DNA from: Candidatus Poribacteria bacterium
Lineage (GTDB): Bacteria; Poribacteria; WGA-4E; JAJDTR01
DNA: 64,000 nucleotides
Assembly (NCBI GenBank): GCA_965222225.1
Contig: CBDCTK010000002.1
Location: 1,984,001 to 2,048,000, forward strand
Reading direction: 5' to 3'
In this document: positions 1-64,000 of the stretch, piece by piece
How the letters are laid out: each line of letters starts with the position of its first letter
How positions within the stretch are numbered: the first letter of the stretch is position 1
Notes under the pieces: generated by a model
Databases searched by the model: none
Seen by the model: only the letters and a program-made list of their open reading frames with translations
Told to the model about the DNA's origin: nothing
Program-made: the position numbers and the translations under genes

Positions 1-179
1 TCGGCATAAGAACCCAAGCCGTACACCTCGTAGAACGCATCGGGACTCGTGCCGCCATGCAATTCGACAAGTTCCAGGGGTTCTTCAACGAGATTTACAA
101 TCGGGGTTGAATTATCTACATGAGCACTCATGCCGTTGCATGAGAGAAGAAGCGCTAATAAAGCGAGTAATACTTTCAC
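1..179 (-). CDS. Exported or lipoprotein hypothetical protein, 5' part only (runs off window)
   Basis: Not in ORF track. AGGAG RBS then GTG: MKVLLALLALLLSCNGMSAH..., signal peptide with lipobox-like LLSC, open to window edge. Confidence 0.6.
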   Translation of the reverse strand, partial: MKVLLALLALLLSCNGMSAHVDNSTPIVNLVEEPLELVELHGGTSPDAFYEVYGLGSYA

Positions 180-404
180 GGGGAATCTCCTAATGTACAA
201 GAAGGGACTGAGCTTTCGGGTCTTTGTGCTCAGCCTCGTGCGGATTGGTCGTCGTTGAATCGGTTAATTTCGTTTCGAGCGTTGACTGCGATTGAAGTTG
301 AAAGCCTCGGTGGTGGTGACCATCAAGGCTTTTTTCGTGTCCGCGTGTCGTCGATTCCGCGCTGACTTGCACGGTATTCGTTCACAACTCCACATGCAGG
401 CGCA

Positions 405-701
405 TCAATGAGAGGAGACAATCCGCTCTGTTGCCCACTTTATTAACGGGATGGTTAAGATTGCGACGCCGACGCCTAACAGAACGTTGCCAACGGTGAG
501 ATAGAAAAATCTGTGCTTGTGGGTCTTGTCTCTTAATCTCCGTAGAATTAGAAACCCGACGATTGCTAAGATGCTTGCGACTATGAACTTTTGGTCGTTT
601 GACCAAGAGTCAGTGAAGAGATGGAAGATTATCATTATTGCCGTGAACACGAAACAGCTAATTGCTACGGCGATGAGATCGTTGGGAGATATTTTTTCCA
701 T
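405..701 (-). CDS. Small hypothetical membrane protein (about 3 TM)
   Basis: 98 aa ORF with three hydrophobic segments. Confidence 0.5.
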   Translation of the reverse strand: MEKISPNDLIAVAISCFVFTAIMIIFHLFTDSWSNDQKFIVASILAIVGFLILRRLRDKTHKHRFFYLTVGNVLLGVGVAILTIPLIKWATERIVSSH

Positions 702-709
702 ACGCGGTG

Positions 710-1045
710 CTAATACAACCTGTCGAAAAAGGCGCTGACAAAGATGGCTGCGTTCGTTCCAGTGACAGCCGCTGCGATTGCGGCGTAATAAAAGAGATGT
801 TTATAACGTTGGTAACTAATCGCCCCAAACCCTAGAATGCCGCGGAATGTGAGGGCATGTCCGATAATGTGGGAGGTATCAGTGTCGGTATTCGCCGTGG
901 TGATTGGAGCAGATACGCCCACTATGTTCACAACGGCGATTATAACCCGTATACGTATAAGGAAATCTGGCGCTTTATCTGGGGAGTTCATTGAAGTCAG
1001 AGCGAACTTACCATGTTGCGTCAACGATGAACGATGCCAGTGCAT
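710..1045 (-). CDS. Small hypothetical membrane protein (start uncertain)
   Basis: Hydrophobic ORF ending 8 bp before the next gene on the same strand. Confidence 0.35.
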   Translation of the reverse strand: MHWHRSSLTQHGKFALTSMNSPDKAPDFLIRIRVIIAVVNIVGVSAPITTANTDTDTSHIIGHALTFRGILGFGAISYQRYKHLFYYAAIAAAVTGTNAAIFVSAFFDRLY

Positions 1046-1579
1046 TAGAAATGACGGTCAAGCGTTGTTACGTTGAAAACTATATTCAGCACGCAAAGCA
1101 TACCATACTCACGCAACAGAATTATCAAGAATGTCCGCACACAAGAGAGACAATGTTTGTTTTCGTTTCAACGAGGTTGTGGATGACGCGGTTGTCGGAG
1201 AAAACCGGCTCTCAGCGATGCGGATAGTATAGCGCGCCTCGTGCGTTATGTAAAAACTTACCTTTCGGCGGTAATGGCGTGGAATCCGGGGATCGCTGCG
1301 TACGGCTGCAGGGCACAATCGGTCTCGGAGAATGGCGTTGACGGGTTAAAGAATTCCTATCGATCAACTGACCGAATAGGGAAGGCGATAGGAATTCTTG
1401 CTCGCTGTAAAATCTCTATCGCACTCGCTAATCGCTCGCTTGACTGGCCGCGACCGGGAGAGGGAGCTCTATCGCAGTCATTATCCATTCCTTTGATCCT
1501 ACAAGAAATGGTGGGCGGCGCCCACCCTACAGGAGCTCTATCGCGCGGGATTTGCCGCGGGAATCGGTGCGGACAGAGT

Positions 1580-1601
1580 CGGGGCAAGATGCCCCTCCTA
1601 C
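1580..1601 (-). repeat. REP family B (CGGGGCAAGATGCCCCTCCTAC)
   Basis: Imperfect palindrome ending CCTAC (GTAG on minus). Copies near 21600 and 35218; interrupted copies near 3222, 7634, 9853. Confidence 0.75.
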
Positions 1602-1982
1602 GGTGTATTTGTTTGTATCCAGCGAGAAGAACGGCGGTGCAGGATGCGCACCTTACAACGGCTAAAGGGCGGTGCGGGGGAACCTTAGGGGATTTCTATC
1701 GCACGGGATCTACTATCGCCCTCACTATTCGTTCGGTTGATCGTTATCCATTCGTTTGATTCCCTCCTACAAATTGGTTAATCGCCCGTTGTCCAGTCGA
1801 AAAAGGACATTCTTTGTCTGGTAACTCGATTGTCATCTGTGCGATAATATGACACTGATAAGGTATTTGGACTACCCCGGATTGGTCAGATTTTCTACCT
1901 CAAGGGATTTGCTATAGGAACCCTATCCGGACTTGCTATCGCACGGGATTTTCTATCGCGGTCACTAATCGGTCGGCTGAGG

Positions 1983-2008
1983 GGTCGCGACCGGGAGGTC
2001 GCTCCTAC
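1983..2008 (-). repeat. REP family A (GGTCGCGACCGGGAGGTCGCTCCTAC)
   Basis: GTAG-ended hairpin. Related copies near 3182, 7932, 19982, 32368, 33677, 34931, 54679, 58308, 59442. Confidence 0.8.
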
Positions 2009-2054
2009 AAGAAATCATTCATTCGCTTGATCCTTCCTAGGAGAACCTGACACA

Positions 2055-2996
2055 ATGTATAGCGCTGCAAAAATCTTTGAACAGATTCCGAACTTCCCGT
2101 CCTGTCATGCGTCAACGATTGCGGAGATGCCCGACGGAGAGCTGCTTGCCGCATGGTATGCCGGATCGCGAGAAGGGGCGAAAGATGTGGCGATCTTTAC
2201 CTCCCGACGGACATACGGGGGTGAACGCTGGATGCAGCCGGAAATGGTTGTGAACACTCCGAATTGCTCGGAAGGCAACCCTGTCTTGTTTGTCGATGCG
2301 AACCGTCAGATCTGGCTGTTCTACGTTACGATGTATGGCAACCATTGGAAACAGTGCAAGATGTATTACCAGAAGTCGAGCGCGATGGGAAATAGTTGGG
2401 ATGAGAGAGGTGTTCTCCGCGATGAGTTGGGGTGGATGACGCGCAACAAACCGCTCTATCTCTCAAACGGCGAAATCTTGCTGCCGGTCTATGATGAACG
2501 CAATTGGCATTCAATGGTGATGATTTCCGGCAATGGCGGCGAGACATGGAACACGTATGGAGATTTGTCGAGCCCGAAGGGCGTCATCCAGCCAACCGTT
2601 GTTCAGCGGGATGACGGTAGTTTGCTGATGCTAATGCGCAGTCGGGATGGCGAGATTTGGCGTTCAACCTCCAATGATTTGGGACAGAGCTGGGAGGCGG
2701 CACACCCAACGGATCTGCCGAATCCCAACTGCGGAGTTGATATGGCGCGCTTGCACAATGGAAACATCGCTCTCGTTTACAATGACACACGGCGTGGGCG
2801 AACACCTCTGACAGTCGCGCTATCTATCGACGAAGGGGAAACGTGGGGATACAAACAACATCTCGAAATCGAGGAGGGAGAATACTCCTATCCCGCCATT
2901 ATTCAAGCCCAAGACGGCGGTATCCATATCACCTATACCTACCGACGCATCAGCATCATGCACGTTGAAGTCGATGAGGCGTGGATTCGCGACTAA
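2055..2996 (+). CDS. Sialidase-like BNR/Asp-box repeat glycosidase
   Basis: CHASTI start, Asp boxes (SGNGGETW, SNDLGQSW, SIDEGETW), EYSYP motif, AGGAG RBS. Confidence 0.85.
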   Translation: MYSAAKIFEQIPNFPSCHASTIAEMPDGELLAAWYAGSREGAKDVAIFTSRRTYGGERWMQPEMVVNTPNCSEGNPVLFVDANRQIWLFYVTMYGNHWKQCKMYYQKSSAMGNSWDERGVLRDELGWMTRNKPLYLSNGEILLPVYDERNWHSMVMISGNGGETWNTYGDLSSPKGVIQPTVVQRDDGSLLMLMRSRDGEIWRSTSNDLGQSWEAAHPTDLPNPNCGVDMARLHNGNIALVYNDTRRGRTPLTVALSIDEGETWGYKQHLEIEEGEYSYPAIIQAQDGGIHITYTYRRISIMHVEVDEAWIRD

Positions 2997-3085
2997 GAGC
3001 CTGTTTTGAATAATCGGTGGCAAAGCCATTTGTGGTCATTTGTAGGGAGTTTTTCATGTTTTTATTGTTGTCTGCTGCGTACCTG

Positions 3086-3363
3086 TAGGATCTCTATCGC
3101 AATGGAATCTCTATCGCGGTCGCTATTTGCTCCCTTGATCCTTCCTTAATCAGTCGGTTGATCCTCATTCAGTTGCTTGATGGTCGCGACCGGGAGGTCG
3201 CTCCTACGGGATAGCTTTAGGCGGGGCAAGATGGGATCTCTATCGCACTCGCAGAAAGGCTGGTAAAATCTCAATCAGAATCTTCTATCGCCATCACAAT
3301 GGGATCTCTATCAAGAATTCCTATCGGGATTCTCTATCGCACTCGCTATCCGCTCGCTTGATC
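3086..3363. repeat. Covarying-hairpin element cluster
   Basis: Cores at 3111 and 3334, truncated tandem copies 3141-3181, iterated GGGATCTCTATC subunits 3233-3333. Confidence 0.85.
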
Positions 3364-4146
3364 ATCCGCGACGGGCACGTATTCCGGAAAGACCTTCGGA
3401 TAACGGCGTCCGGTTGAGACCTGACGCGTTGCCGCATCAATATAGCATACACTGAATGCTCGCCGCGGACGATTCGTGGTGTTGACCTCCGAGCGGTGCA
3501 ACGTCCAGTTGTGGAGCAGCGCGACCTCTCCCATCTCCATCTCCAGATAAAGCCGCTTCTCGTTCGGTGCGTGGATCGCTCGCTCCTCGGGAGATAACAA
3601 ATCGCCTTTTTCGGGGATGGGGCTTTTGTGCGACCCCGGAATAATTTGCAGACAGCCGTTGGCGACGCTCGTCGCATCCATCGCGGTCCAGATTGTCACC
3701 TTTGGCGGAATGCTCAACCTCCAGCCGCCTGCGCCATCTTGATGCCAATTGATGGGGATCCCTCGCCCCGCAGGCTTGTTGAAGAACATCGTCCGAAAGG
3801 CGGAGATCCCCTCGCCGATAATCTTCCGTGTAATGTCCCGAAACAGCGGGTGTTGTATGTAAGGGAGAAACAATGGGTCCTGTTCAAGGTCTTGAACTTT
3901 TCGGTAGTTTAGCGTAGAACCCTTCAACACCTTTGTCTGCTTCGATAATTCCTGATGGCCGGCTGACGGGCATAACTGCATGAGCATGTTGTCGTAGCGA
4001 ATCTTCCCCAGCATGATATCATCAATACGCTGGCAAAGTGCTTTAATCTCTTCGTCCGGTGCGACTTTGCCCAAACGTACATAGCCCTGTTCCTGAAATG
4101 TCGCAAGCTCGTCGTTAGTCAAGATGGGACCGTGCAGCTTTGTCAT
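3346..4146 (-). CDS. Phytanoyl-CoA dioxygenase (PhyH) family protein
   Basis: WHQD...HRS Fe(II)/2OG triad, NGCLQIIPGSHK. Confidence 0.9.
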   Translation of the reverse strand: MTKLHGPILTNDELATFQEQGYVRLGKVAPDEEIKALCQRIDDIMLGKIRYDNMLMQLCPSAGHQELSKQTKVLKGSTLNYRKVQDLEQDPLFLPYIQHPLFRDITRKIIGEGISAFRTMFFNKPAGRGIPINWHQDGAGGWRLSIPPKVTIWTAMDATSVANGCLQIIPGSHKSPIPEKGDLLSPEERAIHAPNEKRLYLEMEMGEVALLHNWTLHRSEVNTTNRPRRAFSVCYIDAATRQVSTGRRYPKVFPEYVPVADDQASG

Positions 4147-4319
4147 CGTAGCGCCTCCTGAGAGCGTATGAGGGATATTTGGGTGTATCTACGGGAACGT
4201 GTGGAGTTGGGTTTCGCGGTGCTCTTTGGGATTTCTATCATTTGCTTGATTCCGCCTTACAACCGGCTGTTGAAAAAGGAGCGGGCGCGGAGACCGCGCC
4301 CCTACGGGGGAGGCACGAT

Positions 4320-4548
4320 CGGTCGGTCAGTTGATGATCGCGACCGGGAGGGAGGATTTACTATCGCCCTCACTATCCGTTCGCTTGATCGCTCCTACAG
4401 GGCGGGTTTAGCTATGGGATTGCTATCGCACTCGCTATCCGCTCGGTTGATCGATAGAGATCTTGATAGCAAAGAAGCAGCTGACTGATAGGGAACAAGA
4501 GTTACTATCGCGTTCGTTATCCACTCACTTGATCGCGCGCTTGATCCC
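4320..4548. repeat. Covarying-hairpin element cluster
   Basis: Cores at 4361 (inside a family A REP), 4423 and 4505, plus partials. Confidence 0.85.
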
Positions 4549-4565
4549 GTGTGTTCAATTCGGCG

Positions 4566-6443
4566 CTAGCGGGGGAAGTCCCACAACAGTATCGTGCCGT
4601 CGAGGCCCGCACTCACCAGTGTGCTGCCGTCCGAGCTAAAAACGAGGCTGCGGACCCACTCACTGTGTGCCTTCAGTGTCTTCCGGTGCGCACCGGTGTC
4701 GGCGTCCCAAAAATCGATGCTGCCGTCCGTGCCCCCAGTTGCTACTTCGCCGCCATTCGGGGTGAAAACCACACTCATGGCACCCATTTCCGGTTGAAGC
4801 GTGTGGCGATTCGCGCCTGTCTTGGTGTCCCAGAGCCGCACGGTTTTGTCGCCGCTAACGCTTGCCAGCGCGCCGCCGTCCGGACTGAAGGCGACGCTAA
4901 CGATGTCCAACTCATGCCCCTTCAGTGTGTGTAGAGGGGTGCCCTCTGCCGTATCAAATAGACGAATCGTATAGTCGTCGCTACCGCTCGCCAGCAGTTT
5001 ACCATCGGCGCTGAACGCGAGACTGGTGCGAACCGGTCGATATATGGTCATCGGTACACGTGCGGTTTCCCATTTGAGCGATTTCAGTTCCGCGCCTGTT
5101 TTGGCGTCCCACAGCGTGGCGGAACTGACGCCATCTCCGCTGGCGAACATGGAGCCGTCGGAACTGTATGCAAAGATAACGTCATCTCCGGCATCGGGTA
5201 CCAAGGTTCTCAGTTCGCTGCCTGTCATAACATCCCAGAGTCTAATGCTGTGAAAATCGTCTCCCCTCACCAATGTTTGTCCATCTGCGCTAAAGACGAA
5301 ATTGGGCGACAGGGACATATCGTGCAGAAACGAACGCTTGTATGCCCCCGTGACAGCATCCCACACACGAATGGGGGATCTTCCGCCCGCACTTGCCAGC
5401 GTCGTGCCATCCTGGCTGATAGCCACGAAATCGAACGAGTCGAGATGCCCTCCCATGCTACCCAAGTGTGCGCCTGTTGCTGTTTTCCACAGGTTGATGG
5501 TGGTACCCGCGGTCGCCATTCGCGTCCCATCGGGGCTGAACGCAATCGCGATAATCCTATCCGTATGCCTTCGCAGCGTTCGCAGAAGTTCCCCCGTGGC
5601 GGCATCCCACAATCGGGCAGAATTGTCGCTGTACCCGCACGCCAGCGTGCTTCCATCCGGGCTGAATGTCATGCACCCGACCCAAGTCTCCCAATCCTCC
5701 AGTTGACGCAGATGATTGCCGGTGCCGACATCCCACAAACGAATACTATCGCGTCCACTCCCACTTGCCAGCATCGATCCGTCCGGGCTAAATGCAACGC
5801 TCGAAATGTACTCCGTATGTCCTACCAGGGCGCGCAGATGTTCTCCCGTTGACGCATCCCATACGTCAATGTTGTTGTTGGCAAAACTCCAACTTGCCAG
5901 CATTGTGCTATTCGGGCTGAATACCGCACCTACGCCCCTAGACGACATATCTTCCTGTGTCCGCGCATCGAATGACTGTTCCTCCTCACCCGTCAAGGTA
6001 TCCCAAAAACGGACGGTATTGTCAAAATCTACGCTTCCCAGTGTGGAGCCGTCACGACTAAAAATCACGTCGATGATTCTCGACGTGTGACCCTCCAACG
6101 TGCGCAGATGCGCGCCTGTTGAAGCATTCCAGAAACGAATGGTTCCGTCCGAACTTCCACTCGCCAATACACTCCCATCCGGGCTATAGGCTAAGCACCA
6201 GACAACACCTGCATGGGCAGCGAACAGGGCGGCTTCCTTACGGTTCGATGTGTCGTATATCCAGATCCCGATGCCTGTTCCCACCGCGAGCCGAGTGCCA
6301 TCGGGCGAATACTGTATTTGGGTAATCTTACCGTTTCCAATGCGCAATCTAGCGCCGTCGGGCAGTCCCGATTGAGGGAATTCTTGGGCGGCGCCCAGTG
6401 TGGAGAGCACAAAAAGTGATAGTAAGGTCAAAAATATCTTCAT
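4566..6443 (-). CDS. Exported WD40-repeat protein
   Basis: Signal peptide, LPDGARLRIGNG start, many GH...FSPDG..LASGS.D..IRLWD repeats. Confidence 0.92.
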   Translation of the reverse strand: MKIFLTLLSLFVLSTLGAAQEFPQSGLPDGARLRIGNGKITQIQYSPDGTRLAVGTGIGIWIYDTSNRKEAALFAAHAGVVWCLAYSPDGSVLASGSSDGTIRFWNASTGAHLRTLEGHTSRIIDVIFSRDGSTLGSVDFDNTVRFWDTLTGEEEQSFDARTQEDMSSRGVGAVFSPNSTMLASWSFANNNIDVWDASTGEHLRALVGHTEYISSVAFSPDGSMLASGSGRDSIRLWDVGTGNHLRQLEDWETWVGCMTFSPDGSTLACGYSDNSARLWDAATGELLRTLRRHTDRIIAIAFSPDGTRMATAGTTINLWKTATGAHLGSMGGHLDSFDFVAISQDGTTLASAGGRSPIRVWDAVTGAYKRSFLHDMSLSPNFVFSADGQTLVRGDDFHSIRLWDVMTGSELRTLVPDAGDDVIFAYSSDGSMFASGDGVSSATLWDAKTGAELKSLKWETARVPMTIYRPVRTSLAFSADGKLLASGSDDYTIRLFDTAEGTPLHTLKGHELDIVSVAFSPDGGALASVSGDKTVRLWDTKTGANRHTLQPEMGAMSVVFTPNGGEVATGGTDGSIDFWDADTGAHRKTLKAHSEWVRSLVFSSDGSTLVSAGLDGTILLWDFPR

Positions 6444-6527
6444 CTCAATACCTCCTACATTTTATGGATAATGGGAGATTGTTAAATCCCCGACTGCTCA
6501 ATACAAAGACTCAAAGGCTGGTGCACA

Positions 6528-6585
6528 GGGGAACTCTATCGCGCTCATTATTCATTCGCTTGATCGTTATTCACTCAGTTGATCG
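6528..6585 (+). repeat. Covarying-hairpin element plus truncated tandem copy
   Basis: Core at 6536-6565 followed by gttattcactcagttgatc. Confidence 0.85.
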
Positions 6586-6609
6586 GTCGTGTTGTGCATG
6601 GATGTTGGG

Positions 6610-7107
6610 TCAGAAACGGGGAGCGGTGAAACGAATTAGCAGACCTATTCCGACTACGACAACTAGCACCCACAGCACTATATTGCCTGTCTCTCTATCA
6701 CTTTGCTCGCGCCGCTTGTGCATTTCAATCTCCGTCCTGAGGTTGGCCATTTCCACCTCTGCATCCGCTAGTGCAAGTTTAAGTTTGGCATTCTCTTCCC
6801 TCAATTGCTTTATTGTCCTGCCCTGATTCTGTTCGCCATCTTGACCGGGTAAGCGTTTATCAGGTACCGTGGATATGGGTGTCTCAACCTTGGCGATGGT
6901 TTCAGGTATGATGTCTCCAATCTTTGGCTCGGACTGCACGTCGGCTAGCAGAACGAGACTCCAGGTGCCCAAGTAGGTGAACACACAAAACACAACAAGG
7001 ATTAGCATGAATCGCGAAGGGTACCCCTGAACGTGCATAATGTTGTTTCCTCGCGAAATACTCAGTCGCGAGACATGGGGAGAGCCTCGTATTCGTGTCG
7101 TTTTCAT
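6610..7107 (-). CDS. Hypothetical membrane-anchored coiled-coil protein (start uncertain)
   Basis: N- and C-terminal TM segments flanking a coiled coil. Confidence 0.55.
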   Translation of the reverse strand: MKTTRIRGSPHVSRLSISRGNNIMHVQGYPSRFMLILVVFCVFTYLGTWSLVLLADVQSEPKIGDIIPETIAKVETPISTVPDKRLPGQDGEQNQGRTIKQLREENAKLKLALADAEVEMANLRTEIEMHKRREQSDRETGNIVLWVLVVVVGIGLLIRFTAPRF

Positions 7108-7200
7108 AGGTTAACCCGGTTTTTGCGATTTGTCAACTGACACACCAGCATAGTCAGACACAAGTCATGTTGTATGTGTCGGTCGCTATTCATTCCCTTA

Positions 7201-7459
7201 GAGCCTGCTTGAAAAATAGATGTCAAAGCCATTCTGAAGCTGTTGAGTGCTATAATCTGTCGGTCCGCTGGGGCTTAAGTGCGTGGGGTTTCGGCGTTTC
7301 TACACACCTTCAAGATCTCTATCGCACTCGCTAATCGCTCGGTTGATCCCACTCTGGGGCTTTTAGATGCTGGTGCCCTGTGCGCACCCTACAAGAGCCC
7401 TGATGAAAACCTTGGTTTTGAGGCGAAATGTGCGACAAAATGAATTTTCAAGCAGGCTC
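7201..7459. mobile_element. MITE with IS5-family (IS1031-like) ends
   Basis: 15-bp perfect TIR GAGCCTGCTTGAAAA (7201-7215 / 7445-7459) flanked by TTA direct repeats. Related left ends near 2997 and 9559. Confidence 0.7.
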
Positions 7460-8000
7460 TTAATGGCGCGCTACAAAAACTCAAAAGCTGGTGCAGGATC
7501 TCTTTCGCAGTCATTGTTCATTCCTTTGAACGGTGCCCACCCTCCATCTTGCTCGTTTGAGGATGGTGGGCGGGTGATTTCAGCGCTACGCGAAGGATGC
7601 TAGTCGCGAAGCAGATTGTTACACGGTGGTCAGCGGGGCAAGGAGATCTCTATCGTCCTCGCTATCCGCTCGGTTGATCCCCGCCTACAGGGACGGATAG
7701 AGTATATCTGTTTGTATCTTCGGTATCCAATGAAGTTGGGTTTCGCTGTGCTCAACCCAACCTACGTCGTTGATTGGGTGTCTACCACATTGTGCTCCTC
7801 GCGAGCGCTTGAGAGAAACATGTACCCGTTCTATCGACATGGCGCACCTCCCGAGCCAGGAGTGGAGACGGTACGGGGTCGGAGGGATTTCTATTGGGGG
7901 TTCTATCCCAGTCACTATTCGCTCCATTGATGGTCGCGATTCGGAGATCGCTCCTACGGGGCGGGATTTACTATCGCCCTCCCTAATCAGTCGGTTGATC
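7312..8000. repeat. Covarying-hairpin element and REP cluster
   Basis: Cores at 7319, 7502, 7650, 7903, 7971. Confidence 0.85.
7735..7765 (-). repeat. REP family D (GTTGGGTTTC...CAACCCAACCTAC)
   Basis: GTAG-ended hairpin. Related copies near 47177, 50791, 58165. Confidence 0.7.
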
Positions 8001-8158
8001 CCCATACGGGGGATGGGATTTCGCGCCACTTTTGCTTGACTGAGACGGATTATAGTGCCATACTTCTATGGTACGGGAAACGGGAAGGATATCTGCCACG
8101 CCTAGGGGGCGTGACAGGATTCTTGAGGAGTTTCAGATAAAAAACAGTGAGGTGATTA

Positions 8159-9355
8159 ATGATGTTCACAAGTCGGATCGCAACTTTGGTTATTGTATGC
8201 CTGATTGCAGCCCCAGTTCTCGTGTTGTCCTCCTGCGATGAACTCGTGTCTATTTTGTCCGGGGGAGACATTGTCGAAGCGCCTGATGCAGTTTCTGTCG
8301 GCGTGGTTCTGCCGCGGACGGGCTATCTCGGTCCGGGCGAATTTGGTCCCGGCGCGCTTGTTATGGAGAACGGTTTTAACTTGGCGCTCGAAGAGATTAG
8401 CTACTCGCAACCCGAGAAGGCAATCCTGAAGTTCATCATTGAGGACGATCGAAGCACCGTAGACGGCGCGGTTGCCGCATTCAACACACTGATACATCAA
8501 GACAAAGTGCCGGTAATTCTCGGAGTTTGGACGTCAGAGGTTGCGCAGACCGTCTTTTCGATTGCGCAGGAGAATCGGGTTGTGGCTTTCAGTCCTGTCG
8601 TGGTAGCAGGCGGGTTGACCGAAATTGGCGACTTTATTTTTCGCGCGGCGCAACCCACGGATGTGCTTATTCCCGCGGGGGTTAAGGTGACGCAGGAGCA
8701 ACTCGGCTATCAACGGGTGGCGACAATTGCCGACTCTGACGATCATTTCGCCCGGACCAGCAGCGAAGAGCTAGAGCAGACGCTAAGTGATTCCGGCGTC
8801 GAGATATTGCAAGCCGAGAACTTCCAATCAGGTGAAACAGACTTTAACGCACAACTTACTCGCATAAAGGACGCTGATCCGGAGGCGATCTTCGTGTCAG
8901 CTCAACAGATTGAGACGATTCTAATCTTTAAGCAGGCTCGCGCACTTGGCATTACCTCCGATGTTCCGTTTATCACTGCGTCGCTGTCGTCGGACGACAT
9001 AGAAAGTGCCGAGGGGGCTGCCGAGGGAGCAATTACTTTTGCGTCATGGAGCAGCAAAACGGACACGCCGGGAAACCAAGCGTTTGTCGAGAAATACCGC
9101 GCCCGGTACGGACGGGAGCCTAGCGTATGGTCTGCGCTGTCGTATGCGTCCGTTCATATCCTAGCCGAAGCCGTCGCGAATGCCGAATCGACGGATTCAG
9201 TCGGGATTCGAGACGCTTTGGCGAATATTAGCGATTTTGACACCGTTTTGGGGCAGTTTTCGTTTAATGAGGTCGGCGACGGGGCTTACGATCCAAAGGT
9301 ACTGATCGTGAGGGATGGTAGGCTTGAGGCGTTCGGAGAAGGCGGCACGCCGTAG
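8159..9355 (+). CDS. Branched-chain amino acid-type ABC substrate-binding lipoprotein (LivJ-like)
   Basis: Lipobox LSSC, VGVVLPRTG, IEDDRST, DFNAQLTRIK, LGQFSFNEVGD. Confidence 0.88.
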   Translation: MMFTSRIATLVIVCLIAAPVLVLSSCDELVSILSGGDIVEAPDAVSVGVVLPRTGYLGPGEFGPGALVMENGFNLALEEISYSQPEKAILKFIIEDDRSTVDGAVAAFNTLIHQDKVPVILGVWTSEVAQTVFSIAQENRVVAFSPVVVAGGLTEIGDFIFRAAQPTDVLIPAGVKVTQEQLGYQRVATIADSDDHFARTSSEELEQTLSDSGVEILQAENFQSGETDFNAQLTRIKDADPEAIFVSAQQIETILIFKQARALGITSDVPFITASLSSDDIESAEGAAEGAITFASWSSKTDTPGNQAFVEKYRARYGREPSVWSALSYASVHILAEAVANAESTDSVGIRDALANISDFDTVLGQFSFNEVGDGAYDPKVLIVRDGRLEAFGEGGTP

Positions 9356-9647
9356 CGGAACGTGTTAAGTGGAGAGTGACGAGTGGAGAGTGAAACCTAA
9401 CACCTCAATCCAGGCCTAGAGTTGATTGTAAAGTTGGGTTTCACTAGATTTGAAAGGGTTCTAAACGGAATCGTGTTCCTGGAAGGGAGTGTGAGGACGG
9501 GTGTTTATGACTGCAGCCGTTCAACCCAACCTACGTGTTGACTACAACTTTCCGATAAGAGCCTGTTTGAATAATCGGTGGCAAAGCAATTTCGGTCACT
9601 TTGGGCGCGGCTTTTTCATGCTTTTGTGGTAGCCTGCTACATACCTG

Positions 9648-10021
9648 TAGGATCTCTATCGCACTCACTATCCGTTCGTTTGATCCCCGCAGGGGCTTTA
9701 GATTTGTTGTGTTGTCTTCGTTCTATAAACCTTTCGCACCTCCGGTGCTTACAAAGGCTGGTGGGCGGGGGACCTCTTTCGCACAGGATCTACTATCGCC
9801 CTCCCTAATCAGTCGGTTGATCCCAACCTACGGACCTGATGCCTATGGGGGGCGGGGCAAGAAGATCTCTATCGCACTCACTATCCAGTCGATTGATCCC
9901 CTCCTACGAGTTAGATGAGGTAAGTTCTATGGGATCTCTATCGATCAACCGACTGTATAGAATCAACTGAGCGGATGGCGAAGGCAATAGCAAATCCTGC
10001 TCATTATCCATTCCCTTGTTC
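9648..10021. repeat. Covarying-hairpin element cluster between convergent genes
   Basis: Cores at 9656, 9793, 9869, 9961-9990(-), plus partials. Confidence 0.85.
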
Positions 10022-10044
10022 GCACGTTGTGGCCGTGAAAGGTT

Positions 10045-10065
10045 GGTGCGCGATGCGCACCCTAC
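10045..10065 (-). repeat. REP family C (GGTGCGCGATGCGCACCCTAC / GGTGGGCAGTGCCCACCCTAC)
   Basis: Intact copies at 10045 and 47402. Interrupted copies near 17530, 32290, 34961, 52630. Confidence 0.75.
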
Positions 10066-10067
10066 AA

Positions 10068-11240
10068 CTAAAACGCCTCGAACGCTCCGTCGCGCGCAAT
10101 CAGAACGATTGGGTCATACACCGCGTCGCCGACGGCTTCGAAAGAGAAGCTGCCGAGAACGGTCTCAAAGTCGCTTGTGCCAGCCAACGCCTCCCGTATC
10201 GCACCCGAATCGGTTGACCCAGCCTCAGAAATCGCATTCACTAAGAGTTTCACGGACGTGTATGACAATGCGCTAAAAACCGAGGGCGCCGCGTCGTATT
10301 TCGCGGTGTAGTTCCGGACAAACGCCTGATTCCCCGGAGTTTCCGCCGTACCGGACCAAGCGGTAAACGTAATTGCCCCCTCCGCGGCTGTGCCCGCCTC
10401 CTGCACTTCGCCCAAACTCAGCAACGGTACAATTAAAGGTACATCGTCGGGAATCCCGACTTCGCGCCCCTGAACGAGTATCTTCGTCTGGTCAAACGAG
10501 TTCGCCGCGACAAGAACCGCCTCCGGATTCAAGTCCCGAATCCGCGTTAACTGGGCACGCAGATCTGCCTCGCGGGTAGTGAACGTCTCTGTCGTCAAAA
10601 TATCAACGCCAATCGCCGTGAGCGTCTCCGAATACACGTCATTGGTGCTGCGGGAGAACAGATCGAGGGTGTCAACTATAATTGCGACGCGCTGATACCC
10701 CAGTTTTTCTTGTGTAAGGTGTACACCAGGTGGGATCAGTTTGTCCACGGTCAGGTTCACGCGAAAAACAAAGTCCCCAAGCGCGCTCAGTCCTTGCGAC
10801 GCGGATGTCGGCGCAATTGCCACAATTTGATTCTCTTCCGCCACCGGGAAGGCTATCTCCGTTAGGGTCAATGTGGCGGGGCCCAGAAGCGCGACCACCC
10901 CGTCCTCGTGGATCAGCTTGTTGTATGCCGCAATTGCGCCCTCTGGTGTGCTCTTATTATCCTCAAGGATGAAGCGGATCTGCGGCGGCGCGAGCTGTGT
11001 GCTGTTAATCTCGTCGCGCGCCAAATAGAAGCCGTTTAGATACCTGATTATGTCCGGGTCGTCGGGGCCGTCGACGAAGGCGCCGGACTGCGGCATCACC
11101 ACGCCGATGAGGAGTTCATCGGGCAACGGCGTCGGCGCTTCGCCGCCGGAGAGAACCGACACCAATTCCTCACAGCCGCAAAGCCCCAAGATGAGCGCGG
11201 CGCTTATAACCAATAAACAGATTTTCTTGATAGGATTCAC
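10068..11240 (-). CDS. LivJ-like ABC substrate-binding lipoprotein (paralogue of 8159-9355)
   Basis: Lipobox LCGC; shared motifs ELVSVLSGG, TPGNQAFV, AVYDP. Confidence 0.88.
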   Translation of the reverse strand: MNPIKKICLLVISAALILGLCGCEELVSVLSGGEAPTPLPDELLIGVVMPQSGAFVDGPDDPDIIRYLNGFYLARDEINSTQLAPPQIRFILEDNKSTPEGAIAAYNKLIHEDGVVALLGPATLTLTEIAFPVAEENQIVAIAPTSASQGLSALGDFVFRVNLTVDKLIPPGVHLTQEKLGYQRVAIIVDTLDLFSRSTNDVYSETLTAIGVDILTTETFTTREADLRAQLTRIRDLNPEAVLVAANSFDQTKILVQGREVGIPDDVPLIVPLLSLGEVQEAGTAAEGAITFTAWSGTAETPGNQAFVRNYTAKYDAAPSVFSALSYTSVKLLVNAISEAGSTDSGAIREALAGTSDFETVLGSFSFEAVGDAVYDPIVLIARDGAFEAF

Positions 11241-11711
11241 TATGTTGGGCCTCCTTAATTCATTGCAATTTGTTGTAGGAATGAAACATATGCATCGTAG
11301 GTGAGGGGACGACTCGTTCCCCCTGTGAACGCGAGTATTTTATCCAACTCGGCGACATAATTCAAGCCCGTTGCGAAGCCTTGGGGCGCTAATCTGCCGA
11401 GTTGCCCTGTTACGTTCCCGGTTCCGCTTGCGTCTGATGGCGGGCTACTGTTAAACGGTAGCCGTGATGGCAGCGTTTCTTGGCGCAGAAGTTGTCCACA
11501 TTCAACGCACCGGATATGGTCTAACCCGCTTACCGGGGGTTCGGCGGTGCTACCGGATTGCGGCGACCGAGACATGAGGATAGGGACTATTCGTGCGGTT
11601 ACACGGAATTTGGGGGTTGGTTGGGGGGATTTTTTGAGGGCGTAGGCGGCATGCGATCGGCATGAAGTGACCCCGAAAATCTCGTCAGTTTGCTTGAAAT
11701 TTCAATATATC

Positions 11712-11739
11712 TTGCTTGGAAGGTGAGATATGGTATAAT
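11712..11739 (+). promoter_or_regulatory. Sigma70-like promoter
   Basis: TTGCTT-16 nt-TATAAT with extended -10 TG, upstream of GAGGAGG RBS. Confidence 0.45.
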
Positions 11740-11772
11740 CTAGGTAGTTATTCAACGAGGAGGAAGATTATC

Positions 11773-12000
11773 ATGGCAACAGAGAAGGAAAAGATTCACA
11801 TGGCATCGCCTGCCATCGACTCAATGCCAGGACGAACAGCGGAAGCAGACCACGAGGAGTGGGATGGAACGCAAGAGTTGCTTGATGATCCTGTCTTTAT
11901 GAAAAGCCATGAACGGGCGGAGAGGGACAGGGCAAATGGAGTCTCAAAGAAGTTTGCGGAAATCAGAAGAATTGAATTGCTCTGTCGAACAATCTCGTAA
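11773..12000 (+). CDS. Small antitoxin-like protein
   Basis: Strong RBS. EEWDGTQELLDDPVFMKSHERAERD resembles the C-terminal part of type II antitoxins. Confidence 0.45.
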   Translation: MATEKEKIHMASPAIDSMPGRTAEADHEEWDGTQELLDDPVFMKSHERAERDRANGVSKKFAEIRRIELLCRTIS

Positions 12001-12240
12001 CGGGAGCTAAAAAGGATTAACCTTCCTCTTTGATGACCGATAGTATCGCACGTGATCCCTCTCCCGTAAATTCCCACAAGTTACTAGACCCTTCACGAAT
12101 CGCCTCCAATGAAACCGAAATCTGTAACTGGACAATATGAGCAAGTAGAATAATCTTCGGGACCGAGAGTCTGAAGATAAATATCTATCCTAAAGGCGGG
12201 GAACATCCGACCAATCCTTCCGCATTGAAGGAAATAAGAG

Positions 12241-13610
12241 ATGACAGAGGAACGAAAGCAGGAACTGAGGCGGTTGCTTGAGGAAGCGATGGGGGATCTG
12301 GAAATACGATCGCGTTTACGCGATAGGGATTCATTGCCTGTGGATGTACATACATATAGACAGTACCTACAACTACTTTGGACATTTTATCCATCATATT
12401 CCTTATGGGGGCCAATGAGTTTTGAACCTGAGATGGTAAGTAAGGTGACTCAATCAAAAATCATCGGCTTTATCAGAGATGAATTTGCTCCATTTATTCA
12501 CGAAGACAAGATTTTGTCCGCTCGTCGTTTGTACAAGGTGGTCCAGACCATGGATTGCCTCTGGAGAGACCTCTGGCGCAACTTCTGAAAATTGCCGTTG
12601 TTAAGGGAATTGAGGAGTCGGTATCGGCTTTTGATGAGTATGTTGGAGGGACACATGATGGTTCTTTTCAGTATATTGCACTACTTAGCGGAGTAACGCT
12701 AAGAACAGAAATCCAAGTCTTTGAGGGAATTCGGCTTGTCCCGCTTCCTAATTCAACATCAGAACTCCCGCGCTATTTACCTGATCCTTCTGTCCTTCCG
12801 TTTGGAATGTTCGCCTCCCAGTATACAGTGCTCATCATTGATCTCTTTGTATCTCCAATATTACACAGGCCTCTCCCAAGAACAATTCAAGAATACTCCG
12901 AGCTAGTAAATCCCCTATTTCGGGATGAAGTAAGTAGCGGGAAGCGTGTAGGCCTCAAGGAGAATGATTTCTATAAGACGTTCTGTCAAGCATTGTCTCT
13001 AGCTTACAATTTCGCGGTGGAAACTGTTGTTAAATGGCGATTGTCAGCGGAGACTGATTTCTTCCATCCGTACAACGAAGAGGGAATAGTTCATACTTCT
13101 TCTCCGCTTGATAGTCCTACTGAGGTCGGAGATGATCAGATGGAGCAAGCCAAACGCATATACAAGATATTGGTCAACCCGAATTCAGAGGTTGTGGCAA
13201 AATTGAAGATACCGATTGACAGATGGATAAAGTCGAAAGCAGGAACAGATCCTGTCAATAAAATTATTGACTTAGGCATAGCTCTAGAAGCCCTCTATGT
13301 ACAAGATGGTGGCGGGGATATCACTTATAAATTTGCTATTCGTGCTGCTCGGCACTTGGGAGCGGACAAAGAGGATCCCGAGAAGTTGCCGACAAAGTTC
13401 AAAGACATATATAGGTGCCGTTCTAATGCGGTTCATAGCGGAACACTTGACCCAGATGCTAGATTTGGAGAAGAGCGGATTCCTATATCAGAGTTTATCG
13501 AAAGAGCGCAGGGCTTATGTCGACAATCTATAATACAGATTGTGAAAGATGCAAAGGAAGATGGGGAATTCCCCGAGTGGGATAGTTTGATATTGGGCAG
13601 CAAACCTTGA
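12241..13610 (+). CDS. ApeA-like HEPN domain protein (frameshift near 12520)
   Basis: ORFs 12241-12588 and 12555-13610 overlap and read as one gene. C-terminal DLGIALEALY...YRCRSNAVH (Rx4H HEPN motif). Confidence 0.72.
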
Positions 13611-13636
13611 CGGGTAAGATCAACCTTGAATATAAT
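13607..13636 (+). promoter_or_regulatory. Sigma70-like promoter
   Basis: TTGACG-18 nt-TATAAT upstream of the ATPase gene. Confidence 0.4.
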
Positions 13637-13746
13637 GGCAGGCATGAACTGAACTCAGTGGATAGTTGAGAACCGTAATCGTTGTGCGATGGCTGGCGAA
13701 AGAAGATTGACTAACCGAGCAAGGCGTTCAAATAAGGAGTTGTAGC

Positions 13747-14868
13747 ATGTTACGAAAACTCGAAGTAAAGGGTCTGAATAACCGCGTTAATGGTGCTTGG
13801 GAATTCAATGAAGATTTGAACATTATTACGGGAAAGAATGGCGCAGGAAAAACAACCTTATTGAAACTTATTTGGTTCTTAATCAGTGGTAATCTTGAGC
13901 GATTTATTCCCGAGTTTCCGTTTCGGTCAGTTTCTATCGAAACTGATTCGTTTTCGCTGTTTATTGAGGTTGCGTCTAGAAAGGGGAAACTTCGTCTCGA
14001 GTCTGCTGAGCACAGTCCAATGGAGACGGAAATTAGCATACCATTACTAACGCCAGATGATGAAGAAATACACAAGTTTAACGTCCGCATTGCAAAGGCG
14101 AAGCAGAGCAGTCTATTCTTTCCAACCTTTCGAAGACTTGAAGGGGGTTTTGCCAGGGATTCTGGATACTATGTGGAGGAGGATTCAGTTGCGTACCATG
14201 CTGATCGACGCGCCCGAAGATTTGGAGATCGAGCGACAGAACTGCTTCAGGATGCGATGTCGGGGTTTTCAACTGAGATATCGGTTTATGATCACAAATT
14301 CATCGCTTCAATTTCAACCAACGACATACGTGACCTTGTCACGGAGAAATACGCCGATGTGATGGGAAAGAGAAATGATCTTAATGTAAATTTGTCGAAA
14401 GACATTATACAGAGAATCTCCAAACGCAGTGAAACCGACGATGCAATCCGAATATTGGACGGCATTCAGAAAACAGTTGAATCGGTGAATGAGCAACAAG
14501 ATGCGTTATGGAAGCCCTTTTCTGTGTTAGCGGAGCGAATTCGGGGCATTTTTCAATACGAAGGAGTTCGCCTCACAGCGAGCATTACACTTGGAGAGGT
14601 GAAGGAGGCTATCGAATCTGATAAACTTTCTGCTGGCGAGCAGCAGATGCTCAGTTTTCTGTGCTACAATATCTTTTGCGAAGACGCAGCTATTTTCATT
14701 GATGAGCCAGAGTTAAGCCTCCACGTAGACTGGCAAAGACGTCTACTACCAACTTTGCTTGAACAGGGTACGGGCAACCAGTTTTTCATTGCCACACACT
14801 CGCCGTTCATCTATGCCAAGTATCCTGACAAAGAGATTCAGTTAAGCGAAGACCGCGGAGGAGATTGA
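13747..14868 (+). CDS. ABC/AAA_21-type ATPase (PARIS AriA-like)
   Basis: Walker A GKNGAGKT, LSAGEQQ signature, Walker B IFIDEPELSLH, ATHSP. Confidence 0.85.
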   Translation: MLRKLEVKGLNNRVNGAWEFNEDLNIITGKNGAGKTTLLKLIWFLISGNLERFIPEFPFRSVSIETDSFSLFIEVASRKGKLRLESAEHSPMETEISIPLLTPDDEEIHKFNVRIAKAKQSSLFFPTFRRLEGGFARDSGYYVEEDSVAYHADRRARRFGDRATELLQDAMSGFSTEISVYDHKFIASISTNDIRDLVTEKYADVMGKRNDLNVNLSKDIIQRISKRSETDDAIRILDGIQKTVESVNEQQDALWKPFSVLAERIRGIFQYEGVRLTASITLGEVKEAIESDKLSAGEQQMLSFLCYNIFCEDAAIFIDEPELSLHVDWQRRLLPTLLEQGTGNQFFIATHSPFIYAKYPDKEIQLSEDRGGD

Positions 14869-15629
14869 TGCCAAAAACAGATTTGACGGTAGATGAATGG
14901 GTGGCGGCGCTTGGTCACGCGGAATTTCCAACGGTCATCGTTGAAGGCGATGACGACATGCGAATATATCGGTGGCTGGAAGAGCGCGTTAGTAATCAGA
15001 AGGTAGATGTGCAGCCTGTAGGCGGTAGAAAGACTCTTCTCTCGGTATACGCGAGGAGAGATGAATATGCTGATTTGCCAGTTGCTTTTTTAGCCGACAG
15101 GGATTTGTGGTTGTTCTCGGGGATCCCGCCGGACTATCCAGACATCATTTGGACCCAAGGGTACAGCATTGAGAATGATCTCTACGCAGGTGCCGATTTG
15201 GAAAAGTTGTTAGATGCCCATGAAGTTCAAGAACACCGACAGCTATTAGATTCAATCATCAAATGGTTTGCGTTTGAAGTCGAAGAGTATTTGGAAGGAA
15301 GGGATGCGCACGTTGATATACACATCAACAGAGTTGTACCGCCAGGTTGGACCGAAATGGATAGAGATTTCTGCACATGTCGCGGATTTCGTTTGCCTAA
15401 TGAGGAACTCCATCAAGAAATAAAGGACGAATATCAGTTTAAGCTGAGAGGCAAATCGCTGTTTGAGGTACTGGTTCGCTTTCTAAATGCTCCGAGTCGT
15501 GGTTCCAAACATAACACCTTACCACTTCACGAGATTGCGTTGAAGATGACACCATCTCACGAATTGATGAATCGGTTGATAAAGGAGATAGACCGCACAA
15601 TCGCGGAACACACGCCAGTGAGTCGATGA
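14865..15629 (+). CDS. DUF4435 / TOPRIM-like protein (PARIS AriB-like)
   Basis: IVEGDDD, GGR, FLADRD, YSIENDLY and RGK motifs; coupled to the ATPase stop. Confidence 0.75.
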   Translation: MMPKTDLTVDEWVAALGHAEFPTVIVEGDDDMRIYRWLEERVSNQKVDVQPVGGRKTLLSVYARRDEYADLPVAFLADRDLWLFSGIPPDYPDIIWTQGYSIENDLYAGADLEKLLDAHEVQEHRQLLDSIIKWFAFEVEEYLEGRDAHVDIHINRVVPPGWTEMDRDFCTCRGFRLPNEELHQEIKDEYQFKLRGKSLFEVLVRFLNAPSRGSKHNTLPLHEIALKMTPSHELMNRLIKEIDRTIAEHTPVSR

Positions 15630-15733
15630 AATGAATATAGCAATACACATGGAATACATAATTGTTTGCTGATGCCAAATCGGCTAAGTAGGAATCGGGA
15701 ACTATCAAAAATTGATGTGTAAGGATACATATC

Positions 15734-16897
15734 ATGGCTAAATCTGTGAAAGCACTCATTACGCCGGAAGTTCTCAAGTGGACGCGTGAAAGACGCATCA
15801 AAATGTCCCTTGACTATGCGGTGAAGAAATTAGATGTAAAGCCCGATCAACTTGAGAAGTGGGAAGCAGGGACGGATCAGCCTTCCTTCGCGCAATTGAA
15901 GGCGATCGCCAAGCTCTACAGAACGCACATCTCTGTTTTCTATTTGCCGGAGCCACCTACTGAATTTAAACTGCTCGCGGATCACCGCAGATTGCCGGAG
16001 TCTCTCATTGCAGACGATGAGCAAGCGTATAAATTGAATTCCAACGTTCTAGAGGCGTTTGAGCGGCGAGAGGCGATTATTGAATTTTATGGATTGTTGG
16101 AGGATCCCCCGCCTGAAGTAACGCTGGAGCTGGATGAAACAGATAATCCGGAGCGTGCCGCACAAGAAATTAGAGAATTTCTTCAGTTTAATACTGGACT
16201 GCTACAACAATGTAATGATGATCGTGCCACGTTGAAATTTTGGAGAGAACGACTCGAAGCTAAGGGAATTCTCGTGTGTCAGACATCCGTCAACCCACAT
16301 CTCTCCATTGCACTGCAAACTGTGCGAGGGTTTTGCATCGCACAGAAACCGTTTCCGGTGATTGTGCTCAACCCCAAAGACAGCCCTTACGGTCGCGTAT
16401 TTACCATCATTCACGAGTTGGTACACGTTGCACTTGGGAAAAGCGTCATACAGAACACGGGATTTAGGGGGCATGCGAATCTGAACCCGACTGAAGTCTT
16501 CTGCAATGAGGTGGCTGGTGAAGTCTTGGTTCCCAAGGATGAATTGTTAGAGAGAGTTAATCTGCATACGCTTGAAACAGACCTTCCTAAACTCTCCAAA
16601 CACTTTCATGTGAGTCGCGGGGCCATTATGACACGGTTGCGAACAATTGGTTATATTTCGAAACCAACCTACGAAGCGTATATACAGAGCCAACAGGAAA
16701 AGTATAAAGATAGTCCACCCACCGGCGGACCTATACCGTATCATACGCGGCTGCTTAATGCTGCCGGAGAGCACTTCGCGCGAACCGCTTTTACGGCTTA
16801 TTACGAGCAGAAAATCACACTCGCCGATTTAGCTGCTTCCTTTTCCAAGTGCGATCCAAAACACATTCCCAAACTTGAAAGCGCTATCTTCGCATGA
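15734..16897 (+). CDS. XRE-HTH plus ImmA/IrrE family metallopeptidase
   Basis: N-terminal HTH (KWEAGTDQPSFAQL), FTIIHELVH (HExxH), EVFCNEVAGEVLVP. Confidence 0.88.
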   Translation: MAKSVKALITPEVLKWTRERRIKMSLDYAVKKLDVKPDQLEKWEAGTDQPSFAQLKAIAKLYRTHISVFYLPEPPTEFKLLADHRRLPESLIADDEQAYKLNSNVLEAFERREAIIEFYGLLEDPPPEVTLELDETDNPERAAQEIREFLQFNTGLLQQCNDDRATLKFWRERLEAKGILVCQTSVNPHLSIALQTVRGFCIAQKPFPVIVLNPKDSPYGRVFTIIHELVHVALGKSVIQNTGFRGHANLNPTEVFCNEVAGEVLVPKDELLERVNLHTLETDLPKLSKHFHVSRGAIMTRLRTIGYISKPTYEAYIQSQQEKYKDSPPTGGPIPYHTRLLNAAGEHFARTAFTAYYEQKITLADLAASFSKCDPKHIPKLESAIFA

Positions 16898-17391
16898 ATT
16901 CGCTGTTCAATCAAAACATGGTCGTTTACAGCCTTGACCTCAGTGCGCTGTTTGCTGCTTTTAACGAGCGGTATCCAATCGCAAATTTCCCCGCTTTTTG
17001 GTGCAAATTCGAGGAATTAATCAAAAACGATCGACTGAAAATTGCGGAAATTGCTTTCGATGAAGCACTCAGAGACGAAGGCGTTAAGAAATGGTGTAAA
17101 GAGAATCAATTAAGACCAAATTTCCGATGGGCAACTAATGACCCTATACAGCGTAAGGTTAGTGAGATACTAAAGCTATTCCCAAAACTGCTAGACGATC
17201 GGCGGGGAAAATCAGGCGACGACCCATGGGTGATTGCTTTAGCAATGGTATCCCAGAACTGCATCGTCGTGACCGAAGAAAAGCCGACGGGTAGTCCGCT
17301 TAGACCTAAAATCCCTGATGTCTGTGCTCATTTTAACCTTCAGTGTATTCAACTGGTCGAACTTGTACAAAGAGAGAATTGGGTCTTTTAG
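16894..17391 (+). CDS. DUF4411 / PIN-like protein
   Basis: YSLDLSA, DPWVIALA, VVTEE, KIPDVC; ATGA overlap with the IrrE gene. Confidence 0.8.
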   Translation: MNSLFNQNMVVYSLDLSALFAAFNERYPIANFPAFWCKFEELIKNDRLKIAEIAFDEALRDEGVKKWCKENQLRPNFRWATNDPIQRKVSEILKLFPKLLDDRRGKSGDDPWVIALAMVSQNCIVVTEEKPTGSPLRPKIPDVCAHFNLQCIQLVELVQRENWVF

Positions 17392-17539
17392 CGAAGAATC
17401 CGGTAGGCAACTGAACTTTCGGGGTGGGAGTATGTCGGATGATGTGACGCTGGCGCCTAGTGAATTCAGCGCGACTCGGAACATGCTGATTCGGTAGCAG
17501 CACAAGGTAACAAGCCAGAATAAAAGGCTGGTGCGCAGG

Positions 17540-17575
17540 GGATCTCTATCGCAGTCATTGTTCATTCCCTTGATC
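17540..17575 (+). repeat. Covarying-hairpin element inserted in a family C REP
   Basis: ggtgcgcag[gggatctctatcgc...ttgat]cgcaccctac. Confidence 0.85.
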
Positions 17576-17704
17576 GCACCCTACAACTATTATGACAAGC
17601 TTAGCACGTACGAAGGGCCAACGTCCCCTCGTTAGAATCACGGGGCATACTGAAAGTTGGGGTACATTTTCCGACTCAAACGCGCAAACGAAAGGAGTCA
17701 GACA

Positions 17705-18237
17705 ATGATAAACGGTAGAGTGGCAATTCTTCGGATCGTCACCTGCGCGATTGGGGTCGTAGTTTTTCCCCTACTGCTTTTTAGCTTTATTCCATACGCA
17801 TCGGGTCTTGATGCCTGAGTATTCGGCTATGAGGCTCATGTATGGGATTCTTATGCTTTCTTGCCAGCTATGGGACTGCCATTTCCATTTATCCTGTCGA
17901 TTGCTGGCATTGGGGCTCTTCTCGGCCTCCTGCCGGGGATCGCTTGGGCGATTGACCATAGGTCGGCGCGGCGGCGAGTGACGAAGAGGTTGAGCGGCTC
18001 TCGAAACGTTTCTCCGAGATTCTCGAAAGCGGGAAATTGACTTCGGAGCGCCTTGATGAGCTTATTGACGCTGCGGAGGAGATGGCGATTGATGCCTATG
18101 CGCAAATCTATGGAAACGCGTTGCTTGAGGCGTTTGATAAAGAAGTGCTTCGGGAGGCGTTAATAGCAACCAGCTCAGGCATCGGCGCGGAGCAGACGGA
18201 GCCGGAGGAAGCAGAGCAGGAACGGGAAGGTGAATGA
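17705..18237 (+). pseudogene. Disrupted hypothetical membrane protein
   Basis: AAGGAG RBS and ATG, hydrophobic segments spread over several frames, acidic C-terminal ORF 18037-18237. Confidence 0.3.
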
Positions 18238-18428
18238 GTTGTGTTGGAGCGAGCCGGGGGTTCAAAGTAAGGTTTCGGAGCCGCAGGAAGGGAAATCAAC
18301 GGGGTGATGATTGAAGATTGTTCCTGCAGGAATATGAAATAGAGAAACCGAGTTTTAAGAAAAAAAGTCTGCTTCTTCCTCCTATCTTTTCCTTCTTCCT
18401 CACTCTCCACTAGCCACTCACCACTGTT

Positions 18429-19421
18429 CTATCGATTTCCGTGTTTTACCTGCTCCCACGTCATAATCAGCTTGTCCTCTGGAGAAACCAACGTTGGTGA
18501 AGTATCCAACCATGTTCCGCTGTTATCATCTGCCGGATGATTTGTGAGATCAAGAGGATTAGAGCCATCGACGTTCATGCTGTAGATTTCAAAGTTGCCA
18601 TCGCGCACGGTATTGAAAAGAATCTGAGATCCGTCCGGCGACCGCCATGGCCCCGCATCCCATCCACGGTGATTGGAAAGATTGACCGGATGTGTTCCGT
18701 CGACATTCACCACGAAGACATCCATATCCAAGACCTCGCCGATGTCCGATTGAAACGCTATTTTGGTCCCGTCCGGCGACCAAGAAGCGTGTGTGGAGTC
18801 CGTGAAACCATCCGTAAGATTAGTCAAATTCGAACCGTCGGCGTTCACGACATAGATGCTCCGGAGAAAGTCGGGATCCGCAAGCCCGAGAAAAGCAACC
18901 TTTGTTCTGACCGGCGACCAAGAAAGAAATCCTGTGCTGCTACCGGGAAGATCAGCCAGTTTGACGCGCCCGGAACCGTCAGCGTTCATGACGAAGATTT
19001 CCCAGTCTCCGTTGCGATCCGACTCGAACACAATCTCCATAGCATCTGGAGACCAGCGCGGGTGTTTGTCCCATCCTTCGTCATTCGTAAGATTCACACG
19101 ATTAGCGCCGTTTGAATTCATGACGAAGATTTCCGCAGGTCCCCGCACCACGTCTAGCACGCCACCGTCGTTCACAAACCTCTGGTCGCCGGGGCGTTCT
19201 GATGCGACGAGAATCTTCGTGCCATCGGGCGACCAGACTAGGTTTGCGCGTACGTCAAGTTCCTCGTATAGATTAACAGGGTCGGTACCGTCAGGGTTCA
19301 TTACGAAGAGCGAATACCTATCGCCATCCCGGTTCGACGAAAAAAGAATGCGCGTGTCGGCAAAAACCCGAATCGCTACTGCCATCAAAACCAACATCAG
19401 AACAACTATCAGATATTTCAT
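18429..19421 (-). CDS. Exported TolB-like (PD40 repeat) protein
   Basis: Signal peptide, repeated WSPDG.KI.F.S.R.G..EIFVMNADG, C-terminal VSPEDKLIMTWEQVK. Confidence 0.88.
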   Translation of the reverse strand: MKYLIVVLMLVLMAVAIRVFADTRILFSSNRDGDRYSLFVMNPDGTDPVNLYEELDVRANLVWSPDGTKILVASERPGDQRFVNDGGVLDVVRGPAEIFVMNSNGANRVNLTNDEGWDKHPRWSPDAMEIVFESDRNGDWEIFVMNADGSGRVKLADLPGSSTGFLSWSPVRTKVAFLGLADPDFLRSIYVVNADGSNLTNLTDGFTDSTHASWSPDGTKIAFQSDIGEVLDMDVFVVNVDGTHPVNLSNHRGWDAGPWRSPDGSQILFNTVRDGNFEIYSMNVDGSNPLDLTNHPADDNSGTWLDTSPTLVSPEDKLIMTWEQVKHGNR

Positions 19422-19691
19422 TGCACGCCTTCCTTACAAGTCGGATAAATGCTCTGTCACCTTCTATTTCGTGAAAACTCTTGGGTCAACCGACGTGAAG
19501 CGAATCCCACCCAATCTCCCGTTGCGCGATTGTATCACAAAGCGTCTAGCAACGCAAACGGCACCTAATTGTACGGGATCGAGTGAACGAATTTAGGCTT
19601 GTCTAGAATTAGATTCGACCGCAAACAGATCAGGTTTTCTGTTTCCTTCCTTTTGCGCCCGTGCTATAATGACAGCGATGGGGGCTATGAC

Positions 19692-19907
19692 ATGGACAAG
19701 ACAATCATCTCGGTGGCAGTCGTGGGCGGGGGATCGACGAAAGAAATGAATCCGGCGCTGCCGTATACGCCGAAGGAGATAGCCGACGCCGCAATCGAAT
19801 GCTGCGCGACGGGTGCGGCGATTACGCACATCCACGTCCGCAACCCCGAAACCGGAATCGTGTGTTCACGGTTTGAACTCTTCCAAGAGGATCAAGCGAA
19901 TGGATAA
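19692..19907 (+). pseudogene. Truncated 3-keto-5-aminohexanoate cleavage (Kce/BKACE, DUF849) gene
   Basis: [12 protein letters not shown]...[12 protein letters not shown]...[10 protein letters not shown]. Ends after about 71 aa in a hairpin element. Confidence 0.8.
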
Positions 19908-20095
19908 TGAGCGCGATAGCAAGTCCCGCGCGATAGAAAGTTTTGATAGATATCCTCTCGCCCACCATCACCTCAGACTCGGTAGGAGCGATTTCCCGAT
20001 CGCGACCGATTGACCGACTGAATAAGGATCAAATGACCGGTTAGGGAGTGCGATAGGGATCTTTTCGCGATAGAGAATATTGATAGAGATCCCAA
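19890..20095 (-). repeat. Covarying-hairpin element cluster
   Basis: Cores at 19890-19919 and 20027-20056, iterated tails, REP near 19982. Confidence 0.85.
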
Positions 20096-20188
20096 CAGTC
20101 GTTGCTAAGGTTCTCCGACAGGGAAGGCTGATGTTCAAGAAATAGCGTAGGAGATGAAACTCAAACAACGCAGATAGGAGACTAAGAT

Positions 20189-21475
20189 ATGCCGACTGAT
20201 CTGGCACAACACATTCAGGAAACCGCTTTGGTCGATACGCATGAACACTTGCGGCGAGAGCACGAGTGGGTGGAAAACGGCCCCGACATTCTACAAGACC
20301 TGTTCGGAAATTACGTTACCGCAGACCTCGTCACCGCGGGCGCGTCGCCGCAGGGGATGATCCGCCTGATGGATGGAACAGACCCGGACATCGGCGGTCG
20401 TTTTGAAGGCATCCGGAACGCGTGGGAAGCGACACAATTTACCGGGTACGGCGAAGCTGTCCGACTCATTGCAAAACACGCCTACGATGTTGAGGAACTG
20501 AACGGTAAAACCCTCGAATGGGCGCAAAAAAAGACCCGCGTCCTGCGAGGGCCGGGCGAACGTTATCGGTTGCTGCACGACGTAGCCAACCTTGAGCACA
20601 CGCAGACCGATGACGGGCTTTGGTCTTGTGCGCCCGACGAATCGGGGCTGGACTTCTTTCTCTACGACCTTTCGTGGCGGGCGTTCTGCAATGGCGACAT
20701 TGATTCCGAGCAGATTGAGGCGGAAACTGGCATTGTCGTTACCGATCTCGGCTCGCTCAAACGAGGCATGGAAGCCATTTTCGCAAAGCACGCCCCGAAT
20801 GCTATTGCCGTAAAAGCCCAGCACGCCTACAGCCGCACCCTTGATTGGGTCGAGCGCACCGATGCGGAAGCGTCTACCGCCCTCGCCGCTGTGTTGCGCG
20901 GAGAGGAGATTGACCTCCAAACCCGGCTCTGCCTCGGTGATTGGTGCTGGGCGCGAGGGGTCGAACTGACAATCGAACACAACCTGCCGTTTAAGATTCA
21001 TACCGGCTATTACGCCGGAAATGATCGTATGCCCGTGAGTCGGATTCCCGCGGGGAATATGTGCGACCTCTTTGCCCGCTATCTGGATGCCAAATTCGTG
21101 CTGATGCACATCGCCTATCCGTACAACGATGAGCTGGTCGCCCTCGCGAAGCACTATCGGAACATCTGGGTGGACCTGTGTTGGGCGTGGAGCATCGACC
21201 CGTACAGCTCTCGCGACTTTTTGCGCCGCTTTGTCCATGCGGTACCGATTAACAAGATTTTCGCATTCGGCGGCGACACGCACTGGCCGACAAGCGCCAT
21301 GGCGTATGCCATCCAAGCGCGGGTTGAAATCACGCGCGCTCTCGAATCGGAGATTGCGGATGGCTATATGACCGAGAAGCAAGCGATGGCTATCGCCACA
21401 CGCATTATGCGGGACAATCAGTTTGACTGTTTCGATGTCGGCGGCACTCAAGCGAACATCCAAGCCGCCGCTTGA
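20189..21475 (+). CDS. Amidohydrolase family protein
   Basis: DTHEH, KIHTG, LMH and FGGD metal-binding motifs. Confidence 0.85.
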   Translation: MPTDLAQHIQETALVDTHEHLRREHEWVENGPDILQDLFGNYVTADLVTAGASPQGMIRLMDGTDPDIGGRFEGIRNAWEATQFTGYGEAVRLIAKHAYDVEELNGKTLEWAQKKTRVLRGPGERYRLLHDVANLEHTQTDDGLWSCAPDESGLDFFLYDLSWRAFCNGDIDSEQIEAETGIVVTDLGSLKRGMEAIFAKHAPNAIAVKAQHAYSRTLDWVERTDAEASTALAAVLRGEEIDLQTRLCLGDWCWARGVELTIEHNLPFKIHTGYYAGNDRMPVSRIPAGNMCDLFARYLDAKFVLMHIAYPYNDELVALAKHYRNIWVDLCWAWSIDPYSSRDFLRRFVHAVPINKIFAFGGDTHWPTSAMAYAIQARVEITRALESEIADGYMTEKQAMAIATRIMRDNQFDCFDVGGTQANIQAAA

Positions 21476-21529
21476 TGACCGTTAAGTTGTAGTCGTTGTA
21501 GGGTGCGAACAAAGGGACGATTGGTGAAG

Positions 21530-21580
21530 GGGACTTGCTATCGCCTTCGCTATTCGCTCAGTTGATCGATAGAACTCCCA
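21530..21580. repeat. Covarying-hairpin element with inverted tail
   Basis: Core at 21538-21567 followed by gatagaactccc. Confidence 0.8.
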
Positions 21581-21950
21581 TCCAGACTGATCCGTCACGT
21601 AGGAGGGGCATCTTGCCCCGACCCCTTGAGGAAGAGAACCCTAATTATGAAGTGCGATGGCTTTCCTACAGCCTCCGCGACAGAGATCCTCTCCCGTTCT
21701 AGCGCATAACGCCAGCGTTTATTAATATACAATCTAATATGTGTAAATATAAATGACTATAGGGGAGGTTCAGTCAACCTAAGGCATTCTGCCGGGAGGA
21801 CATGTCAGGGTTGGATTGAGGACAACATCTAACTGAGGAGGGGGTTCTGCTCAAGAGGGACGTTGAAGTGGAGGTTGCGACACCCGATGGCGCACGGGAG
21901 ATGCTGGGCATCGCTTAAAGCTACTCCTCACTAGTCGCTGACCACTGCCT

Positions 21951-22361
21951 TTAGTTGTTTTGGGCGCCGTCATTGATCCAATCCGTGATGAGTTGAACCT
22001 GCGCGGCATCCAGAGGAGGTCCTCCCAGCGGCATTCTTCCCGTTGAGATTTGGTTGACGATCTCGCTACCAACCGCATCGCCCGCAACGACGATAGCGCC
22101 GCGTTGCCCGCCCTGTAGAACTGACTCATAGGTGCGGAGATCGACCCCGAGCGGTCCCCCGGCGACATGGCACCCTGAGAACGCGCATCGTTGCGTGAGA
22201 ATAGGCAGAATATCGTTCTGAAAGGAGGTCCCGCTACCCGTCGAACCATCGACTACCCCGCCCATTTCATCGGTAGAATCGTCATCACTTGTGCCGCAGC
22301 CGTAAACCCAAATCGCGGACGCAGCCAGTAAGAACGCCATTCCTAATTTTATCCCATTCAT
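21951..22361 (-). CDS. Lipoprotein with planctomycete-type cytochrome c domain
   Basis: Lipobox YGC, SFQNDILPIL, CAFSGCH, MP, WINDGA. Confidence 0.75.
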   Translation of the reverse strand: MNGIKLGMAFLLAASAIWVYGCGTSDDDSTDEMGGVVDGSTGSGTSFQNDILPILTQRCAFSGCHVAGGPLGVDLRTYESVLQGGQRGAIVVAGDAVGSEIVNQISTGRMPLGGPPLDAAQVQLITDWINDGAQNN

Positions 22362-22458
22362 AGTAATAATCTATTCCTTTCATTGATAGCTTTGAAAGCG
22401 AGATTGGTCGTCTGCCGTCTAAACGATAGACCTTTCTTAGCCTCGAACCCTGCCGGGG

Positions 22459-22877
22459 TTAGTTGTTCTTGGCGCCGTCATTGATCCAATCAATGATGAG
22501 TTGAATCTGAGCTGGGTCCAGAGGCGGTCCCTCAGGGGGCATCGTGTCTCCAACGAGAACGCTAACAATGTGGCTCTCTCTCGCCGACCCGGGAATGACT
22601 ATCGCCTCGTGTTCTCCGCTCTCTTGAATGGTCTCGAAACTCCTGAGATCGACGTCGTGCGGCCCATCGGCAACGTGGCAACCTGCGAGCGCGCACCGCT
22701 GGTCAGTATAGGGTGTATATCATTCTGGAAAGAGGGGCTGGGTCTGCCGCCATCTGCCGGATTGTCAAATACCAATCCGAGTTCTTCGGCAGAATCGTCG
22801 AAACTTGCGCCGCAACCACAAACCCAAAACGCGAACCCGACCAATAGGAACGCCATTCCTATCTTTATATCGTTCAT
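22459..22877 (-). pseudogene. Tandem paralogue of the cytochrome c lipoprotein with a 1-nt frameshift near 22701
   Basis: Shifting frame restores QRCALAGCHVADG...MPPEGPPLDPAQIQLIIDWINDGAKNN*. Confidence 0.7.
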
Positions 22878-23074
22878 GCAATAGTTACCTTCCCTTCCAA
22901 TCCAAGTCTTGATAACGTAACGAGTAACATGCGATTTGCTTATCAAAAATTGAAACGTGTTTTAGTGTAATTCCCATTTTTGTGGTATTCGTAAATCCAA
23001 TTCAAGAAATCATTTTTGTACGGCAGATTTATATATCAGGGTGAGAATTTCCCTAGCGATTCCCTTGATAGCTG

Positions 23075-24004
23075 TTAATCCCACAAGTGCGTACTGAAAT
23101 AGCGCTCCCCGAGGTCGTTGAACACGGTCACGATGGTTCCCTTCCCGATCCGCTTGGCGACTTCATAAGCGCCCTTCAGATAGCCGCCGGAGGATTGTCC
23201 GACGAACCACCCGCGTTTTGCCAGACGACCGCATATATCGTACGCCTGATCGATGGTGACGGGGATTTTGCAATCGACAACGCTCTCGTCGAGGATCTCC
23301 GGCACGATGTCCCCCGGATTGCCCAGCGGTTTGAGTCCTTCGATTCCCGGGAAATCATCGGGCGTGATGCAACAGATTTGGATGTCGGAATTGTACTCTT
23401 TGAGCCGTCGTCCGGTGCCCGTCACGGTGCCGCCCGTCCCTACGCCCCCGACGAAATGGGTTAGTTCGCCTCGGCTCTGTTCCAAGATTTCGACGGCTGT
23501 TGTGTCGTAATGAGCGCGCCAGTTGTTCTCGTTCTTGTACTGATCGGCGAAGAAGTATTTGTCGGGCGATGCCTCGAAGCGGCGGTGAACCTCGCGCAGC
23601 GCTTCGTCATATCCGAGGATAGCATCCGTGTACACAATCTCCGCGCCGTGCGCTGTGATCCGTTTCTTCCGCTCCTCGCTCGCGTTGTCGGGGAGGACAA
23701 GCTCGACACGATACCCCAACACCGAGCCAATCATGGCATACGCGATTCCGGCGTTTCCCGAGCTTGAGTCCAGAATGGTTTTGTCCCGATTCAACTCCCC
23801 GGACCGGATGGCTTCCGTCAACATCCGCAGCACAGAACGATCTTTGATTGACCCGCCCGGGTTGTACATCTCGGCTTTTGCGTAGATTTCAACATCCGGC
23901 AGTTCGTCGGAGAAAACATCAATCTTAACCAGCGGCGTATTTCCAATCTGTTGGAGGATGGGGTACGTCGAAAGGTCCACGGCGTGCGCGGCTTGGTTAC
24001 TCAT
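23075..24004 (-). CDS. cysM: PLP-dependent cysteine synthase (CysM-like)
   Basis: IGNTPLV, NPGGSIKDR, SSGNAG, GVGTGGT. Confidence 0.85.
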   Translation of the reverse strand: MSNQAAHAVDLSTYPILQQIGNTPLVKIDVFSDELPDVEIYAKAEMYNPGGSIKDRSVLRMLTEAIRSGELNRDKTILDSSSGNAGIAYAMIGSVLGYRVELVLPDNASEERKKRITAHGAEIVYTDAILGYDEALREVHRRFEASPDKYFFADQYKNENNWRAHYDTTAVEILEQSRGELTHFVGGVGTGGTVTGTGRRLKEYNSDIQICCITPDDFPGIEGLKPLGNPGDIVPEILDESVVDCKIPVTIDQAYDICGRLAKRGWFVGQSSGGYLKGAYEVAKRIGKGTIVTVFNDLGERYFSTHLWD

Positions 24005-24080
24005 TATACGGTTTGTTGTCCATTTCTAACGAAGTCTATACAAAGAAGGTGGCACAGACGCTGTGCCGTTGCGCAAGCTC

Positions 24081-24713
24081 CTAATTCGATACAGCAGGCT
24101 CGAAACCCATCCCCAATCGTTGTTCCAGTAATGCGGCGACGTGGTCTCTTGCGGCGTTGTCTACGAGCTCCCCGTGAAGAATCTCGGAGACCTCAAACTC
24201 GGCTATGCGCAGCGTCGGACGAAGTCCGTGCAACGGCGGCAGCCAATCCCGAAAGGTGTCGAAGAAGGCGCGTTGCGCGGCGCGTCCATTGACGAAAGGG
24301 AAATCGGCGGTTTTGCGCCGAAATCGATCTGTGCCCTTCCGAAGCGCCGACTCATGATGTTCCGCACAGAACCGGAGGTATTGCCCCCGATCAAACGCCA
24401 ACGGCACATGCGCCGGATAAAGCGTCAAGGTCTTCTGCCGGGGGGCGGTGAAGTGCTGCAGCTCGTCGAACTCGAAGATGAAATGATACGGCTCCGGGAA
24501 ATAGGCGTCCGGAGTCAAGTAGCCGTCCGCCTTCGCGAATAATCCGTCCTTATCGCCGCCCAATTCCTCAAAGAGGCGGAGTATTCTCGGGTAATAACCT
24601 CCAAAATGCTCAGCCGTCGGTTTGTTTTTCAGCCAATCGAATTGCGCCTGCCGCTCGGCAGGAACGCCCAACACTTCGGCAACAAGCGCGATGATACCGA
24701 CTTCAAGCCGCAT
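24081..24713 (-). CDS. Hypothetical protein with possible PD-(D/E)xK-like fold
   Basis: 210 aa; PDAYF...FEFDELQHF motif. Confidence 0.55.
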   Translation of the reverse strand: MRLEVGIIALVAEVLGVPAERQAQFDWLKNKPTAEHFGGYYPRILRLFEELGGDKDGLFAKADGYLTPDAYFPEPYHFIFEFDELQHFTAPRQKTLTLYPAHVPLAFDRGQYLRFCAEHHESALRKGTDRFRRKTADFPFVNGRAAQRAFFDTFRDWLPPLHGLRPTLRIAEFEVSEILHGELVDNAARDHVAALLEQRLGMGFEPAVSN

Positions 24714-25259
24714 GGCGAATCTGGGTTGAGGTAAGGCTACTTCCGATGAGGGAACAGGATTCTATTTGTCTTATTGCCCCGCTTGTTATACTCTACAGTT
24801 TCCTTCAACGCAGCGGTAAAGGTGCGTCTCTCTATTGGTCAAAAGCATACCACAAATGCAACCGTGTTTCAAATGGAAATACGAGATCTTGTCCGCAACC
24901 ACCAAATCCCCAATGTCCTCTTTCTCCTTTGTAGGTTGGGTTTCCAAGCGCGACAATCGCTGATTTCTCCTCTTTTTGCCACTTATCCGACCGGTGACGG
25001 ACAAGTATGAACAACAATTTTTGTTTGACAGCGCCTTTGATTCTTGGCACACTATGTGCGCTACTTCAATGGCTGCATACGGCTCGCTACCCGGTGATGT
25101 CCGTCGCTCTCCAATACTGAACCATTACGGACTCCAAGTCTGCAATCTGGATACACTTGATAACTTAACACACATATAGTACAATTTGCCGAAGTGTTGA
25201 AAAGGACAAGAACACAACACTCAGTAACCAATCACTTGTGGAATGAAAGGATCAACCGA

Positions 25260-25675
25260 ATGAATAGCGAGGGCGATAGTTTTCTGACGTTGACGTGGCC
25301 AGATTTTTATCCAGCAGACTGTCCGCCTGCGGAAGCCGAATCTGCTTCCGGTACAGTTTACCGCCTTGTAAAACACGACCCGGCACGGGCAGAAGATTTC
25401 AAATCAGTCTTTGAAGAAAACCTAAGAGGAGTCAAAGAAAAGCAAACTGTGAATCTCTATGGACTCTCCGTCCATAGAGATTCACAAGACAGCGAGCGAC
25501 TACGCGAGCGACTAAAGAACAGGGCCAGAAAATTCAAAAACAGACAGATTGCGGAAGGTAGTCTAAATTCAACGCTTGGAATGATTCGACATACACCATC
25601 AATAGAGGAATCACACATACTTGGTGGGTACCTATTGGAGCGGAGCCTAGGCTTGTTTTTAACGTAATCCGGTAA
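25260..25675 (+). CDS. Hypothetical protein with ART-like R-S-H motifs (probable 1-nt frameshift near 25615)
   Basis: WPDFYPADCPP, VYRLV, GLSV; the shifted frame ends HTWWVPIGAEPRLVFNVIR*. Confidence 0.55.
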
Positions 25676-25707
25676 AAAAGGCAGACAGTCATTTGGTGAG
25701 GAGGTAA

Positions 25708-26877
25708 ATGATGGATGACTTACTCAATATCCCAATGTTGGGAAGACTCGAAATCTTAGAAACCTTCGAATACTACGATCAGCCAGTTCTCTTTTCCTGC
25801 AAAAACGCCGCTGGACATCTCTACCTTGTTGTTGCCGCTGATGAAAACGACCAACACGAAACATGGCTGTACGCCGGAGTTTCCGAGGAACGCCTCAAAC
25901 TCATCCGATCCGGAGCGATTGACCTGCACGACGCATTCGCCGATCCTGAAGATGGCTATGTACTCCAAGCAATAGTTCCATACGACAACCAAACCGGAAT
26001 CCAAACCGACTTCATCCAGCCCGATCGAATCACTGAAGACATGCTCCCCATACCCGGTGAACGCCTCGATCTTAAGACCAATACACTTCCGACACTCAGT
26101 AGTCCAGAAGAAATTGCAAAATCGGGAAAGCGAGAAATTCTAAACCTGACTCTCAACTTCGATGGCGTATTCAGGACAGAAGCGCCTGCTGCTGCCCTAA
26201 GTAGGATTCTTGGGACACTCCAAGACGTGATTAACACAATTGGAATGGCCCGTTGTAACTCAACTCAAATCACTGAAGACATCAGGCGCGAAATGCAGAT
26301 TTCGCTAATAGAAGTCGGTGCTGGGTCATTCGACATTCGGCTCGCCTCTACAGAGATTGTTGACCTTTTTAGTAATTCTGATTTCGGAAATGCAATTGAA
26401 GAATTCCTCAATCTCCTTGTTGCCGGGAGTGACCAGAACGAACTCAGGATACTCCTAGGACGACTCAAATCAAGAGTTGCGGAGAACTACACTACATTTC
26501 TCAAATCGCTCAGCGAATCCGTAAGCGATACTAAACTCACATGGACATCGCCAAATCCACAGCGAGGAGGAACAGCATACTTATCCAAACCGCAAATGCA
26601 AGAAGCGATTGAAATTCTCCAAAGATTTCAAGAAGAAACGCCGTCAACGTTCACTGTTATTGGCACGTTAATCGGTGCCTTCCTTAAATCCAAAAGATTT
26701 GAAATTGAAACTACAGAAAAAGTCTATACTGGGTCCATCGCAGACGAAGCCATTAAGGTCGTAAGTACCGCCACACTTAGCCGAGAATACACCGCAACAA
26801 TTCAAGAAATCACCAAAAAACGCGAAACCACAGATGAAATCACCAAGCCGAAATACCAGCTCTTGAGTCTCCGCTGA
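25708..26877 (+). CDS. DUF6575-like domain protein
   Basis: LGRLEILETFEYYDQPVLFSCKN N-terminus, GSF motif, GAGGAGG RBS. Confidence 0.65.
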   Translation: MMDDLLNIPMLGRLEILETFEYYDQPVLFSCKNAAGHLYLVVAADENDQHETWLYAGVSEERLKLIRSGAIDLHDAFADPEDGYVLQAIVPYDNQTGIQTDFIQPDRITEDMLPIPGERLDLKTNTLPTLSSPEEIAKSGKREILNLTLNFDGVFRTEAPAAALSRILGTLQDVINTIGMARCNSTQITEDIRREMQISLIEVGAGSFDIRLASTEIVDLFSNSDFGNAIEEFLNLLVAGSDQNELRILLGRLKSRVAENYTTFLKSLSESVSDTKLTWTSPNPQRGGTAYLSKPQMQEAIEILQRFQEETPSTFTVIGTLIGAFLKSKRFEIETTEKVYTGSIADEAIKVVSTATLSREYTATIQEITKKRETTDEITKPKYQLLSLR

Positions 26878-27332
26878 CAAGAAGACTTATTCTCCGCAGC
26901 GAGTTTGAAATTTCGACCAACTACTAAAATCACATGAGCCCAGTCGGACAGCTTGCTAAGATTGGTCGCTCGTAGTCAGATAATGCTAGGCTCGCGGAGA
27001 CTGCAAATCGGACGCTCCCCGATTTCCATCAACAATCGTCATTCGTCAAATTCCCGCCTTCTCTTACTCCGCCCACCACACGTGGTAAAGTCAAAAAACG
27101 CCAGTACAAATCCCCACCCGACGCAACCCCAAAGCACTTGCAACACAACTGGATGTGTGATATAAACCTCAATGCGAATCCTCGGCGATTTAATTGAAGG
27201 CTTCCAGATGCCGTGCGCCCGCATGGCTGGTGCTTTGACGTTGCTCAAAGTTGCCGCTTCTGCTAAAATGTTCTCTAACAACAGTCAGAGTTTGCAAGAC
27301 GGAACAATGCCTTAACAATCAAAGGAGCTCAC

Positions 27333-28367
27333 ATGATACGGCAAACCACAGTAATCCTACGGGTACTCATTTTGTTGCTCATTGTCACGGCGAGTGGATG
27401 TGAGAAGGGCAGCGAACTCCCGGCAAGCGCCATCGTGGCTGGGAAATATATCATTCTGGACACGCGGACGGATCAGGGCGACTCGGCGACGGCAAAGAAG
27501 AACGCCGAAAACACCCTGAAGAAATATCCCGATATCAACGCAATGGTCGGGCTTTGGGCGTACAATACCCCTCAATGCCTCGAGGCAGTGAAGGATGCCC
27601 GCATGGAGGGGAGGGTGAAGTTGATCTCTTTCGACGAAGACAATTTGACGCTGCAGGGAATCAAAGATGGTCATGTGCACGGAACTGTCGTGCAACAGCC
27701 TTATGAGTTCGGCTACCAGTCGATGAAATACCTCAAAGCGCTGGCGGAGGGCGACACATCCGTGATCCCGCCAAACAAGATGTTGGATATCCCGACGAGG
27801 GTGATTAAGAGGGACAACGTTGATGAATTCTGGGCTAATCTTAAGGAACTCAGTCAGTTGGGTGAGACCGCGAAAGACGCGGAAAAACCGACGGGCGGGC
27901 ATCATTTCGCCTTCGTGGTGAACGTCCCCAACGAGTTTTGGAATTACGCCAGAGCCGGTTGTTACAAAGCCGAACAGGATTTCGGTCTGCTCTGCGATTT
28001 CAAGATTCCCCACGACGGTTCATCGGCGGAGCAGAATCGAATCCTCGAAACGCTCGTTCAGAAGGACGAAATTAAGGGAATCGCCGTGAGTCCGCTCGAC
28101 CCCAAGAATCAGACGGCGATTCTCAACCAGGTGGCTGAGAAGGTCACACTCCTGTGCCACGACAGCGACGCGCCGGACAGTAACCGTCTGTTTTATCTGG
28201 GCACAAACAACTATCTCGGTGGTCGGCAGGTTGGCAAGTTGGTCAAAGAGGCTTTACCAGACGGCGGCAAACTGATGATTTTTGTTGGGAAATTGGATGT
28301 GCTGAATGCGCAGCAGCGGCGGCAGGGAGTGATTGACGAGCTCATGGATAAGCCGATGCCGGAATAA
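27333..28367 (+). CDS. Sugar ABC substrate-binding lipoprotein (RbsB/LacI-like fold, circularly permuted)
   Basis: Lipobox SGC. GTVVQQPYEFG precedes FW...GIAVSP...DSD...GTNNY. Confidence 0.85.
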   Translation: MIRQTTVILRVLILLLIVTASGCEKGSELPASAIVAGKYIILDTRTDQGDSATAKKNAENTLKKYPDINAMVGLWAYNTPQCLEAVKDARMEGRVKLISFDEDNLTLQGIKDGHVHGTVVQQPYEFGYQSMKYLKALAEGDTSVIPPNKMLDIPTRVIKRDNVDEFWANLKELSQLGETAKDAEKPTGGHHFAFVVNVPNEFWNYARAGCYKAEQDFGLLCDFKIPHDGSSAEQNRILETLVQKDEIKGIAVSPLDPKNQTAILNQVAEKVTLLCHDSDAPDSNRLFYLGTNNYLGGRQVGKLVKEALPDGGKLMIFVGKLDVLNAQQRRQGVIDELMDKPMPE

Positions 28368-28392
28368 ATCTGGATTGGCGCAATTTATTCGG

Positions 28393-28426
28393 AGAAACCG
28401 AGTTTTCAAGAAAAAACTCGGTTTCT
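28393..28426. repeat. Palindromic repeat family E (AGAAACCGAGTTTT-N6-AAAACTCGGTTTCT)
   Basis: 14-bp stem. Related copies near 18342, 30140, 50748. Confidence 0.65.
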
Positions 28427-28497
28427 TCTACTGGAAACTCGTAACATGCCCGCCTATCCCATACTCCTTCGGCGAACCAACAAATCCCGGAATTTCT

Positions 28498-30033
28498 ATG
28501 CAGAACGGTGATGTAAAACCCTTCCTAGAGGCGACCGGAATCCACAAACGCTTCCCGGGGGTGCACGCGCTCAACAACGTGAACGCGACCTTTTTCCTCG
28601 GCGAAGTAGTCGCTGTCATTGGGGAGAACGGCGCAGGCAAAAGCACCTTGATGAAGGTTATCGCCGGCGTCCATCCACCCGACGCGGGAACCATTACGCT
28701 TGAAGGAGAACCGGTAACCATCCCCACCGTCTCCAAGGCGACCGAACTGGGAATCGCATTCATTCATCAGGAACTCAACCTCTCGGACAATTTGAGCGTT
28801 GGGGCGAACATCTTCTTGGGGCGGGAGCCGCGTAAGTTTGGGCGCCTCGGCTTAATCAATCAGAAGTCGATTCGCCGCCATACCCGCGACATCCTCGATC
28901 AGTTGGAGATGGACTGCGATCCGGAAACAATCGTCCGCGAGCTTTCCATCGGGCATCAGCAGATGGTAGAAATTGCCAAGGCGTTATCCCAGAACGCCCG
29001 GATGATTATCATGGATGAGCCGACGAGCAGCCTGACGCAACACGAAACGGATTGCCTCTTTAATCTTATCCGCAGCCTGAAATCCCAAGGCGTTTGTGTC
29101 GTCTACATCTCCCATCGCCTGATGGAGGTCGGTCAGATTGCCGACCGCGTGATTGTCCTCCGAGACGGCGAAAATAGCGGCGAGTTGGCTCGTGACGAGA
29201 TTGACCACGAGCGCATGGTATCGCTGATGGTGGGTAGATCTCTGACGCAGTTTTATCAACACAAAGAACATCAGATTGGATCGCCGGTGCTTGAGGTTTC
29301 CGATTTGGTGGTGCCCGGGCATTCGGATCTGCGTATCAATTTCACGCTCCATGCGGGCGAGGTGGTTGGAATGGCTGGCCTCGTGGGTGCGGGACGGACA
29401 GAGCTGGCGCAGGCAATCTTCGGCGTTGACGGCGCTGTTTCCGGGACGCTCAAGGTTGATGGCGAAATCGTGGAGATTCACAACCCCCGTGACGCAATCA
29501 ACGCGGGCATTGCGCTCGTTCCGGAGGATCGTCGCGATTACGGGCTGATAACGGAATTTGCCGTTCGCGACAACATCTCATTGTCCGCGCTTGACCGTTA
29601 TCAGACGGCGAAGTTTGTGCGCCAGAAAAAGGTCGCCGACCTCGCCCGCGAGGCGGTGGATGAGTTCAACGTGAAAACAACCTCTATCGAAAACGAGGTT
29701 GGGCTGCTCTCCGGCGGCAATCAACAGAAGGTTGTGCTTGCCAAGTGGATATCCCTGAAACCGAAAGTTCTGCTTTTGGACGAACCTACAAGGGGCATTG
29801 ATGTCGGCTCCAAGAGCGAGATTTACCAGTTAATCGAAGACTTGGCAAGTCAAGGCGTGGCTATCCTGGCAATTTCCAGTGATCTTGAGGAGATTCTGCG
29901 GATCTCGGACCGCGTGTTGGTCATGCACGACGGAGCGCTGACGGGCGAACTCGCGCGTGACATGCTCAGTGAAGAGGCGGTCATGGGGCTGGCAACTGGA
30001 TCAAGCGACCGAATAGATCAACTGAGCGGATAG
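28498..30033 (+). CDS. Sugar ABC transporter ATP-binding protein (RbsA-like)
   Basis: GENGAGKST, MDEPT, LSGGNQQKV, DEPTRGIDVG. Confidence 0.92.
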   Translation: MQNGDVKPFLEATGIHKRFPGVHALNNVNATFFLGEVVAVIGENGAGKSTLMKVIAGVHPPDAGTITLEGEPVTIPTVSKATELGIAFIHQELNLSDNLSVGANIFLGREPRKFGRLGLINQKSIRRHTRDILDQLEMDCDPETIVRELSIGHQQMVEIAKALSQNARMIIMDEPTSSLTQHETDCLFNLIRSLKSQGVCVVYISHRLMEVGQIADRVIVLRDGENSGELARDEIDHERMVSLMVGRSLTQFYQHKEHQIGSPVLEVSDLVVPGHSDLRINFTLHAGEVVGMAGLVGAGRTELAQAIFGVDGAVSGTLKVDGEIVEIHNPRDAINAGIALVPEDRRDYGLITEFAVRDNISLSALDRYQTAKFVRQKKVADLAREAVDEFNVKTTSIENEVGLLSGGNQQKVVLAKWISLKPKVLLLDEPTRGIDVGSKSEIYQLIEDLASQGVAILAISSDLEEILRISDRVLVMHDGALTGELARDMLSEEAVMGLATGSSDRIDQLSG

Positions 30034-30140
30034 CGCGCAGGATTTTCTATCGGAGTTCTATCGCACTCATTATTCATTCGCTTGATCCCTCCTTATCCGG
30101 TCGGTTGATCTATAGAAATCCCGTGCGATAGAGTTCCCTT
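29999..30140. repeat. Covarying-hairpin element cluster overlapping the ATPase stop
   Basis: Two truncated minus copies 29999-30033, core at 30058, truncated tandem copy, inverted tails. Confidence 0.85.
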
Positions 30141-30214
30141 TTCAAGAAAGAAAACTCGGTTTCAGGGCAAATTGGGCTACTACAAATAGATCTTCAATCA
30201 GGCTCTTAAGGTAC

Positions 30215-31183
30215 ATGAAAAAGACGCTGGGCATTTTCCTGCTCTTGGCAGCCATTTTCCTCATCACCGGGATAATCGAACCACGCTTTCTGAGAGTCGG
30301 CAATTTGACGAACATGGCGCGGTGGACGGGGCTTTACGGTATCCTCGCCATCGGCGCAGGGTTTGTGATTATCACTTCGGGTATCGATCTCTCGATTGGA
30401 TCGTTGATCGGGTTGACCGGATCGCTTTTCCCGCTTTTTCTCGTCGGGGTGGGGCTGCCCGTGGGCGTCGGGTTCGCATTGGTCATCCTGCTGGCGTTGG
30501 CAATCGGCTTCGCGCACGGGGTGTTAATCACCAAGCTCAAGCTACAGCCCTTCATCGTCACGCTCTGCGGACTGTTCATCTACCGCGGCGTCGCCCGGCA
30601 CATCACGGGCGAGATAAACCAAGGCTTTGGCAACGATTTCCAAGGGTTGCGCCTCATCGTGAAGTATCGGGTGTTTGACGTTATCCCGATGCCGTTCGTG
30701 ATTGTTCTGCTGCTTGGGGGTATCGCCGCACTCTTTCTCAACAAAACGATCTACGGACGCTACCTGCTGGCGCTGGGGCGAAACGAGAAAGCGGCGCGTT
30801 TCAGCGGCATCAATACGGATCGGATGGTCATCTGCGCCTATATGATTTGCTCGCTTCTGGCGGGCTTCGGCGGGATGCTGTTTGCGCTGGATCAGAATTC
30901 GGTCCAACCCTCGACGTTCGGGAACTTTTACGAGTTGTATGCCATTGCGGGAGCGGTGCTCGGCGGGTGCAGCCTTCGCGGCGGCGAAGGGACGATTGGG
31001 GGCATCATCTGCGGGGCGGCGATGGTCGAGGTGATAAAGAATTCGGTTTTTTTCCTCAACGTTCCCACGGAGTCCGAGTTCACGGTGATCGGTTGCGTGA
31101 TTCTCATCGGCGTCACGGTGGACGAGTTCATAAAACGCTACGCCGCCAAACGTCGCGCCAAGCAACAAGCTGGTAGTGCATAA
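30215..31183 (+). CDS. Sugar ABC transporter permease (RbsC-like)
   Basis: GIDLSIG, PFIVTL, GRYLLALGRNEKAARFSGI, YELYAIAGAVLGG. Confidence 0.92.
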   Translation: MKKTLGIFLLLAAIFLITGIIEPRFLRVGNLTNMARWTGLYGILAIGAGFVIITSGIDLSIGSLIGLTGSLFPLFLVGVGLPVGVGFALVILLALAIGFAHGVLITKLKLQPFIVTLCGLFIYRGVARHITGEINQGFGNDFQGLRLIVKYRVFDVIPMPFVIVLLLGGIAALFLNKTIYGRYLLALGRNEKAARFSGINTDRMVICAYMICSLLAGFGGMLFALDQNSVQPSTFGNFYELYAIAGAVLGGCSLRGGEGTIGGIICGAAMVEVIKNSVFFLNVPTESEFTVIGCVILIGVTVDEFIKRYAAKRRAKQQAGSA

Positions 31184-31185
31184 AA

Positions 31186-31671
31186 ATGAAAATCCTTGCA
31201 TGCCTTTTAACGCTCGTGATGTTCATCGGATTCAGTTGCGGTGGTGGTCGTTATGTCTGTGACTGTGGTGTTCCCGATAACTACAGTCCAACCGTCCGAT
31301 TGGTACAAGATACAGATCGAAGTTTTCACTTTCAGTGGGATGATACGCTCTTGGCGGAGCGCATCGTTTTAGCGCGATACACTTACACAAACATTAATTC
31401 GGCGGGCGCGGGCTTTGAGCCGTGACCGCTCGAATTACACCGCTTCAACCCCGGTCAGTTTCGATCAGGGCCCCTCATGGTATTCGACCGCGAGTTCAAC
31501 GACACCCAACACGTTATGGTCGAGATACTCCCCGCAACAGATCGGCTCACACTCAAACTTCCGTACCGGGTGCAAGGCGGAAGTGCTGTCCTTGTCGAAC
31601 ACCCCTTCAAGCATTACGACGTTGGCACACCGTCAAAGCTGACATTTTCTCGAAAGGAAAAATCACAGTGA
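31186..31671 (+). CDS. Hypothetical lipoprotein, split by a probable frameshift near 31420
   Basis: Signal plus FSC lipobox in 31186-31425; continues in the frame of 31477-31671. Confidence 0.45.
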
Positions 31672-31985
31672 CACAACAAAAGAGGCAACGTCAACCGAGC
31701 AAGCAAACACGCCAGCGCAATTACAAGTCGTATCTGGGATCGCCGAGATGGAAAGCAAAACGAGAGACCATCATGAAAAAATCGGGCGGGACGTGTCGGA
31801 TCTGCGGCGCTCCCGCCACCGAGGTTCATCATGTGAATTATGAGCGCCGCGGCAAAGAGCGACTCACAGATTTAACCGCGCTCTGTCGCGAGTGTCATGA
31901 GCTCTACCACGCGAAACTGGAAGAAAAGAAAAAGCACGAAGCTAGCAAAACTCGGAAGACCGCTCGCACATACTGGCGCAGATGA
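31668..31985 (+). CDS. Small HNH endonuclease
   Basis: YLGSPRWK, CRICG...EVHH..Y...LCRECH; GTGA coupling to upstream gene. Confidence 0.75.
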   Translation: MTQQKRQRQPSKQTRQRNYKSYLGSPRWKAKRETIMKKSGGTCRICGAPATEVHHVNYERRGKERLTDLTALCRECHELYHAKLEEKKKHEASKTRKTARTYWRR

Positions 31986-32139
31986 ATCTTGGACATTTTT
32001 TGGTCACGGCGGAAATGAACACGAACGGTCAAACGAAATATCACTTTTATCAACAAACACATTGGTCGTGGATATGGTCAAAAGCCTGTAGTGTGCGCAG
32101 TGCGCACCAGCCTTTGTAAGCTGCAAAGTGGAATCGGAG

Positions 32140-32330
32140 GAGATTGAGCGATTGACTAACGAGAGATTATATGACTGAATATGGAATGCGATAGAGTTCC
32201 CCTAGAAATCCCTTGTTAATTCCTACATTGCCACCTCTTGTTAAGGTTTGTAAGAGCTCGCTCATGCGAAGTATATTGCAGGAAAAGGCTGGTGGAATCC
32301 CTATCGCAGTCATTATCCATTCCATTGATC
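32140..32330. repeat. Covarying-hairpin elements and REPs
   Basis: Degenerate core 32165-32194(-); core at 32301 inside a family C REP. Confidence 0.8.
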
Positions 32331-32476
32331 GCAGTGCGCACCCTACAAATGTGCTTTTTGAGGTCTGTAGGAGCGAGCTCCCGATCGCGACGTTCATATC
32401 GCGAGCAGAGCTCGCTCCTACAGAAAACCGAACCACGAACGTACTAATAAATTCATAATCTATTGCAAGGAGGTAA

Positions 32477-33646
32477 ATGATGGCGATTTCAGTATCCACA
32501 GTTGCAGCGATGCTCATGTTGGGCTTACTGGCGACATCCGCCGCTCGAACTCACATTGAAGGGCACAGTCATACCCGTGCTAGCATTCACAGAGTTACGT
32601 GGGGAACGGTCGATGACAAAACCGTCTACTTGTACACGCTGGATAACGGGCAGGGCATAACCGCAAAAATCACCAACTACGGGGCGCTCCTTACGGAACT
32701 TCACCTCCCCGACCGCAACGGCGAGAACGCCGATGTCGCCCTCGGATTCGATACGCTTGACGGCTACCTCGCCGGTCACCCGTATTTCGGCTGCACGGTT
32801 GGTAGAGTCGCCAACCGCATCGCCAACGGCAAATTCACGCTTGATGGAAAGGATTACACGCTGGCGACTAACATGGGTAGTAGCCACCTGCACGGCGGAG
32901 AAAAGGGATTTGACAAAATGGTATGGGATATTGTCGAGGCGAAGGAAAACGATGCGGGCGCCTCCTTGACGATGAAATACGTCAGTCCCGGCGGTGAAGA
33001 GGGCTATCCCGGCAACCTGACGGTGACGGTTACTTATACACTGAAGGCGCGCGACCTTCGGATCGACATGCGCGCCGAAACCGACGCACCTACCATCGTG
33101 AATCTTGCCAACCATGCTTACTGGAATCTCGCGGGGCATGACGCCGGCGATATCCTGAAGCACGAATTGAGCCTGAATGTCGACAACTACACGCCGACGG
33201 ACGAAACAGTCATCCCGACGGGCGAGATTGCATCGGTGAAAAACACGCCGTTCGATTTCCGCGAATCCAAACCGATTGGGAGGGATATTGGACAGTTGCC
33301 CGGCGATGGCGGCGAGGATCCCGGGGGATACGACATCAATTTCGCTCTCAATGGCGAGGCGGGGACGATGAGGTTGGCGGCTCGCGTCAGCGAACCGAGT
33401 TCCGGCCGCAATATGGAAGTCCATACCGACGCACCGGGGGTGCAGCTCTACACCGGCAACTACCTAGATGGGTCATTTAGCGGCAAGGGCGACACCGTCT
33501 ACAAAAAACATGCGGGGTTCTGCCTTGAGACCCAGCACTTTCCGGACGCAATTAACAAAGAGGGGACACCCGGCTGGCAATCGGTTATTCTGCGCCCGAT
33601 CGAGGTCTATAGCCACAGCATTCTCTTCAAGTTCTCGACAGAGTGA
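32477..33646 (+). CDS. galM: Aldose 1-epimerase with signal peptide
   Basis: GRVANRI, HLHGG, NHAYWNL, GFCLETQHFPD. Confidence 0.92.
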   Translation: MMAISVSTVAAMLMLGLLATSAARTHIEGHSHTRASIHRVTWGTVDDKTVYLYTLDNGQGITAKITNYGALLTELHLPDRNGENADVALGFDTLDGYLAGHPYFGCTVGRVANRIANGKFTLDGKDYTLATNMGSSHLHGGEKGFDKMVWDIVEAKENDAGASLTMKYVSPGGEEGYPGNLTVTVTYTLKARDLRIDMRAETDAPTIVNLANHAYWNLAGHDAGDILKHELSLNVDNYTPTDETVIPTGEIASVKNTPFDFRESKPIGRDIGQLPGDGGEDPGGYDINFALNGEAGTMRLAARVSEPSSGRNMEVHTDAPGVQLYTGNYLDGSFSGKGDTVYKKHAGFCLETQHFPDAINKEGTPGWQSVILRPIEVYSHSILFKFSTE

Positions 33647-33719
33647 GATTCTGTTTGAAATCACCGCAACCGGTAGTAGGAGCGATCTCCGAATCGCGAC
33701 CGATTGTCGGGAATCGGAA

Positions 33720-33780
33720 GGGATCTCTATCGCGCTCCTTATCCAGTCGCTTGATCTCAGTTGATCGTTCGGTTGATCCC
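33720..33780 (+). repeat. Covarying-hairpin element with two truncated tandem ends
   Basis: Core at 33727 then tcagttgatc and gttcggttgatc. Confidence 0.85.
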
Positions 33781-33918
33781 GACTTACGGGAATGGGTGGG
33801 AATTTGGGTATGTTAATAAACACATGTGTAATTCTTAGTTGCAATGACTATAAATGTAAATTTATTCATGAAGGTTACTCAACTCATGAATCAGGAGAGA
33901 AACAAGATGGAGGCATTT

Positions 33919-34881
33919 ATGAATAGAGATTGGGATGGGGGACCGGTTCGGTATCCCGATCCGGCAATAGAAATTCTCGATCCGCGGTTCGAAGACTACC
34001 CGATCGGAAATTCGGCGGTCGAGCGCCTCTGGACGGGGTGCCGCTGGGCGGAGGGACCCGTCTGGTTTGGCGATGGTCGCTATCTCCTCTGGAGCGATAT
34101 TCCCAATAACAGAATCCTGCGCTGGACGGAGGAGACGGGTGAGGTTAGCGTCTACCGATCGCCTTCCAACAACAGCAACGGCAACACGCGCGACAAGCAA
34201 GGGCGGTTGATTACCTGTGAACACGGCGCCCGACGCGTCACGCGCACTGAGCTTGACGGCACAATCACGGTGCTGATGGACAGATTCGAGGGAAAGCGCT
34301 TGAACGCGCCCAACGATGTAGTCGTTCATGAAGACGACCACGTCTGGTTCACTGATCCGGGTTACGGGATTTTGCTGAATTATGAGGGACACCTGGCAGA
34401 GTTCGAGTTGCCGACCAATGTCTATCGGCTCAATCCGGATACCGGCGAGGCAACCGTGGTGGTAGACGAGCTTGAGAAACCGAACGGACTATGTTTCTCG
34501 CCCGATTATTCGCGGCTCTACCTCGTTGACACCGGCGTCTCGCACAAGCCGAATCATCCTCGTCATATCCGTGTCTACGATGTCCTAGACGGGGCGATCC
34601 TGACGAACGGCAGGAATTTCTGTGACATGGCACCAGGGATGTCGGATGGTATACGTTGCGACATTGACGGCAACCTGTGGGCGTCCGCAGGCTGGGATGG
34701 CGAGGGATTCGACGGGGTGCATATCTTTGCCTCGGATGGCGACCTAATCGGCAAGATTCATCTCCCGGAGGTTTGCGCCAATCTGTGCTTCGGCGGCGTC
34801 AAGAAAAATCGGCTGTTCATGGCTGGCAGCCAATCCCTTTACTCGCTCTATGTGGAGACGCAGGGGGCGCAAACGCCGTAA
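33919..34881 (+). CDS. SMP-30/gluconolactonase family protein
   Basis: WAEGPVW, SDIPNNR, LNAPND, PNGLCFSPD, DGIRCD; GGAGG RBS. Confidence 0.9.
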   Translation: MNRDWDGGPVRYPDPAIEILDPRFEDYPIGNSAVERLWTGCRWAEGPVWFGDGRYLLWSDIPNNRILRWTEETGEVSVYRSPSNNSNGNTRDKQGRLITCEHGARRVTRTELDGTITVLMDRFEGKRLNAPNDVVVHEDDHVWFTDPGYGILLNYEGHLAEFELPTNVYRLNPDTGEATVVVDELEKPNGLCFSPDYSRLYLVDTGVSHKPNHPRHIRVYDVLDGAILTNGRNFCDMAPGMSDGIRCDIDGNLWASAGWDGEGFDGVHIFASDGDLIGKIHLPEVCANLCFGGVKKNRLFMAGSQSLYSLYVETQGAQTP

Positions 34882-34969
34882 AGATTGGAAGGATGGAAGG
34901 GCGGAATGGAAGTTGATTGACACGAATTTTGTAGGAGCGATCTCCAGGTCGCGACCTCCTGTAGGGTGG

Positions 34970-35410
34970 GATCAAAGGAGTGAGTAGCGACTACGATAGA
35001 GATCCCCTGCCCACCATTTCTTGTAGCAATCGAGAGCGATCGGATAAGGAGCGTTCAACTGAGTGATTAACGAAGGCCATAGAAGATCTTGATAGAGATC
35101 CCATCGCGACAGAACTCCCGTGGAACTCCTCCCGGCCTTTGAAAGCGCCAGCGGCGCGACAGGTGTATAGCGCGCCATTATTCCGTCAGGGATAATGGCG
35201 CGCTATAGATAAAACGTCGGGGCAAGATGCCCCTCCTACATAAAAATGTAAGGCAGTGCCTATTCTACATATCTATCAAGAACACTCTTTCAAAGCTAGT
35301 CATAGAGCGAAAGATGAGTGTTTCTTGCTGAAAGAATCATTCCGACAGGAACGATGGTGTGCTATACACCTTCGGGATTTCTACCGCACTCGCTATTCGC
35401 TCCCTTGATC
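34970..35410. repeat. Covarying-hairpin elements and REPs
   Basis: Cores at 34970-34999(-), 35053-35082(-), 35381. Confidence 0.8.
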
Positions 35411-35543
35411 CCACTCTGGGGCTTGCGAAGATTGGTTTCAAGGCAAATTGTGCCATTACAAATTGGCTTTCAAACGGCTCGTATTTTAATCCAAGTCTCT
35501 CACCCAAAATCGCGGTTCACCAACAAAATCGTTCGGAGAGAAA

Positions 35544-37070
35544 ATGGCAGAAAATCGAATTAACCCTGAAAGTTCAACAGCGGAAACTGTCCCCGGCGGG
35601 TGTTTGCCGGACTGGGAGGTTCACGACCTTCCCGCGCCTCCGCCCTACCGTTTCGGGCGAACATTTCACAATATCCTGGGTCCCGGAATCATTGCGCTTG
35701 GGGGATCGATTGGCAGCGGCGAGTGGCTGCTAGGTCCCGCGATTACGGCACAATACGGCGGTAGGCTGCTGTGGATCGCGACGGTTGCCATCTTCCTTCA
35801 GTCATTCCTCAACACGGAAGCCATACGCTATACCGTTTATACAGGCGAACCGATGTTCAGTGGCTATATGCGATGCCGGCCGGGTTCGCGGTTCTGGGCG
35901 TTCTTTTATTCAATTATCGATTTCTTCGGCATCTGGCCCGGATGGGCGATGGCTGCCGCTACAGCCGTTGGCGCCGCTTGGTTGGGGTATTTGCCGGGTG
36001 ATGCGGATCAGGCGACGGTCCGGACATTTGCATATCTCATCTTCTTCGTTTGCCTTTTTATTGTTCTGTTCGGCGGTAAAATCTATAACGTCCTTGAGAA
36101 AGTTCAACTATTCATGGTGGTGTGGATTATCGGATACTTGCTCATTATTGACGTTTTTATGGTATCTCCGAAAGTTTGGTGGACGGTCATCAAGGGATTC
36201 TTGAGTTTCGGCGCACTACCCGCCGCAGATGAGGGCGGGGACGGGATTGATTGGCTGCTGCTCGGCGCATTTGCGGCATACGCCGGTAGCGGCGGCTTGG
36301 GGAATGTCACCATTACCAACTACGTCCGAGATAAGGGGTGGGGAATGAGCAGTCTCGTCGGGGCAATTCCATCCATAATCGGCGGGCATAAGGTGACGCT
36401 GTCGCATTTTGGCAAGGTATTTCGTATCACGCCTGAAAACCTTAACCGTTTCCGCGAGTGGTGGAAGTATAACCGGTTCGAGCAGTACTACATCTGGGTG
36501 GTAGGCTGCTTTTTCGGGATGGCATTACCCGCGATGCTAACCATCTCGTTCGTCCCGTCGGGGCAGGCGATTGACGAGTGGTCGGCAGCTGCATTTCAAG
36601 CGGAGGGGCTGGCGGCGAAGGGCGGGCAAATTTTCTGGTATCTCACGCTGTTATGCGGGTTTTGGGTGCTTTTTTCAACGCAGTTAGGTAACGTAGACAG
36701 CGTCACCCGCCGTTACACGGACATCATTTGGACGGGGTTCTCAAGAGCGCGGAAATTGAAAGAATCGGACGCGAAGTTTATCTATTACCCGATTCTGATC
36801 GTCTATATCCTGTGGGGTGTGGTTGCCATGTACCTTGCCAAGCCGTTTTTCATGATTTTGGTTTCCGCGACGGTTGGCGGCTACCTGCTGGTGATTACGT
36901 CGCTGCACACGCTTTACGTAAACCGGAAGTTCCTGCCTAAGGAGATTCAGCCTCCGGTCTGGCGGCAGGTTGGGCTCGTATTGTGCGCGGTATTTTATTC
37001 GATTTTCGGCACGCTAACCGTGATTCAGAAGGTGATTGTGCCCTATATCCTGCCGCTAATATTGGGGTAA
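35544..37070 (+). CDS. NRAMP-like / APC superfamily transporter
   Basis: LGPGIIALGGSIGSGEW, RYTVYTGE, about 11-12 TM segments. Confidence 0.8.
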   Translation: MAENRINPESSTAETVPGGCLPDWEVHDLPAPPPYRFGRTFHNILGPGIIALGGSIGSGEWLLGPAITAQYGGRLLWIATVAIFLQSFLNTEAIRYTVYTGEPMFSGYMRCRPGSRFWAFFYSIIDFFGIWPGWAMAAATAVGAAWLGYLPGDADQATVRTFAYLIFFVCLFIVLFGGKIYNVLEKVQLFMVVWIIGYLLIIDVFMVSPKVWWTVIKGFLSFGALPAADEGGDGIDWLLLGAFAAYAGSGGLGNVTITNYVRDKGWGMSSLVGAIPSIIGGHKVTLSHFGKVFRITPENLNRFREWWKYNRFEQYYIWVVGCFFGMALPAMLTISFVPSGQAIDEWSAAAFQAEGLAAKGGQIFWYLTLLCGFWVLFSTQLGNVDSVTRRYTDIIWTGFSRARKLKESDAKFIYYPILIVYILWGVVAMYLAKPFFMILVSATVGGYLLVITSLHTLYVNRKFLPKEIQPPVWRQVGLVLCAVFYSIFGTLTVIQKVIVPYILPLILG

Positions 37071-37185
37071 TCTCAAGAGGGCTTACGCAGAAAGCAAAAT
37101 CAATGATTATTTCAGGTTTCAGGCGTTTCGTAGGGAATAACGATCATTATTCCCTACAGTATCAACATGAACAAACCTTAACACA

Positions 37186-37782
37186 TCACCGCAGACAACT
37201 CTGTACAATCTCGCGGTAAACCTCCAATCCGGGTGTTTCGAGGTTCTTTACTTTCGCGAGGTCGTCCCACCGCCGCAAGTTGAGCGCATCTTCGGAATAG
37301 GGGATTCGCTCAAACGCCAACCGCTCATCGTCCGACATGACCCCGCCCTGAACTCGGAAACTCCGCTTTGACGCTTCGGATAAACCGTCGTAATATTCCG
37401 CATCTGTCGTGCATAGGTACCGCTTTGCGGGCACGTGCAATCGCACCGGCGTCGTAACCGCGTCCGGGAAAAACGGCTCCAGAAAGTTCGCGCCAACCTC
37501 CTCGTGATTCAGGTCGTGTGCCAAGAACGCTTTGTCGGCATTATGTTCGTCCAACAAAAAGTGTCCCAGATCATGTAACAGGGCGCTTGTAATCTGCGTC
37601 GGCGTGGCATCATTGATGTGAGCTTGGTTGGCGCATTGGAGCGCGTGTTCCAGTTGTGTCACGGACTCGTCGTAAAAGGATTGTCCCCTCCGTACCATAC
37701 AGTCGAACAGGATGGCAATCTTCTGGTGGCTTGTCGCGCGCGCCATGTCGTCCGCGAGCGTTTGGTCAATACTATTCTTCAT
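37186..37782 (-). CDS. HD-domain oxygenase, PhnZ-like
   Basis: Y.ESVTQLEHALQCA, LLHDLGH, HE, LHVPAKRYL, SFRVQGG, LRRWDD.AK. Confidence 0.85.
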   Translation of the reverse strand: MKNSIDQTLADDMARATSHQKIAILFDCMVRRGQSFYDESVTQLEHALQCANQAHINDATPTQITSALLHDLGHFLLDEHNADKAFLAHDLNHEEVGANFLEPFFPDAVTTPVRLHVPAKRYLCTTDAEYYDGLSEASKRSFRVQGGVMSDDERLAFERIPYSEDALNLRRWDDLAKVKNLETPGLEVYREIVQSCLR

Positions 37783-38563
37783 AGTTCAATACAGTCCTTC
37801 CCTGAAAATGGGCTATCTTGCTGATTTGACCCGACCTTCCCGACTCATCTGCCGCGTACTGCGAAAACGCCTGACGCTTGTCCTCGTAATACTTATCGCG
37901 CCAATCGCCATCGGAGAGGTGATTGTAGACGGCGTAGATGATGCGTCTGGGGGTATCTGAACCGTTTGCATCGCTCTTGTGGGGAATGTAGGAGCTGAAC
38001 AACAGAACATCACCCGGTTGCGTGGGCGCGGCAACCCAATCCATGCTTTCTGCAATTTCGGGAGCGATACAACCGTCCGTATCCAGCGCAATCAAGCCCT
38101 CCCGATGCCGCCCGGGCGAGAAGTACAAACACCCGTTCTCGACCGTCGCCGCATCTATTGAGATTAGGCATGTGGTGTGGTTTTTGACGAACTCGTAGGC
38201 GGGTGCATCCTGGTGGGGAGCGTAACCGCCACCGCCAGGGTATTTGTAGTTGATTTTCTCTTTGTAGAGCACGGCAGGCTCGCCTGTCAACTCCGAAATC
38301 ACCTCCGACACTTTGCCAGCCGTCAGGATCGATTTCATTCCCTCATGATACGGAGCGAAGTTTTCCGTGCGCGAGAGCCGGGTTCCGTCCGATACCGATT
38401 CGTAATGGTGCATCCACCTCTGCGGATCTTGCCCCCAGCTTTCGATTTCAGTGACCCATTGACATAGCGCGGCGACCTCGCTATCCGAGAAGAATCCGCG
38501 AATCCTAAGGTATCCGTTGGTTTCCCAAGCGTTGTGCTGTGACGGTTCCAGGTAAGTAGACAT
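37772..38563 (-). CDS. PhyH family dioxygenase, PhnY-like
   Basis: LYKEKINYKYPGGGGYAPHQD, HKS; overlaps the PhnZ-like gene. Confidence 0.85.
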   Translation of the reverse strand: MSTYLEPSQHNAWETNGYLRIRGFFSDSEVAALCQWVTEIESWGQDPQRWMHHYESVSDGTRLSRTENFAPYHEGMKSILTAGKVSEVISELTGEPAVLYKEKINYKYPGGGGYAPHQDAPAYEFVKNHTTCLISIDAATVENGCLYFSPGRHREGLIALDTDGCIAPEIAESMDWVAAPTQPGDVLLFSSYIPHKSDANGSDTPRRIIYAVYNHLSDGDWRDKYYEDKRQAFSQYAADESGRSGQISKIAHFQGRTVLNYEE

Positions 38564-38695
38564 AAAGCATGTCCTCGTTGTTGGGGTTGGATGGGGTGTC
38601 GGATTTCACAAAGATTTCGGTGTATTCAAGCATTGTGGAGTGCCGAATGCGCAGGTTACGGCATACAGAGTGTGCCTACTACTGTTTGCTGCTTC

Positions 38696-40432
38696 TTACT
38701 CCTTGTGATTGGAGGATACGAGGTCGTCCATCGGGTTTTCGATTGCTATCCGATAGTCCCATCCCCAGGTGTAATTCGCACACTTAATCATAAGGGTGTT
38801 CCAGCCCGCGCGCAACGGCAGCTCGACATGACCTGAATTTCCGTAGCCCGCACCCGAAATCCGAAATTCGTCTCCGTTTACGAAGAGGCGCCCGATGTCT
38901 TTCCATCGCACCGCCGCCAAAACCGTCCGATTCTCAGGGCTCTTGATGTAGGTCACTCCGTATCCGATTGTCCAATTCGGTTCACCAAACGCCTCGTCCA
39001 ATTTAACCAAACCGTCCTCGGCACGGTATTCCTGCCAGCTAATTTGCCCGGTTTTGCCCTGATAAGCTGAATTATTCAACTCCGGTAGAAGGTTGGCGGT
39101 GAACTGTGCCGGATATACTCCCGGGGTTGCGGGCTCTTGCGTCACGCCGAGTTCCAAGGGACCCAGAATCATCCAATGATTAAGACTGTACAAATCCGTC
39201 GGGTCAACCAGATTGATTATGTCTAACTGACCGTACAACACCTCTCCGCCGTACGCAATTGAATAGCCGTAGGTGGGGAACGGCAGCAACATGTTGGATG
39301 GGCAGGAAAGCTTCATGGTACTCCTCGCTTCCTCGCCCGGTTGGGCCTCAAGGGCAATATTGGGCGGCGTTATCCGCCAGTTCGCCTCCAAACCGAAAGT
39401 GACTTCGGCTCTCACCGGTTTTTCGAGCGTATTCTTCAACCGGAATTCAACAGTGCCGCTCGACCGTGTTTGTTTCCTGTTGACCTTGAAATCGGGCTTG
39501 AATGTGAGCAGGTTGATTAGTTTCTCTTTGAATTCCGCCGTCGAAATGTCCGCCGGATGAACGTTGCCGGGTTCAATAATCGCAACACCCACATCGTTGC
39601 CATCCACCGTCACAATGCTGTAATGGTCAAACGCGCCGAATTCTTTCGTCTCCTGCGGCGTGAAAGCTCCACCGGTCGCACCTAGAACGAAATACCGATG
39701 GTCTTCCCGCGTGTGCAGCGTCAGGTTGTGGTAGTGCCCCGCGAAAACCGTGTATTCACGTCCTGCAAGCCCCGCCTCAATCTCAAGCCACCCCGAGTCT
39801 TCATGCAGCCACGCAGGTTTGTGTAACAGGACAAACGTGTGCCGCACGTCTTTATGTTTCGCCAATTCTGTGAGGGCGTAGTCGATTTGGCGAGCGCCAA
39901 ACCAGTTTTCCCGCCAGCCATCGTCAGATTTGGGAAGACCGTGTCTTTCCTCCGTATTGAGTAGCAGAAACAGGCATTTTTTGTAGGTGAACGCCGAGTA
40001 CGTCCGCCCAAGGTTATCAACCCAGTAATCGTACATCAGACGGTTTGTGATGTCGTGGTTGCCCGGCAACGGTATAAAGGGAACGTCCAAAGCGGACTCA
40101 TGTCCCCAAAACTCTTTCCATTCCGATTCAATCCGTTTAAAGTCCATTGTGTACCCCGGAATCAGATCGCCGACCATGATGGCGAAGTCGGGTTTCAGCG
40201 CGTTGATTTCGGCGATGGCGCGGTCAAACACGTGCCACTTGTCCTCGCCGCCGCCGGTCTTGTCACCGATGATGGCAAAGCTGAACTTATCCGGATCATC
40301 CGAGAACGGACGTTCAACAATCGGGATGCGGTCCGGGAAATGCGGGGTTTCGGCTCCTACCTTCACCGCAATTGAAAGGAACACGGCGAGGAGGATTAGC
40401 ATCCTATAAACATGAATGCATTTGTAGGGCAT
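38696..40432 (-). CDS. Exported calcineurin-like metallophosphoesterase with C-terminal beta domains
   Basis: IIGD, VGD, PGNHD, HKP and AGHYH motifs; signal peptide. Confidence 0.85.
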   Translation of the reverse strand: MPYKCIHVYRMLILLAVFLSIAVKVGAETPHFPDRIPIVERPFSDDPDKFSFAIIGDKTGGGEDKWHVFDRAIAEINALKPDFAIMVGDLIPGYTMDFKRIESEWKEFWGHESALDVPFIPLPGNHDITNRLMYDYWVDNLGRTYSAFTYKKCLFLLLNTEERHGLPKSDDGWRENWFGARQIDYALTELAKHKDVRHTFVLLHKPAWLHEDSGWLEIEAGLAGREYTVFAGHYHNLTLHTREDHRYFVLGATGGAFTPQETKEFGAFDHYSIVTVDGNDVGVAIIEPGNVHPADISTAEFKEKLINLLTFKPDFKVNRKQTRSSGTVEFRLKNTLEKPVRAEVTFGLEANWRITPPNIALEAQPGEEARSTMKLSCPSNMLLPFPTYGYSIAYGGEVLYGQLDIINLVDPTDLYSLNHWMILGPLELGVTQEPATPGVYPAQFTANLLPELNNSAYQGKTGQISWQEYRAEDGLVKLDEAFGEPNWTIGYGVTYIKSPENRTVLAAVRWKDIGRLFVNGDEFRISGAGYGNSGHVELPLRAGWNTLMIKCANYTWGWDYRIAIENPMDDLVSSNHKE

Positions 40433-40495
40433 TAATTATTTTTCCTAGTTTCTGTTGACATTTTTGTTGGGCGTGTGTGCAATCCAAGGGAGGAA

Positions 40496-40524
40496 CCCAA
40501 CGGGTTGGGAGACCCAACCCCTAC
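40496..40524 (-). repeat. REP family F (CCCAACGGGTTGGGAGACCCAACCCCTAC)
   Basis: GTAG-ended double hairpin; inverted copy near 54903. Confidence 0.65.
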
Positions 40525-40644
40525 GGATGCCGGTGGATGCCTAACCAGAGGACTTGAACCCTTCGTCCATCCTTCTAACGGGATTAAGCAGTGACCACAT
40601 GTCAATTGAACGTGCAAAGCGCAAAGAGAACCCGTAGGGGCGGG

Positions 40645-40682
40645 GATCAAATGAGCGAATAGCGAATACGATAGGGATCTTC
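40645..40682 (-). repeat. Covarying-hairpin element inserted in a GTAGGGGCGGGG REP
   Basis: gtaggggcggg[gatcaa...cgatagggatct]tcccgccccgccc. Confidence 0.8.
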
Positions 40683-40959
40683 CCGCCCCGCCCTGACTCC
40701 ACACAAATTCGGTTGCTTTGCCCAATTTGATTATTTGGGCGAGCCTATTTATGCCTCCCCAGATTAACTGGTGACGATGATATGTCAACGGAACCTAGTA
40801 TCATTGGTATTGAAGTCGGTTATCTTCAGCGGCACATGGCTTCATACTCAATAGATGTCGCGGAATTGTGGCGTTGGTATGGATTTTCCATGACGTGATG
40901 CCGGGTGAATAACTCGCATGGGCATACTGCTCCGGCAATTCGCGCGCTGCGTATGCACT

Positions 40960-41613
40960 TCACAATGCGACTTCTACCCTTTGCCATGCAATCCTTCCCT
41001 TGCACTGCGGACAATGGCCCGTTCTGGCGCGCCGGGTCAAGCGCTGTCGTTTCCATTCTTTGCCACAACCGCACTGTCCGCGCCAGCGCGGGGGCGTGTG
41101 ATCGACGTGGTGACAGCGTTTCGCCGTGCACCCAATCCGCCGCGCCACAGTTTTCCACTCCTCGTTGTGGCCATGATTCGGTCCGGCGATTGCGTGGGCG
41201 ATCTCGTGCAGAATCGTGTCAACAATCTCCGCTTTGGATGCCTTCAAGCAGTATGTTACGGAGAGCGCAATCAACTTTTCTTTGTACCTACATACACCGC
41301 CGCGGACAGGGGCGAGATCGAACGCAAACTTCCACCCTTTTTTGAGACCGCTCACCGTTTCGTGTTCTCGGATAAGGTGTAACCCCAGGGTTTCAACCTC
41401 TTTGAGTGGCATAGCGGACTCACCCGCCAGCGCTACGCGTGTCAAGGCGTCGTACGGGACGTTCCATAGCCCTTCGTGCTGTGTCCCTACCCGTGCCCAC
41501 CGTGACAGAAGTTTTTGGACTGTACCTTCCAGCGCGCCTGTCTTTGTTGTGAATGATACTCTTGTCCCCGGCGGGAATGCGGCTCCCGGGAACTCGGAGG
41601 TCACGATGCGCAT
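40960..41613 (-). CDS. SprT-like zinc metalloprotease
   Basis: RGGVC, TILHEIAH, HGHNEEWK, C-terminal CxC...CxxC. Confidence 0.85.
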   Translation of the reverse strand: MRIVTSEFPGAAFPPGTRVSFTTKTGALEGTVQKLLSRWARVGTQHEGLWNVPYDALTRVALAGESAMPLKEVETLGLHLIREHETVSGLKKGWKFAFDLAPVRGGVCRYKEKLIALSVTYCLKASKAEIVDTILHEIAHAIAGPNHGHNEEWKTVARRIGCTAKRCHHVDHTPPRWRGQCGCGKEWKRQRLTRRARTGHCPQCKGRIAWQRVEVAL

Positions 41614-41942
41614 GAATGCTTGATTCCTGCTCTGACAATGTCTCCATTGAAATTACGATTTACGCAGTTGAATATTCTACGGTTCGCAGTGGGATTGTCG
41701 AACTGCTGGAGCAATCTTAGTTCCGGCACGGGTACAAACCGAACCGCGTAATCCCTAACTATTATCGCACAATTTTCCGCATATTACCCTTAAAAAGTTT
41801 AGGAATAATGAGTGGATAATAGGAGGTAGCCTCATTTATAGAAGGGTGGAAGATTGGAAGGGACATAGATAAACGCGGACAGGAAAGAGAAAGGGAGAGG
41901 GGAATCCGGGATTTGACGATTCCGCCCTGCAACTGTAGGAGC

Positions 41943-42025
41943 GATTAAGCGAACGAACAGGGAGCGCGATAGTAAATCCCGTGCGATAGGGATCCTAACG
42001 CGATAGAGCTCCCATAGAGATCCCT
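41943..42025 (-). repeat. Covarying-hairpin element with iterated tails inside a family A REP
   Basis: gtaggagc[gattaa...gcgatag + tails]ctcccggtcgcgacc. Confidence 0.8.
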
Positions 42026-42435
42026 CTCCCGGTCGCGACCTCCTGTCGCGAGTAAAACTCGCTCCTACAGTGGACGTGCAATGATGGGGGTTCCATATTC
42101 GATTTAATGATTGGCGATCCCAATCCTTTTTTCGGGGCAAAGGAACAGAATCGTTACAAGATCGAAAAACAATATTCACACAATCGTCATCTGTTTGTAA
42201 CAAGCCCCTGTTATCATCCAAGGCGTTGAGGAAGTAGCATCATCATCCGTGCCGCTGTTATGCGGCTGACCGTGGCTACCGATTACCGAGCCGGAATGCT
42301 GCTGTGTGATGCGGATTTGGCAATTCAGACCTAGCACGTGAGGGGCGCGCCGAGAAGAGAAGCACAATGCTAGTCTCAATGGCTCAGAGCATAAAACACT
42401 CAACGCTGCGCTGAATTGAAAAGGAGGTTCAATTT

Positions 42436-42798
42436 ATGGCTAAAATGCCATCATGGATAGAAGCAAGCCCAACGGCATTGACGTGGCAGGAGTCGAGGTC
42501 GATTTTTGTTCTCAATGTATGGGTGCTTCCACTGTGGTTGTCGTATAGGAACAGACCTCGGCAGAGCCGGATTGTTGCCTATATCAAGCAACATAAGCCG
42601 GACTATGTCCTTCTTCAAGAGGTGTGGTGCTCACACGATGTAAATTGGTTAGAGAAACGGATGCCCGAATTTCAGGTGTTTCGATCCGGTCAGAAGCGCC
42701 GCCTAATAAATAGGGGCGGCTTGGATTGCGGCATGAGCGTTCGGGGCGCAGTTGCCGAGGGAGAGCACAAGGAGAGTGGCGGCAACGATAAAGCTTAA
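42436..42798 (+). pseudogene. Endonuclease/exonuclease/phosphatase family fragment
   Basis: LNVW...PDYVLLQEVW...GGL N-terminal motifs only; far shorter than a full EEP domain. Confidence 0.5.
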
Positions 42799-42824
42799 CA
42801 AGCTGAGGATGAAGGTTAGGTATC

Positions 42825-43892
42825 TCATTTTTGTTTAACGGTGCCCCAGGTGGTGGCGGATTTGCCGTGGGGTTGCACGACCGAGATTGTGGCGCGGAAG
42901 ATGCCTTCTCGGGTGAGGGCATAGAGTTCGGATTGATGGGAGACGAGCGCACTAACTGTAAGCCACTGCAGACCTGCGGGAATCCATGTGTCCGAGCGTG
43001 CATCAAACATGTAGACGCCGTGATCATAAAGTCCGGCAAACAGACTGCCGCGGATTACAGCCAGGCTTGTTAAACTGGGCGCGTGGTCTAGATACCCATC
43101 GGAATCGCTTGGAAGCCCTACGATGCGATACTCCCAAGGGAAGGGGAGTCCTTCTTCGTTCCATCGTGCAAAGCCTTTGCCTCCGGCGACGTATAATCGA
43201 TCATTGAACACCGCCCAGTCGTGCGCCGGGTGGTGTCCGAAACGGGGAATAGATTCCCACGTGTGGCCGTTGTCAGGGGAACGGAACATGCTGCCATCCG
43301 ATTCGCTCCAGAGATAACCATCGAACTCAGTCATCGACAAGATACTACGGGCTATTGGCCAGTCGGGCGCTCCCCACGCGTCTTGGCGCACTATCCAGTC
43401 GTCTATTACGCCGTGCCATGTCTCACCTCGGTCGGTCGATGTATACGTACCCAAGCACGTCACAGTGATGACTGTGCCAGAACTGGTGACGAGGATTTGC
43501 TCAACGCGTCCGTATTGGTCGAGTTCTTCGTATAGGGGCAATCCGTCGTTTATGGGCTTCCATGTCTCGCCGAGATTGTCGGAGCGAACTACGCCGTTGC
43601 CATGTGTTCCTGCATACACGGTATTTTGATGGATTGCAATTGCAGTACACGTGTGTTTAACTTCGCTTGAACCCCAGGTGTAACCGTCATCGAGGGAGAT
43701 GTATACGCCATTCCATGTCCCGGCGTAGAGTCGGCGTCCATCGGTTTCAAGTGCGTTCACGCGCCCCATGGGCTGCGCGACAGTCAGTTGAGTCCACTCG
43801 GCGCGGATATTCGCATCCGATTCGTTCGCCAGCATAGTCGTTGTTACTAAGAAAATGAACGCGGTTCGCATTAAACGTCGAGTCCATATCAT
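42825..43892 (-). CDS. Exported BNR/beta-propeller protein
   Basis: SLDDGYTW, SDNLGETW, STDRGETW, SPDNGHTW; C-terminal VQPHGKSATTWGTVK. Confidence 0.8.
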   Translation of the reverse strand: MIWTRRLMRTAFIFLVTTTMLANESDANIRAEWTQLTVAQPMGRVNALETDGRRLYAGTWNGVYISLDDGYTWGSSEVKHTCTAIAIHQNTVYAGTHGNGVVRSDNLGETWKPINDGLPLYEELDQYGRVEQILVTSSGTVITVTCLGTYTSTDRGETWHGVIDDWIVRQDAWGAPDWPIARSILSMTEFDGYLWSESDGSMFRSPDNGHTWESIPRFGHHPAHDWAVFNDRLYVAGGKGFARWNEEGLPFPWEYRIVGLPSDSDGYLDHAPSLTSLAVIRGSLFAGLYDHGVYMFDARSDTWIPAGLQWLTVSALVSHQSELYALTREGIFRATISVVQPHGKSATTWGTVKQK

Positions 43893-44440
43893 TGGATTTC
43901 CTCCCTAAGAACTGATGGCTATCGGATTGACTGCGTTAGTAGAGTGCGCGCAAGTTATGTACCACTCCCATAAGCTGCCCCGACTTGGCACTACCCCGCG
44001 AATTTCATCGGCATTGTCCTCCGATGTGTCATGGAGACGCAATGGCGTTTCGTGTTTTCGTGTCTAAAAAGTGAACGCCGATGTTCATTTTTTGTACAGG
44101 AGGGGCATTGACAGTTCTCGCAACCGTGCCTATGTCCTACAAATCTGGTAGAGCATCTGTGTCGACCTACCTTCCACCTTTCTTCGGCTAGGAAATCGTA
44201 GGATAGTCTGACGTTGCTCAGCGTCAGGACAGGTTGCAACGCAGTTTAACCCTACTCCCATGCCACAGATGCACACGCTGCCTTGGCGAACTCACAAGTT
44301 CAAGTCGTTGCGTGTCCCGAAAACTTGGAATTTGGCTTGTGCTCCTGTACGGCGGCAGATTGGCAGGAAATTTGCTGTCTGTTAGGAAAATCGGCTTCTA
44401 GCGCCAAACACTATGAACGTGGATCGCTCGGCACACCTAC

Positions 44441-45373
44441 ATGAAACATAAAATGGGAGGAATCGAAATGCAGGGGATTACACTAGCAAACACTCAATCA
44501 GCGGGAATCATGAGATTCAGGACAGCGTATTCATTCTGTGCTCTGGCCTTGATTGCATTGATATTTGTCGCGCCAAGAGTAGCCGCTTTACCTGAGAAGG
44601 TTCCCCGCGACGTGTTGAAACTGCGCCCGGACGGGTATGTCTACGCCGATTACTCCGGCGTCTTCGATGACGCTGAAGGCGAAGGCATTACGGTTGAGGC
44701 GTGGATATATTTGACGGAGCGTCCACAAGATGGAGATTATCAAGATCCCGAGAGACGGTGGATTATTTTTGCCAAGCCCTTTAGCTATTTCGTTGCTATC
44801 ACCGGAAGGGATTTAGGCTCTGGCCTCGATCGGCGTTACCCGGAAGGTACCGTATACATCGATTTTGGAGTACAGCGTCAGCGCGGTGGCGGCTTGAGTT
44901 CGGGAATTTTGAGCCGTATAATTTTGCCCCACGATGTCCCATTGAAGCGTTGGGTACATATTGCCTATCAGATTGCCGTGAAAGGAAATAGTACACAATC
45001 GATATCGTATTTTGATGGCGGAGGGAGCGGAGGCAGCTTTGGGAGCGCCATGGGGCGCACCGATGCGCCGCTGCTAATTGGCGGGAGCAAACGAAATGTG
45101 CGGGGATGGGGAGGCAGATATGGATCCATTTTAGGCTACATTGACGAAGTTCGGGTTTCCAAGGGGTTCCGTTACGGCGAGGCGGCAAGGAGAAAAATCC
45201 GTCCGAAGAGACGATTTCGGGAGGACGGGCGTACGATAGCGCTCTGGCACTTTGATGAAGGCCTCGGCGCGACGCGTTATGCAGATTCCTCCAGCAACGG
45301 CTATACGCTCCGAGCGGGCGGTTCGCTTGCCTTTGATTCACGCGGAAAGCTGGCGGCTACTTGGGAAACATAA
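44441..45373 (+). CDS. Exported LamG-like jellyroll protein (copy 1)
   Basis: ITVEAWIY, WVHIA, GYIDEVRVS, TIALWHFDEG; probable 1-nt loss at the TWG tail. Confidence 0.8.
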   Translation: MKHKMGGIEMQGITLANTQSAGIMRFRTAYSFCALALIALIFVAPRVAALPEKVPRDVLKLRPDGYVYADYSGVFDDAEGEGITVEAWIYLTERPQDGDYQDPERRWIIFAKPFSYFVAITGRDLGSGLDRRYPEGTVYIDFGVQRQRGGGLSSGILSRIILPHDVPLKRWVHIAYQIAVKGNSTQSISYFDGGGSGGSFGSAMGRTDAPLLIGGSKRNVRGWGGRYGSILGYIDEVRVSKGFRYGEAARRKIRPKRRFREDGRTIALWHFDEGLGATRYADSSSNGYTLRAGGSLAFDSRGKLAATWET

Positions 45374-45392
45374 AACGTTAGGAGGTGTCACC

Positions 45393-46250
45393 ATGAAGGG
45401 CATGTACGTATCAGTCATTTGCTGGCTGATTATAGTTGATCACGGCTTCGCTGTACCGGAAGGCATACCCCTCGATGTGTTCAAAGCACAGCGGGACGGT
45501 TATCTCTACGCGGATTACCCGGGCGTCTTCGATGACGCTGAAGGCGACGGCATCACGATAGAAGCGTGGATTTATTTGACCGATAAACCGAAAGATGGGG
45601 ATTATTGGGACACAAGCGAGGGACATTGGTTTATCATTGGCAAGCCCGGCGGCTATTTCGTTACTATCACCGGTAGGGATTTAAGCCTTTCTATTCAACA
45701 GAGAGATCCGGAAGGCACTGCATATGTCTATTTTGGAGTACAGAGCACGGATGGCAAGGGTTCGGCAAGTTCGGGGGGTCAGATTCGTCCCCGCGATTTC
45801 CCGTTGAGACGTTGGGCGCATATTGCGTTTCAGTTGGTGGTGAAACGAGATGGCACCCATGACTCCACGTTTTTTGACCGCGAACTCTTCGGGGGATTCA
45901 GCACCTACATACGGATGGGACGCGTGGCAACGCCGCTAATGATCGGCGGCGCCACGCCTGTAACCTTCAGAAACGGACTTCCGTGGGGCGACGGTTATGA
46001 ATCTATGAAAGGCTATATTGACGAGGTACGTATTTCGAAGGGACTACGATATGAGACAAAGGGGAAGGCATTAATCCGTCCGCGGGCGCGGTTTCGACTA
46101 GATGAGCAGACGATAGCGTTGTGGCACTTCGATGAGGGGCCTGGGTCACGCATTTACCGGGATTCGTCCGGCAACGATTATCATCTCTTCCCCGGCGGTT
46201 CGCTCGCTGTTCATTCACTTGGAAAACTGGCGGCTACTTGGGCAAGCTGA
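45393..46250 (+). CDS. Exported LamG-like jellyroll protein (copy 2)
   Basis: GGAGG RBS, same motifs; probable 1-nt loss at the TWG tail. Confidence 0.8.
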   Translation: MKGMYVSVICWLIIVDHGFAVPEGIPLDVFKAQRDGYLYADYPGVFDDAEGDGITIEAWIYLTDKPKDGDYWDTSEGHWFIIGKPGGYFVTITGRDLSLSIQQRDPEGTAYVYFGVQSTDGKGSASSGGQIRPRDFPLRRWAHIAFQLVVKRDGTHDSTFFDRELFGGFSTYIRMGRVATPLMIGGATPVTFRNGLPWGDGYESMKGYIDEVRISKGLRYETKGKALIRPRARFRLDEQTIALWHFDEGPGSRIYRDSSGNDYHLFPGGSLAVHSLGKLAATWAS

Positions 46251-46269
46251 AACGGCAGGAGGTGTCACC

Positions 46270-47175
46270 ATGAAGGGAATATACGTATCAGCCATTTGCT
46301 GGCTGGTTATAGTTCATCGCGGCTTCGCCGTACCGGAGGGCATACCCCCCGATGTGTTTAAAGCGGGGCGGGACGGCTATCTCTACGCCGATTACCCGGG
46401 AGTCTTCGATGATGCTGAAGGTGAAGGTATCACGATTGAAGCGTGGATTTATTTGACTGATCGACCGAAAGATGGGGATTATTGGGACACGAATGAGGGG
46501 CGTTGGTTAATCCTTGGCAAGCCCGGAAGTTATCACGTTTCCACCACGGGAAGAGACCTGGGCTCACCCATCTGCCCGGATGCCCAGGAGGGGTTAACCT
46601 ACATGTGGTTTGCAATTGAGCGAGCGGCCGGCAATTCTTGGGGCGCATCGAGTACTGGGCTTCCAATCGCACCCGAAGAATTCCCGTTGCGTCGCTGGGT
46701 GCATTTTGCACATCAGATAGTGGTGAAACAGGACGACATCCACAAAATCCTATTCTACGGCACCGTTCCATCTTACGACCGCAAAAACTGGTCGGGCGAT
46801 CGCAGGCGCCTCATGGGTCGCGAAAATACCCCTCTAGTTATTGGCGGCCCCAAACCTCTGCCACCCAATTACAAATGGGAATGGGATAAGCGCTTCGAAT
46901 CCATGAAGGGTTATATCGACGAAGTCCGCATCTCCAAGGGCGCCTCCTATGGCGACGAAATAGGTGCGGAAATTCATCCAAGACGCCGGTTTCGGGCGGA
47001 TGGGCGGACTATAGCGCTGTGGCACTTTGACGAAGGTCCCGGTGCGCATTTCTATCGGGATTCCTCTGGCAACAATTATCACCTGTTCCCCGGCGGTTCG
47101 CTCGCGGTCGAAGCGCGGGATAAACTGGCTACTACCTGGGGCAGTTTGAAACGCCGCGCTCATGAAATGAAGTAG
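46270..47175 (+). CDS. Exported LamG-like jellyroll protein (copy 3)
   Basis: Same motifs; intact AVEARDKLATTWGSLK tail. Confidence 0.82.
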   Translation: MKGIYVSAICWLVIVHRGFAVPEGIPPDVFKAGRDGYLYADYPGVFDDAEGEGITIEAWIYLTDRPKDGDYWDTNEGRWLILGKPGSYHVSTTGRDLGSPICPDAQEGLTYMWFAIERAAGNSWGASSTGLPIAPEEFPLRRWVHFAHQIVVKQDDIHKILFYGTVPSYDRKNWSGDRRRLMGRENTPLVIGGPKPLPPNYKWEWDKRFESMKGYIDEVRISKGASYGDEIGAEIHPRRRFRADGRTIALWHFDEGPGAHFYRDSSGNNYHLFPGGSLAVEARDKLATTWGSLKRRAHEMK

Positions 47176-47528
47176 CTGGGTTTCACGGTGTTCAAACCAA
47201 CCTACGGACTATGTTGATTTGAGGATTTCTATCGCTAGTGCGATTGGATTTATTATCGCAGTAAAGCCCGTTTGAAACATAATTAGAAGAGTCATCTTCC
47301 TACATTTTAAGTATTATTCTCTGTCGCCCCGCTGGGGCTTAGGTGCGCGGAGGTTTCGGTGTATCTATACACCTCTCGCACCGCTGGCGCTCTCCGAGGC
47401 TGGTGGGCAGTGCCCACCCTACAACTAGAATTGGCTATCCGGTCCCAGCGGTTAGAGAGTGCCCTGAATGGTCGGAGGCGTACGGAGGGGTTAGGGGATG
47501 CGCCGGGCGGTTATTGGTTGGCGCGGCG

Positions 47529-50359
47529 TCACTTCAGGATAACCATCTTTCGGGTAGTGGTCGATTCGAGGGTTATCAACTGGTAGAAGTAGGTTCCCGA
47601 TGCAACCGGCTCTCCGCCATTATTGCGTCCACCCCAGTATGCGGCGCGCGATTTGCCAACGTAGAATCCGGCGCCTTGGAAGCCAAGTTCAAAATCCCGA
47701 ACGAGTGTTCCCGTCGGGGTGTAGATACGGATGGCGGCATGGGTATCAATCGCCAACTGGTACGGCATCCAGGTCTCTGGATTGAACGGATTCGGATAGT
47801 TGGGTAGCAACGCGGTGGTTATAGGTATCATGTCGTCCGGTGTCAGCCGCAACTCGGTGAAGGCGCGACGGATATCTCTCGCGTCAAGTTTGTGGTGCAG
47901 CGTGCGAATCAGCTCGCCACTCCCGCCGCGGACTTCAATAATCAAGGTATCGCCAACGGCAGCGACCATTTGGCGGTTCATATCCGCCCAGACAGCGTGC
48001 AATCTCCCCACCTCAACGACATCGACCTCTCCGGTGCGCTGGTTGTGTACGGTTAGCGATATGCCGTCAAGCCCTTCAAGCCGCGCGTGGAGCACCAATG
48101 CCCAGACCCCCGAAGTCTGGCGCGGAGCGGGTGCGTTTTGCCATGCGCGACCGGTGAATGCGGCGACCTTCGATTCGGTCACGTTGACGATGTAGCCCTT
48201 GCCACCTTCAATCGGGAAGCCGCCACCGGGAGAGTTTGCCGTGAATCCGATGAACTTGCCAACCGATGGGTTGTACTCAATGACGGTTGTCGCGCCAAGT
48301 TTTTCCATGAAGGATCGGGCGGTGTAGGGTTCATCCGGCATCAAGGGTAGACTAATCATATTCAACCCTGCGCCGAGTTGTGTCTCAAATGTGTTCGTGA
48401 TTGCTGGTGGGGCAGCCAAGCTGTCCGCTCGAAGTGCGAGGTTCTGAATGCGTTCATCGCTTTCGGCGCCGACGTCGGCGATCGAATACGGGGTTTCAGA
48501 GAAGTTCGCCGCGAGGTATTCCACAAATGCATCCTGCTCTCTGCCCGGAGCGACAAAGTCGGCTTGTCCGCCGGATTGTTCCTCTGTCATCACGTCGGGC
48601 AGGTCGACGCGATTCGTATCGGGGTAGTTCGGGTACGGATAGTCGTCGCCGCCATCGGCGAGGAAGTCGAGCGTGACGATGCGGAAGGTTCGGCCCTCAT
48701 CGCCGACAACCCCGCCATTTTGTGCGACGACATCAGTCGGATTTCCGTTGGAATTGGTGATGACGAGCGATCTGACCCTTGCAGCTGCTGGCTGTGACAC
48801 GTCGTAACTGAAAGCCAGTCCGCCGACCTGAGGAAACTGCCCGGTGTTCACGCCCGGCTGCGCTTCGGTGATGGCGTGTTCAACCACCTCAAGGAGTTGC
48901 GCCGCCGTTAGCGTCAAAAGACTTAGACCGTTGTTGAACCGGATCGTATTTTCGATGTCGAGCTGCGAGATTTCGCCTTCGGCTTTGCCGACGAGCGCGT
49001 TCCCGGGCGGTGGAAGTTCACCCACACCCACGGTGACGCCGATGGAGGCGCGGATGCCGCCCCCGTTTTTGAGGGAGGCGACCACGGTCGGATCGACCCG
49101 CCGAGCGGCGTCCAAGTTGGCATCGGCGGTCAGGTTGCCGAGGTTCGTTTCCTCCGCCCGCACCGCCCCGCGTCTGCCTTCCAAGTAGACGCTTGTACTC
49201 CCGAAGATATTTCCATCCTTCGTGATAACCACGTTACGAACCGCCTCGGTGATTGCAACGACTTGCGGCGCGGGGTCGGCGTCCCCGGTATCCGTAACCC
49301 CAACCTCGTCCGTAGCAAACACTCCGCTTACTTCAGGGTCGATGGAATCCGGTATCAGAACGCCAGCCTCGTCAAAATCGAGGACAAGCCGACCAACGTA
49401 TTTGTAATCGCCATCCGTACTGACGATTGCCACGGGTTCCTCCGCCGCGGAAGTTGTCAGAATCGGATAAACCCCGGCGGCGGTGTCGCCGTCGCGCAGG
49501 CGGTCGGTGGCGTCCGCGAGCAGCGTGTTCGAACCGCCGGAAATGATGATGTCAACGCCGTGCAACAGCGGCGCCAACGCCTCATCAATGGAAATTCGCT
49601 GAAGGTGACCGGTGAGAATAATCACCTTCACGCCGGTCGATTTCAGGTCGTTAACGGCTGTTTGGATAATTCCGCCAGCCCCGGAATATCTTCCCGGTTC
49701 TCGGGCACAATTCCGACATCACCCGGCGATGATATGGTTCGGAGCCATGGCGTCGTTGCGCCGACAACACCTATTTTTTCGCCTGAAGGGGTGGTGATGA
49801 CCGCGCTCTTGCTAAGACTGTTGGGAATCGCGATCGCCTCTTGCCCGGCGTCGACGACAAGCGGGGCGAGGGCGCTATCGAGACTGAAATCCAAGTTTGC
49901 GCTCAGGAACGGGAACGCCGTGCCGACGTAGCCTATGCCATCAGCTTGGATTAGCCCGGCGATTGCACTAGTGCCCAAGTCAAATTCATGGTTGCCAAGC
50001 GCCGATGCCATGAAGCCCATGGCATTGAGCATCAGGATGTCCGCGCGCCCTGACCCCTCTCGCCCCAAGACATCGCGAAGGCTCGGGTCATTGCCCGCCG
50101 CGAAAAACGAGCCGGGGATATAGGTGTCGCCCGCTCCGATGATAACGGTGTTCTCCTCCTCGGCTTTGAGCGCGTTCAGTACGGCGGAGAAGCGGGGGGC
50201 GTTTTCGAGCGCTTCGACGCCGCTTTCAAGGTCGGCTGCGTGGAGCAGTTGAAGCGTGAAGTGGGCAGGGGTGTCCTGAGAAAACGCAGGGCTGACCGGG
50301 ATTAGCGCCGAGAAAATGATACAAACGGAGATTGAAATAGCGTGTTGCTTAGAAAGCAT
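47529..50359 (-). CDS. Exported 5'-nucleotidase with FlgD/T9SS-like C-terminal domain (frameshift near 49640)
   Basis: LLHAADLE, GD, LGNHEFD; ETNLGNLTADA, NGGGIR, FLADGGDDY; ALLPNYPNPFNPETW. Split between ORFs 49643-50461 and 47529-49631. Confidence 0.85.
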
Positions 50360-50894
50360 TCGGAAATACTCCTTTGATTTATCTAGGGCAGTTGGAATCT
50401 GGTGGCAGAGCCGTTCTTGGTCGTACGGGTTGTCATTTGGCTTGAAGACAAGATGAGACAAAGGGTAACACGGAGATTGTGTTTTTGCAACTTACATCAT
50501 TTGATTTACATACGATACCAGACGGATGTTACGGGAGGTTGTCGCTTTCATGACTTTTTCATGCCAATGGGAGGGGGAGGATAAACTTCCGAAAAAAAAG
50601 CGCTGCTATGAACCGGTCGTGGAGTGAGGGAGAGAAGAAGGGAAGGGGGGAAGATTGGAAGGGACGCGGATTAGCATGGATGGGGCAAGAGGAGAAGGGA
50701 GATTGGGGATTTGGTGGCCGAGGATTGTGCGTAGGGCTTACAGAGGAAGAAACCGAATTTTCAAGCGAAAACTTGGTTTCGTGCAGTACGTTAGGTTGGG
50801 TTGAACGGCTAAAAACAAACGACAATTAATGCTATATGTTAGTGAGACCTGACCTCCAGGTCTGCTGCCATATACCGATTTGGTTTAACCCAAC

Positions 50895-51335
50895 CTACGT
50901 ACTGTCAACGCCGTCAGCCTTGACACTTGTCCGTTCTCTAACTTCCGCACGGAGATCGTTTGCCACGCCGTCTATTTTGTCTATCACTTGCATTATGTCC
51001 CTATGATGCGCCCGTGAATTGGCATCTATCTTCTCATCGAGTCGGGTGAAGCCAGCGTCCATCTTCTCATCGAGTCGGGTAAAACCAGCGTCCATCTTTT
51101 CATCAAGTTTCAAAATATCGGAGCGGAACTGCCGCATATCCTCTCGGAGTTCCTTCATCACCGCTTGAATTGAGACTGCTACCAAGTTTATCTGTTCTTG
51201 CAGTCTATCATCAGCTCTGTTCATCTCTGCTCTCGTCGCCACTGATGTTGTGATTTTCCACCAGAGCGCGCCAATCCCGATTAGCACTCCAATCAGCGGT
51301 ATGACCGACGGTACGATGATTTTGATCCATTCCAT
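50895..51335 (-). CDS. Hypothetical protein: N-terminal TM plus coiled coil with 11-aa repeats
   Basis: GAGGA RBS; LDEKMDAGFTR repeated. Confidence 0.65.
   Translation of the reverse strand: MEWIKIIVPSVIPLIGVLIGIGALWWKITTSVATRAEMNRADDRLQEQINLVAVSIQAVMKELREDMRQFRSDILKLDEKMDAGFTRLDEKMDAGFTRLDEKIDANSRAHHRDIMQVIDKIDGVANDLRAEVRERTSVKADGVDST
51028..51107. repeat. 33-bp in-frame tandem repeat (about 2.4 copies)
   Basis: atcttctcatcgagtcgggtRaaRccagcgtcc x2 plus a partial copy. Confidence 0.8.
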
Positions 51336-51600
51336 CAGATTCCTCGTTCGTTTTAGGCCTGCGATTTTTTTGACTATAGCACCTTCTCCGCCGATTGTCA
51401 ATCTGCATCGCTCGCAATTAACCTGATTTGCCTGTAATATTCTGCCAGATTTAACGTTTTTGCAGTCTCAAAGGGCAAAAAAAAGCTGAATCGGAGTCAA
51501 TAATATGCTTACAAGGCAAGTATGGGATCTTTTGTCGAATTTTGGATTCGATGATTGAAGATTCTCTAGAATCAGGTAGGATTGTCACGGGGTTTAGGTC

Positions 51601-51629
51601 TTGGCAACCTGATGGGATTGGTGTATAAT
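51601..51629 (+). promoter_or_regulatory. Sigma70-like promoter for prpB
   Basis: TTGGCA-17 nt-TATAAT. Confidence 0.5.
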
Positions 51630-51697
51630 AGGCGTTATCGTGGAACACATTGAGTTGTGAGAAATGAATCGTATTTGTGGTGGAGGAAGACGGTTTA

Positions 51698-52567
51698 ATG
51701 GGCGAAATCTATTCTCCCGGTCGGCGTTTTCGTGATGCGTTATCCGTAGAATGCCCGTTGCAGATTGTTGGCGTTATCAACGCTTATGCCGCAATCATGG
51801 CGGAACGTGTGGGGTTTCGAGCTATCTATCTCTCCGGATCGGGGGTGGCAAGCGCGTCTTACGGTTTGCCGGATTTGGGCATGACCACGCTAAATGACGT
51901 GCTGGAGGATGTGCGTCGGATTACGAACGCGACCGAACTGCCGTTACTCGTGGATGCGGATACGGGTTGGGGCAACGCGTTTATGATTGCGAAGACCGTT
52001 CGCCAGATGATTAGGGCGGGTGCCGCCGCTGCCCATATTGAAGATCAGGTGAGCGCCAAGCGTTGCGGTCACCGCCCGAACAAGGAAGTTGTAAGCCCGG
52101 ACGAGATGGTAGACCGAATCAAAGCCGCCGTGGATGCGAAGACGGATCCGGACTTTGTTCTCATGGCGCGGACGGATGCGCTCGCCATTGAAGGGCTTGA
52201 TGCCGCTATCGAACGTGCGTGCCGATACAAAGATGCCGGAGCGGATATGATTTTTGCGGAAGCCGTTACCGAGTTGGAGCAGTACCGAAAGTTTGCAGAC
52301 GCGGTCTGCCTTCCGATTCTGGCGAATATAACGGAGTTTGGCAAAACCAATCTTTACACAACGGAGGAACTCAGGGGCGCCGGAGTGAGTTTGGCGCTTT
52401 ATCCGCTGTCCGCGTTTCGCGCGATGAATGCCGCCGCGCTCCGTGTGTTTCAGGCGTTGCGGGATGAGGGGACGCAAAAGCGCGTGGTTGATATGATGCA
52501 AACGCGAGACGAATTGTACGAAATCCTCAATTATCATGAGTACGAGCGGAAGATTGATCGGTTTTAG
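51698..52567 (+). CDS. prpB: 2-methylisocitrate lyase
   Basis: [43 protein letters not shown]. Confidence 0.95.
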
Positions 52568-52639
52568 AGGAAGAACGGGGAATTGAGGATTTAACAAACG
52601 CAGGTCGTGTTAGGGGGATTACGAAGGATGGTGGGCAGG

Positions 52640-52715
52640 GGGATCTCTATCGCAGTTGTTATTCACTCCTTTGATCCCACCCTACTATCGCCCTCCCTAT
52701 CCGGTCGGTCGATCG
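52640..52715 (+). repeat. Two covarying-hairpin elements, the first inside a family C REP
   Basis: Cores at 52647 and 52685. Confidence 0.85.
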
Positions 52716-52775
52716 ATGTCGGATATGGAATGGACTGATTTACAGGGCGACTTTTGTTGTCGCATGAGGTAAACA

Positions 52776-53897
52776 ATGCAAGCAAAAAAGGCAGGTGGTT
52801 TGGCAGGTGTCACCGCCGGTGAAACGGCTATTTGTACCGTGGGTAGAGAAGGGATAGGCTTGACCTATCGCGGGTATGGTATCGACGATTTGGCTGAGCA
52901 CGCGAGTTTTGAGGAGGTCGCTTACCTGCTCATTCATGGCAAGTTGCCCACACAGTCGGAACTGGATGGTTACCGAGAGACGCTGATTGGCGCACGGGGT
53001 TTGCCGACGGGGCTGAAAACGGTGCTTGAACAGTTGCCGGGCGATGCGCATCCGATGGATGTGCTGCGTACAGGTTGCTCGGCGCTGGGGACGATTGAGC
53101 AGGAAACGGAAAGCACAAACCAGTCTCATATTGCCGATCGGCTTGTAGCTAGTCTCCCGTCAATGTTGCTCTATTGGTACCATTTTCATGAGAGCGGGGT
53201 ACGTATCGAGGTGGATACGGATGACGACACGACCGCCGGGCATTTTCTGCATCTGTTGCATGGTCGGGAGGCTGACGAGTTGCAACGCTGCACGGTCGAT
53301 GTGTCGTTGATTCTTTACGCGGAGCACGAGTTTAACGCCTCGACTTTCGCGGCACGTGTCGCCGCCGCCACACTCACCGACTTCTATTCGGCGGTCTCCG
53401 GCGCCATCGGCGCGCTCAGGGGACCGTTGCATGGCGGCGCCAACGAAGCGGCGATGGCGTTAATCGAACAGTTCGGAACGCCGGACGAGGCTGAAACTTC
53501 TGTCCTAGATATGCTCGCGGCAAAGCAGCTCATCATGGGGTTCGGGCACCGGGTGTACACCGTTTCGGATCCGCGCTCGGACATCATCAAAGGATGGTCG
53601 CGAAAACTCTCCGAAGCGAGCGGAGATTTGACGTTGTTTCAGGTTTCCGAGCGGGTTGAAGAGGTGATGCGGCGGGAGAAGAAGTTGTTCCCGAATCTTG
53701 ATTTCTATATGGCGTCCGCGTATCATCTCTGCGGGATTCCAACGCCGATGTTTACGCCGATTTTTGTCATGGGCAGGATAGCGGGCTGGGCTGCGCATAT
53801 CATTGAGCAGCGGAGCAACAATCGTTTGATTCGGCCGGGGGCGGAGTATATCGGTCCGGACCCGACGGCTTACGTACCCATCGGGGAGCGGGAATAG
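52776..53897 (+). CDS. prpC: 2-methylcitrate synthase
   Basis: GLAGV.AG.TAI, YAEHEFNASTF, GPLHGGANE, MGFGHRVY, FPNLDF; adjacent to prpB. Confidence 0.93.
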   Translation: MQAKKAGGLAGVTAGETAICTVGREGIGLTYRGYGIDDLAEHASFEEVAYLLIHGKLPTQSELDGYRETLIGARGLPTGLKTVLEQLPGDAHPMDVLRTGCSALGTIEQETESTNQSHIADRLVASLPSMLLYWYHFHESGVRIEVDTDDDTTAGHFLHLLHGREADELQRCTVDVSLILYAEHEFNASTFAARVAAATLTDFYSAVSGAIGALRGPLHGGANEAAMALIEQFGTPDEAETSVLDMLAAKQLIMGFGHRVYTVSDPRSDIIKGWSRKLSEASGDLTLFQVSERVEEVMRREKKLFPNLDFYMASAYHLCGIPTPMFTPIFVMGRIAGWAAHIIEQRSNNRLIRPGAEYIGPDPTAYVPIGERE

Positions 53898-53995
53898 CGC
53901 GGCGGGAATGGAAGGAGGGAAGAGCGGATTGGCGTGGACGGACGGAATCGTGGATTTGGTGATTGTCGATTTGATTCTACAGTAAAGGCTGGTAA

Positions 53996-54070
53996 GAGTT
54001 CTATAGGACCTCTATCGCACTCGCTAATCGCCCATTTGATCTGCCTTGACCGTTATTCACTCGCTTGATC
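53996..54070 (+). repeat. Covarying-hairpin element and truncated copy
   Basis: Core at 54012; partial gttattcactcgcttgatc. Confidence 0.8.
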
Positions 54071-54208
54071 CCAACCTAAAAGTTTGATTGTTTTATTGGC
54101 TTTTTTGGATTCGTTGTGTTATACTTAATGGTTAGTTCGGACTTTGTATGAAGGTTCAATGTAAACGCTAAAACTTGTACCGAATGAATTTTTAGGAGGT
54201 AATCGGAG

Positions 54209-54478
54209 TTGTCCCATAGAAAATCTGGAGTAAAACATGTTCGTGCGGATAAGAGAAAAGCGGAAGTAAATAGAAGGCGAAAGGTGACGCTGAGAACGAC
54301 GTTAAAGAATGCCGAAGCTGCCATCGCAGCCGGGGATTCGGAAGTCGCCGAGGGACTGTATCGTCAGGCTTCCGGGCGCCTTGACAGGGCGGCACAGAAA
54401 GGCGTAATCAAGCGAGGCACAGCGGACCGCCGGAAGTCACATCTTGCGCAGAAGTTAAACGGCATGAGCGCCGACTGA
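54209..54478 (+). CDS. rpsT: 30S ribosomal protein S20
   Basis: AGGAGGT RBS, TTG start, KS..K..R...N...K..LRT..K, LDRAAQKGVIK...A.R.KS.L. Confidence 0.9.
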   Translation: MSHRKSGVKHVRADKRKAEVNRRRKVTLRTTLKNAEAAIAAGDSEVAEGLYRQASGRLDRAAQKGVIKRGTADRRKSHLAQKLNGMSAD

Positions 54479-54514
54479 GTATTGAATTTTTCAGGTCGGT
54501 AGAGGTATCCACCC

Positions 54515-54551
54515 AAAAAGCCCCCAACTCGGAAGAGTTGGGGGCTTTTTT
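54515..54551 (+). terminator. Intrinsic (likely bidirectional) terminator after rpsT
   Basis: AAAAAGCCCCCAACTC-GGAA-GAGTTGGGGGCTTTTTT. Confidence 0.88.
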
Positions 54552-54758
54552 CATTGCGGTTTGTAGGCTGGTGAGGGACCAGTCGGACACGAGATGAAAA
54601 GAATGGAGGTGGGCGATTGGGAGAGTGAAGATTGTTGCGGCAAACCAAGTGCAAAAGTGAGCTTGGCCCGTGACAGGAGGTCGCGATCCGGAGATCGCTC
54701 CTACAGTATGACTATAATGGTGTCAATCGAGTCTATACAATGCGGGGCAAGATAATCG

Positions 54759-54858
54759 CTATCGATCAGCCGACTGGATAAGGGGGGATCAAGCGAATGA
54801 ATAATGAGTGCGATAGAACTCCCATAGAAAATCCTGCTCGCTATCCGCTCGCTGGATC
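54759..54858. repeat. Covarying-hairpin element cluster
   Basis: Core 54787-54816(-) with truncated copies on both strands. Confidence 0.85.
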
Positions 54859-54979
54859 CCCTACAGAAACTAACTCCTGCGATTGGGGACGCATTGCAAA
54901 TCGTAGGGGTTGGGTTTCCCAACCCGTTGGGTGGGGTGTTCGCATTGGTAGAGGGGTCTCGCTTAAACGTCAACACACC

Positions 54980-55786
54980 CTACTTTTTCCATGAATTGTG
55001 CCAGACGAGGGTGTTCTGGTTTTCATCGTTCAGGAGATCGCCGATCTTGAGGGAATTGAAGAGGTCTTTCCGTAGGATATTACGTTTGCCGTTAAAGGTG
55101 CACCCATCGGGCATGAAGGCGCATGTCATGGCGCGGCGCGGGGTTATGGTCATGTTGGCGCCCGCGGCGTGCGCCATCAACCCGTTATGCCAGACGATCG
55201 AGCCGGCGGGGCAGGGCACCGGTTGCGGCTCAATGTTGCGCCATTCCGGATAAATCGTGAAGAGTTCGCCGATGTTTTGACCGATGCCGCAGTTCTCAAA
55301 ACGCGCGGTGAGGTGGCTGCCGGGAATGTACCACATACAGCCGTTGGCAAGTGTCGCATCATCCAACGCCACCCAGCAAGAAATAGCCTTCCGTGAATCG
55401 AACGACCAGTACGGGACATCAAGGTGCCATGCGGTCGGATTGCCGTGAGGCGGTTTGATAAGCGCTTGATCGTGCCAGATTCGAATCCCTTCCACTCCCG
55501 CCAGCGCCGCTCCCATCCGTCCAAGCCGGGGATTATGAATCAAATCTCTCATGCCGGGGTGTGTGTCGGCGAGCCGGAGGCACTGCGTAAAGACCCGGGC
55601 ATAAAAGTCGTCGGGCTGCATCTGGTTCGTCATAACATCAATGGAATTCCCCAACCGATCGGCGACGGCTTCGTCCGTGCATTGACGCCACTCCTCCAGT
55701 TCGCCAGCGTCGAGGAAATTCTCAACCGCGATTGATCCGTTGGTTCGGTAGAATTCAATCTGTTGACCTGTCAGTTCGTCCTTCAT
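54980..55786 (-). CDS. PhyH family dioxygenase
   Basis: RIWHDQALIKPP, WHLD, NGCMWYIPGSH, HAAGAN. Confidence 0.9.
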   Translation of the reverse strand: MKDELTGQQIEFYRTNGSIAVENFLDAGELEEWRQCTDEAVADRLGNSIDVMTNQMQPDDFYARVFTQCLRLADTHPGMRDLIHNPRLGRMGAALAGVEGIRIWHDQALIKPPHGNPTAWHLDVPYWSFDSRKAISCWVALDDATLANGCMWYIPGSHLTARFENCGIGQNIGELFTIYPEWRNIEPQPVPCPAGSIVWHNGLMAHAAGANMTITPRRAMTCAFMPDGCTFNGKRNILRKDLFNSLKIGDLLNDENQNTLVWHNSWKK

Positions 55787-55969
55787 AAGGTGTCATTTGC
55801 CCTTAACGTAGTTCGACTTCGTATACTTAGCTCGACTTTGTACATCTAGGCCGAATAACAGACGATGGCAACCAAGCGTTGAAGAAAAGCAGGGGAGATT
55901 TTAGCCATCTGGTCTTTTTAGTTGACTATTGAAAAAGTCGTCAGCGGTTTCTGAGATCATGCAACCTGT

Positions 55970-56025
55970 AAGATCTCTATCGACTTGGGATCTTCTATCG
56001 CGCTCATTATTCATTCGCTTGATCC
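55970..56025 (+). repeat. Covarying-hairpin element
   Basis: Core at 55995 preceded by an extra tail. Confidence 0.85.
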
Positions 56026-56030
56026 TTGCA

Positions 56031-56924
56031 TTAAAGGAAGAACGGGTTTGACCACGCCTTCTTGCCTTCCTCATCGACGATTTCCACGCGGACATATTTC
56101 ATGCCGCTCGGCACAGGGTACTCCGCCTCGGTTAGGCTTTCGCCTTTCGGAGCGAGGATACGCCGCCCGAGATTGCATTGTCCTTTGAATATGATGGACC
56201 GGGCGGGGGAACATTTGACAACGACTTTTTGTTCGCGGGCGGAGTCGCCAACCAGATCGAGATTCACAATTTCGGGACCGAGCGTCGAATAGAAGGCGCC
56301 GGTGCGGAAGGCATTCATGATCGCGTCGATTGTGAGCTCAGCCGCTTTTACCATAACCCAGGCGTGGAAGCAGTCGTGTTCAGTACCGTGCGCATCGTCG
56401 GCGGCAATGCCAAAGACAGGTCCAAGCCGATCTAGCACATCGTCCCACGCCTGTTCGGAGAATCCTTTCCCGCAGGCGCCCATACAGGTGTCGTTGTAGA
56501 CTTCGACGGCGAAGTAGCCGTTGAGTTGCTCGTAATCCTGAATCGTGTGTCCGCACCAGTACGGGTGGCAGAGCACGGCTTCCCCGCCTTGGGCTTTGAT
56601 TTCGGCGAGGACATCGTTGGGGTGGAGTTCGGCACAGTTGATACGTTCGCGGAGGTTGATGCCGACGATGTGATAGGTTCCACCTCCGTATGGATTATCA
56701 GGATGAACTTCGCTGCCGGAGATGGCGAGGAAGTTATCACGGCTGTAAGGGGATACGTCGTTGACTTTTCGGTGATCGGTGAGCACGAGGAAATTGTATC
56801 CGGCGTCACGGTAAGCGGCGAAGCGTTCGTCCATCGGAATCCTGCCATCGGATTCGGTGCTGTGACTGTGTGTGTTCCCTCGATACCATTGTCCGGACTG
56901 TTTGAACGGGTTTAGATTCTCCAC
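56031..56924 (-). CDS. PHP-like (CehA/McbA family) metallohydrolase
   Basis: GNTHSHSTESDG, TDH, CHP, DDAH, AWSNP. Confidence 0.85.
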   Translation of the reverse strand: MENLNPFKQSGQWYRGNTHSHSTESDGRIPMDERFAAYRDAGYNFLVLTDHRKVNDVSPYSRDNFLAISGSEVHPDNPYGGGTYHIVGINLRERINCAELHPNDVLAEIKAQGGEAVLCHPYWCGHTIQDYEQLNGYFAVEVYNDTCMGACGKGFSEQAWDDVLDRLGPVFGIAADDAHGTEHDCFHAWVMVKAAELTIDAIMNAFRTGAFYSTLGPEIVNLDLVGDSAREQKVVVKCSPARSIIFKGQCNLGRRILAPKGESLTEAEYPVPSGMKYVRVEIVDEEGKKAWSNPFFL

Positions 56925-57131
56925 AGGGCGTCTCCTTTTTTGTGATGTAGATTCTCATCTTAGCACACGGGGGTGGAAATGAGAAGGGGAAAAAGGGGAA
57001 GGATGGAAGAGAAGCAGTGGTCAGTGACCAGTAAAACCAGGGGCGAGCAGTGTGTGAGAAGGGAGCGAGATTGGAAGGGAAGTGGTGGGCGGGTCAAGAT
57101 GGCGCGCCTATCGAAGTTCGGCAGGGCAAGA

Positions 57132-57222
57132 AGATTTCTATCGATCAAGGGAGCGACCAGCGACTGCGATAGCCAATCCCGCGCGGATAGCCCATCCTGC
57201 TCATTGTTCAGTCGCTTGATCC
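57132..57222. repeat. Covarying-hairpin element cluster
   Basis: Core 57143-57172(-), inverted tail, truncated plus-strand copy. Confidence 0.85.
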
Positions 57223-57225
57223 CGA

Positions 57226-58050
57226 CTACGGGTTGACTGCGTCTCTTGCCAAGTGGGGGAAGAGCTGGTCATGGATTTCCATTGGCTGGCGGAGGTGAAC
57301 CATTCGATTCTCGTCGGCGGTGTCTATCATGGTGGGATAGTATATGCCGGCTCCGGTTTTGAGCTTGTAACCGCCCGGCGAATGTACGCTGAGATAGCGG
57401 CGCGCGAATTCGAAGTCTTCGGGTGTTTTGGCGCGGCGGGTGCAATTCATGGTGAACATGCGCCTGCGATTTCCGCCGCCGAAGGAGGCGTGGTAGAGAT
57501 CGTGATTGAAAACCACAACATCGCCCGGATTGGTCTCCATGGCGACGCTGTCGGGGAAGTCCGTGGGCGGGACGCCGAAAAGCTCAAGTGAGTTATTGAC
57601 ATCTATCTTCCCCGTGCGGACGAAGTGATCGGGCTTGTGGCTGCCGGGAATGAAACGCAGCGCCCCCGTGTCGCGGGTGAGCGGATCCAAATAGAACGCA
57701 ATCTTGGCGGCGAAGAGCTGCCCCCAGCTTCCGTCGGGGTGCCAGCCGGTGTTGCCGCTGTAGTAGTTTCCGTCGCCGCCACAGTAGTTGAAATCGTCTC
57801 CCAGAATGCTTCCGATAAGGTCGAGTATCATGGGGAGATCGAGCAACGCGCACATGTCGGGTCTATGTTCAATGGGTTTTAGGAACATGGTGCGGCGCGA
57901 GCCGTCGTGGTCTCGTCCGCCGCCGCAGTTTTGGATTGACCATTCAAATCTTTCGATGATTTCGTCTGTCTCTTCAGGTGAGAACAGTTGCGGGATCAGC
58001 AGGTAACCAAAGGTGTCGAAGAATCTCAGTTGCTCTTGCGTCAGTGGCAT
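57226..58050 (-). CDS. PhyH family dioxygenase
   Basis: FFDTFGYL, WHPD, GALRFIPGSH, HASFGG. Confidence 0.88.
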   Translation of the reverse strand: MPLTQEQLRFFDTFGYLLIPQLFSPEETDEIIERFEWSIQNCGGGRDHDGSRRTMFLKPIEHRPDMCALLDLPMILDLIGSILGDDFNYCGGDGNYYSGNTGWHPDGSWGQLFAAKIAFYLDPLTRDTGALRFIPGSHKPDHFVRTGKIDVNNSLELFGVPPTDFPDSVAMETNPGDVVVFNHDLYHASFGGGNRRRMFTMNCTRRAKTPEDFEFARRYLSVHSPGGYKLKTGAGIYYPTMIDTADENRMVHLRQPMEIHDQLFPHLARDAVNP

Positions 58051-58196
58051 TTTTTGTTACCTCCTAGAAGAAGGGGATTGGAAAGGTGGAAGCGTGGAAG
58101 GTTGGAAGGGTGCCTTCCGCGCCGGCTTGGATTTTCTGGAGCGGGAAAATGGAAGCGGAATATTTGGGTTTCACGGGGTTCAACGCAACCTACGGG

Positions 58197-58255
58197 CTAT
58201 AGTCATTACAGCTAAGAATTACACATTTAGGACCCACATTGTTCGGTTTGCAGTA
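58197..58255. repeat. About 60-bp dispersed repeat (CTATAGTCA...AAGAATTA...GTTCGGTTTGCAGTA)
   Basis: Inverted copy at 63131-63189; partial copy near 33825-33852. Confidence 0.6.
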
Positions 58256-58349
58256 ACGTAATTTACTGCACGTCTTCTGTAGGTGCGAGCTCTGCTCGCG
58301 ATAAGAAGTCGCGACCTGGAGATCGCTCCTACAAAGACCCATACCTGTC

Positions 58350-58422
58350 GGGATCTCTATCGATCAACTGAGTGGATAGCGAAGGCGATAGAAAATCCTA
58401 CTCGCTATCCACTCGTTTGATC
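58350..58422. repeat. Covarying-hairpin element cluster overlapping a PhyH stop
   Basis: Core 58362-58391(-) and a truncated plus-strand copy to 58422. Confidence 0.85.
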
Positions 58423-59238
58423 GGGCCGATTGGGCCAGACGAGCGGGGTCTGAGATTCGTCGTCGAGGACGTCTCCGATATTGAGTGCGGCTACCTGCTC
58501 ATCGGACAGAACGTTTTGGATACCGTTGAAGGTCACCCCATCCGGCATATAGATGCAGGTCATCGCTCGGCGCGGATACGGCGTCATATTCGGGCCGGCG
58601 GCATGGGCAGTGAGTCCGTTGTGAAACCCGGCAGATCCAGCCTTCATCTCGGCTGCCACAGGATCAATCTCTCTGAATTCGGGATATTCGTCGAAGAGAG
58701 CACCCATATTCGGGCCAAAATGCCCTTTTTTTTCATAGTTGGTCATCTTGTGTGAGCCGGGCAGATAATACAGGCAACCATTCTGAAGCGTCGCATCGTC
58801 CAAGGCAATCCAAATGGAGATGGCGTCAGGAGAGTGAAATGACCAATTGGGATCATCCACGTGCCAGGATGTGGGGTTGTCCCAGGCGAGTTTCTGTAGT
58901 GTCTGATCGTGCCACACCCGGATGCCGTCAATGCCAGCGAGTTTGCAAAGCATTTTCCCCAGCTCGGGGTTCAGAAAGTGCCTTTTGACGGCGTCATTGA
59001 TTTTCCACAGGTTGACTCGCTGCAGAAAGACCCTTTGGTTAAACGGCTTCACCTCTTGGAAGAGCGCTTTGTTGCTTTTTCCTCCGTCCGCAATTCTGTT
59101 GCTCCCCATCTGCGTCACGGTTTCACTGACAGCGAAGCACATTTCCTGCAGCTCGTCGGAGGTGAGAAAGTCTTCGAGTATGAGCCAACCCTCGCGCTGA
59201 TAAAGTTCAACTTGTTGGGATGTCAATGCTGTTTTCAT
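58405..59238 (-). CDS. PhyH family dioxygenase (paralogue of 54980-55786)
   Basis: RVWHDQTLQK, WHVD, NGCLYYLPGSH, HAAGPN. Confidence 0.9.
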   Translation of the reverse strand: MKTALTSQQVELYQREGWLILEDFLTSDELQEMCFAVSETVTQMGSNRIADGGKSNKALFQEVKPFNQRVFLQRVNLWKINDAVKRHFLNPELGKMLCKLAGIDGIRVWHDQTLQKLAWDNPTSWHVDDPNWSFHSPDAISIWIALDDATLQNGCLYYLPGSHKMTNYEKKGHFGPNMGALFDEYPEFREIDPVAAEMKAGSAGFHNGLTAHAAGPNMTPYPRRAMTCIYMPDGVTFNGIQNVLSDEQVAALNIGDVLDDESQTPLVWPNRPDQTSG

Positions 59239-59496
59239 CTTAATGCCTCCAAATTACAGATTATTGAAAATCGACTTAGCATGTCTACTGCTCAAGCCAA
59301 CAGGCAGTCAATAAATACCTGTGGTAGCAGGTATGAAACCTTTTCTGAAGCGGAATCCGGTTTTCCAAGTGGTTTGCTTGATAAGTGTTTAATGCAAGTC
59401 AAGAGGTCGAGACCGGGCGACTGCTCCTACAGGGACGCGCAGGTCGCGATTCGGAAATCGCTCCTACCAGTTAGCGTAAGGCGGTTTACGGCACAC

Positions 59497-59534
59497 GGGG
59501 GTTTCTATCGCACTCCTTATTCAGTCGCTTAATC
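59497..59534 (+). repeat. Covarying-hairpin element
   Basis: Core at 59505 (TTAATC variant). Confidence 0.8.
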
Positions 59535-59553
59535 CTACTACTTTGAAACGATG

Positions 59554-60405
59554 TTACCTAGGTTTCTTTATATGTGCCCACGTTGTGACGAGTTTTCCGG
59601 GCGTAGAAACGGCTAACGTATCAGCCAATCCCTCCTCGGTGAGTTGTTGGAGATCTTCCTCGGACAGCGCAACCTTAAAGACGGCAACATCGTCTACCAT
59701 GCCGTCCAAATAGTGTTCGTCACGTGGTTTTGCCGTTCTTCCAATGTTTAGGGGCGCCCCTTTTGCATTTCCTGCCTTGATCGAGGTCGTCCAGTCTTTC
59801 TCGCCAATCAGTTTTCCGTCATAGAACATCCGCATTTTATTTCCGCTACGTCCCATCGCGTAATGATGCCACTCCATATACTTATAGCGCCCAGGGACTT
59901 GGGGGCCCATATCTGTACCACCGCCGCCGCCGCCGCCGCAACCGATACAAAAATGAAAATATAATTGTTCGCCGGCGCAACAATGCCTTAACCTAAACCA
60001 CCATCCATCCCAGAATACCGCATCCAAAAGTGCAGATGTGTAGCCCATGATGTTGTAACGTCTGTCTTTTCCTCGTTGGTCCATAAGGACGTAGGCAGCG
60101 ATGGTAAAGTCATCGTCTCCAAATGCCCAAGCATCATTGGCGTTCGGCACCTCGACATAACCATCCTCGCCGTCCAGCACTATGCCGCCGCCAAACTTCC
60201 CCTTTCCCCAAGTGGCACCGCCCTTGAGTGTCGCAATGTTCCCATTACGGCTGAGATCAACACTTCGCTTTCCTTCACCCTCATCAAAGCTCAACGCGAC
60301 TACGGCGCTCCTGATATTTATCTCGGCATCGCCGGTTTCCATCATCAGACTGAAGGAGGCAATTGCCACAGTTACCATGAGTGACGCAATAGTTAGACAT
60401 TTCAT
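59554..60405 (-). CDS. Exported LamG domain protein
   Basis: FDEGEG, GKFGG, FTIAAY, WHH, LDGMVDDVAVF; C-terminal AVSTPGKLVTTWAHIK. Confidence 0.85.
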   Translation of the reverse strand: MKCLTIASLMVTVAIASFSLMMETGDAEINIRSAVVALSFDEGEGKRSVDLSRNGNIATLKGGATWGKGKFGGGIVLDGEDGYVEVPNANDAWAFGDDDFTIAAYVLMDQRGKDRRYNIMGYTSALLDAVFWDGWWFRLRHCCAGEQLYFHFCIGCGGGGGGGTDMGPQVPGRYKYMEWHHYAMGRSGNKMRMFYDGKLIGEKDWTTSIKAGNAKGAPLNIGRTAKPRDEHYLDGMVDDVAVFKVALSEEDLQQLTEEGLADTLAVSTPGKLVTTWAHIKKPR

Positions 60406-60833
60406 TGGTTCACCTCGCCAAATTACGGTTCGTTCCCGTATGCCTTCATGTGCTTCGGTCATTTCGAGGACGAACCAGTGATTAAATGTATAGAGATTCA
60501 GCAAATGTAAAGTGCTAACGCGAACGGCAACATGCCTGAACAAAAAGTGAAAGCAGTTGGAGCGGAAATAAATACGGCTCTTCCCAAGAAACCGTGTTGA
60601 AGAAATCGATCCCCACTGCTGCTGAATTCACGTGGCTTGTCTCCAAAAACTCGGGGTTTCAAGTGATTTGCACTTAATCTTGACATGAACTTGCAATGGT
60701 TCTCAAATTTACGATGTTACATTTTATCACGTCCTTACGCAAAACCGCAAGAAGTACCAACATTCCATTCGACCCACGAACCATAATCGCCGAAATGACC
60801 GATGTTGCGCACCATCTTGCGGTCACGTATCGC

Positions 60834-62642
60834 TTACTGCACCGGCAGTACCTGAGAGGCGATAAACCGTTTGACCTCGTGCATTGGTGCACCCCCCGAT
60901 TTGAGGTGTTCCCGTTGGAAGAAGGGGTACTTGCTCTCCGCGGCTTCGTCGTCGGATTCGCGCGGGGTGATATCGACTACCGTGTTGCCCCGCAACGACA
61001 CGGTGTAGCGGGTGCCGCAGATGGTATACTGTTCGGTGGTCTCCGGCACCGGAAATTCGACGCGAATCTTCTCGCCACCGGCAAGATGGTCGAACAAAAT
61101 GTTATTGCCGACACGGTGCAAACCAATCGCCTTATCCTTCACGTAACAGGCAAGCTGCGCTACGTCGATCCACCTCGGGAGCCGCACTTGAACTGCCCTG
61201 GCTTGCTTGTTATGGATGGCGACCTTGCCTTGGAAAGGCAGGTAACTGTGGATGTCCATCCACGGCGCCGCCCGATTGAGGAGCATATTCACGGTGGCTA
61301 CGCCGTTGGAAAATCGCGTTATGCCTTCCCACGCGGTATATAAAGCGCGGTTCCCGTTGGCGGTACAGCATCCAAAAACGGAGGAATGCGGGTTCACGAG
61401 TAGCTTTGCTTGCGTGAAACCGCCCAGAAATTGCCGATGCACTTCATCGTATGCGTCGCTGCCACAGGCACGCCGCATGCGCTCTATATCCGTCACCTGT
61501 AATTCCACGAAATGGTTGCGAACGATGCTGTCTATGTCATCCCAATAGTCGCCCAGCCCGGCATCCGTGAGTCGAATCGCGAGAATCAGCGTATCCGCAA
61601 CCCCGCAGCCTTCATTCTGCTCCAGACTCCACTCTGCATCCCTTCCCATCATCGGCTTGATCCAGCCGGGCATGAAGCCTAGCCGAATGACGCCGTGGCG
61701 ACGTGCATGTTCGTAGCCTTCCCGGACAACTTGCGAGAGCGCTGAATCGTTTTCGGTAAGGGCAAAATGTAGAAGGGTTTCCAGGAAACCCATATTCCCG
61801 TGGAAATGTCCGGTAAACTGACCATGTTCATGCGGCGGGACGCTCGCATCGTCAGCCTCATGGCTCCAGAGCGCCGGCTTCAGGCAAAACTTGATTAGCT
61901 TTCGTGCACAAGCGAGCGCCTCTTGATCACCGGTCATTTGGTAACACTGCACGAGTGCCTTGATCGAGCCAGAATGCTCAAACTTGACAGTGCCTTCCTG
62001 TCCCTGCGAGTCGTGTATCGGTTCGTCGGGCGGCGAGTAGGGGAGATATCCGGGTGCGTCGCCGCTACCACGCAGCGTCCAACGCCACACGCCTGACGGA
62101 TCCAGGCTGCATTCAGGGGGGATATAGGCGTACTCACCACAGTCAATCGATGCTCGTTTCAGCCCTCGCCACAGTAGGTGAAGCCAGGGCATCCACAAAT
62201 CTTCGCCGTCAAGCCCGTGTCGCAACGCCAATGCCTGCGCCAATATACCGTTGAACATCGGGTAGGACGTGTTAGGCGGGGGGCCATCGCCACTAATGGG
62301 ACAATAGAGCAAACCGTCCGCTTGAATTTGCTTGAGGAATGCCCTCCACGCTTCGGTCTCCACCGCGAGATTTAGATCGCTTCCGCACATTAACCGGATG
62401 AGCGGCAATGTCCGTAGGAACTTGGGTGTCAGCCAGTTAGGTGGGCCAATCATTGGCGGCTGATGGCTGAAGCGAAATGTCTGCGTTATGGCATAGCCTT
62501 CGTCGGGGCGGAAATTCGTCAATGCGTTAACAGCTAGCGCCGCGCGTTCCGCCAAATCGAGCGTATCGGGGACGGTAGTCGTATAGTGCTCGCCGGGCGG
62601 GGCAGCAATGGCGGGTTCATGATGATTCGTGGTTTCTAGCAT
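60834..62642 (-). CDS. Hypothetical (alpha/alpha)6 protein, GH127-like
   Basis: VPDTLDLAERA, GHFH, NEGC, GCCTANG motifs. Confidence 0.65.
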   Translation of the reverse strand: MLETTNHHEPAIAAPPGEHYTTTVPDTLDLAERAALAVNALTNFRPDEGYAITQTFRFSHQPPMIGPPNWLTPKFLRTLPLIRLMCGSDLNLAVETEAWRAFLKQIQADGLLYCPISGDGPPPNTSYPMFNGILAQALALRHGLDGEDLWMPWLHLLWRGLKRASIDCGEYAYIPPECSLDPSGVWRWTLRGSGDAPGYLPYSPPDEPIHDSQGQEGTVKFEHSGSIKALVQCYQMTGDQEALACARKLIKFCLKPALWSHEADDASVPPHEHGQFTGHFHGNMGFLETLLHFALTENDSALSQVVREGYEHARRHGVIRLGFMPGWIKPMMGRDAEWSLEQNEGCGVADTLILAIRLTDAGLGDYWDDIDSIVRNHFVELQVTDIERMRRACGSDAYDEVHRQFLGGFTQAKLLVNPHSSVFGCCTANGNRALYTAWEGITRFSNGVATVNMLLNRAAPWMDIHSYLPFQGKVAIHNKQARAVQVRLPRWIDVAQLACYVKDKAIGLHRVGNNILFDHLAGGEKIRVEFPVPETTEQYTICGTRYTVSLRGNTVVDITPRESDDEAAESKYPFFQREHLKSGGAPMHEVKRFIASQVLPVQ

Positions 62643-62871
62643 ACGGTTTTATGCCTTCTACAAGGGTTGGCTATTTAGCTATTCCTGTATTAGTGGTTTT
62701 CTCGCCGAGTGAATAGGGTAAGTGTTGGGTGTCGGTAGCTAACATTGTCTGAAGTGTGATTCATGGGATTTTGGGATTACCTTGATTGTAGGCGTTTAGT
62801 GGTTTATTCGCTAAGAGAGGATACGATAAAGTGTTCAGTTGCCAGTAGTGATTCTCCAGCCAACCCCCTTA

Positions 62872-63045
62872 GGGGAGTTGTATCAGGAACTCCTATCGCA
62901 GTCAATGTGGGATCTCTATCAGAATCTTCTATCGCGCGGGATTTACTATCGCACGCACTATGGGATTTGCTATCGCCTTGGGATCTCTATCGCGGTCGTT
63001 ATTCACTGCCTTGATCTATCCGCTCAGTTGATTGGTCGGTTGATC
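62872..63045 (+). repeat. Longest concatemer of tails plus core plus truncated hairpin ends
   Basis: About 7 RRRRYYYN-CTATC(GC) subunits, core at 62987, two truncated TTGAT ends. Confidence 0.85.
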
Positions 63046-63201
63046 CTACGGAGTGGCGAGTAAAACTCGCTCCTACAGAAGACACGCAATAAATGAAGAT
63101 CCCATCTTCGATTTGACGATCAAAGAGCGCTACTGCAAACCGAACTGCGTAAATCCTATGTGTTTAATTCTTAGTTGCACTGACTATAGTAGTGACTTGG
63201 G

Positions 63202-64000
63202 TTAGTACGCCACTGAAGTCAAGATCTCGTGTACAATGATTGGGTTGTCTGTCTTATCTAGCTCGGAATTGCACCAGACAGTTAGGTCGTTGCGTCCCAC
63301 GTTCATGATGCCGGAGGGTACTTCTGCCGAATAACAGCCGTTCCGGGGCTGCAGGTCTAGCAGCGTATGGTTGAGGCGCATCCAGACCTTTGCGTCAGTG
63401 CCTCCGCCGGTGGTCAGTGCATGAATCCGGAAGTGCGCGTCGGGATTATTCGCGTCGGGTCCCATCTTCAGAGGTAATCTGCGTTCATGGATGTCCAACG
63501 GAATGGGAAGCGGAGCGATCTCGGAAGCCTGACTGAACATTCCTGCAACTGCGAGCGGTTCGATGCCGTAGAGCTTGTCGTTGCCGACAAGCTCGGCAGG
63601 ATCGCCAATTTCCTTCAGTGGCGCATATACGCGCTTGTTATCCAATCCCCGCACATCTACGTGGGTGAAGAAGTTAAAAAGATAAATACCATCGACTCCT
63701 TCGTGCCACCACCAGGCGGCGGCTCCACGGATGTATTCCTGCCATGCGTAAGGCTGCGCCGCTATCTCGGGGCACCACCGGAGAGGAGGTCTGGCACAGA
63801 ACGAAGGATAGACGGACACCCCGTAACGCTCGCCCACGGCTTTCCAGCCCTCTAGATTGAATGTGAACGGCATTAACCCCATGCCGGCAACCAAGACATC
63901 CACCAGCCCCTGCGACAGCCAGGTTTCGATGTCCTGTCCAAGGAGAAGGGAGCTCTCAATGGAATCCATCACACGCACCACCAATGTGTATGGACGATTA
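63202..64000 (-). CDS. Hypothetical glycoside hydrolase-like (GHL10-type TIM barrel) protein, 3' part only
   Basis: GQDIETWLSQGLVD, GVDGIYLFN; open to window edge. Confidence 0.6.
   Translation of the reverse strand, partial: NRPYTLVVRVMDSIESSLLLGQDIETWLSQGLVDVLVAGMGLMPFTFNLEGWKAVGERYGVSVYPSFCARPPLRWCPEIAAQPYAWQEYIRGAAAWWWHEGVDGIYLFNFFTHVDVRGLDNKRVYAPLKEIGDPAELVGNDKLYGIEPLAVAGMFSQASEIAPLPIPLDIHERRLPLKMGPDANNPDAHFRIHALTTGGGTDAKVWMRLNHTLLDLQPRNGCYSAEVPSGIMNVGRNDLTVWCNSELDKTDNPIIVHEILTSVAY

Follow-up and report, generated by a model that had tools for sequence, protein, structure and literature searches.

Relation to described repeats

Small dispersed repeats of Nostoc were reportedly described by Elhai et al. 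in 2008, and the cyanobacterial repeats of this type (SDR5/HIP1) are the closest known kind to the element considered here. Directed cutting at HIP1 is put forward, in a passage of PMC4390886, as the cause of precise SDR5 insertion. Our element is a 35-36-base repeat present in about a thousand copies in the genome of a sponge-symbiont poribacterium; it conserves the shape of a hairpin and not its exact sequence, has inserted into copies of itself and into other repeats, and is apparently among the smallest mobile elements of bacteria. Having a single hairpin and lacking a GT[AG]G foot, it differs both from REPs and from the ends of IS200/IS605. An earlier note on this DNA had not recognized it as a described family, and searching the 64-kb window (the whole stretch of DNA that was analyzed) at the Rfam gathering score indeed gave no match, but in kind it does resemble the Nostoc repeats; we rate the kind of element as already known yet unexplained and this variant as new.

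Anatomy and copies of the element

On the written strand the unit consists of an 8-nt prefix (GGGATYTN in the host genus), a head CTATCGC, a hairpin body s1-TC-s2-TA-s3-C-s4-TC-s5, in which each s is a variable dinucleotide, and a tail TTGA, 35-36 nt in total, and it adjoins TC(G/C) on its 3' side. The pattern CTATCGCNNTCNNTRNNCNNTCNNTTGAT has 25 exact matches on both strands of the window, where 100 dinucleotide-preserving shuffles gave 0 matches and 0 are expected. Allowing up to 2 substitutions gives 43 copies (25, 13 and 5 with 0, 1 and 2 substitutions), 30 on the plus and 13 on the minus strand, spanning 1363-63015, in line with the about 40 copies and the span that had been reported.

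Given as the 29-nt core of head and hairpin, the exact plus-strand copies include those cited earlier for their s1/s5 dinucleotides, all of which read as described: AG/CT at 1469-1497, CC/GG at 1713-1741, GT/AC at 4505-4533, GC/GC at 6536-6564, AC/GT at 9656-9684 and CT/AG at 21538-21566. Further exact plus-strand copies lie at 3334-3362, 4361-4389, 4423-4451 (followed by an inverted head, CGATAGAGATC), 7319-7347, 7971-7999, 9793-9821, 9869-9897, 17546-17574, 30058-30086, 32301-32329, 33727-33755 and 55995-56023, and exact minus-strand copies at 1363-1391, 19891-19919, 20028-20056, 25251-25279, 54788-54816, 57144-57172 and 58363-58391. One substitution is found on the plus strand at 1416-1444, 3111-3139 (GG/CC, likewise as cited), 7650-7678, 7903-7931, 35381-35409, 52647-52675, 52685-52713, 54012-54040, 59505-59533 and 62987-63015, and on the minus strand at 34971-34999, 41944-41972 and 40646-40674, the last being the AT/AT copy, which does exist but had been placed at 40645. 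Decayed copies with 2 substitutions occur at 1953-1981 and 7502-7530 (plus) and at 9962-9990, 32166-32194 and 35054-35082 (minus).

Partial copies are found as well, all on the plus strand. The copy at 1713-1741 interrupts an older one, the 3' remainder of which follows at 1739-1760, and what is left of the 3' part of another older copy, likewise interrupted, lies at 6562-6583; what looks like the s1 "GA" of the remainder at 1739-1760 belongs to the TTGA in front of it. Headless hairpin bodies directly follow TTGATC at 3141-3162, with a 23-nt period, and at 30088-30109, and inverted hairpin bodies stand beside the tails of the copies at 57144-57172 and 58363-58391 (57199-57220 and 58400-58421, respectively).

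The genome as a whole holds 689 exact copies of the pattern, and when scored at the 18 constant positions 702, 240, 108 and 74 copies have 0, 1, 2 and 3 mismatches, as against 0, 0, 0 and 3 for the pattern read backwards. The element is not an assembly artefact, as the same pattern is found in the genomes of 14 other species, at 139-1046 copies each, and short-read contigs of 4 studies run across copies and match them without differences (as does, for instance, X1 record 6 at 6547-7412).

Covariation and the hairpin-forming strand

In an unbiased mutual-information scan of 667 distinct copies with their flanks, the four highest-scoring pairs are the predicted base pairs (1.25, 1.12, 0.84 and 0.45 bits), the last being equaled by a pair of two neighboring flank positions, and all remaining pairs reach at most 0.28 bits. 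Among 1038 hairpin bodies s1/s5 are fully complementary in 61.5% (12.9% when shuffled, maximum 15.4%) and s2/s4 in 73.8% (17.3% when shuffled). Recounting the window gave Watson-Crick s1/s5 in 26 of 43 copies, plus 9 differing by A.C only, and s2/s4 in 33 of 43, plus 5, which agrees well with the earlier tallies of 24 plus 9 and 32 plus 5 of 41. The accompanying statement that no G.T occurs on the written strand holds as a near-absence and not strictly, since 1 of 172 cells in the window has one. Among copies with the CTATCGC head, written-strand A.C, equivalent to G.T on the opposite strand, is found in 302 cells and written-strand G.T in 32. This wobble asymmetry, the pairing excess and the GA context described below all uphold the proposal that the functional strand is GATCAA-NN-GA-NN-G-NN-TA-NN-GA-NN-GCGATAG. 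Read on this strand, 93% of cells in the window pair, compared with about 61% in shuffles, none of 500 of which reach the observed value; for 47 distinct copies from other Poribacteria the figures are 97.9% and 61.2%, again with 0 of 500, and these copies contain G.U 18 times and non-pairs 4 times.

Both GA steps lie in a 5'-Y-GA-R-3' context in 75-80% of copies, as do the flanks of the G...A of the loop in 99%, and it should be mentioned that tandem GA-AG stacks are described, in a passage of PMC8163305, as unusually strong in DNA and CT mismatches as very weak. With RNA parameters the fold is predicted for the GA strand in 442 of 687 copies and for the written strand in 24 of 687. The nearest-neighbor energies are marginal, with a mean of -1.4 kcal/mol under RNA parameters and almost nothing under DNA parameters, and we count this against the explanation favored below.

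Insertion and target sites

When a 36-nt unit is cut out in silico the host copy becomes intact again in 27 nested cases, compared with at most 12 for a 35-nt unit and at most 6 for other lengths; the sites so restored are s1^TC (n=9), the loop TAT^TC (n=14) and TTGA^T (n=4). The element also sits in other repeats, the copies at 7319-7347 and 9656-9684 lying inside REP1 hairpins, the former within a composite repeat of about 130 nt. Of 708 copies, 687 have a T directly after TTGA and 635 have TC there. For 86 of 687 copies a sequence resembling the empty site exists at another place in the genome, either in a REP loop or in a head of the element itself. The joint opposite TTGA|TC is inexact, with 1-2 nt lost and a prefix that varies with the target and between genera, and insertion into the element's own head accompanies loss of GC in 46 of 74 pairs and in one cross-species event.

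Between species, the site adjoining position 3362 is filled in 3 and empty in 4 of the 7 compared, at N^TCATCCGCG, and the headless body at 3141-3162 is missing from the related genome G005. Of the 72 gaps of 15-90 nt that arose on aligning 400 kb with the nearest species, 14 contain the element, the additional sequence being in G000 for 11 and in G005 for 3, and in one of these cases it forms a seamless 36-nt insert at GAA^TCGCT without duplication. The nested seamless insertions and the filled and empty sites bear out the earlier suggestion of a structure-recognized micro mobile element. In the scan of 667 copies none of the element's positions covary with the flank of the target and there is thus no sign of guide-target pairing, and neither excised nor circular forms were read in contigs of public runs.

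Proposed mobilization

The explanation that we favor, at about even confidence, is a non-autonomous, structure-recognized ssDNA micro-transposon of 35-36 nt, moved in trans by a Y1 enzyme of the IS200/RAYT type. The recognized form would be the complementary strand, 5'-TCAA-NN-GA-NN-GAATA-NN-GA-NN-GCGATAG-prefix'-3', which as ssDNA may fold into 2+2 Watson-Crick pairs stacked on a loop closed by G.A and on a putative tandem sheared G.A step. Both the shape and the fixed unpaired bases would be read by a protein, which would join the element 3' of (C/G)GA on the recognized strand, without target-site duplication. Were copying limited to elements that can still fold, the family would consequently drift over the allowed stem sequences by way of G.T wobble intermediates.

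The mobilizing enzyme is most likely one of the HUH Y1 transposases of the genome, which comprise an IS200-type TnpA and several REP-associated tyrosine transposases, probably working in trans at replication forks or close to them. PF01797 has 6 matches in the genome at E values up to 0.1, one of which NCBIfam identifies as an IS200/IS605 transposase (65.8 bits, the cut-off being 55). Among relatives, however, the element occurs in only 15 of 41 and Y1 genes in 34 of 41, and no Y1 gene specifically tied to the element was found in the genome or its relatives. The one close relative without a Y1 match, G010, has only 2 copies. The repeats flanking Y1 genes or fragments belong to families other than the element (REP1, REP2, REP3, REP4 and further ones), repeats are missing from the flanks of one Y1 gene, and beside Y1 genes the element appears only as an insert inside those other repeats. 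Transposition by a Y1 enzyme is also disfavored by the single hairpin without a GT[AG]G foot, by the inexact joint, by the lack of covariation with the target flank and of excised or circular forms in the contigs, and by the absence of a relation between skew and orientation on 8-kb loci of other genomes.

A rather unlikely alternative is site-directed nicking at ...GA^TCG... by a nuclease tied to GATC or CGATCG (restriction-, MutH- or methylation-linked) with templated repair, whereby copy-choice or microhomology would bring in the sequence of a copy at a different locus, with no transposase involved. The fixed joint always creates GATC (TTGA|TC in the 635 copies above), the favored targets GA^TCGC (REP3 loop) and CTA^TCGC (head) are halves of a HIP1-like word, the cutting proposed for SDR5 would be a precedent, and the opposite joint, imprecise and with a target-dependent prefix, fits repair better than clean strand transfer. 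However, nested targets such as AC^TCGT and TAT^TCGT have no GATC site prior to insertion, GCGATCGC is unenriched in the genome (117 per strand, with about 86 expected), and the maintenance of a strand-specific hairpin tolerating G.T is left unexplained by nicking.

Orientation, distribution and further alternatives

Over 49 bins of 100 kb the orientation of the element correlates with GC skew (Spearman 0.50, p = 3e-4) and not with gene orientation (-0.01), and its cumulative curve follows the cumulative skew curve, dnaA lying at the skew minimum; on 8-kb loci of other genomes skew was unrelated to orientation (51, 51, 41, 41). The strand that forms the hairpin coincides with the C-rich strand, that is the leading-strand template, which counts against transposition by a Y1 enzyme.

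The link of orientation to replication-related skew and not to gene direction would also suit a structural signal in DNA that serves the host, namely a replication-polar site for a hairpin-binding protein, comparable to oriented motifs, which would spread and be kept for the use of the cell and not selfishly. Such a function is in agreement with the nearly invariant constant positions (perfect at all 18 in the 702 copies), which are kept between two families of the order, and with an intergenic location, 881 of 1036 copies falling outside the crude ORFs, which take up 81% of the contig. We nevertheless regard it as quite unlikely, since the element is missing from 155 of 176 genomes searched in the phylum, including most of the same order, with high copy numbers in only two genera of Poribacteria, since copies have landed within one another and within other repeats, often destroying the older copy, and since copy number ranges from 139 to 1046, sister species differ at orthologous sites and density along the chromosome is very uneven (0 to 74 per 100 kb).

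An element acting as RNA, in which a transcribed GAUCAA...GCGAUAG strand would present its 2x2 G.A internal loop as a protein-binding or stability motif or serve as a template for retro-insertion, is improbable. Tolerance of G.U and covariation suit RNA as well as ssDNA, the fold is better predicted with RNA parameters, one reverse-transcriptase-like ORF is present (C2:4500547-4501089, 27.5 bits) and RNA-library contigs cover parts of the region. That match is however weak and single, the contigs show neither strand nor transcript ends, orientation towards flanking genes is unbiased (304 vs 285, and 146 vs 146) and follows skew instead of genes, and Rfam gives no match in the window, as stated above.

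The enzymatically synthesized fold-back product of the earlier note, in which one arm templates the other and complementarity is remade at each event, might account for the copy at 3111-3139, which is GG/CC in G000 and AT/AT in G005, so that all four outer-stem positions differ yet pair between flanks about 85-88% alike, but it is hardly credible, since templated copying would erase the conserved TC/TC (GA/GA) opposition, wobble intermediates are abundant, being found at the terminal pairs of about a fifth of copies, and the 279 distinct stem/loop combinations among 708 copies are linked into subfamilies (Cramer's V 0.37) with the commonest body occurring 52 times, which is the outcome expected from the copying of whole existing elements.

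Copy number and distribution

The observation of a structure-conserving repeat is confirmed by the present analysis, and both the structural inference drawn from it and its reading as a micro mobile element are supported. The element consists of an 8-nt prefix, a CTATCGC head, a hairpin body of the form s1-TC-s2-TA-s3-C-s4-TC-s5 and a terminal TTGA. In the window the pattern is matched exactly 25 times and 43 times when up to two substitutions are allowed, in good agreement with the roughly 40 copies counted previously, and no match occurs in 100 dinucleotide-preserving shuffles. The genome studied (G000; 5.70 Mb in two contigs, 49.8% G+C, with the window at C2:1984001-2048000) holds 689 exact copies, and an expression covering the body only finds 1038 hairpin bodies, 479 of them distinct and 712 preceded by CTATCGC. 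When mismatches are counted at the 18 constant positions, 702, 240, 108 and 74 sites carry none, one, two and three, respectively, the corresponding numbers for a backwards control being 0, 0, 0 and 3. Most copies on the contig C2 (881 of 1036) lie outside crude ORFs, which span 81% of that contig. Furthermore, 349 of 600 clusters consist of a single copy, and both orientations are found in only 64 of the 251 multi-copy clusters.

Every one of the ten species genomes belonging to the same genus has the element (443-1046 copies each), as have all four genomes of a genus belonging to another family (139-164 copies each), and the backwards pattern gives no match in any relative. Across the phylum 21 of 176 genomes have at least one match, but high numbers are confined to these two genera, the remaining positive genomes having 17 copies (one genome), 5 copies (one) and 1-2 copies (five). 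The genomes with 17 and 5 copies (G066 of genus g6 and G146 of genus g9) are isolated cases in genera otherwise devoid of the element, and their copies could stem from transfer or from mis-binned contigs. More generally, the patchy distribution could reflect transfer among co-resident symbionts, loss or binning errors. A scan of genome contigs returned at least 80 loci, and those among the matches listed are all from Candidatus Poribacteria metagenome-assembled genomes; the viral contigs scanned gave no match. Contigs assembled from short reads in four studies cover window copies without differences, and since these contigs and 14 relatives' genomes carry the motif, it is not an artefact of one assembly, a concern that the earlier note had raised itself.

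Covariation and predicted fold

The two stems covary strongly. In the 1038 bodies the outer dinucleotides s1/s5 are fully complementary in 61.5% of cases as compared with 12.9% (maximum 15.4%) when partners are shuffled, and the inner dinucleotides s2/s4 in 73.8% as compared with 17.3%, while complementarity between non-partner dinucleotides is at or below chance. The hand tally of the window is almost reproduced, since the 43 copies have 26 Watson-Crick and 9 A.C-only combinations at s1/s5 and 33 and 5, respectively, at s2/s4; no G.T had been noticed on the written strand (CTATCGC...TTGATC), where a single case is now found in 172 cells. The compensatory nature of the changes is furthermore evident from an unbiased mutual-information scan of 667 distinct copies, taken together with 14 nt of flank on either side, in which the four predicted pairs come out on top (1.25, 1.12, 0.84 and 0.45 bits), the fourth tying with two adjacent flank positions and all else reaching at most 0.28 bits. 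No flank position covaries with the element in these 667 copies. A second count gave 93% paired cells in the window against 61.9% after shuffling, and 97.9% against 61.2% for other Poribacteria, which are represented by 47 distinct copies at 25 loci, the latter in an alignment that had been fitted to the model beforehand and hence favours it. In either set none of 500 shuffles matches the observed pairing, and slid controls give 23-61%. Tandem arrays occur too, and in one of them (C2:1578200-1578760) the stems differ from one 38-nt unit to the next yet are compensated.

The mismatches point to the complementary strand, GATCAA...GCGATAG, as the functional one, as had been proposed. Among head-bearing copies 302 cells have A.C on the written strand as compared with 32 that have G.T there, with the excess located at the outermost and the loop-closing pair. 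We read this asymmetry as selection on the complementary strand, where A.C becomes a G.T wobble, because the reverse would be expected if cytosines of the G-rich strand were deaminated in connection with replication. The common stem variants form chains by way of wobbles, for example AC/GT (67 copies), AC/GC (147) and GC/GC (125).

The functional strand reads GATCAA-s5'-GA-s4'-G-s3'-YA-s2'-GA-s1'-GCGATAG, and the sequences flanking the hairpin, GATCAA on the 5' side and GCGATAG on the 3' side, are invariant in all 25 exact window copies. The stem is made up of two 2-bp blocks with GA/GA between them, all four of its Watson-Crick pairs covarying. In 708 copies each GA is preceded by a pyrimidine (79% and 76%) and followed by a purine (75% and 80%), and the same pyrimidine/purine rule holds in 99% around the G...A of the loop. 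The context 5'-pyrimidine-GA-purine-3' is the one in which tandem G.A pairs are sheared. GA-AG steps are described as stacking unusually strongly in DNA, and C.T mismatches as very weak (PMC8163305). With RNA nearest-neighbour parameters the expected hairpin is obtained for 442 of 687 GA strands (mean -1.40 kcal/mol) as opposed to 24 of 687 written strands (mean -0.17), whereas DNA parameters predict almost no fold for the copies. The DNA parameters are assumed to include no special term for tandem G.A pairs, and the weak result is therefore not counted against folding. A protein partner for the hairpin seems likely, since the predicted fold is energetically marginal on its own. An additional outer stem pairing GGGATC with GATCCC was considered and rejected as a conserved helix, since the prefix and the downstream flank do not covary.

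The non-constant positions take 279 combinations in 708 copies, with linkage between outer and inner stems (Cramer's V 0.37, p = 8e-61), which identifies subfamilies. Such a pattern is expected of a population of copied elements in which only those with the fold and the fixed contact bases are kept, unlike what de novo fold-back synthesis would yield, and the notion that the element is an enzymatically synthesised fold-back product is rejected.

Unit, target site and nesting

Upstream of CTATCGC a less conserved GGGATYT(N) is found, and downstream of TTGA the next base is T in 687 and the next two TC in 635 of 708 copies, mostly followed by GC or CC. The length of the unit was determined by cutting candidate units out in silico and asking whether the flanks rejoin as an intact element. 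Restoration peaks at a 36-nt unit (8 nt, CTATCGC and the body up to TTGA) with 27 cases, as compared with at most 12 for a 35-nt unit and at most 6 for other lengths. The nested copies are located at s1^TC (9 cases), in the loop at TAT^TC (14) and at TTGA^T (4), and since their removal restores intact older copies we can conclude that new copies sit seamlessly and without duplication just 5' of TC within older ones.

The target can be written N^TC(G/C), corresponding to a position of the element 3' of (C/G)GA on the hairpin strand, and nesting is observed in the element's own copies, in its own head and in three other repeat families of the genome (REP1, REP2 and REP3). Look-alikes of the empty site exist elsewhere in the genome for 86 of 687 copies, namely in the REP3 loop (GGAGA^TCGCTCC), the REP2 loop and arm, REP1 and the element's own head (CTA^TCGC). 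The 581 sites with prefix and head continue in an intact body (343), in a body with 1-3 substitutions (80), in an interruption by another copy within 20 nt (74) or otherwise (84, many of them also interrupted), and a headless 23-nt body follows TTGATC 102 times.

The two joints are unequal, TTGA|TC being fixed and the prefix side variable. The prefix differs by target, TGGGARYT being found after CTA and (G/A)GGGATCT in REP loops, as well as by genus, with RRAAGA in the second genus. Furthermore, insertion into the head is accompanied by loss of the next GC, the combination of a new copy and a headless older body being preceded by a truncated head in 46 of 74 cases.

Mobility since speciation

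That the element is mobile, as the earlier note had suggested, is supported by the 27 seamless nested cases and likewise by filled and empty sites between species. Beside window position 3362 three species have one, two or three bodies ending in TTGA^TC(A/C)TCCG, while four species have the bare N^TC. The copy at window position 3111 has an orthologue in the nearest species (G005) with AT/AT in place of the GG/CC of G000, and the body that follows it is absent there. Alignment of 400 kb of G005 to G000 gave 323 alignments of at least 400 nt with 72 gaps of 15-90 nt, and 14 of these gaps contain the element, as additional sequence of G000 in 11 cases and of G005 in 3, some of the alignments pairing paralogous repeats rather than strict orthologues. 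Among the differences between the two species are a clean 36-nt insert without duplication at GTTGAA^TCGCT and a head insertion with a net gain of 34 nt, as expected from +36-2. Apparent excision joints in short-read contigs from four runs were dismissed: they link different copies and are assembly-graph effects, the contigs breaking at repeats.

Candidate enzymes

A search for genes distributed together with the motif, among them those of the RAYT or, more broadly, the Y1 type (HUH tyrosine transposases), had been recommended. At E <=0.1 the Y1 transposase family is matched six times in G000, in addition to a truncated RAYT located where repeats are densest. NCBIfam assigns one of them to the IS200/IS605 transposases (65.8 bits, the cut-off being 55), and the others, the truncated RAYT excepted, score under the cut-off of the REP-associated family. 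Examination of the flanks of six genes or fragments in G000 and of homologues in 30 loci of other genomes revealed no cognate Y1 or RAYT gene flanked by the element; where the flanks contain repeats these belong to other REP families, one G000 gene has no repeats in its flanks, and the element is found beside Y1 genes only as an insert within those genes' own REP repeats.

The IS200-type gene (RAYT1, C2:3080255-3080728, minus strand) is single-copy and has inverted REP1 (CTATACACCTGTCGCCCCGCTGGGGCTTT) on both sides, an arrangement that recurs in no fewer than four genera of the order with protein identities of 65-91% (related loci L023-L038). It was rejected as the element's enzyme because it is flanked by REP1 in all genera, even those without the element. 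The truncated RAYT (C2:1545570-1545977, minus strand) retains only its C-terminal half, the N-terminal part being overwritten by repeats at the place where the element is densest (74 bodies between 1.5 and 1.6 Mb), and was likewise rejected since GTAG-REP2 flanks those relatives that are full-length in sister genomes. A third candidate is a C-terminal fragment of another Y1 family (C2:3560268-3560543, minus strand), which lies directly downstream of a glycosyltransferase-like gene and has the element on both sides in inverted copies. Its intact relatives in sister genomes (193-225 aa) go with GTAG repeats of their own, some having repeat-derived insertions inside the gene, and this candidate was rejected on that account. 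A further Y1-like frame with one in-frame TAG (C2:3088937-3089269, plus strand), either a pseudogene or a case of read-through, is flanked by REP3 (GGTCGCGA...GGAGATCGCTCCTAC).

Neither the RAYT1 family, nor that of the truncated RAYT, nor that of the fragment at C2:3560268 is confined to the two element-rich genera. The single close relative lacking a Y1 match (G010) has only 2 copies of the element, which is compatible, though no more than compatible, with the element depending on a Y1 enzyme. Inverted pairs of the element are not enriched around genes, since the 73 crude genes with copies within 250 nt on both sides comprise 46 with the same and 27 with inverted orientation. Profile searches gave no match for TnpB (PF07282) and, for reverse transcriptase (PF00078), one weak match of 27.5 bits in a 679-aa open frame (C2:4500547-4501089, minus strand).

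Orientation and replication

The element has no preferred orientation relative to neighbouring genes (304 against 285 and 146 against 146 co-directional contexts), but it does relative to GC skew. The written strand coincides with the G-rich strand, and the hairpin strand with the C-rich one, in 372 of 536 single-orientation clusters, and over 49 bins of 100 kb orientation correlates with skew (Spearman's rho 0.50, p = 3e-4) and not with gene orientation (rho -0.01). Several of the 100-kb bins are extreme, with ratios of 14:60, 2:35, 1:34 and 39:8, and along C2 the cumulative orientation curve parallels the cumulative skew, with dnaA at the skew minimum. The element is not itself the source of the skew, since its written strand is C-rich. 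In the 400 kb of G005 the rule holds in six of eight 50-kb bins and fails in two, and 8-kb loci from other genomes show no relation between orientation and skew, skew at that scale being taken to be dominated by gene content.

The hairpin strand is thus preferentially on the leading-strand template. This bias could arise because copies exposing the stable strand on the lagging-strand template are lost, or it could be the result of insertion into nascent lagging-strand DNA; hairpin-dependent deletion on the lagging-strand template and the orientation of integron attC sites provide the background for such effects. The skew of C2 changes sign many times, with cumulative maxima at 0.82 and 3.22 Mb and a minimum at about 2.4-2.6 Mb at dnaA, and these changes could be due to rearrangements or assembly joins. 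A second DnaA-like match is found at C2:602775-603212.

Relationship to known mobile repeats

A literature search combining Poribacteria with REP, REPIN, RAYT or dispersed repeats retrieved no paper mentioning Poribacteria, and searching both strands of the 64-kb window against Rfam 15 at the gathering score gave no match. The remark that the element was not recognised as a described family is nonetheless to be qualified, since its kind resembles the small dispersed repeats (SDRs) of Nostoc.

Like REPs and REPINs the element is intergenic, occurs in hundreds of copies and would form a hairpin as single-stranded DNA, and compensatory changes have also been reported in REPIN hairpins (PMC3116915). 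G000 itself holds several canonical GTAG-REP families together with RAYTs of their own. By one definition a REP has GT[AG]G 0-2 nt 5' of the hairpin foot and a basal stem of 7-20 fully paired nucleotides (PMC6006769), whereas the element has GATCAA at the 5' foot and only 2+2 Watson-Crick pairs. Furthermore, the REPIN unit is an inverted doublet while element copies are mostly single or direct, both orientations occurring in 64 clusters; REP sequence is conserved within a family while the element's stem sequence is free; and REPs have a cognate RAYT flanked by the repeat (a REPtron), of which the element has no counterpart in the flanks examined.

The element also has features in common with the IS200/IS605 family and its miniature derivatives, which transpose as single strands ('peel and paste'). 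Both are strand-specific and linked to replication, with a hairpin that is recognised (for the element, probably) through its shape, an IS200-type TnpA is encoded in G000, and the insertion point on the active strand lies 3' of a short word, with seamless joints and no target duplication, as judged for the element from the 27 nested removals and the one 36-nt event between species, all of which are seamless. The element nonetheless has a single hairpin where IS200/IS605 have two subterminal ones, and one of its joints is imprecise, unlike theirs. No full-length insertion sequence with ends matching the element was found, the IS200-type tnpA being flanked by REP1 instead. In addition, its hairpin strand prefers the leading-strand over the lagging-strand template, the reverse of the bias reported for IS608 and ISDra2 (PMC6006769). 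These defining features exclude the element from the canonical REPs and the REPINs as well as from the IS200/IS605 miniatures.

Judged by description, the closest kind appears to be SDR4-6 of Nostocaceae, and especially SDR5 in the short cyanobacterial word HIP1. Both SDRs and the element are a few tens of nucleotides long, of non-coding size, highly repeated and nested in other repeats. SDR4-6 reportedly keep a common secondary structure through compensatory mutations (Elhai et al. 2008), so that in both cases structure would be maintained by compensatory changes and sequence would not. SDRs are said to range from about 21 to 27 nt, as compared with a 36-nt (27 cases) or 35-nt (at most 12) unit and a 23-nt headless form for the element. 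The length of SDR5 is given as 21 nt (PMC13756078), and it is described as inserting precisely within GCGATCGC (PMC4390886, PMC5861425, PMC13756078), that is at a short GATC-centred word, just as the element does at GA^TCGC or CTA^TCGC. The literature on small dispersed repeats, as represented by PMC4390886 and PMC13756078, names no enzyme or mechanism, and what SDR5 does is still not known according to the latter. SDR-like repeats are reported from Nostocaceae and from no other HIP1-rich cyanobacteria in PMC5861425. Differences are that the element belongs to another phylum and that the HIP1 word is not enriched in G000, unlike in HIP1-rich cyanobacteria. Furthermore, we know of no report for the SDR kind of a tandem G.A grammar, a 35-36-nt unit, the combination of a fixed and a loose joint or a replication-strand bias. 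We accordingly rate the element as a probable Poribacteria counterpart of a known but mechanistically unexplained kind of repeat, the likeness being judged by description.

A speculative and rather improbable proposal is that the element moves by one-ended single-strand transfer into nascent lagging-strand DNA. The 5' end of the element would be joined exactly to a 3' end at ...(C/G)GA, and its 3' tail would then re-anneal and be extended by a polymerase, the hairpin strand being on the lagging-strand side. Such a transfer would account for the exact TTGA|TC joint, for the sloppiness of the opposite joint with its loss of 1-2 bases and for the strand side being the reverse of that of IS608. 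If true, it would also underlie the SDR5/HIP1 insertions of cyanobacteria, and shape-coded micro-transposons of 20-40 nt would then constitute a class of general standing.

The question of how repeats only some tens of bases in length move dates back to the description of the cyanobacterial SDRs in 2008, and the element adds a second case from another phylum. It is unusually tractable, since ten species genomes, of which several are closed, have about 440-1050 copies each, and since it has a sharply defined unit length, one fixed joint and a measurable replication-strand bias. The rules of its structure can be spelled out as four free pairs, a tandem G.A step with Y-GA-R context and a loop closed by G.A, each part can be mutated singly, and with some 280 sequence variants the family constitutes a natural library of a single non-canonical DNA fold. 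In some genera of the Poribacteria, much of the DNA between genes is accordingly made up of nested micro-insertions, a point of relevance when these uncultured sponge symbionts are assembled, binned and aligned.

Local arrangements of copies

The biggest cluster (C2:2705823-2707934) has 22 hairpin bodies in 2.1 kb, 12 in one orientation and 10 in the other, and is crossed by spurious ORFs. At window positions 57144-57220 and 58363-58421 a copy is immediately followed by a headless body in the opposite orientation, forming an inverted doublet, and in the genome as a whole 14 such cases are marked by an upstream 7-mer AAATCCT. Composite repeats of 130-260 nt, in which REP1, a REP1 containing the element and REP2 are combined, are found at window positions 7200-7460, 9556-9766 and 19630-19890 and recur many times with 79-92% identity in G000 and its sister species. 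Contigs from other samples have a 10-nt insertion (GAGTTTCAGA or AGAGTTTCAC) at window positions 8127-8136, just upstream of a gene starting at 8159, which is a small tandem-duplication polymorphism unconnected with the element.

Follow-up and report, generated by a model that had tools for sequence, protein, structure and literature searches.

A 36-nt hairpin repeat enters REP hairpins and its own copies in one polarity in a Candidatus Poribacteria genome

Results

A repeat of 36 to 38 nt, here called H (GGGATCTCTATCGC..TTGATC), enters hairpin-capable DNA in one polarity, directly 5' of a C and mostly at YG^C, where it replaces zero to three target letters without duplicating the target. It occupies recurrent positions in no fewer than six REP families, three of which flank three different RAYT clades, as well as its own copies and, rarely, genes. 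With confidence that stands near the midpoint, we interpret H as a non-autonomous micro-element whose integration takes place at the replication fork, in single-stranded hairpin DNA, leaving one precise and one imprecise junction.

The window, the whole 64,000-nt stretch of DNA analysed, holds 36 copies of H, and about 1,280 are present genome-wide (1,278 nhmmer matches, 913 near full length). The core pattern matched 34 times in the window and 0 times in 100 shuffles, which excludes chance. The host is a sponge symbiont, a relative of Candidatus Poribacteria. Copies consist of a GGGATCT leader followed by an imperfect hairpin running from ATCGC to TTGAT, have no coding capacity, and in some cases carry GTG in place of GGG at equal length. 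The ends are sharp, with information content falling from 2.0 to 0.5 bits directly past TTGATC. Among 806 distinct copies, stem pairs 16-32, 17-31, 20-28, and 21-27 were Watson-Crick in 69 to 93%, against 30 to 49% expected, and the mismatches T.C and C.T were conserved in 746 and 765, respectively. Pairing in the 36 window copies reached 90.6% compared with 73.3% after shuffling (0/500 shuffles attained 90.6%), and only 20 to 42% when the partner was slid. With covariation at four stem pairs and two conserved mismatches, H is a genuine hairpin; its fold in isolation lacks thermodynamic stability (z -0.23 to +0.71), which counts against our favored interpretation. Its reading frames are open in both directions, with in-frame copies present within genes, its density is very patchy (0 to 52 per 64 kb), and no Rfam family matched within the window.

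Table 1. H insertions, nested copies, and empty target hairpins in the window. H coordinates are counted from the column preceding GGGATC and therefore lie a few bases off those of the initial annotation.
Positions	Strand	Feature	Context
52639..52676	+	H in family-B GTAG-REP	ggtgggcag-H-ccaccctac; empty form 47402-47422
34970..35007	-	H in family-B REP	
47402..47422	+	Empty family-B REP	ggtgggc agt gcccacc ctac, ggtgggcagtgcccaccctac
7642..7679	+	H in family-C REP	cggggcaa-H-cccgcctac
9861..9898	+	H in family-C REP	cggggcaa-H-ccctcctac
40645..40682	-	H in family-C-like REP	ggcggggcgg-H-cccgcccctac
1580..1601	+	Empty family-C REP	cggggcaagatgcccctcctac
17538..17575	+	H in family-E REP, site 2	ggtgcgca-H-gcaccctac
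32293..32330	+	H in family-E REP, site 1, within 5' arm	ggctgg-H-gcagtgcgcaccctac
10045..10065	+	Empty family-E REP	ggtgcgcgatgcgcaccctac
4353..4390	+	H in family-A REP	H-gctcctac
41943..41980	-	H in family-A REP	
1461..1498	+	H in family-A-like context	ctac directly after H (more target lost)
9648..9685	+	H in family D	acctg-H-cccgcagggg
7311..7348	+	H in family-D context	acacctt-H-ccactctgggg; part of ~130-nt composite repeat
35373..35410	+	H in family-D context	
47321..47339	+	Empty family-D hairpin	ctgtcg cccc gct gggg ct, ctgtcgccccgctggggct
1705..1742	+	H nested in H	outer head ggggatttctatcgcac left, outer tail gttatccattcgtttgat right; outer copy minus 2 nt
33719..33778	+	Full H, then two tail fragments	tcagttgatc and gttcggttgatc, both ending TTGATC
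58362..58411	-	H within oppositely oriented H	at gagtG^Cgatag; reads H then gatagagatccc

The initial annotation had placed H inside several REP families, and all of the places it named were confirmed, with empty and filled forms both present (Table 1). Genome-wide, the 16 nt to the right of H contained the tag CTAC in 241/905 full copies, compared with 22/905 for the reverse tag GTAG. Per occurrence of the respective arm motif, the TTGATC of H directly adjoined the REP 3' arm in 56/214 (family E), 28/152 (B), 38/327 (A), 31/86 and 5/36 (C), and 15/47 and 26/51 (D), and empty REP targets were abundant. Paralogous empty sites were found for 214/905 copies, against 68 under shuffled pairing of left and right flanks. 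The designation of REPs as the target stood insofar as several families are hit, but H copies themselves are targeted at least as often, and 336/905 full copies (about 37%) lay outside all recognised repeat contexts. Insertion into stems, as originally described, applies to E site 1, within the 5' arm (e.g., 32293); families B, C, and E site 2 are entered at the boundary of loop and 3' arm, and family D just 5' of the hairpin. Family D also proved not to be a GTAG-REP, as had been supposed: it has no GTAG tag and is the cognate REP of an IS200-like RAYT.

One precise end, one ragged end, and no target duplication, also claimed at the outset, were recovered across 158 distinct targets. The base following the TTGAT end was C in 150 of these, usually in the context YG^C. 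At the left junction, 0 target letters were missing in 39 targets, 1 in 39, 2 in 42, and 3 in 17 (137/158 overall), 4 in 5, and 5 to 14 in 16, and the left flank was not conserved. The missing letters mostly end in G and are located where the GGG of H comes to lie. Flanking direct repeats of 2 to 6 nt were no commoner than under shuffled pairing, with one exception at k=3 (42 vs. 11 shuffled) that was seen with one boundary choice only (cols 1-38) and is possibly an effect of the REP-E palindrome. Microhomology was only 1 nt at most REP junctions, and no excision footprints were found among the letters preceding REP arms.

A genome-wide junction catalogue and comparison of empty and filled sites with relatives, as the initial annotation had suggested, yielded empty sites and no consistent duplication; six such comparisons with relatives or paralogues show H to be a discrete mobile unit. 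The D-REP downstream of a RAYT gene contained H in genomes G000, G001, and G005 and was empty in G002, G009, and G004, while a REP-A site was filled in G007 and empty in G006. The H site at C2:1604345 was empty in G005, that at C2:2921272, in a giant gene, in 6/6 aligned relatives, and that at C2:3909958 in three paralogues and four relatives. Microhomology seems to have mediated three of the genic insertions: the giant-gene insertion has a pre-existing 8-nt CTTGATCC at its right junction plus 45 extra unmatched letters, that at C2:2965616 has TAGAGA on the left plus TC microhomology and a 133-nt deletion, and another has an atypical head. Each REP target class holds 11 to 20 different H subtypes, which, together with orthologous and paralogous empty sites and a range wider than that of REP families B and E, upholds the proposal that H is a separate unit targeting REP hairpins. 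Some filled REPs reflect expansion of one composite, a single subtype accounting for 23/39 fills of E site 2; one subtype also dominates another site (15/36). A composite of ~130 nt (D plus H plus REP) recurred at 82 to 93% identity in many places in the focal and related genomes; composites multiply as units too. Orthologous intergenic regions showed complete turnover between species.

Nesting of H in itself was frequent. Outer head and tail matched around H in 110/905 full copies, one of the two did so in 271 more, and, of 27 nested cases testable at pair 17-31, 22 had a complementary outer head and tail. At an equal relative score cut-off, 1,416 tail fragments ending in TTGATC and 1,224 heads were detected. 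Given that these counts are nearly equal and that outer heads match tails, most fragments are split rather than truncated copies, and by nesting in and splitting its own copies H has broken about 400 to 600 of them. Both stacks of heads without tails and stacks of tails without heads were present.

H orientation tracks the replication strand, not gene direction. Among 668 single-orientation clusters (80/748 were mixed), those in positive GC skew comprised 195 H+ and 108 H-, and those in negative skew 100 H+ and 265 H- (odds ratio 4.8, p 5e-22), with clusters and targets being related sequences and thus non-independent events. The bias persisted inside each gene-orientation class and favors a single-strand, replication-linked process. 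Empty REPs of families B and E had the same strand bias, so part of the bias of H may be inherited from its targets.

H was common to two Poribacteria genera (g1, 9/9 genomes; g4, 4/4). REP families B and E were limited to one genus; g4 lacks them, yet H occurs there inside other REPs. Each Y1 gene clade was flanked by its own REP, family A being that of the L003-type RAYT, and in all three clades H was found nearby only inside those REPs. RAYT-D occurred in 2/4 g4 genomes but also in the H-free g6 (7/7) and g3 (5/10), RAYT-A in 6/9 g1 genomes, and the L005-type RAYT in 0/4 g4 genomes. A reverse transcriptase (RT)-like gene beside a type I restriction system, identified through a single weak match (27.5 bits, alone below the Pfam cut-off), was present in 5/9 other g1 genomes and 1/4 g4 genomes, with stops in several. 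None of these four candidate enzymes (three Y1 clades and the RT-like gene) tracks the distribution of H. Neither TnpB nor an IS110-type transposase was found in the genome, and H-like ends were absent from the four high-copy IS families examined there, all named by eye from their ORFs, namely IS4/IS701-, IS5-, and IS1-like families and a zinc-finger-bearing family that we take to be IS1595/ISXO2-like.

Discussion

If H is a micro-element of the kind proposed above, integration would take place on the single-stranded lagging-strand template, where REPs and H could fold. The precise 3' junction (TTGAT^C) may arise through nicking and strand transfer or else be primed at the TTGAT end, and the 5' junction may be resolved imprecisely via a template switch or repair. 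Such imprecision would account for small deletions, for the large deletion or added sequence seen at times, and for the head and tail stacks. The catalyst presumably acts in trans; the leading candidate would be a Y1 HUH nuclease, which co-occurrence does not support. Known HUH transposition leaves two precise junctions and has a conserved target left of the element, whereas H has a ragged left junction and an unconserved left flank, and the three Y1 clades are flanked by their own REPs and not by H as such, which argues against a simple RAYT story. Filled REPs probably spread afterwards as composites as well.

H might alternatively be spread by polymerase template switching without a dedicated enzyme, which we consider unlikely. 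A nascent strand stalled in a folded REP or H would use 1 to 8 nt of microhomology to switch onto another H at its 3' end, copy it, and return imprecisely, with conversion between repeat copies propagating the filled states. This would suit the microhomologies in unique DNA (CTTGATCC, 8 nt, in the giant gene; TAGAGA plus TC at C2:2965616), the unmatched extra sequence and 133-nt deletion at these two events, the mostly G-ending lost letters where GGG comes to lie (some copies having GTG at equal length), the tail-less head stacks and head-less tails, the dominance of single subtypes at some sites (23/39 and 15/36), and the failure of any candidate enzyme to track H. Template switching should, however, copy variable donor flank, yet the right end is constant to the base across hundreds of unrelated contexts, and GGGATC is the usual start on the left. 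Most REP junctions offer only 1 nt of microhomology, conserved mismatches and loop alongside freely covarying stems point to protein recognition of a folded structure, and the model does not say what would single out H as universal donor when REPs are equally abundant.

A precise 3' and ragged 5' junction is the asymmetry usually described for target-primed elements, and movement of H via RNA, whereby a short transcript starting at GGG would be copied at a nick 5' of the target C by target-primed reverse transcription, would produce it. Tail fragments are slightly commoner than heads (1,416 vs. 1,224) and the leader starts G-rich, as this route would predict. We nonetheless judge it very improbable, since the sole RT-like gene is a weak match (27.5 bits), patchy, and interrupted by stops in several genomes, near-equal head and tail counts with matching outer ends indicate mostly split copies, H orientation is independent of neighbouring transcription, and Rfam gave no match in the window.

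We give scant credence to H being immobile alone, with REP+H, D+H, and H+H as fixed composites that multiply only when REPs, REPINs, and larger composite repeats carry them along. The recurrence of the ~130-nt unit at 82 to 93% identity and the filled E REPs that share outer flanks and one subtype (23/39) fit such passengers, but as a sole explanation this is contradicted by empty and filled states at homologous sites, unique gene sequence included, up to 20 subtypes at one site, a phyletic range exceeding that of the occupied REPs, and the 336/905 copies in no recognised repeat context. Hardly credible, too, is a selected functional site, such as a strand-oriented protein-binding hairpin that selection and gene conversion maintain and propagate, in place of a selfish element: replication-strand skew like that of oriented chromosomal motifs, conservation over two genera, unpaired bases included, and open frames with in-frame genic copies would accord with it, but H splits its own copies (about 400 to 600 broken), disrupts REPs and genes, varies extremely in density (0 to 52 per 64 kb), and lies in intergenic regions that turn over fully between species.

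Like SDR4-6, H measures tens of nt, is dispersed, lies within other repeats, and has no linked transposase. Those very small dispersed repeats of 21 to 27 nt, from Nostoc and relatives, were reportedly described by Elhai et al. 2008, Genome Res 18:1484, and are said to be regarded as mobile, to lie inside other repeats, and to have no linked transposase. At 36 nt H is longer and comes from a different phylum; for H, covarying stems, a YG^C junction rule, replication-strand polarity, and orthologous empty sites are demonstrated here. HIP1 is said to be a possible SDR5 insertion site (PMC5861425), and authors working on REPINs count SDRs among the short palindromic repeats that lack an explanation (PMC3116915).

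H resembles REPs and REPINs as a high-copy extragenic hairpin with covarying stems, conserved mismatches, and a strand bias as in single-strand HUH systems. The E. coli enzyme TnpA-REP depends on the mismatch in the stem, can transfer strands, and cleaves single-stranded DNA near REPs with low specificity (PMC3333891); it cuts C^T outside the hairpin (PMC3333891), whereas H inserts at YG^C at the loop. H lacks the GTAG or CGTC tag, flanks no Y1 gene as its own repeat, forms single copies or same-orientation nests in all but the mixed clusters (80/748) rather than inverted doublets, and goes into REPs, not beside them, unlike REP/RAYT systems. Di Nocera et al. 2013 described GTAG/CGTC repeats regularly within small palindromes in Anabaena variabilis, Thermomicrobium roseum, and Halothiobacillus, and in-frame REP/RPE inserts in ORFs; insert-free target palindromes were reportedly not found in two of the species (PMC3733652). 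H is likewise inserted in palindromes and genes, but there the insert is a tagged REP, whereas H is an untagged hairpin, its targets are REPs, and empty targets are abundant.

Members of the IS200/IS605 family work on single-stranded DNA, favor the lagging-strand template, and do not duplicate the target on insertion, and ISDra2 cleaves after TTGAT, its cleavage and target site (PMC2806898; PMC3333891). H shares single-strand hairpin ends, lack of duplication, and replication-strand bias with this family (IS608, ISDra2, and miniature derivatives), but TTGAT flanks ISDra2 on the left and is the right end of H itself. H also has one hairpin instead of two, a ragged left junction, no conserved left target, and no TnpB in its genome. 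IS1397, ISPpu9, and others integrate site-specifically and in fixed orientation into REP hairpins, as H does (Tobes and Pareja 2006, PMC1525189; PMC12288879), but are autonomous elements of 1 to 1.5 kb with their own transposase, whereas H is 36 nt and non-autonomous.

H ranks among the smallest mobile DNA elements observed. Nested palindromic repeats of very small size are already known as a kind; what is new is that no candidate enzyme tracks H, that family D is a non-GTAG REP, that each Y1 clade has its own REP, and that the orientation of H follows the replication strand.

H Is an Abundant Hairpin Defined by Covariation

The source genome (5.70 Mb, two contigs, 50% G+C) was searched with a profile of H, the 36-38 nt hairpin repeat whose GGGATC side we call the head and whose TTGATC side we call the tail. 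At a cut-off of E <= 0.1, 1,278 matches were recovered, of which 913 were near full length and 905 had exactly 38 model columns. The window (C2:1984001-2048000) held 36, and the core pattern of H matched it 34 times vs 0 in 100 shuffles. Along contig C2 the density was strongly uneven, ranging from 0 to 52 copies per 64 kb, and the bin of the window (36) was one of four with at least 36 (52, 47, 42, and 36). H was mostly extragenic, with midpoints inside crude ORFs for only 90 of the 1,275 C2 matches. The consensus of 840 genomic copies in register, GGGATCTCTATCGCaCTCgCTATTCAcTCgcTTGATC, had a sharp right edge, where information fell from 2.0 to 0.5 bits past TTGATC, and a softer left edge of 0.7 to 1.1 bits across GGGAT. 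At loci L025-L080, which probably belong to a second H-positive genus, the 5' leader read (G/A)A(A/G)A(A/C)ACTATCGC, not GGGATCTCTATCGC, and the hairpin and TTGATC end were retained despite this different leader. No Rfam covariance model matched at gathering score across the whole window, no tRNAs were found in it, and the H pattern was absent from viral contigs.

Among 806 distinct copies, columns 16-32, 17-31, 20-28, and 21-27 were Watson-Crick in 69%, 91%, 93%, and 83% vs 30%, 40%, 35%, and 49% expected, respectively, and the four covarying pairs each occurred as at least three pair types. Columns 11-13 paired with 35-37, and two mismatches were conserved, T.C at 18.30 (746/806) and C.T at 19.29 (765/806). 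Pair counting across the 36 window copies found 90.6% of cells paired, compared to 73.3 +/- 1.4% in shuffles (0/500 reaching the observed value) and 20-42% in a slid-partner control, and the covariation score of these copies was 0.444 vs 0.134. Eight variable positions gave 213 combinations among the 905 copies. Since thermodynamic folding of single copies was no better than that of shuffles (z -0.23 to +0.71), the structure rests on covariation; H is a hairpin by covariation, not by energy.

H Enters REPs and Its Own Copies at a C

The initial annotation had described H as inserted into GTAG-REPs at a series of named places, and its description fitted at every one apart from shifts of a few bases in the coordinates. 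Across the genome, CTAC followed H on its right at a distance of 16 nt or less in 241 of the 905 copies, and GTAG did so in 22. TTGATC abutted the 3' arm motif in four GTAG-REP families, namely E (56/214), B (28/152), C (31/86 and 5/36), and A (38/327), as well as in a separate hairpin family, D (15/47 and 26/51); arm motifs with no abutting H were mostly ordinary empty hairpins. Exact paralogous empty sites, defined as 10 nt, up to 16 nt, and another 10 nt, were recovered for 214/905 copies vs 68 when left and right flanks were paired at random. In agreement with the claim that the TTGAT end abuts a target C, this base occupied the right junction of the empty site in 150 of 158 distinct targets. 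The number of target letters lost was 0 in 39 of these, 1 in 39, 2 in 42, 3 in 17, 4 in 5, and 5-14 in 16, and the lost letters were mostly G, CG, TG, TCG, or ATG. Together, the junction base and the losses define the usual target as YG^C, where 36 nt (GGGATC..TTGAT) are swapped for three letters or fewer.

The proposed combination of one precise and one ragged end thus held, with the right contact fixed at C and a left loss of 0-3 letters in most of the 158 targets. Left of GGGATC, the base was G, A, or T with no motif. The reported lack of a target site duplication (TSD) was likewise upheld, as flanking direct repeats of 2-6 nt were no commoner than under shuffled pairing, except for k=3 at a single boundary choice (42 vs 11 shuffled), an excess that is possibly an effect of the REP-E palindrome. 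Insertion into stems, however, described only one class of site, the 5' arm at family E site 1; most insertions fell at the boundary of loop and 3' arm, and those of family D immediately 5' of the hairpin. Family D itself, presented as a fourth GTAG-REP family, is instead the cognate REP of an IS200-like RAYT.

H was also found within H. An outer head on the left and an outer tail on the right enclosed 110 of the 905 full copies in the same orientation, while 147 had a tail on the right only and 124 a head on the left only. Insertions in oppositely oriented H were fewer (~48/905, vs 381 same-orientation nestings). Direct tandem joints of two copies (TTGAT/GGGATC) numbered 16-20 in the genome. 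Hot spots in the outer copy were CTAT(CG)^C, with 37 cases and a further 17 in which the loss was nil or ambiguous, and CACT^C or its vicinity, with 19; the right junction was always at C. Of 27 testable cases, outer head and outer tail were complementary at pair 17-31 in 22 and at pair 16-32 in 16, where intact H gives 91% and 69% and chance 40% and 30%. The fragments are therefore halves of single split copies. Above an equal relative threshold we counted 1,224 heads, 1,009 middles, and 1,416 tails, with at most 10 in reversed-sequence controls, and from these counts and the head-tail pairing it follows that several hundred copies are split, truncation being a minor source at most. 5' truncation was rejected as the chief origin of tail fragments, because heads were about as numerous as tails and paired with them. 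In 38 copies, gatagagatccc directly follows H. This piece did not arise by folding back of the head of the same copy, which it matched with 3.6 mismatches vs 2.7 to random heads; the form is an insertion in an inverted H at gagtG^Cgatag. H hits itself at least as much as it hits REPs. The view of H as a parasite of REP hairpins therefore stands insofar as these are targeted, but its own copies are targeted equally.

H Is Not a Fixed Part of Its Targets

Each target class contained many subtypes of H: 12 among 39 copies at E site 2, 14 among 23 at E site 1, 12 among 13 in B, 11 among 22 in C, 20 among 23 in A, and 17 among 36 in D. Single subtypes were expanded at E site 2 (23/39) and in D (15/36), so composites multiply too. 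One composite of ~130 nt, made of D hairpins, H, and REP-E, was present in dozens of copies with 82-93% identity across the source genome and its relatives and may itself be a mobile unit.

H was present in 9/9 other genomes of the source genus (567-1,262 pattern matches each) and in 4/4 genomes of a second genus, which belongs to another family (194-205 each). One further genome of the order had 3 matches, and the pattern was absent from 26 other searched genomes of the order, the reversed control pattern giving 0 everywhere. At least 125 database stretches carried H, all, among the matches listed, from Candidatus Poribacteria MAGs. REP families B and E were confined to the source genus (144-367 matches), apart from five stray genomes with 1-2, and H in the second genus occupied other REPs, for example gttgggtttc-H-tctacccaacctac.

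Pairs of empty and filled orthologous sites, a check put forward in the initial annotation, were found among relatives. Downstream of the IS200-like Y1 gene, the D hairpin was filled in the source genome and in relatives G001 and G005 (CACCTGT[GGGGATTTC..TTGAT]CCC..) and empty in G002, G009, and G004 (CACCTGTCGCCCC..), with the flanks of G002 and G005 aligning over >100 nt. Likewise, G007 and G006 differed at the family A REP downstream of the L003-type Y1 gene, H being present in the former and absent from the latter, and a third site held H in the source genome but two letters in G005 (see table). Given the many subtypes per site and these homologous empty and filled states, H as a mere fixed part of REPs was rejected. 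One spacer between conserved genes in the window could not be aligned across the orthologues of G001, G002, G005, and G009, each species of the genus having its own mixture of H, REP, and D repeats. Four public runs, compared with window positions 1-20000 for empty/filled polymorphism at the population level, gave short-read contigs that broke at repeats (piece ends at 4372, 6547, 7412, and 17530), with no 30-40 nt gap among the matches listed.

Insertions were also recorded in unique gene sequence. In a giant gene of 2,418 codons, 81 nt including H replaced 9 nt in frame, and this insert was absent from 6/6 relatives aligned, including G005 at 99% flank identity. The empty site already had CTTGATCC at the right junction. 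On the left the insert carried 45 extra letters, for which no donor locus was found in the source genome. The middle of this gene was 99% identical to its G005 counterpart, where coding DNA elsewhere is ~80-90% identical between the two species, which suggests that the segment was recently exchanged. In a second gene, three paralogues and four relatives lacked the 36 nt that H added. In a third, H stood in place of 133 other letters of G003, G007, and G005, with TAGAGA shared at the left junction and TC at the right. H has at least one stop-free frame per strand and was read through in frame in long ORFs, e.g., as GITIALPIRSLDP or GSNERIASAIEIS; 19 matches lay deep inside crude ORFs >600 nt.

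Coordinates of insertion sites, genes, and repeat loci in contig C2, the window, and relative G005
Feature	Location	Remarks
IS200-like RAYT gene	C2:3080258-3080728	intact, 157 aa
REPtron of inverted family D hairpins around this gene	C2:3080100-3081020	outside the window
Reverse-transcriptase-like protein	C2:4499563-4505067	670 aa; adjoins type I restriction R subunit
Four IS families, examples	C2:469118-470397, 262924-263992, 98186-99172, 177245-178047	~47 zinc-finger-bearing, 24 IS4/IS701-like, 10 IS5-like, 8 IS1-like copies; named by eye from ORFs
Giant gene	C2:2917913-2925169	
H in giant gene ORF	C2:2921272	
Counterpart of giant-gene middle	G005:C1:4390885-4392049	
H-bearing gene copy	C2:3909358-3910501	12 nt missing between two CAAACG repeats, present in all paralogues and relatives
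H in this gene copy (+36 nt)	C2:3909958	
H in ORF, 133 letters replaced	C2:2965616	
H in ORF	C2:3738216	
H in ORF	C2:701598	
Site filled in source genome	C2:1604345	two letters in G005
Family E site 1, example	window 32293	H in 5' arm
~130-nt composite	window 7250-7395	
Mosaic spacer	window 2980-3380	

H Orientation Tracks GC Skew

The orientation of H was independent of the direction of neighbouring genes, with 178 plus (H+) and 268 minus (H-) copies between two plus-strand genes and 159 and 194, respectively, between two minus-strand genes. It tracked local GC skew in every gene configuration: plus-strand gene pairs at negative skew held 59 H+ and 201 H-, and minus-strand gene pairs at positive skew 99 H+ and 41 H-. 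Mixed orientation was limited to 80 of 748 clusters. Single-orientation clusters (n=668) comprised 195 H+ and 108 H- at positive skew and 100 H+ and 265 H- at negative skew, an odds ratio of 4.8 (p 5e-22) for clusters that are not independent events and a skew profile that is patchy in this assembly. From these counts, H as written tends toward the G-rich strand, whose sequence is that of the lagging-strand template. Empty REPs of families B and E, taken in CTAC orientation, had the same bias (52 vs 23 at positive skew and 19 vs 70 at negative skew), and part of the strand signal may come from the targets.

Candidate Enzymes

Five Y1_Tnp matches were found in the source genome. The IS200-like RAYT gene (RAYT-D) lies between inverted family D hairpins, and over the 15 loci examined these were missing solely from the upstream sides in G002 and G029. 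The D hairpin changes with genus (CACCTGTCGCCCCGCTGGGG, CACATGTCGCCCC.., ..GCTCCGCTGGAGC, ..GTCCCTACGGGAC), and these conserved but changing flanks identify D as the cognate REP of this gene. H on both sides had suggested that H was that REP; this was rejected given the conserved D flanks at the 15 loci, with H found inside D and in some genomes only. The L003-type gene (RAYT-A), broken by one TAG in the source genome, is flanked by family A GTAG-REPs, and H was rejected as its REP. Of the L005-type gene the source genome retains only a C-terminal fragment; its full-length relatives have other GTAG-REPs and no H in 7/7 loci, excluding H here too. Copies of H adjoining genes of all three types sit inside those genes' REPs.

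We also compared the occurrence of four candidate enzymes with that of H over 40 relatives, in which H was present in 9/9 genomes of the source genus and 4/4 of the second H-positive genus and in none of two H-free genera of the same order, g3 and g6. As mobiliser, each candidate was rejected on its distribution. RAYT-D occurred in 9/9 of the source genus and 2/4 of the second, but also in 7/7 of g6 and 5/10 of g3. For the L003-type the corresponding counts in the source genus, the second genus, and g6 were 6/9, 2/4, and 6/7, and for the L005-type 7/9, 0/4, and 3/7. A single gene with a weak reverse-transcriptase match followed at 5/9, 1/4, and 1/7, with stops in four; relatives of its product were often interrupted by stop codons, and the protein looks like a defence-island reverse transcriptase. 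Neither an IS110 transposase nor TnpB was found in the source genome. The ends of four high-copy IS families, including a zinc-finger-bearing one that we take to be IS1595/ISXO2-like, bore no relation to those of H.

Discussion

H is a discrete structured unit that enters hairpin-forming DNA in a polar manner 5' of a C, replacing 0-3 letters without duplication and with replication-strand polarity. Its targets include H itself as well as REPs belonging to three RAYT clades.

H falls outside the REPs and REPINs, the IS200/IS605 derivatives, the DDE-type MITEs, and the CRISPR repeats. Like the REPs and REPINs of RAYT systems, H is a short, high-copy, mostly extragenic imperfect palindrome with a covarying stem. 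Its consensus, GGGATCTCTATCGC..TTGATC, differs in having no GTAG or CGTC tag in either orientation, and no cognate RAYT gene with H as its flanks was found, each Y1 clade examined having its own REP. REPINs replicate as inverted doublets, whereas only 80/748 H clusters are mixed and nesting is mainly in the same orientation. With IS200/IS605 miniatures H shares the lack of target duplication and an orientation tied to the replication strand. In those elements, however, the fixed target tetra- or pentanucleotide is on the left and two subterminal hairpins (LE and RE) are present, whereas the fixed contact of H is on the right (C) and it has one hairpin; no resident full-length element with H ends, and no Y1 gene bounded by H as such, was found. 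DDE-type MITEs have terminal inverted repeats and TSDs, unlike H, whose ends (GGGATC and GATC) share only palindromic GATC. H as a CRISPR repeat was rejected, since the only arrays of 20-mers repeated at least 4 times at a spacing of 50-90 nt were two unrelated tandem ones, with H in neither. Three kinds of element come nearest to H: very small dispersed repeats of Nostoc, cited in PMC5861425 and PMC3116915; the tagged REPs nested in other palindromes, along with REP/RPE inserts in ORFs, of Di Nocera et al. (PMC3733652); and the REP-targeting insertion sequences (PMC1525189, PMC12288879). Literature searched for Poribacteria together with REP, MITE, REPIN, RAYT, or dispersed repeats yielded, among the papers listed, no description of such repeats in Poribacteria.

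The parasitic reading of the initial annotation thus survives, extended to H's own copies, and the mechanisms that it put forward, HUH strand transfer or target-primed synthesis or repair at nicks, are candidates. In a general model, integration would occur on folded single-stranded DNA at the fork, with the TTGAT/C junction made precisely and the other resolved imprecisely, and we consider this about as probable as its negation. The precise junction could arise in two ways. A nuclease might cut H at TTGAT^C and join it to a ^C that is either cut or exposed. Alternatively, a polymerase might switch templates at that point. Invariant ends in unrelated contexts, conserved unpaired bases, and the likeness to single-strand HUH systems favour the nuclease. 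So do the cleavage after TTGAT by the ISDra2 Y1 transposase (PMC2806898) and the activities of E. coli TnpA-REP, which depends on a mismatch in the stem, cleaves single-stranded DNA in the vicinity with low specificity, and performs strand transfer (PMC3333891). An HUH catalyst is overall perhaps less likely than not.

Enzyme-free template switching, to which the same invariant ends and unpaired bases are less favourable, would account for the microhomologies, extra sequence, and large deletion at the gene insertions, for lost letters that end in G beneath the GGG of H, and for the lack of a co-distributed enzyme among the four candidates; we judge it unlikely. Less probable than this are copying of H through RNA, pure hitch-hiking, in spite of the composites that multiply, and H as a selected functional site.

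The nuclease reading, in its specific form, would make H a distinct class of ultra-small transposable hairpin without a cognate repeat-flanked transposase. A site-specific cut at the TTGAT^C of H would supply the end that a single strand transfer links to a 5' end, whether cut or exposed, at YG^C; the recipient could be any REP, copy of H, or gene hairpin folded in the lagging-strand template, and replication would then resolve the other side. This, too, is improbable as a whole. If true, H would parasitise several REP-RAYT systems simultaneously, as a one-ended element passing from hairpin to hairpin, and could be a tractable model for the movement of repeats <40 nt.

How tiny non-coding repeats without known transposon ends spread has been a question since the first very small dispersed repeats were reported. 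H offers exceptionally clean material. It has about a thousand copies in this genome and is present in at least 13 other species-level genomes, its structure is defined and includes conserved unpaired bases, its junction rule is simple, empty targets abound, recent insertions into unique gene sequence are on record, and its orientation bears a replication-strand signature; these features supply concrete oligonucleotide substrates for biochemistry. REPs are usually regarded as parasites or domesticated elements; here they themselves host a smaller parasite, which inflates and scrambles the intergenic DNA of an uncultured sponge-symbiont phylum and enters its proteins in frame.
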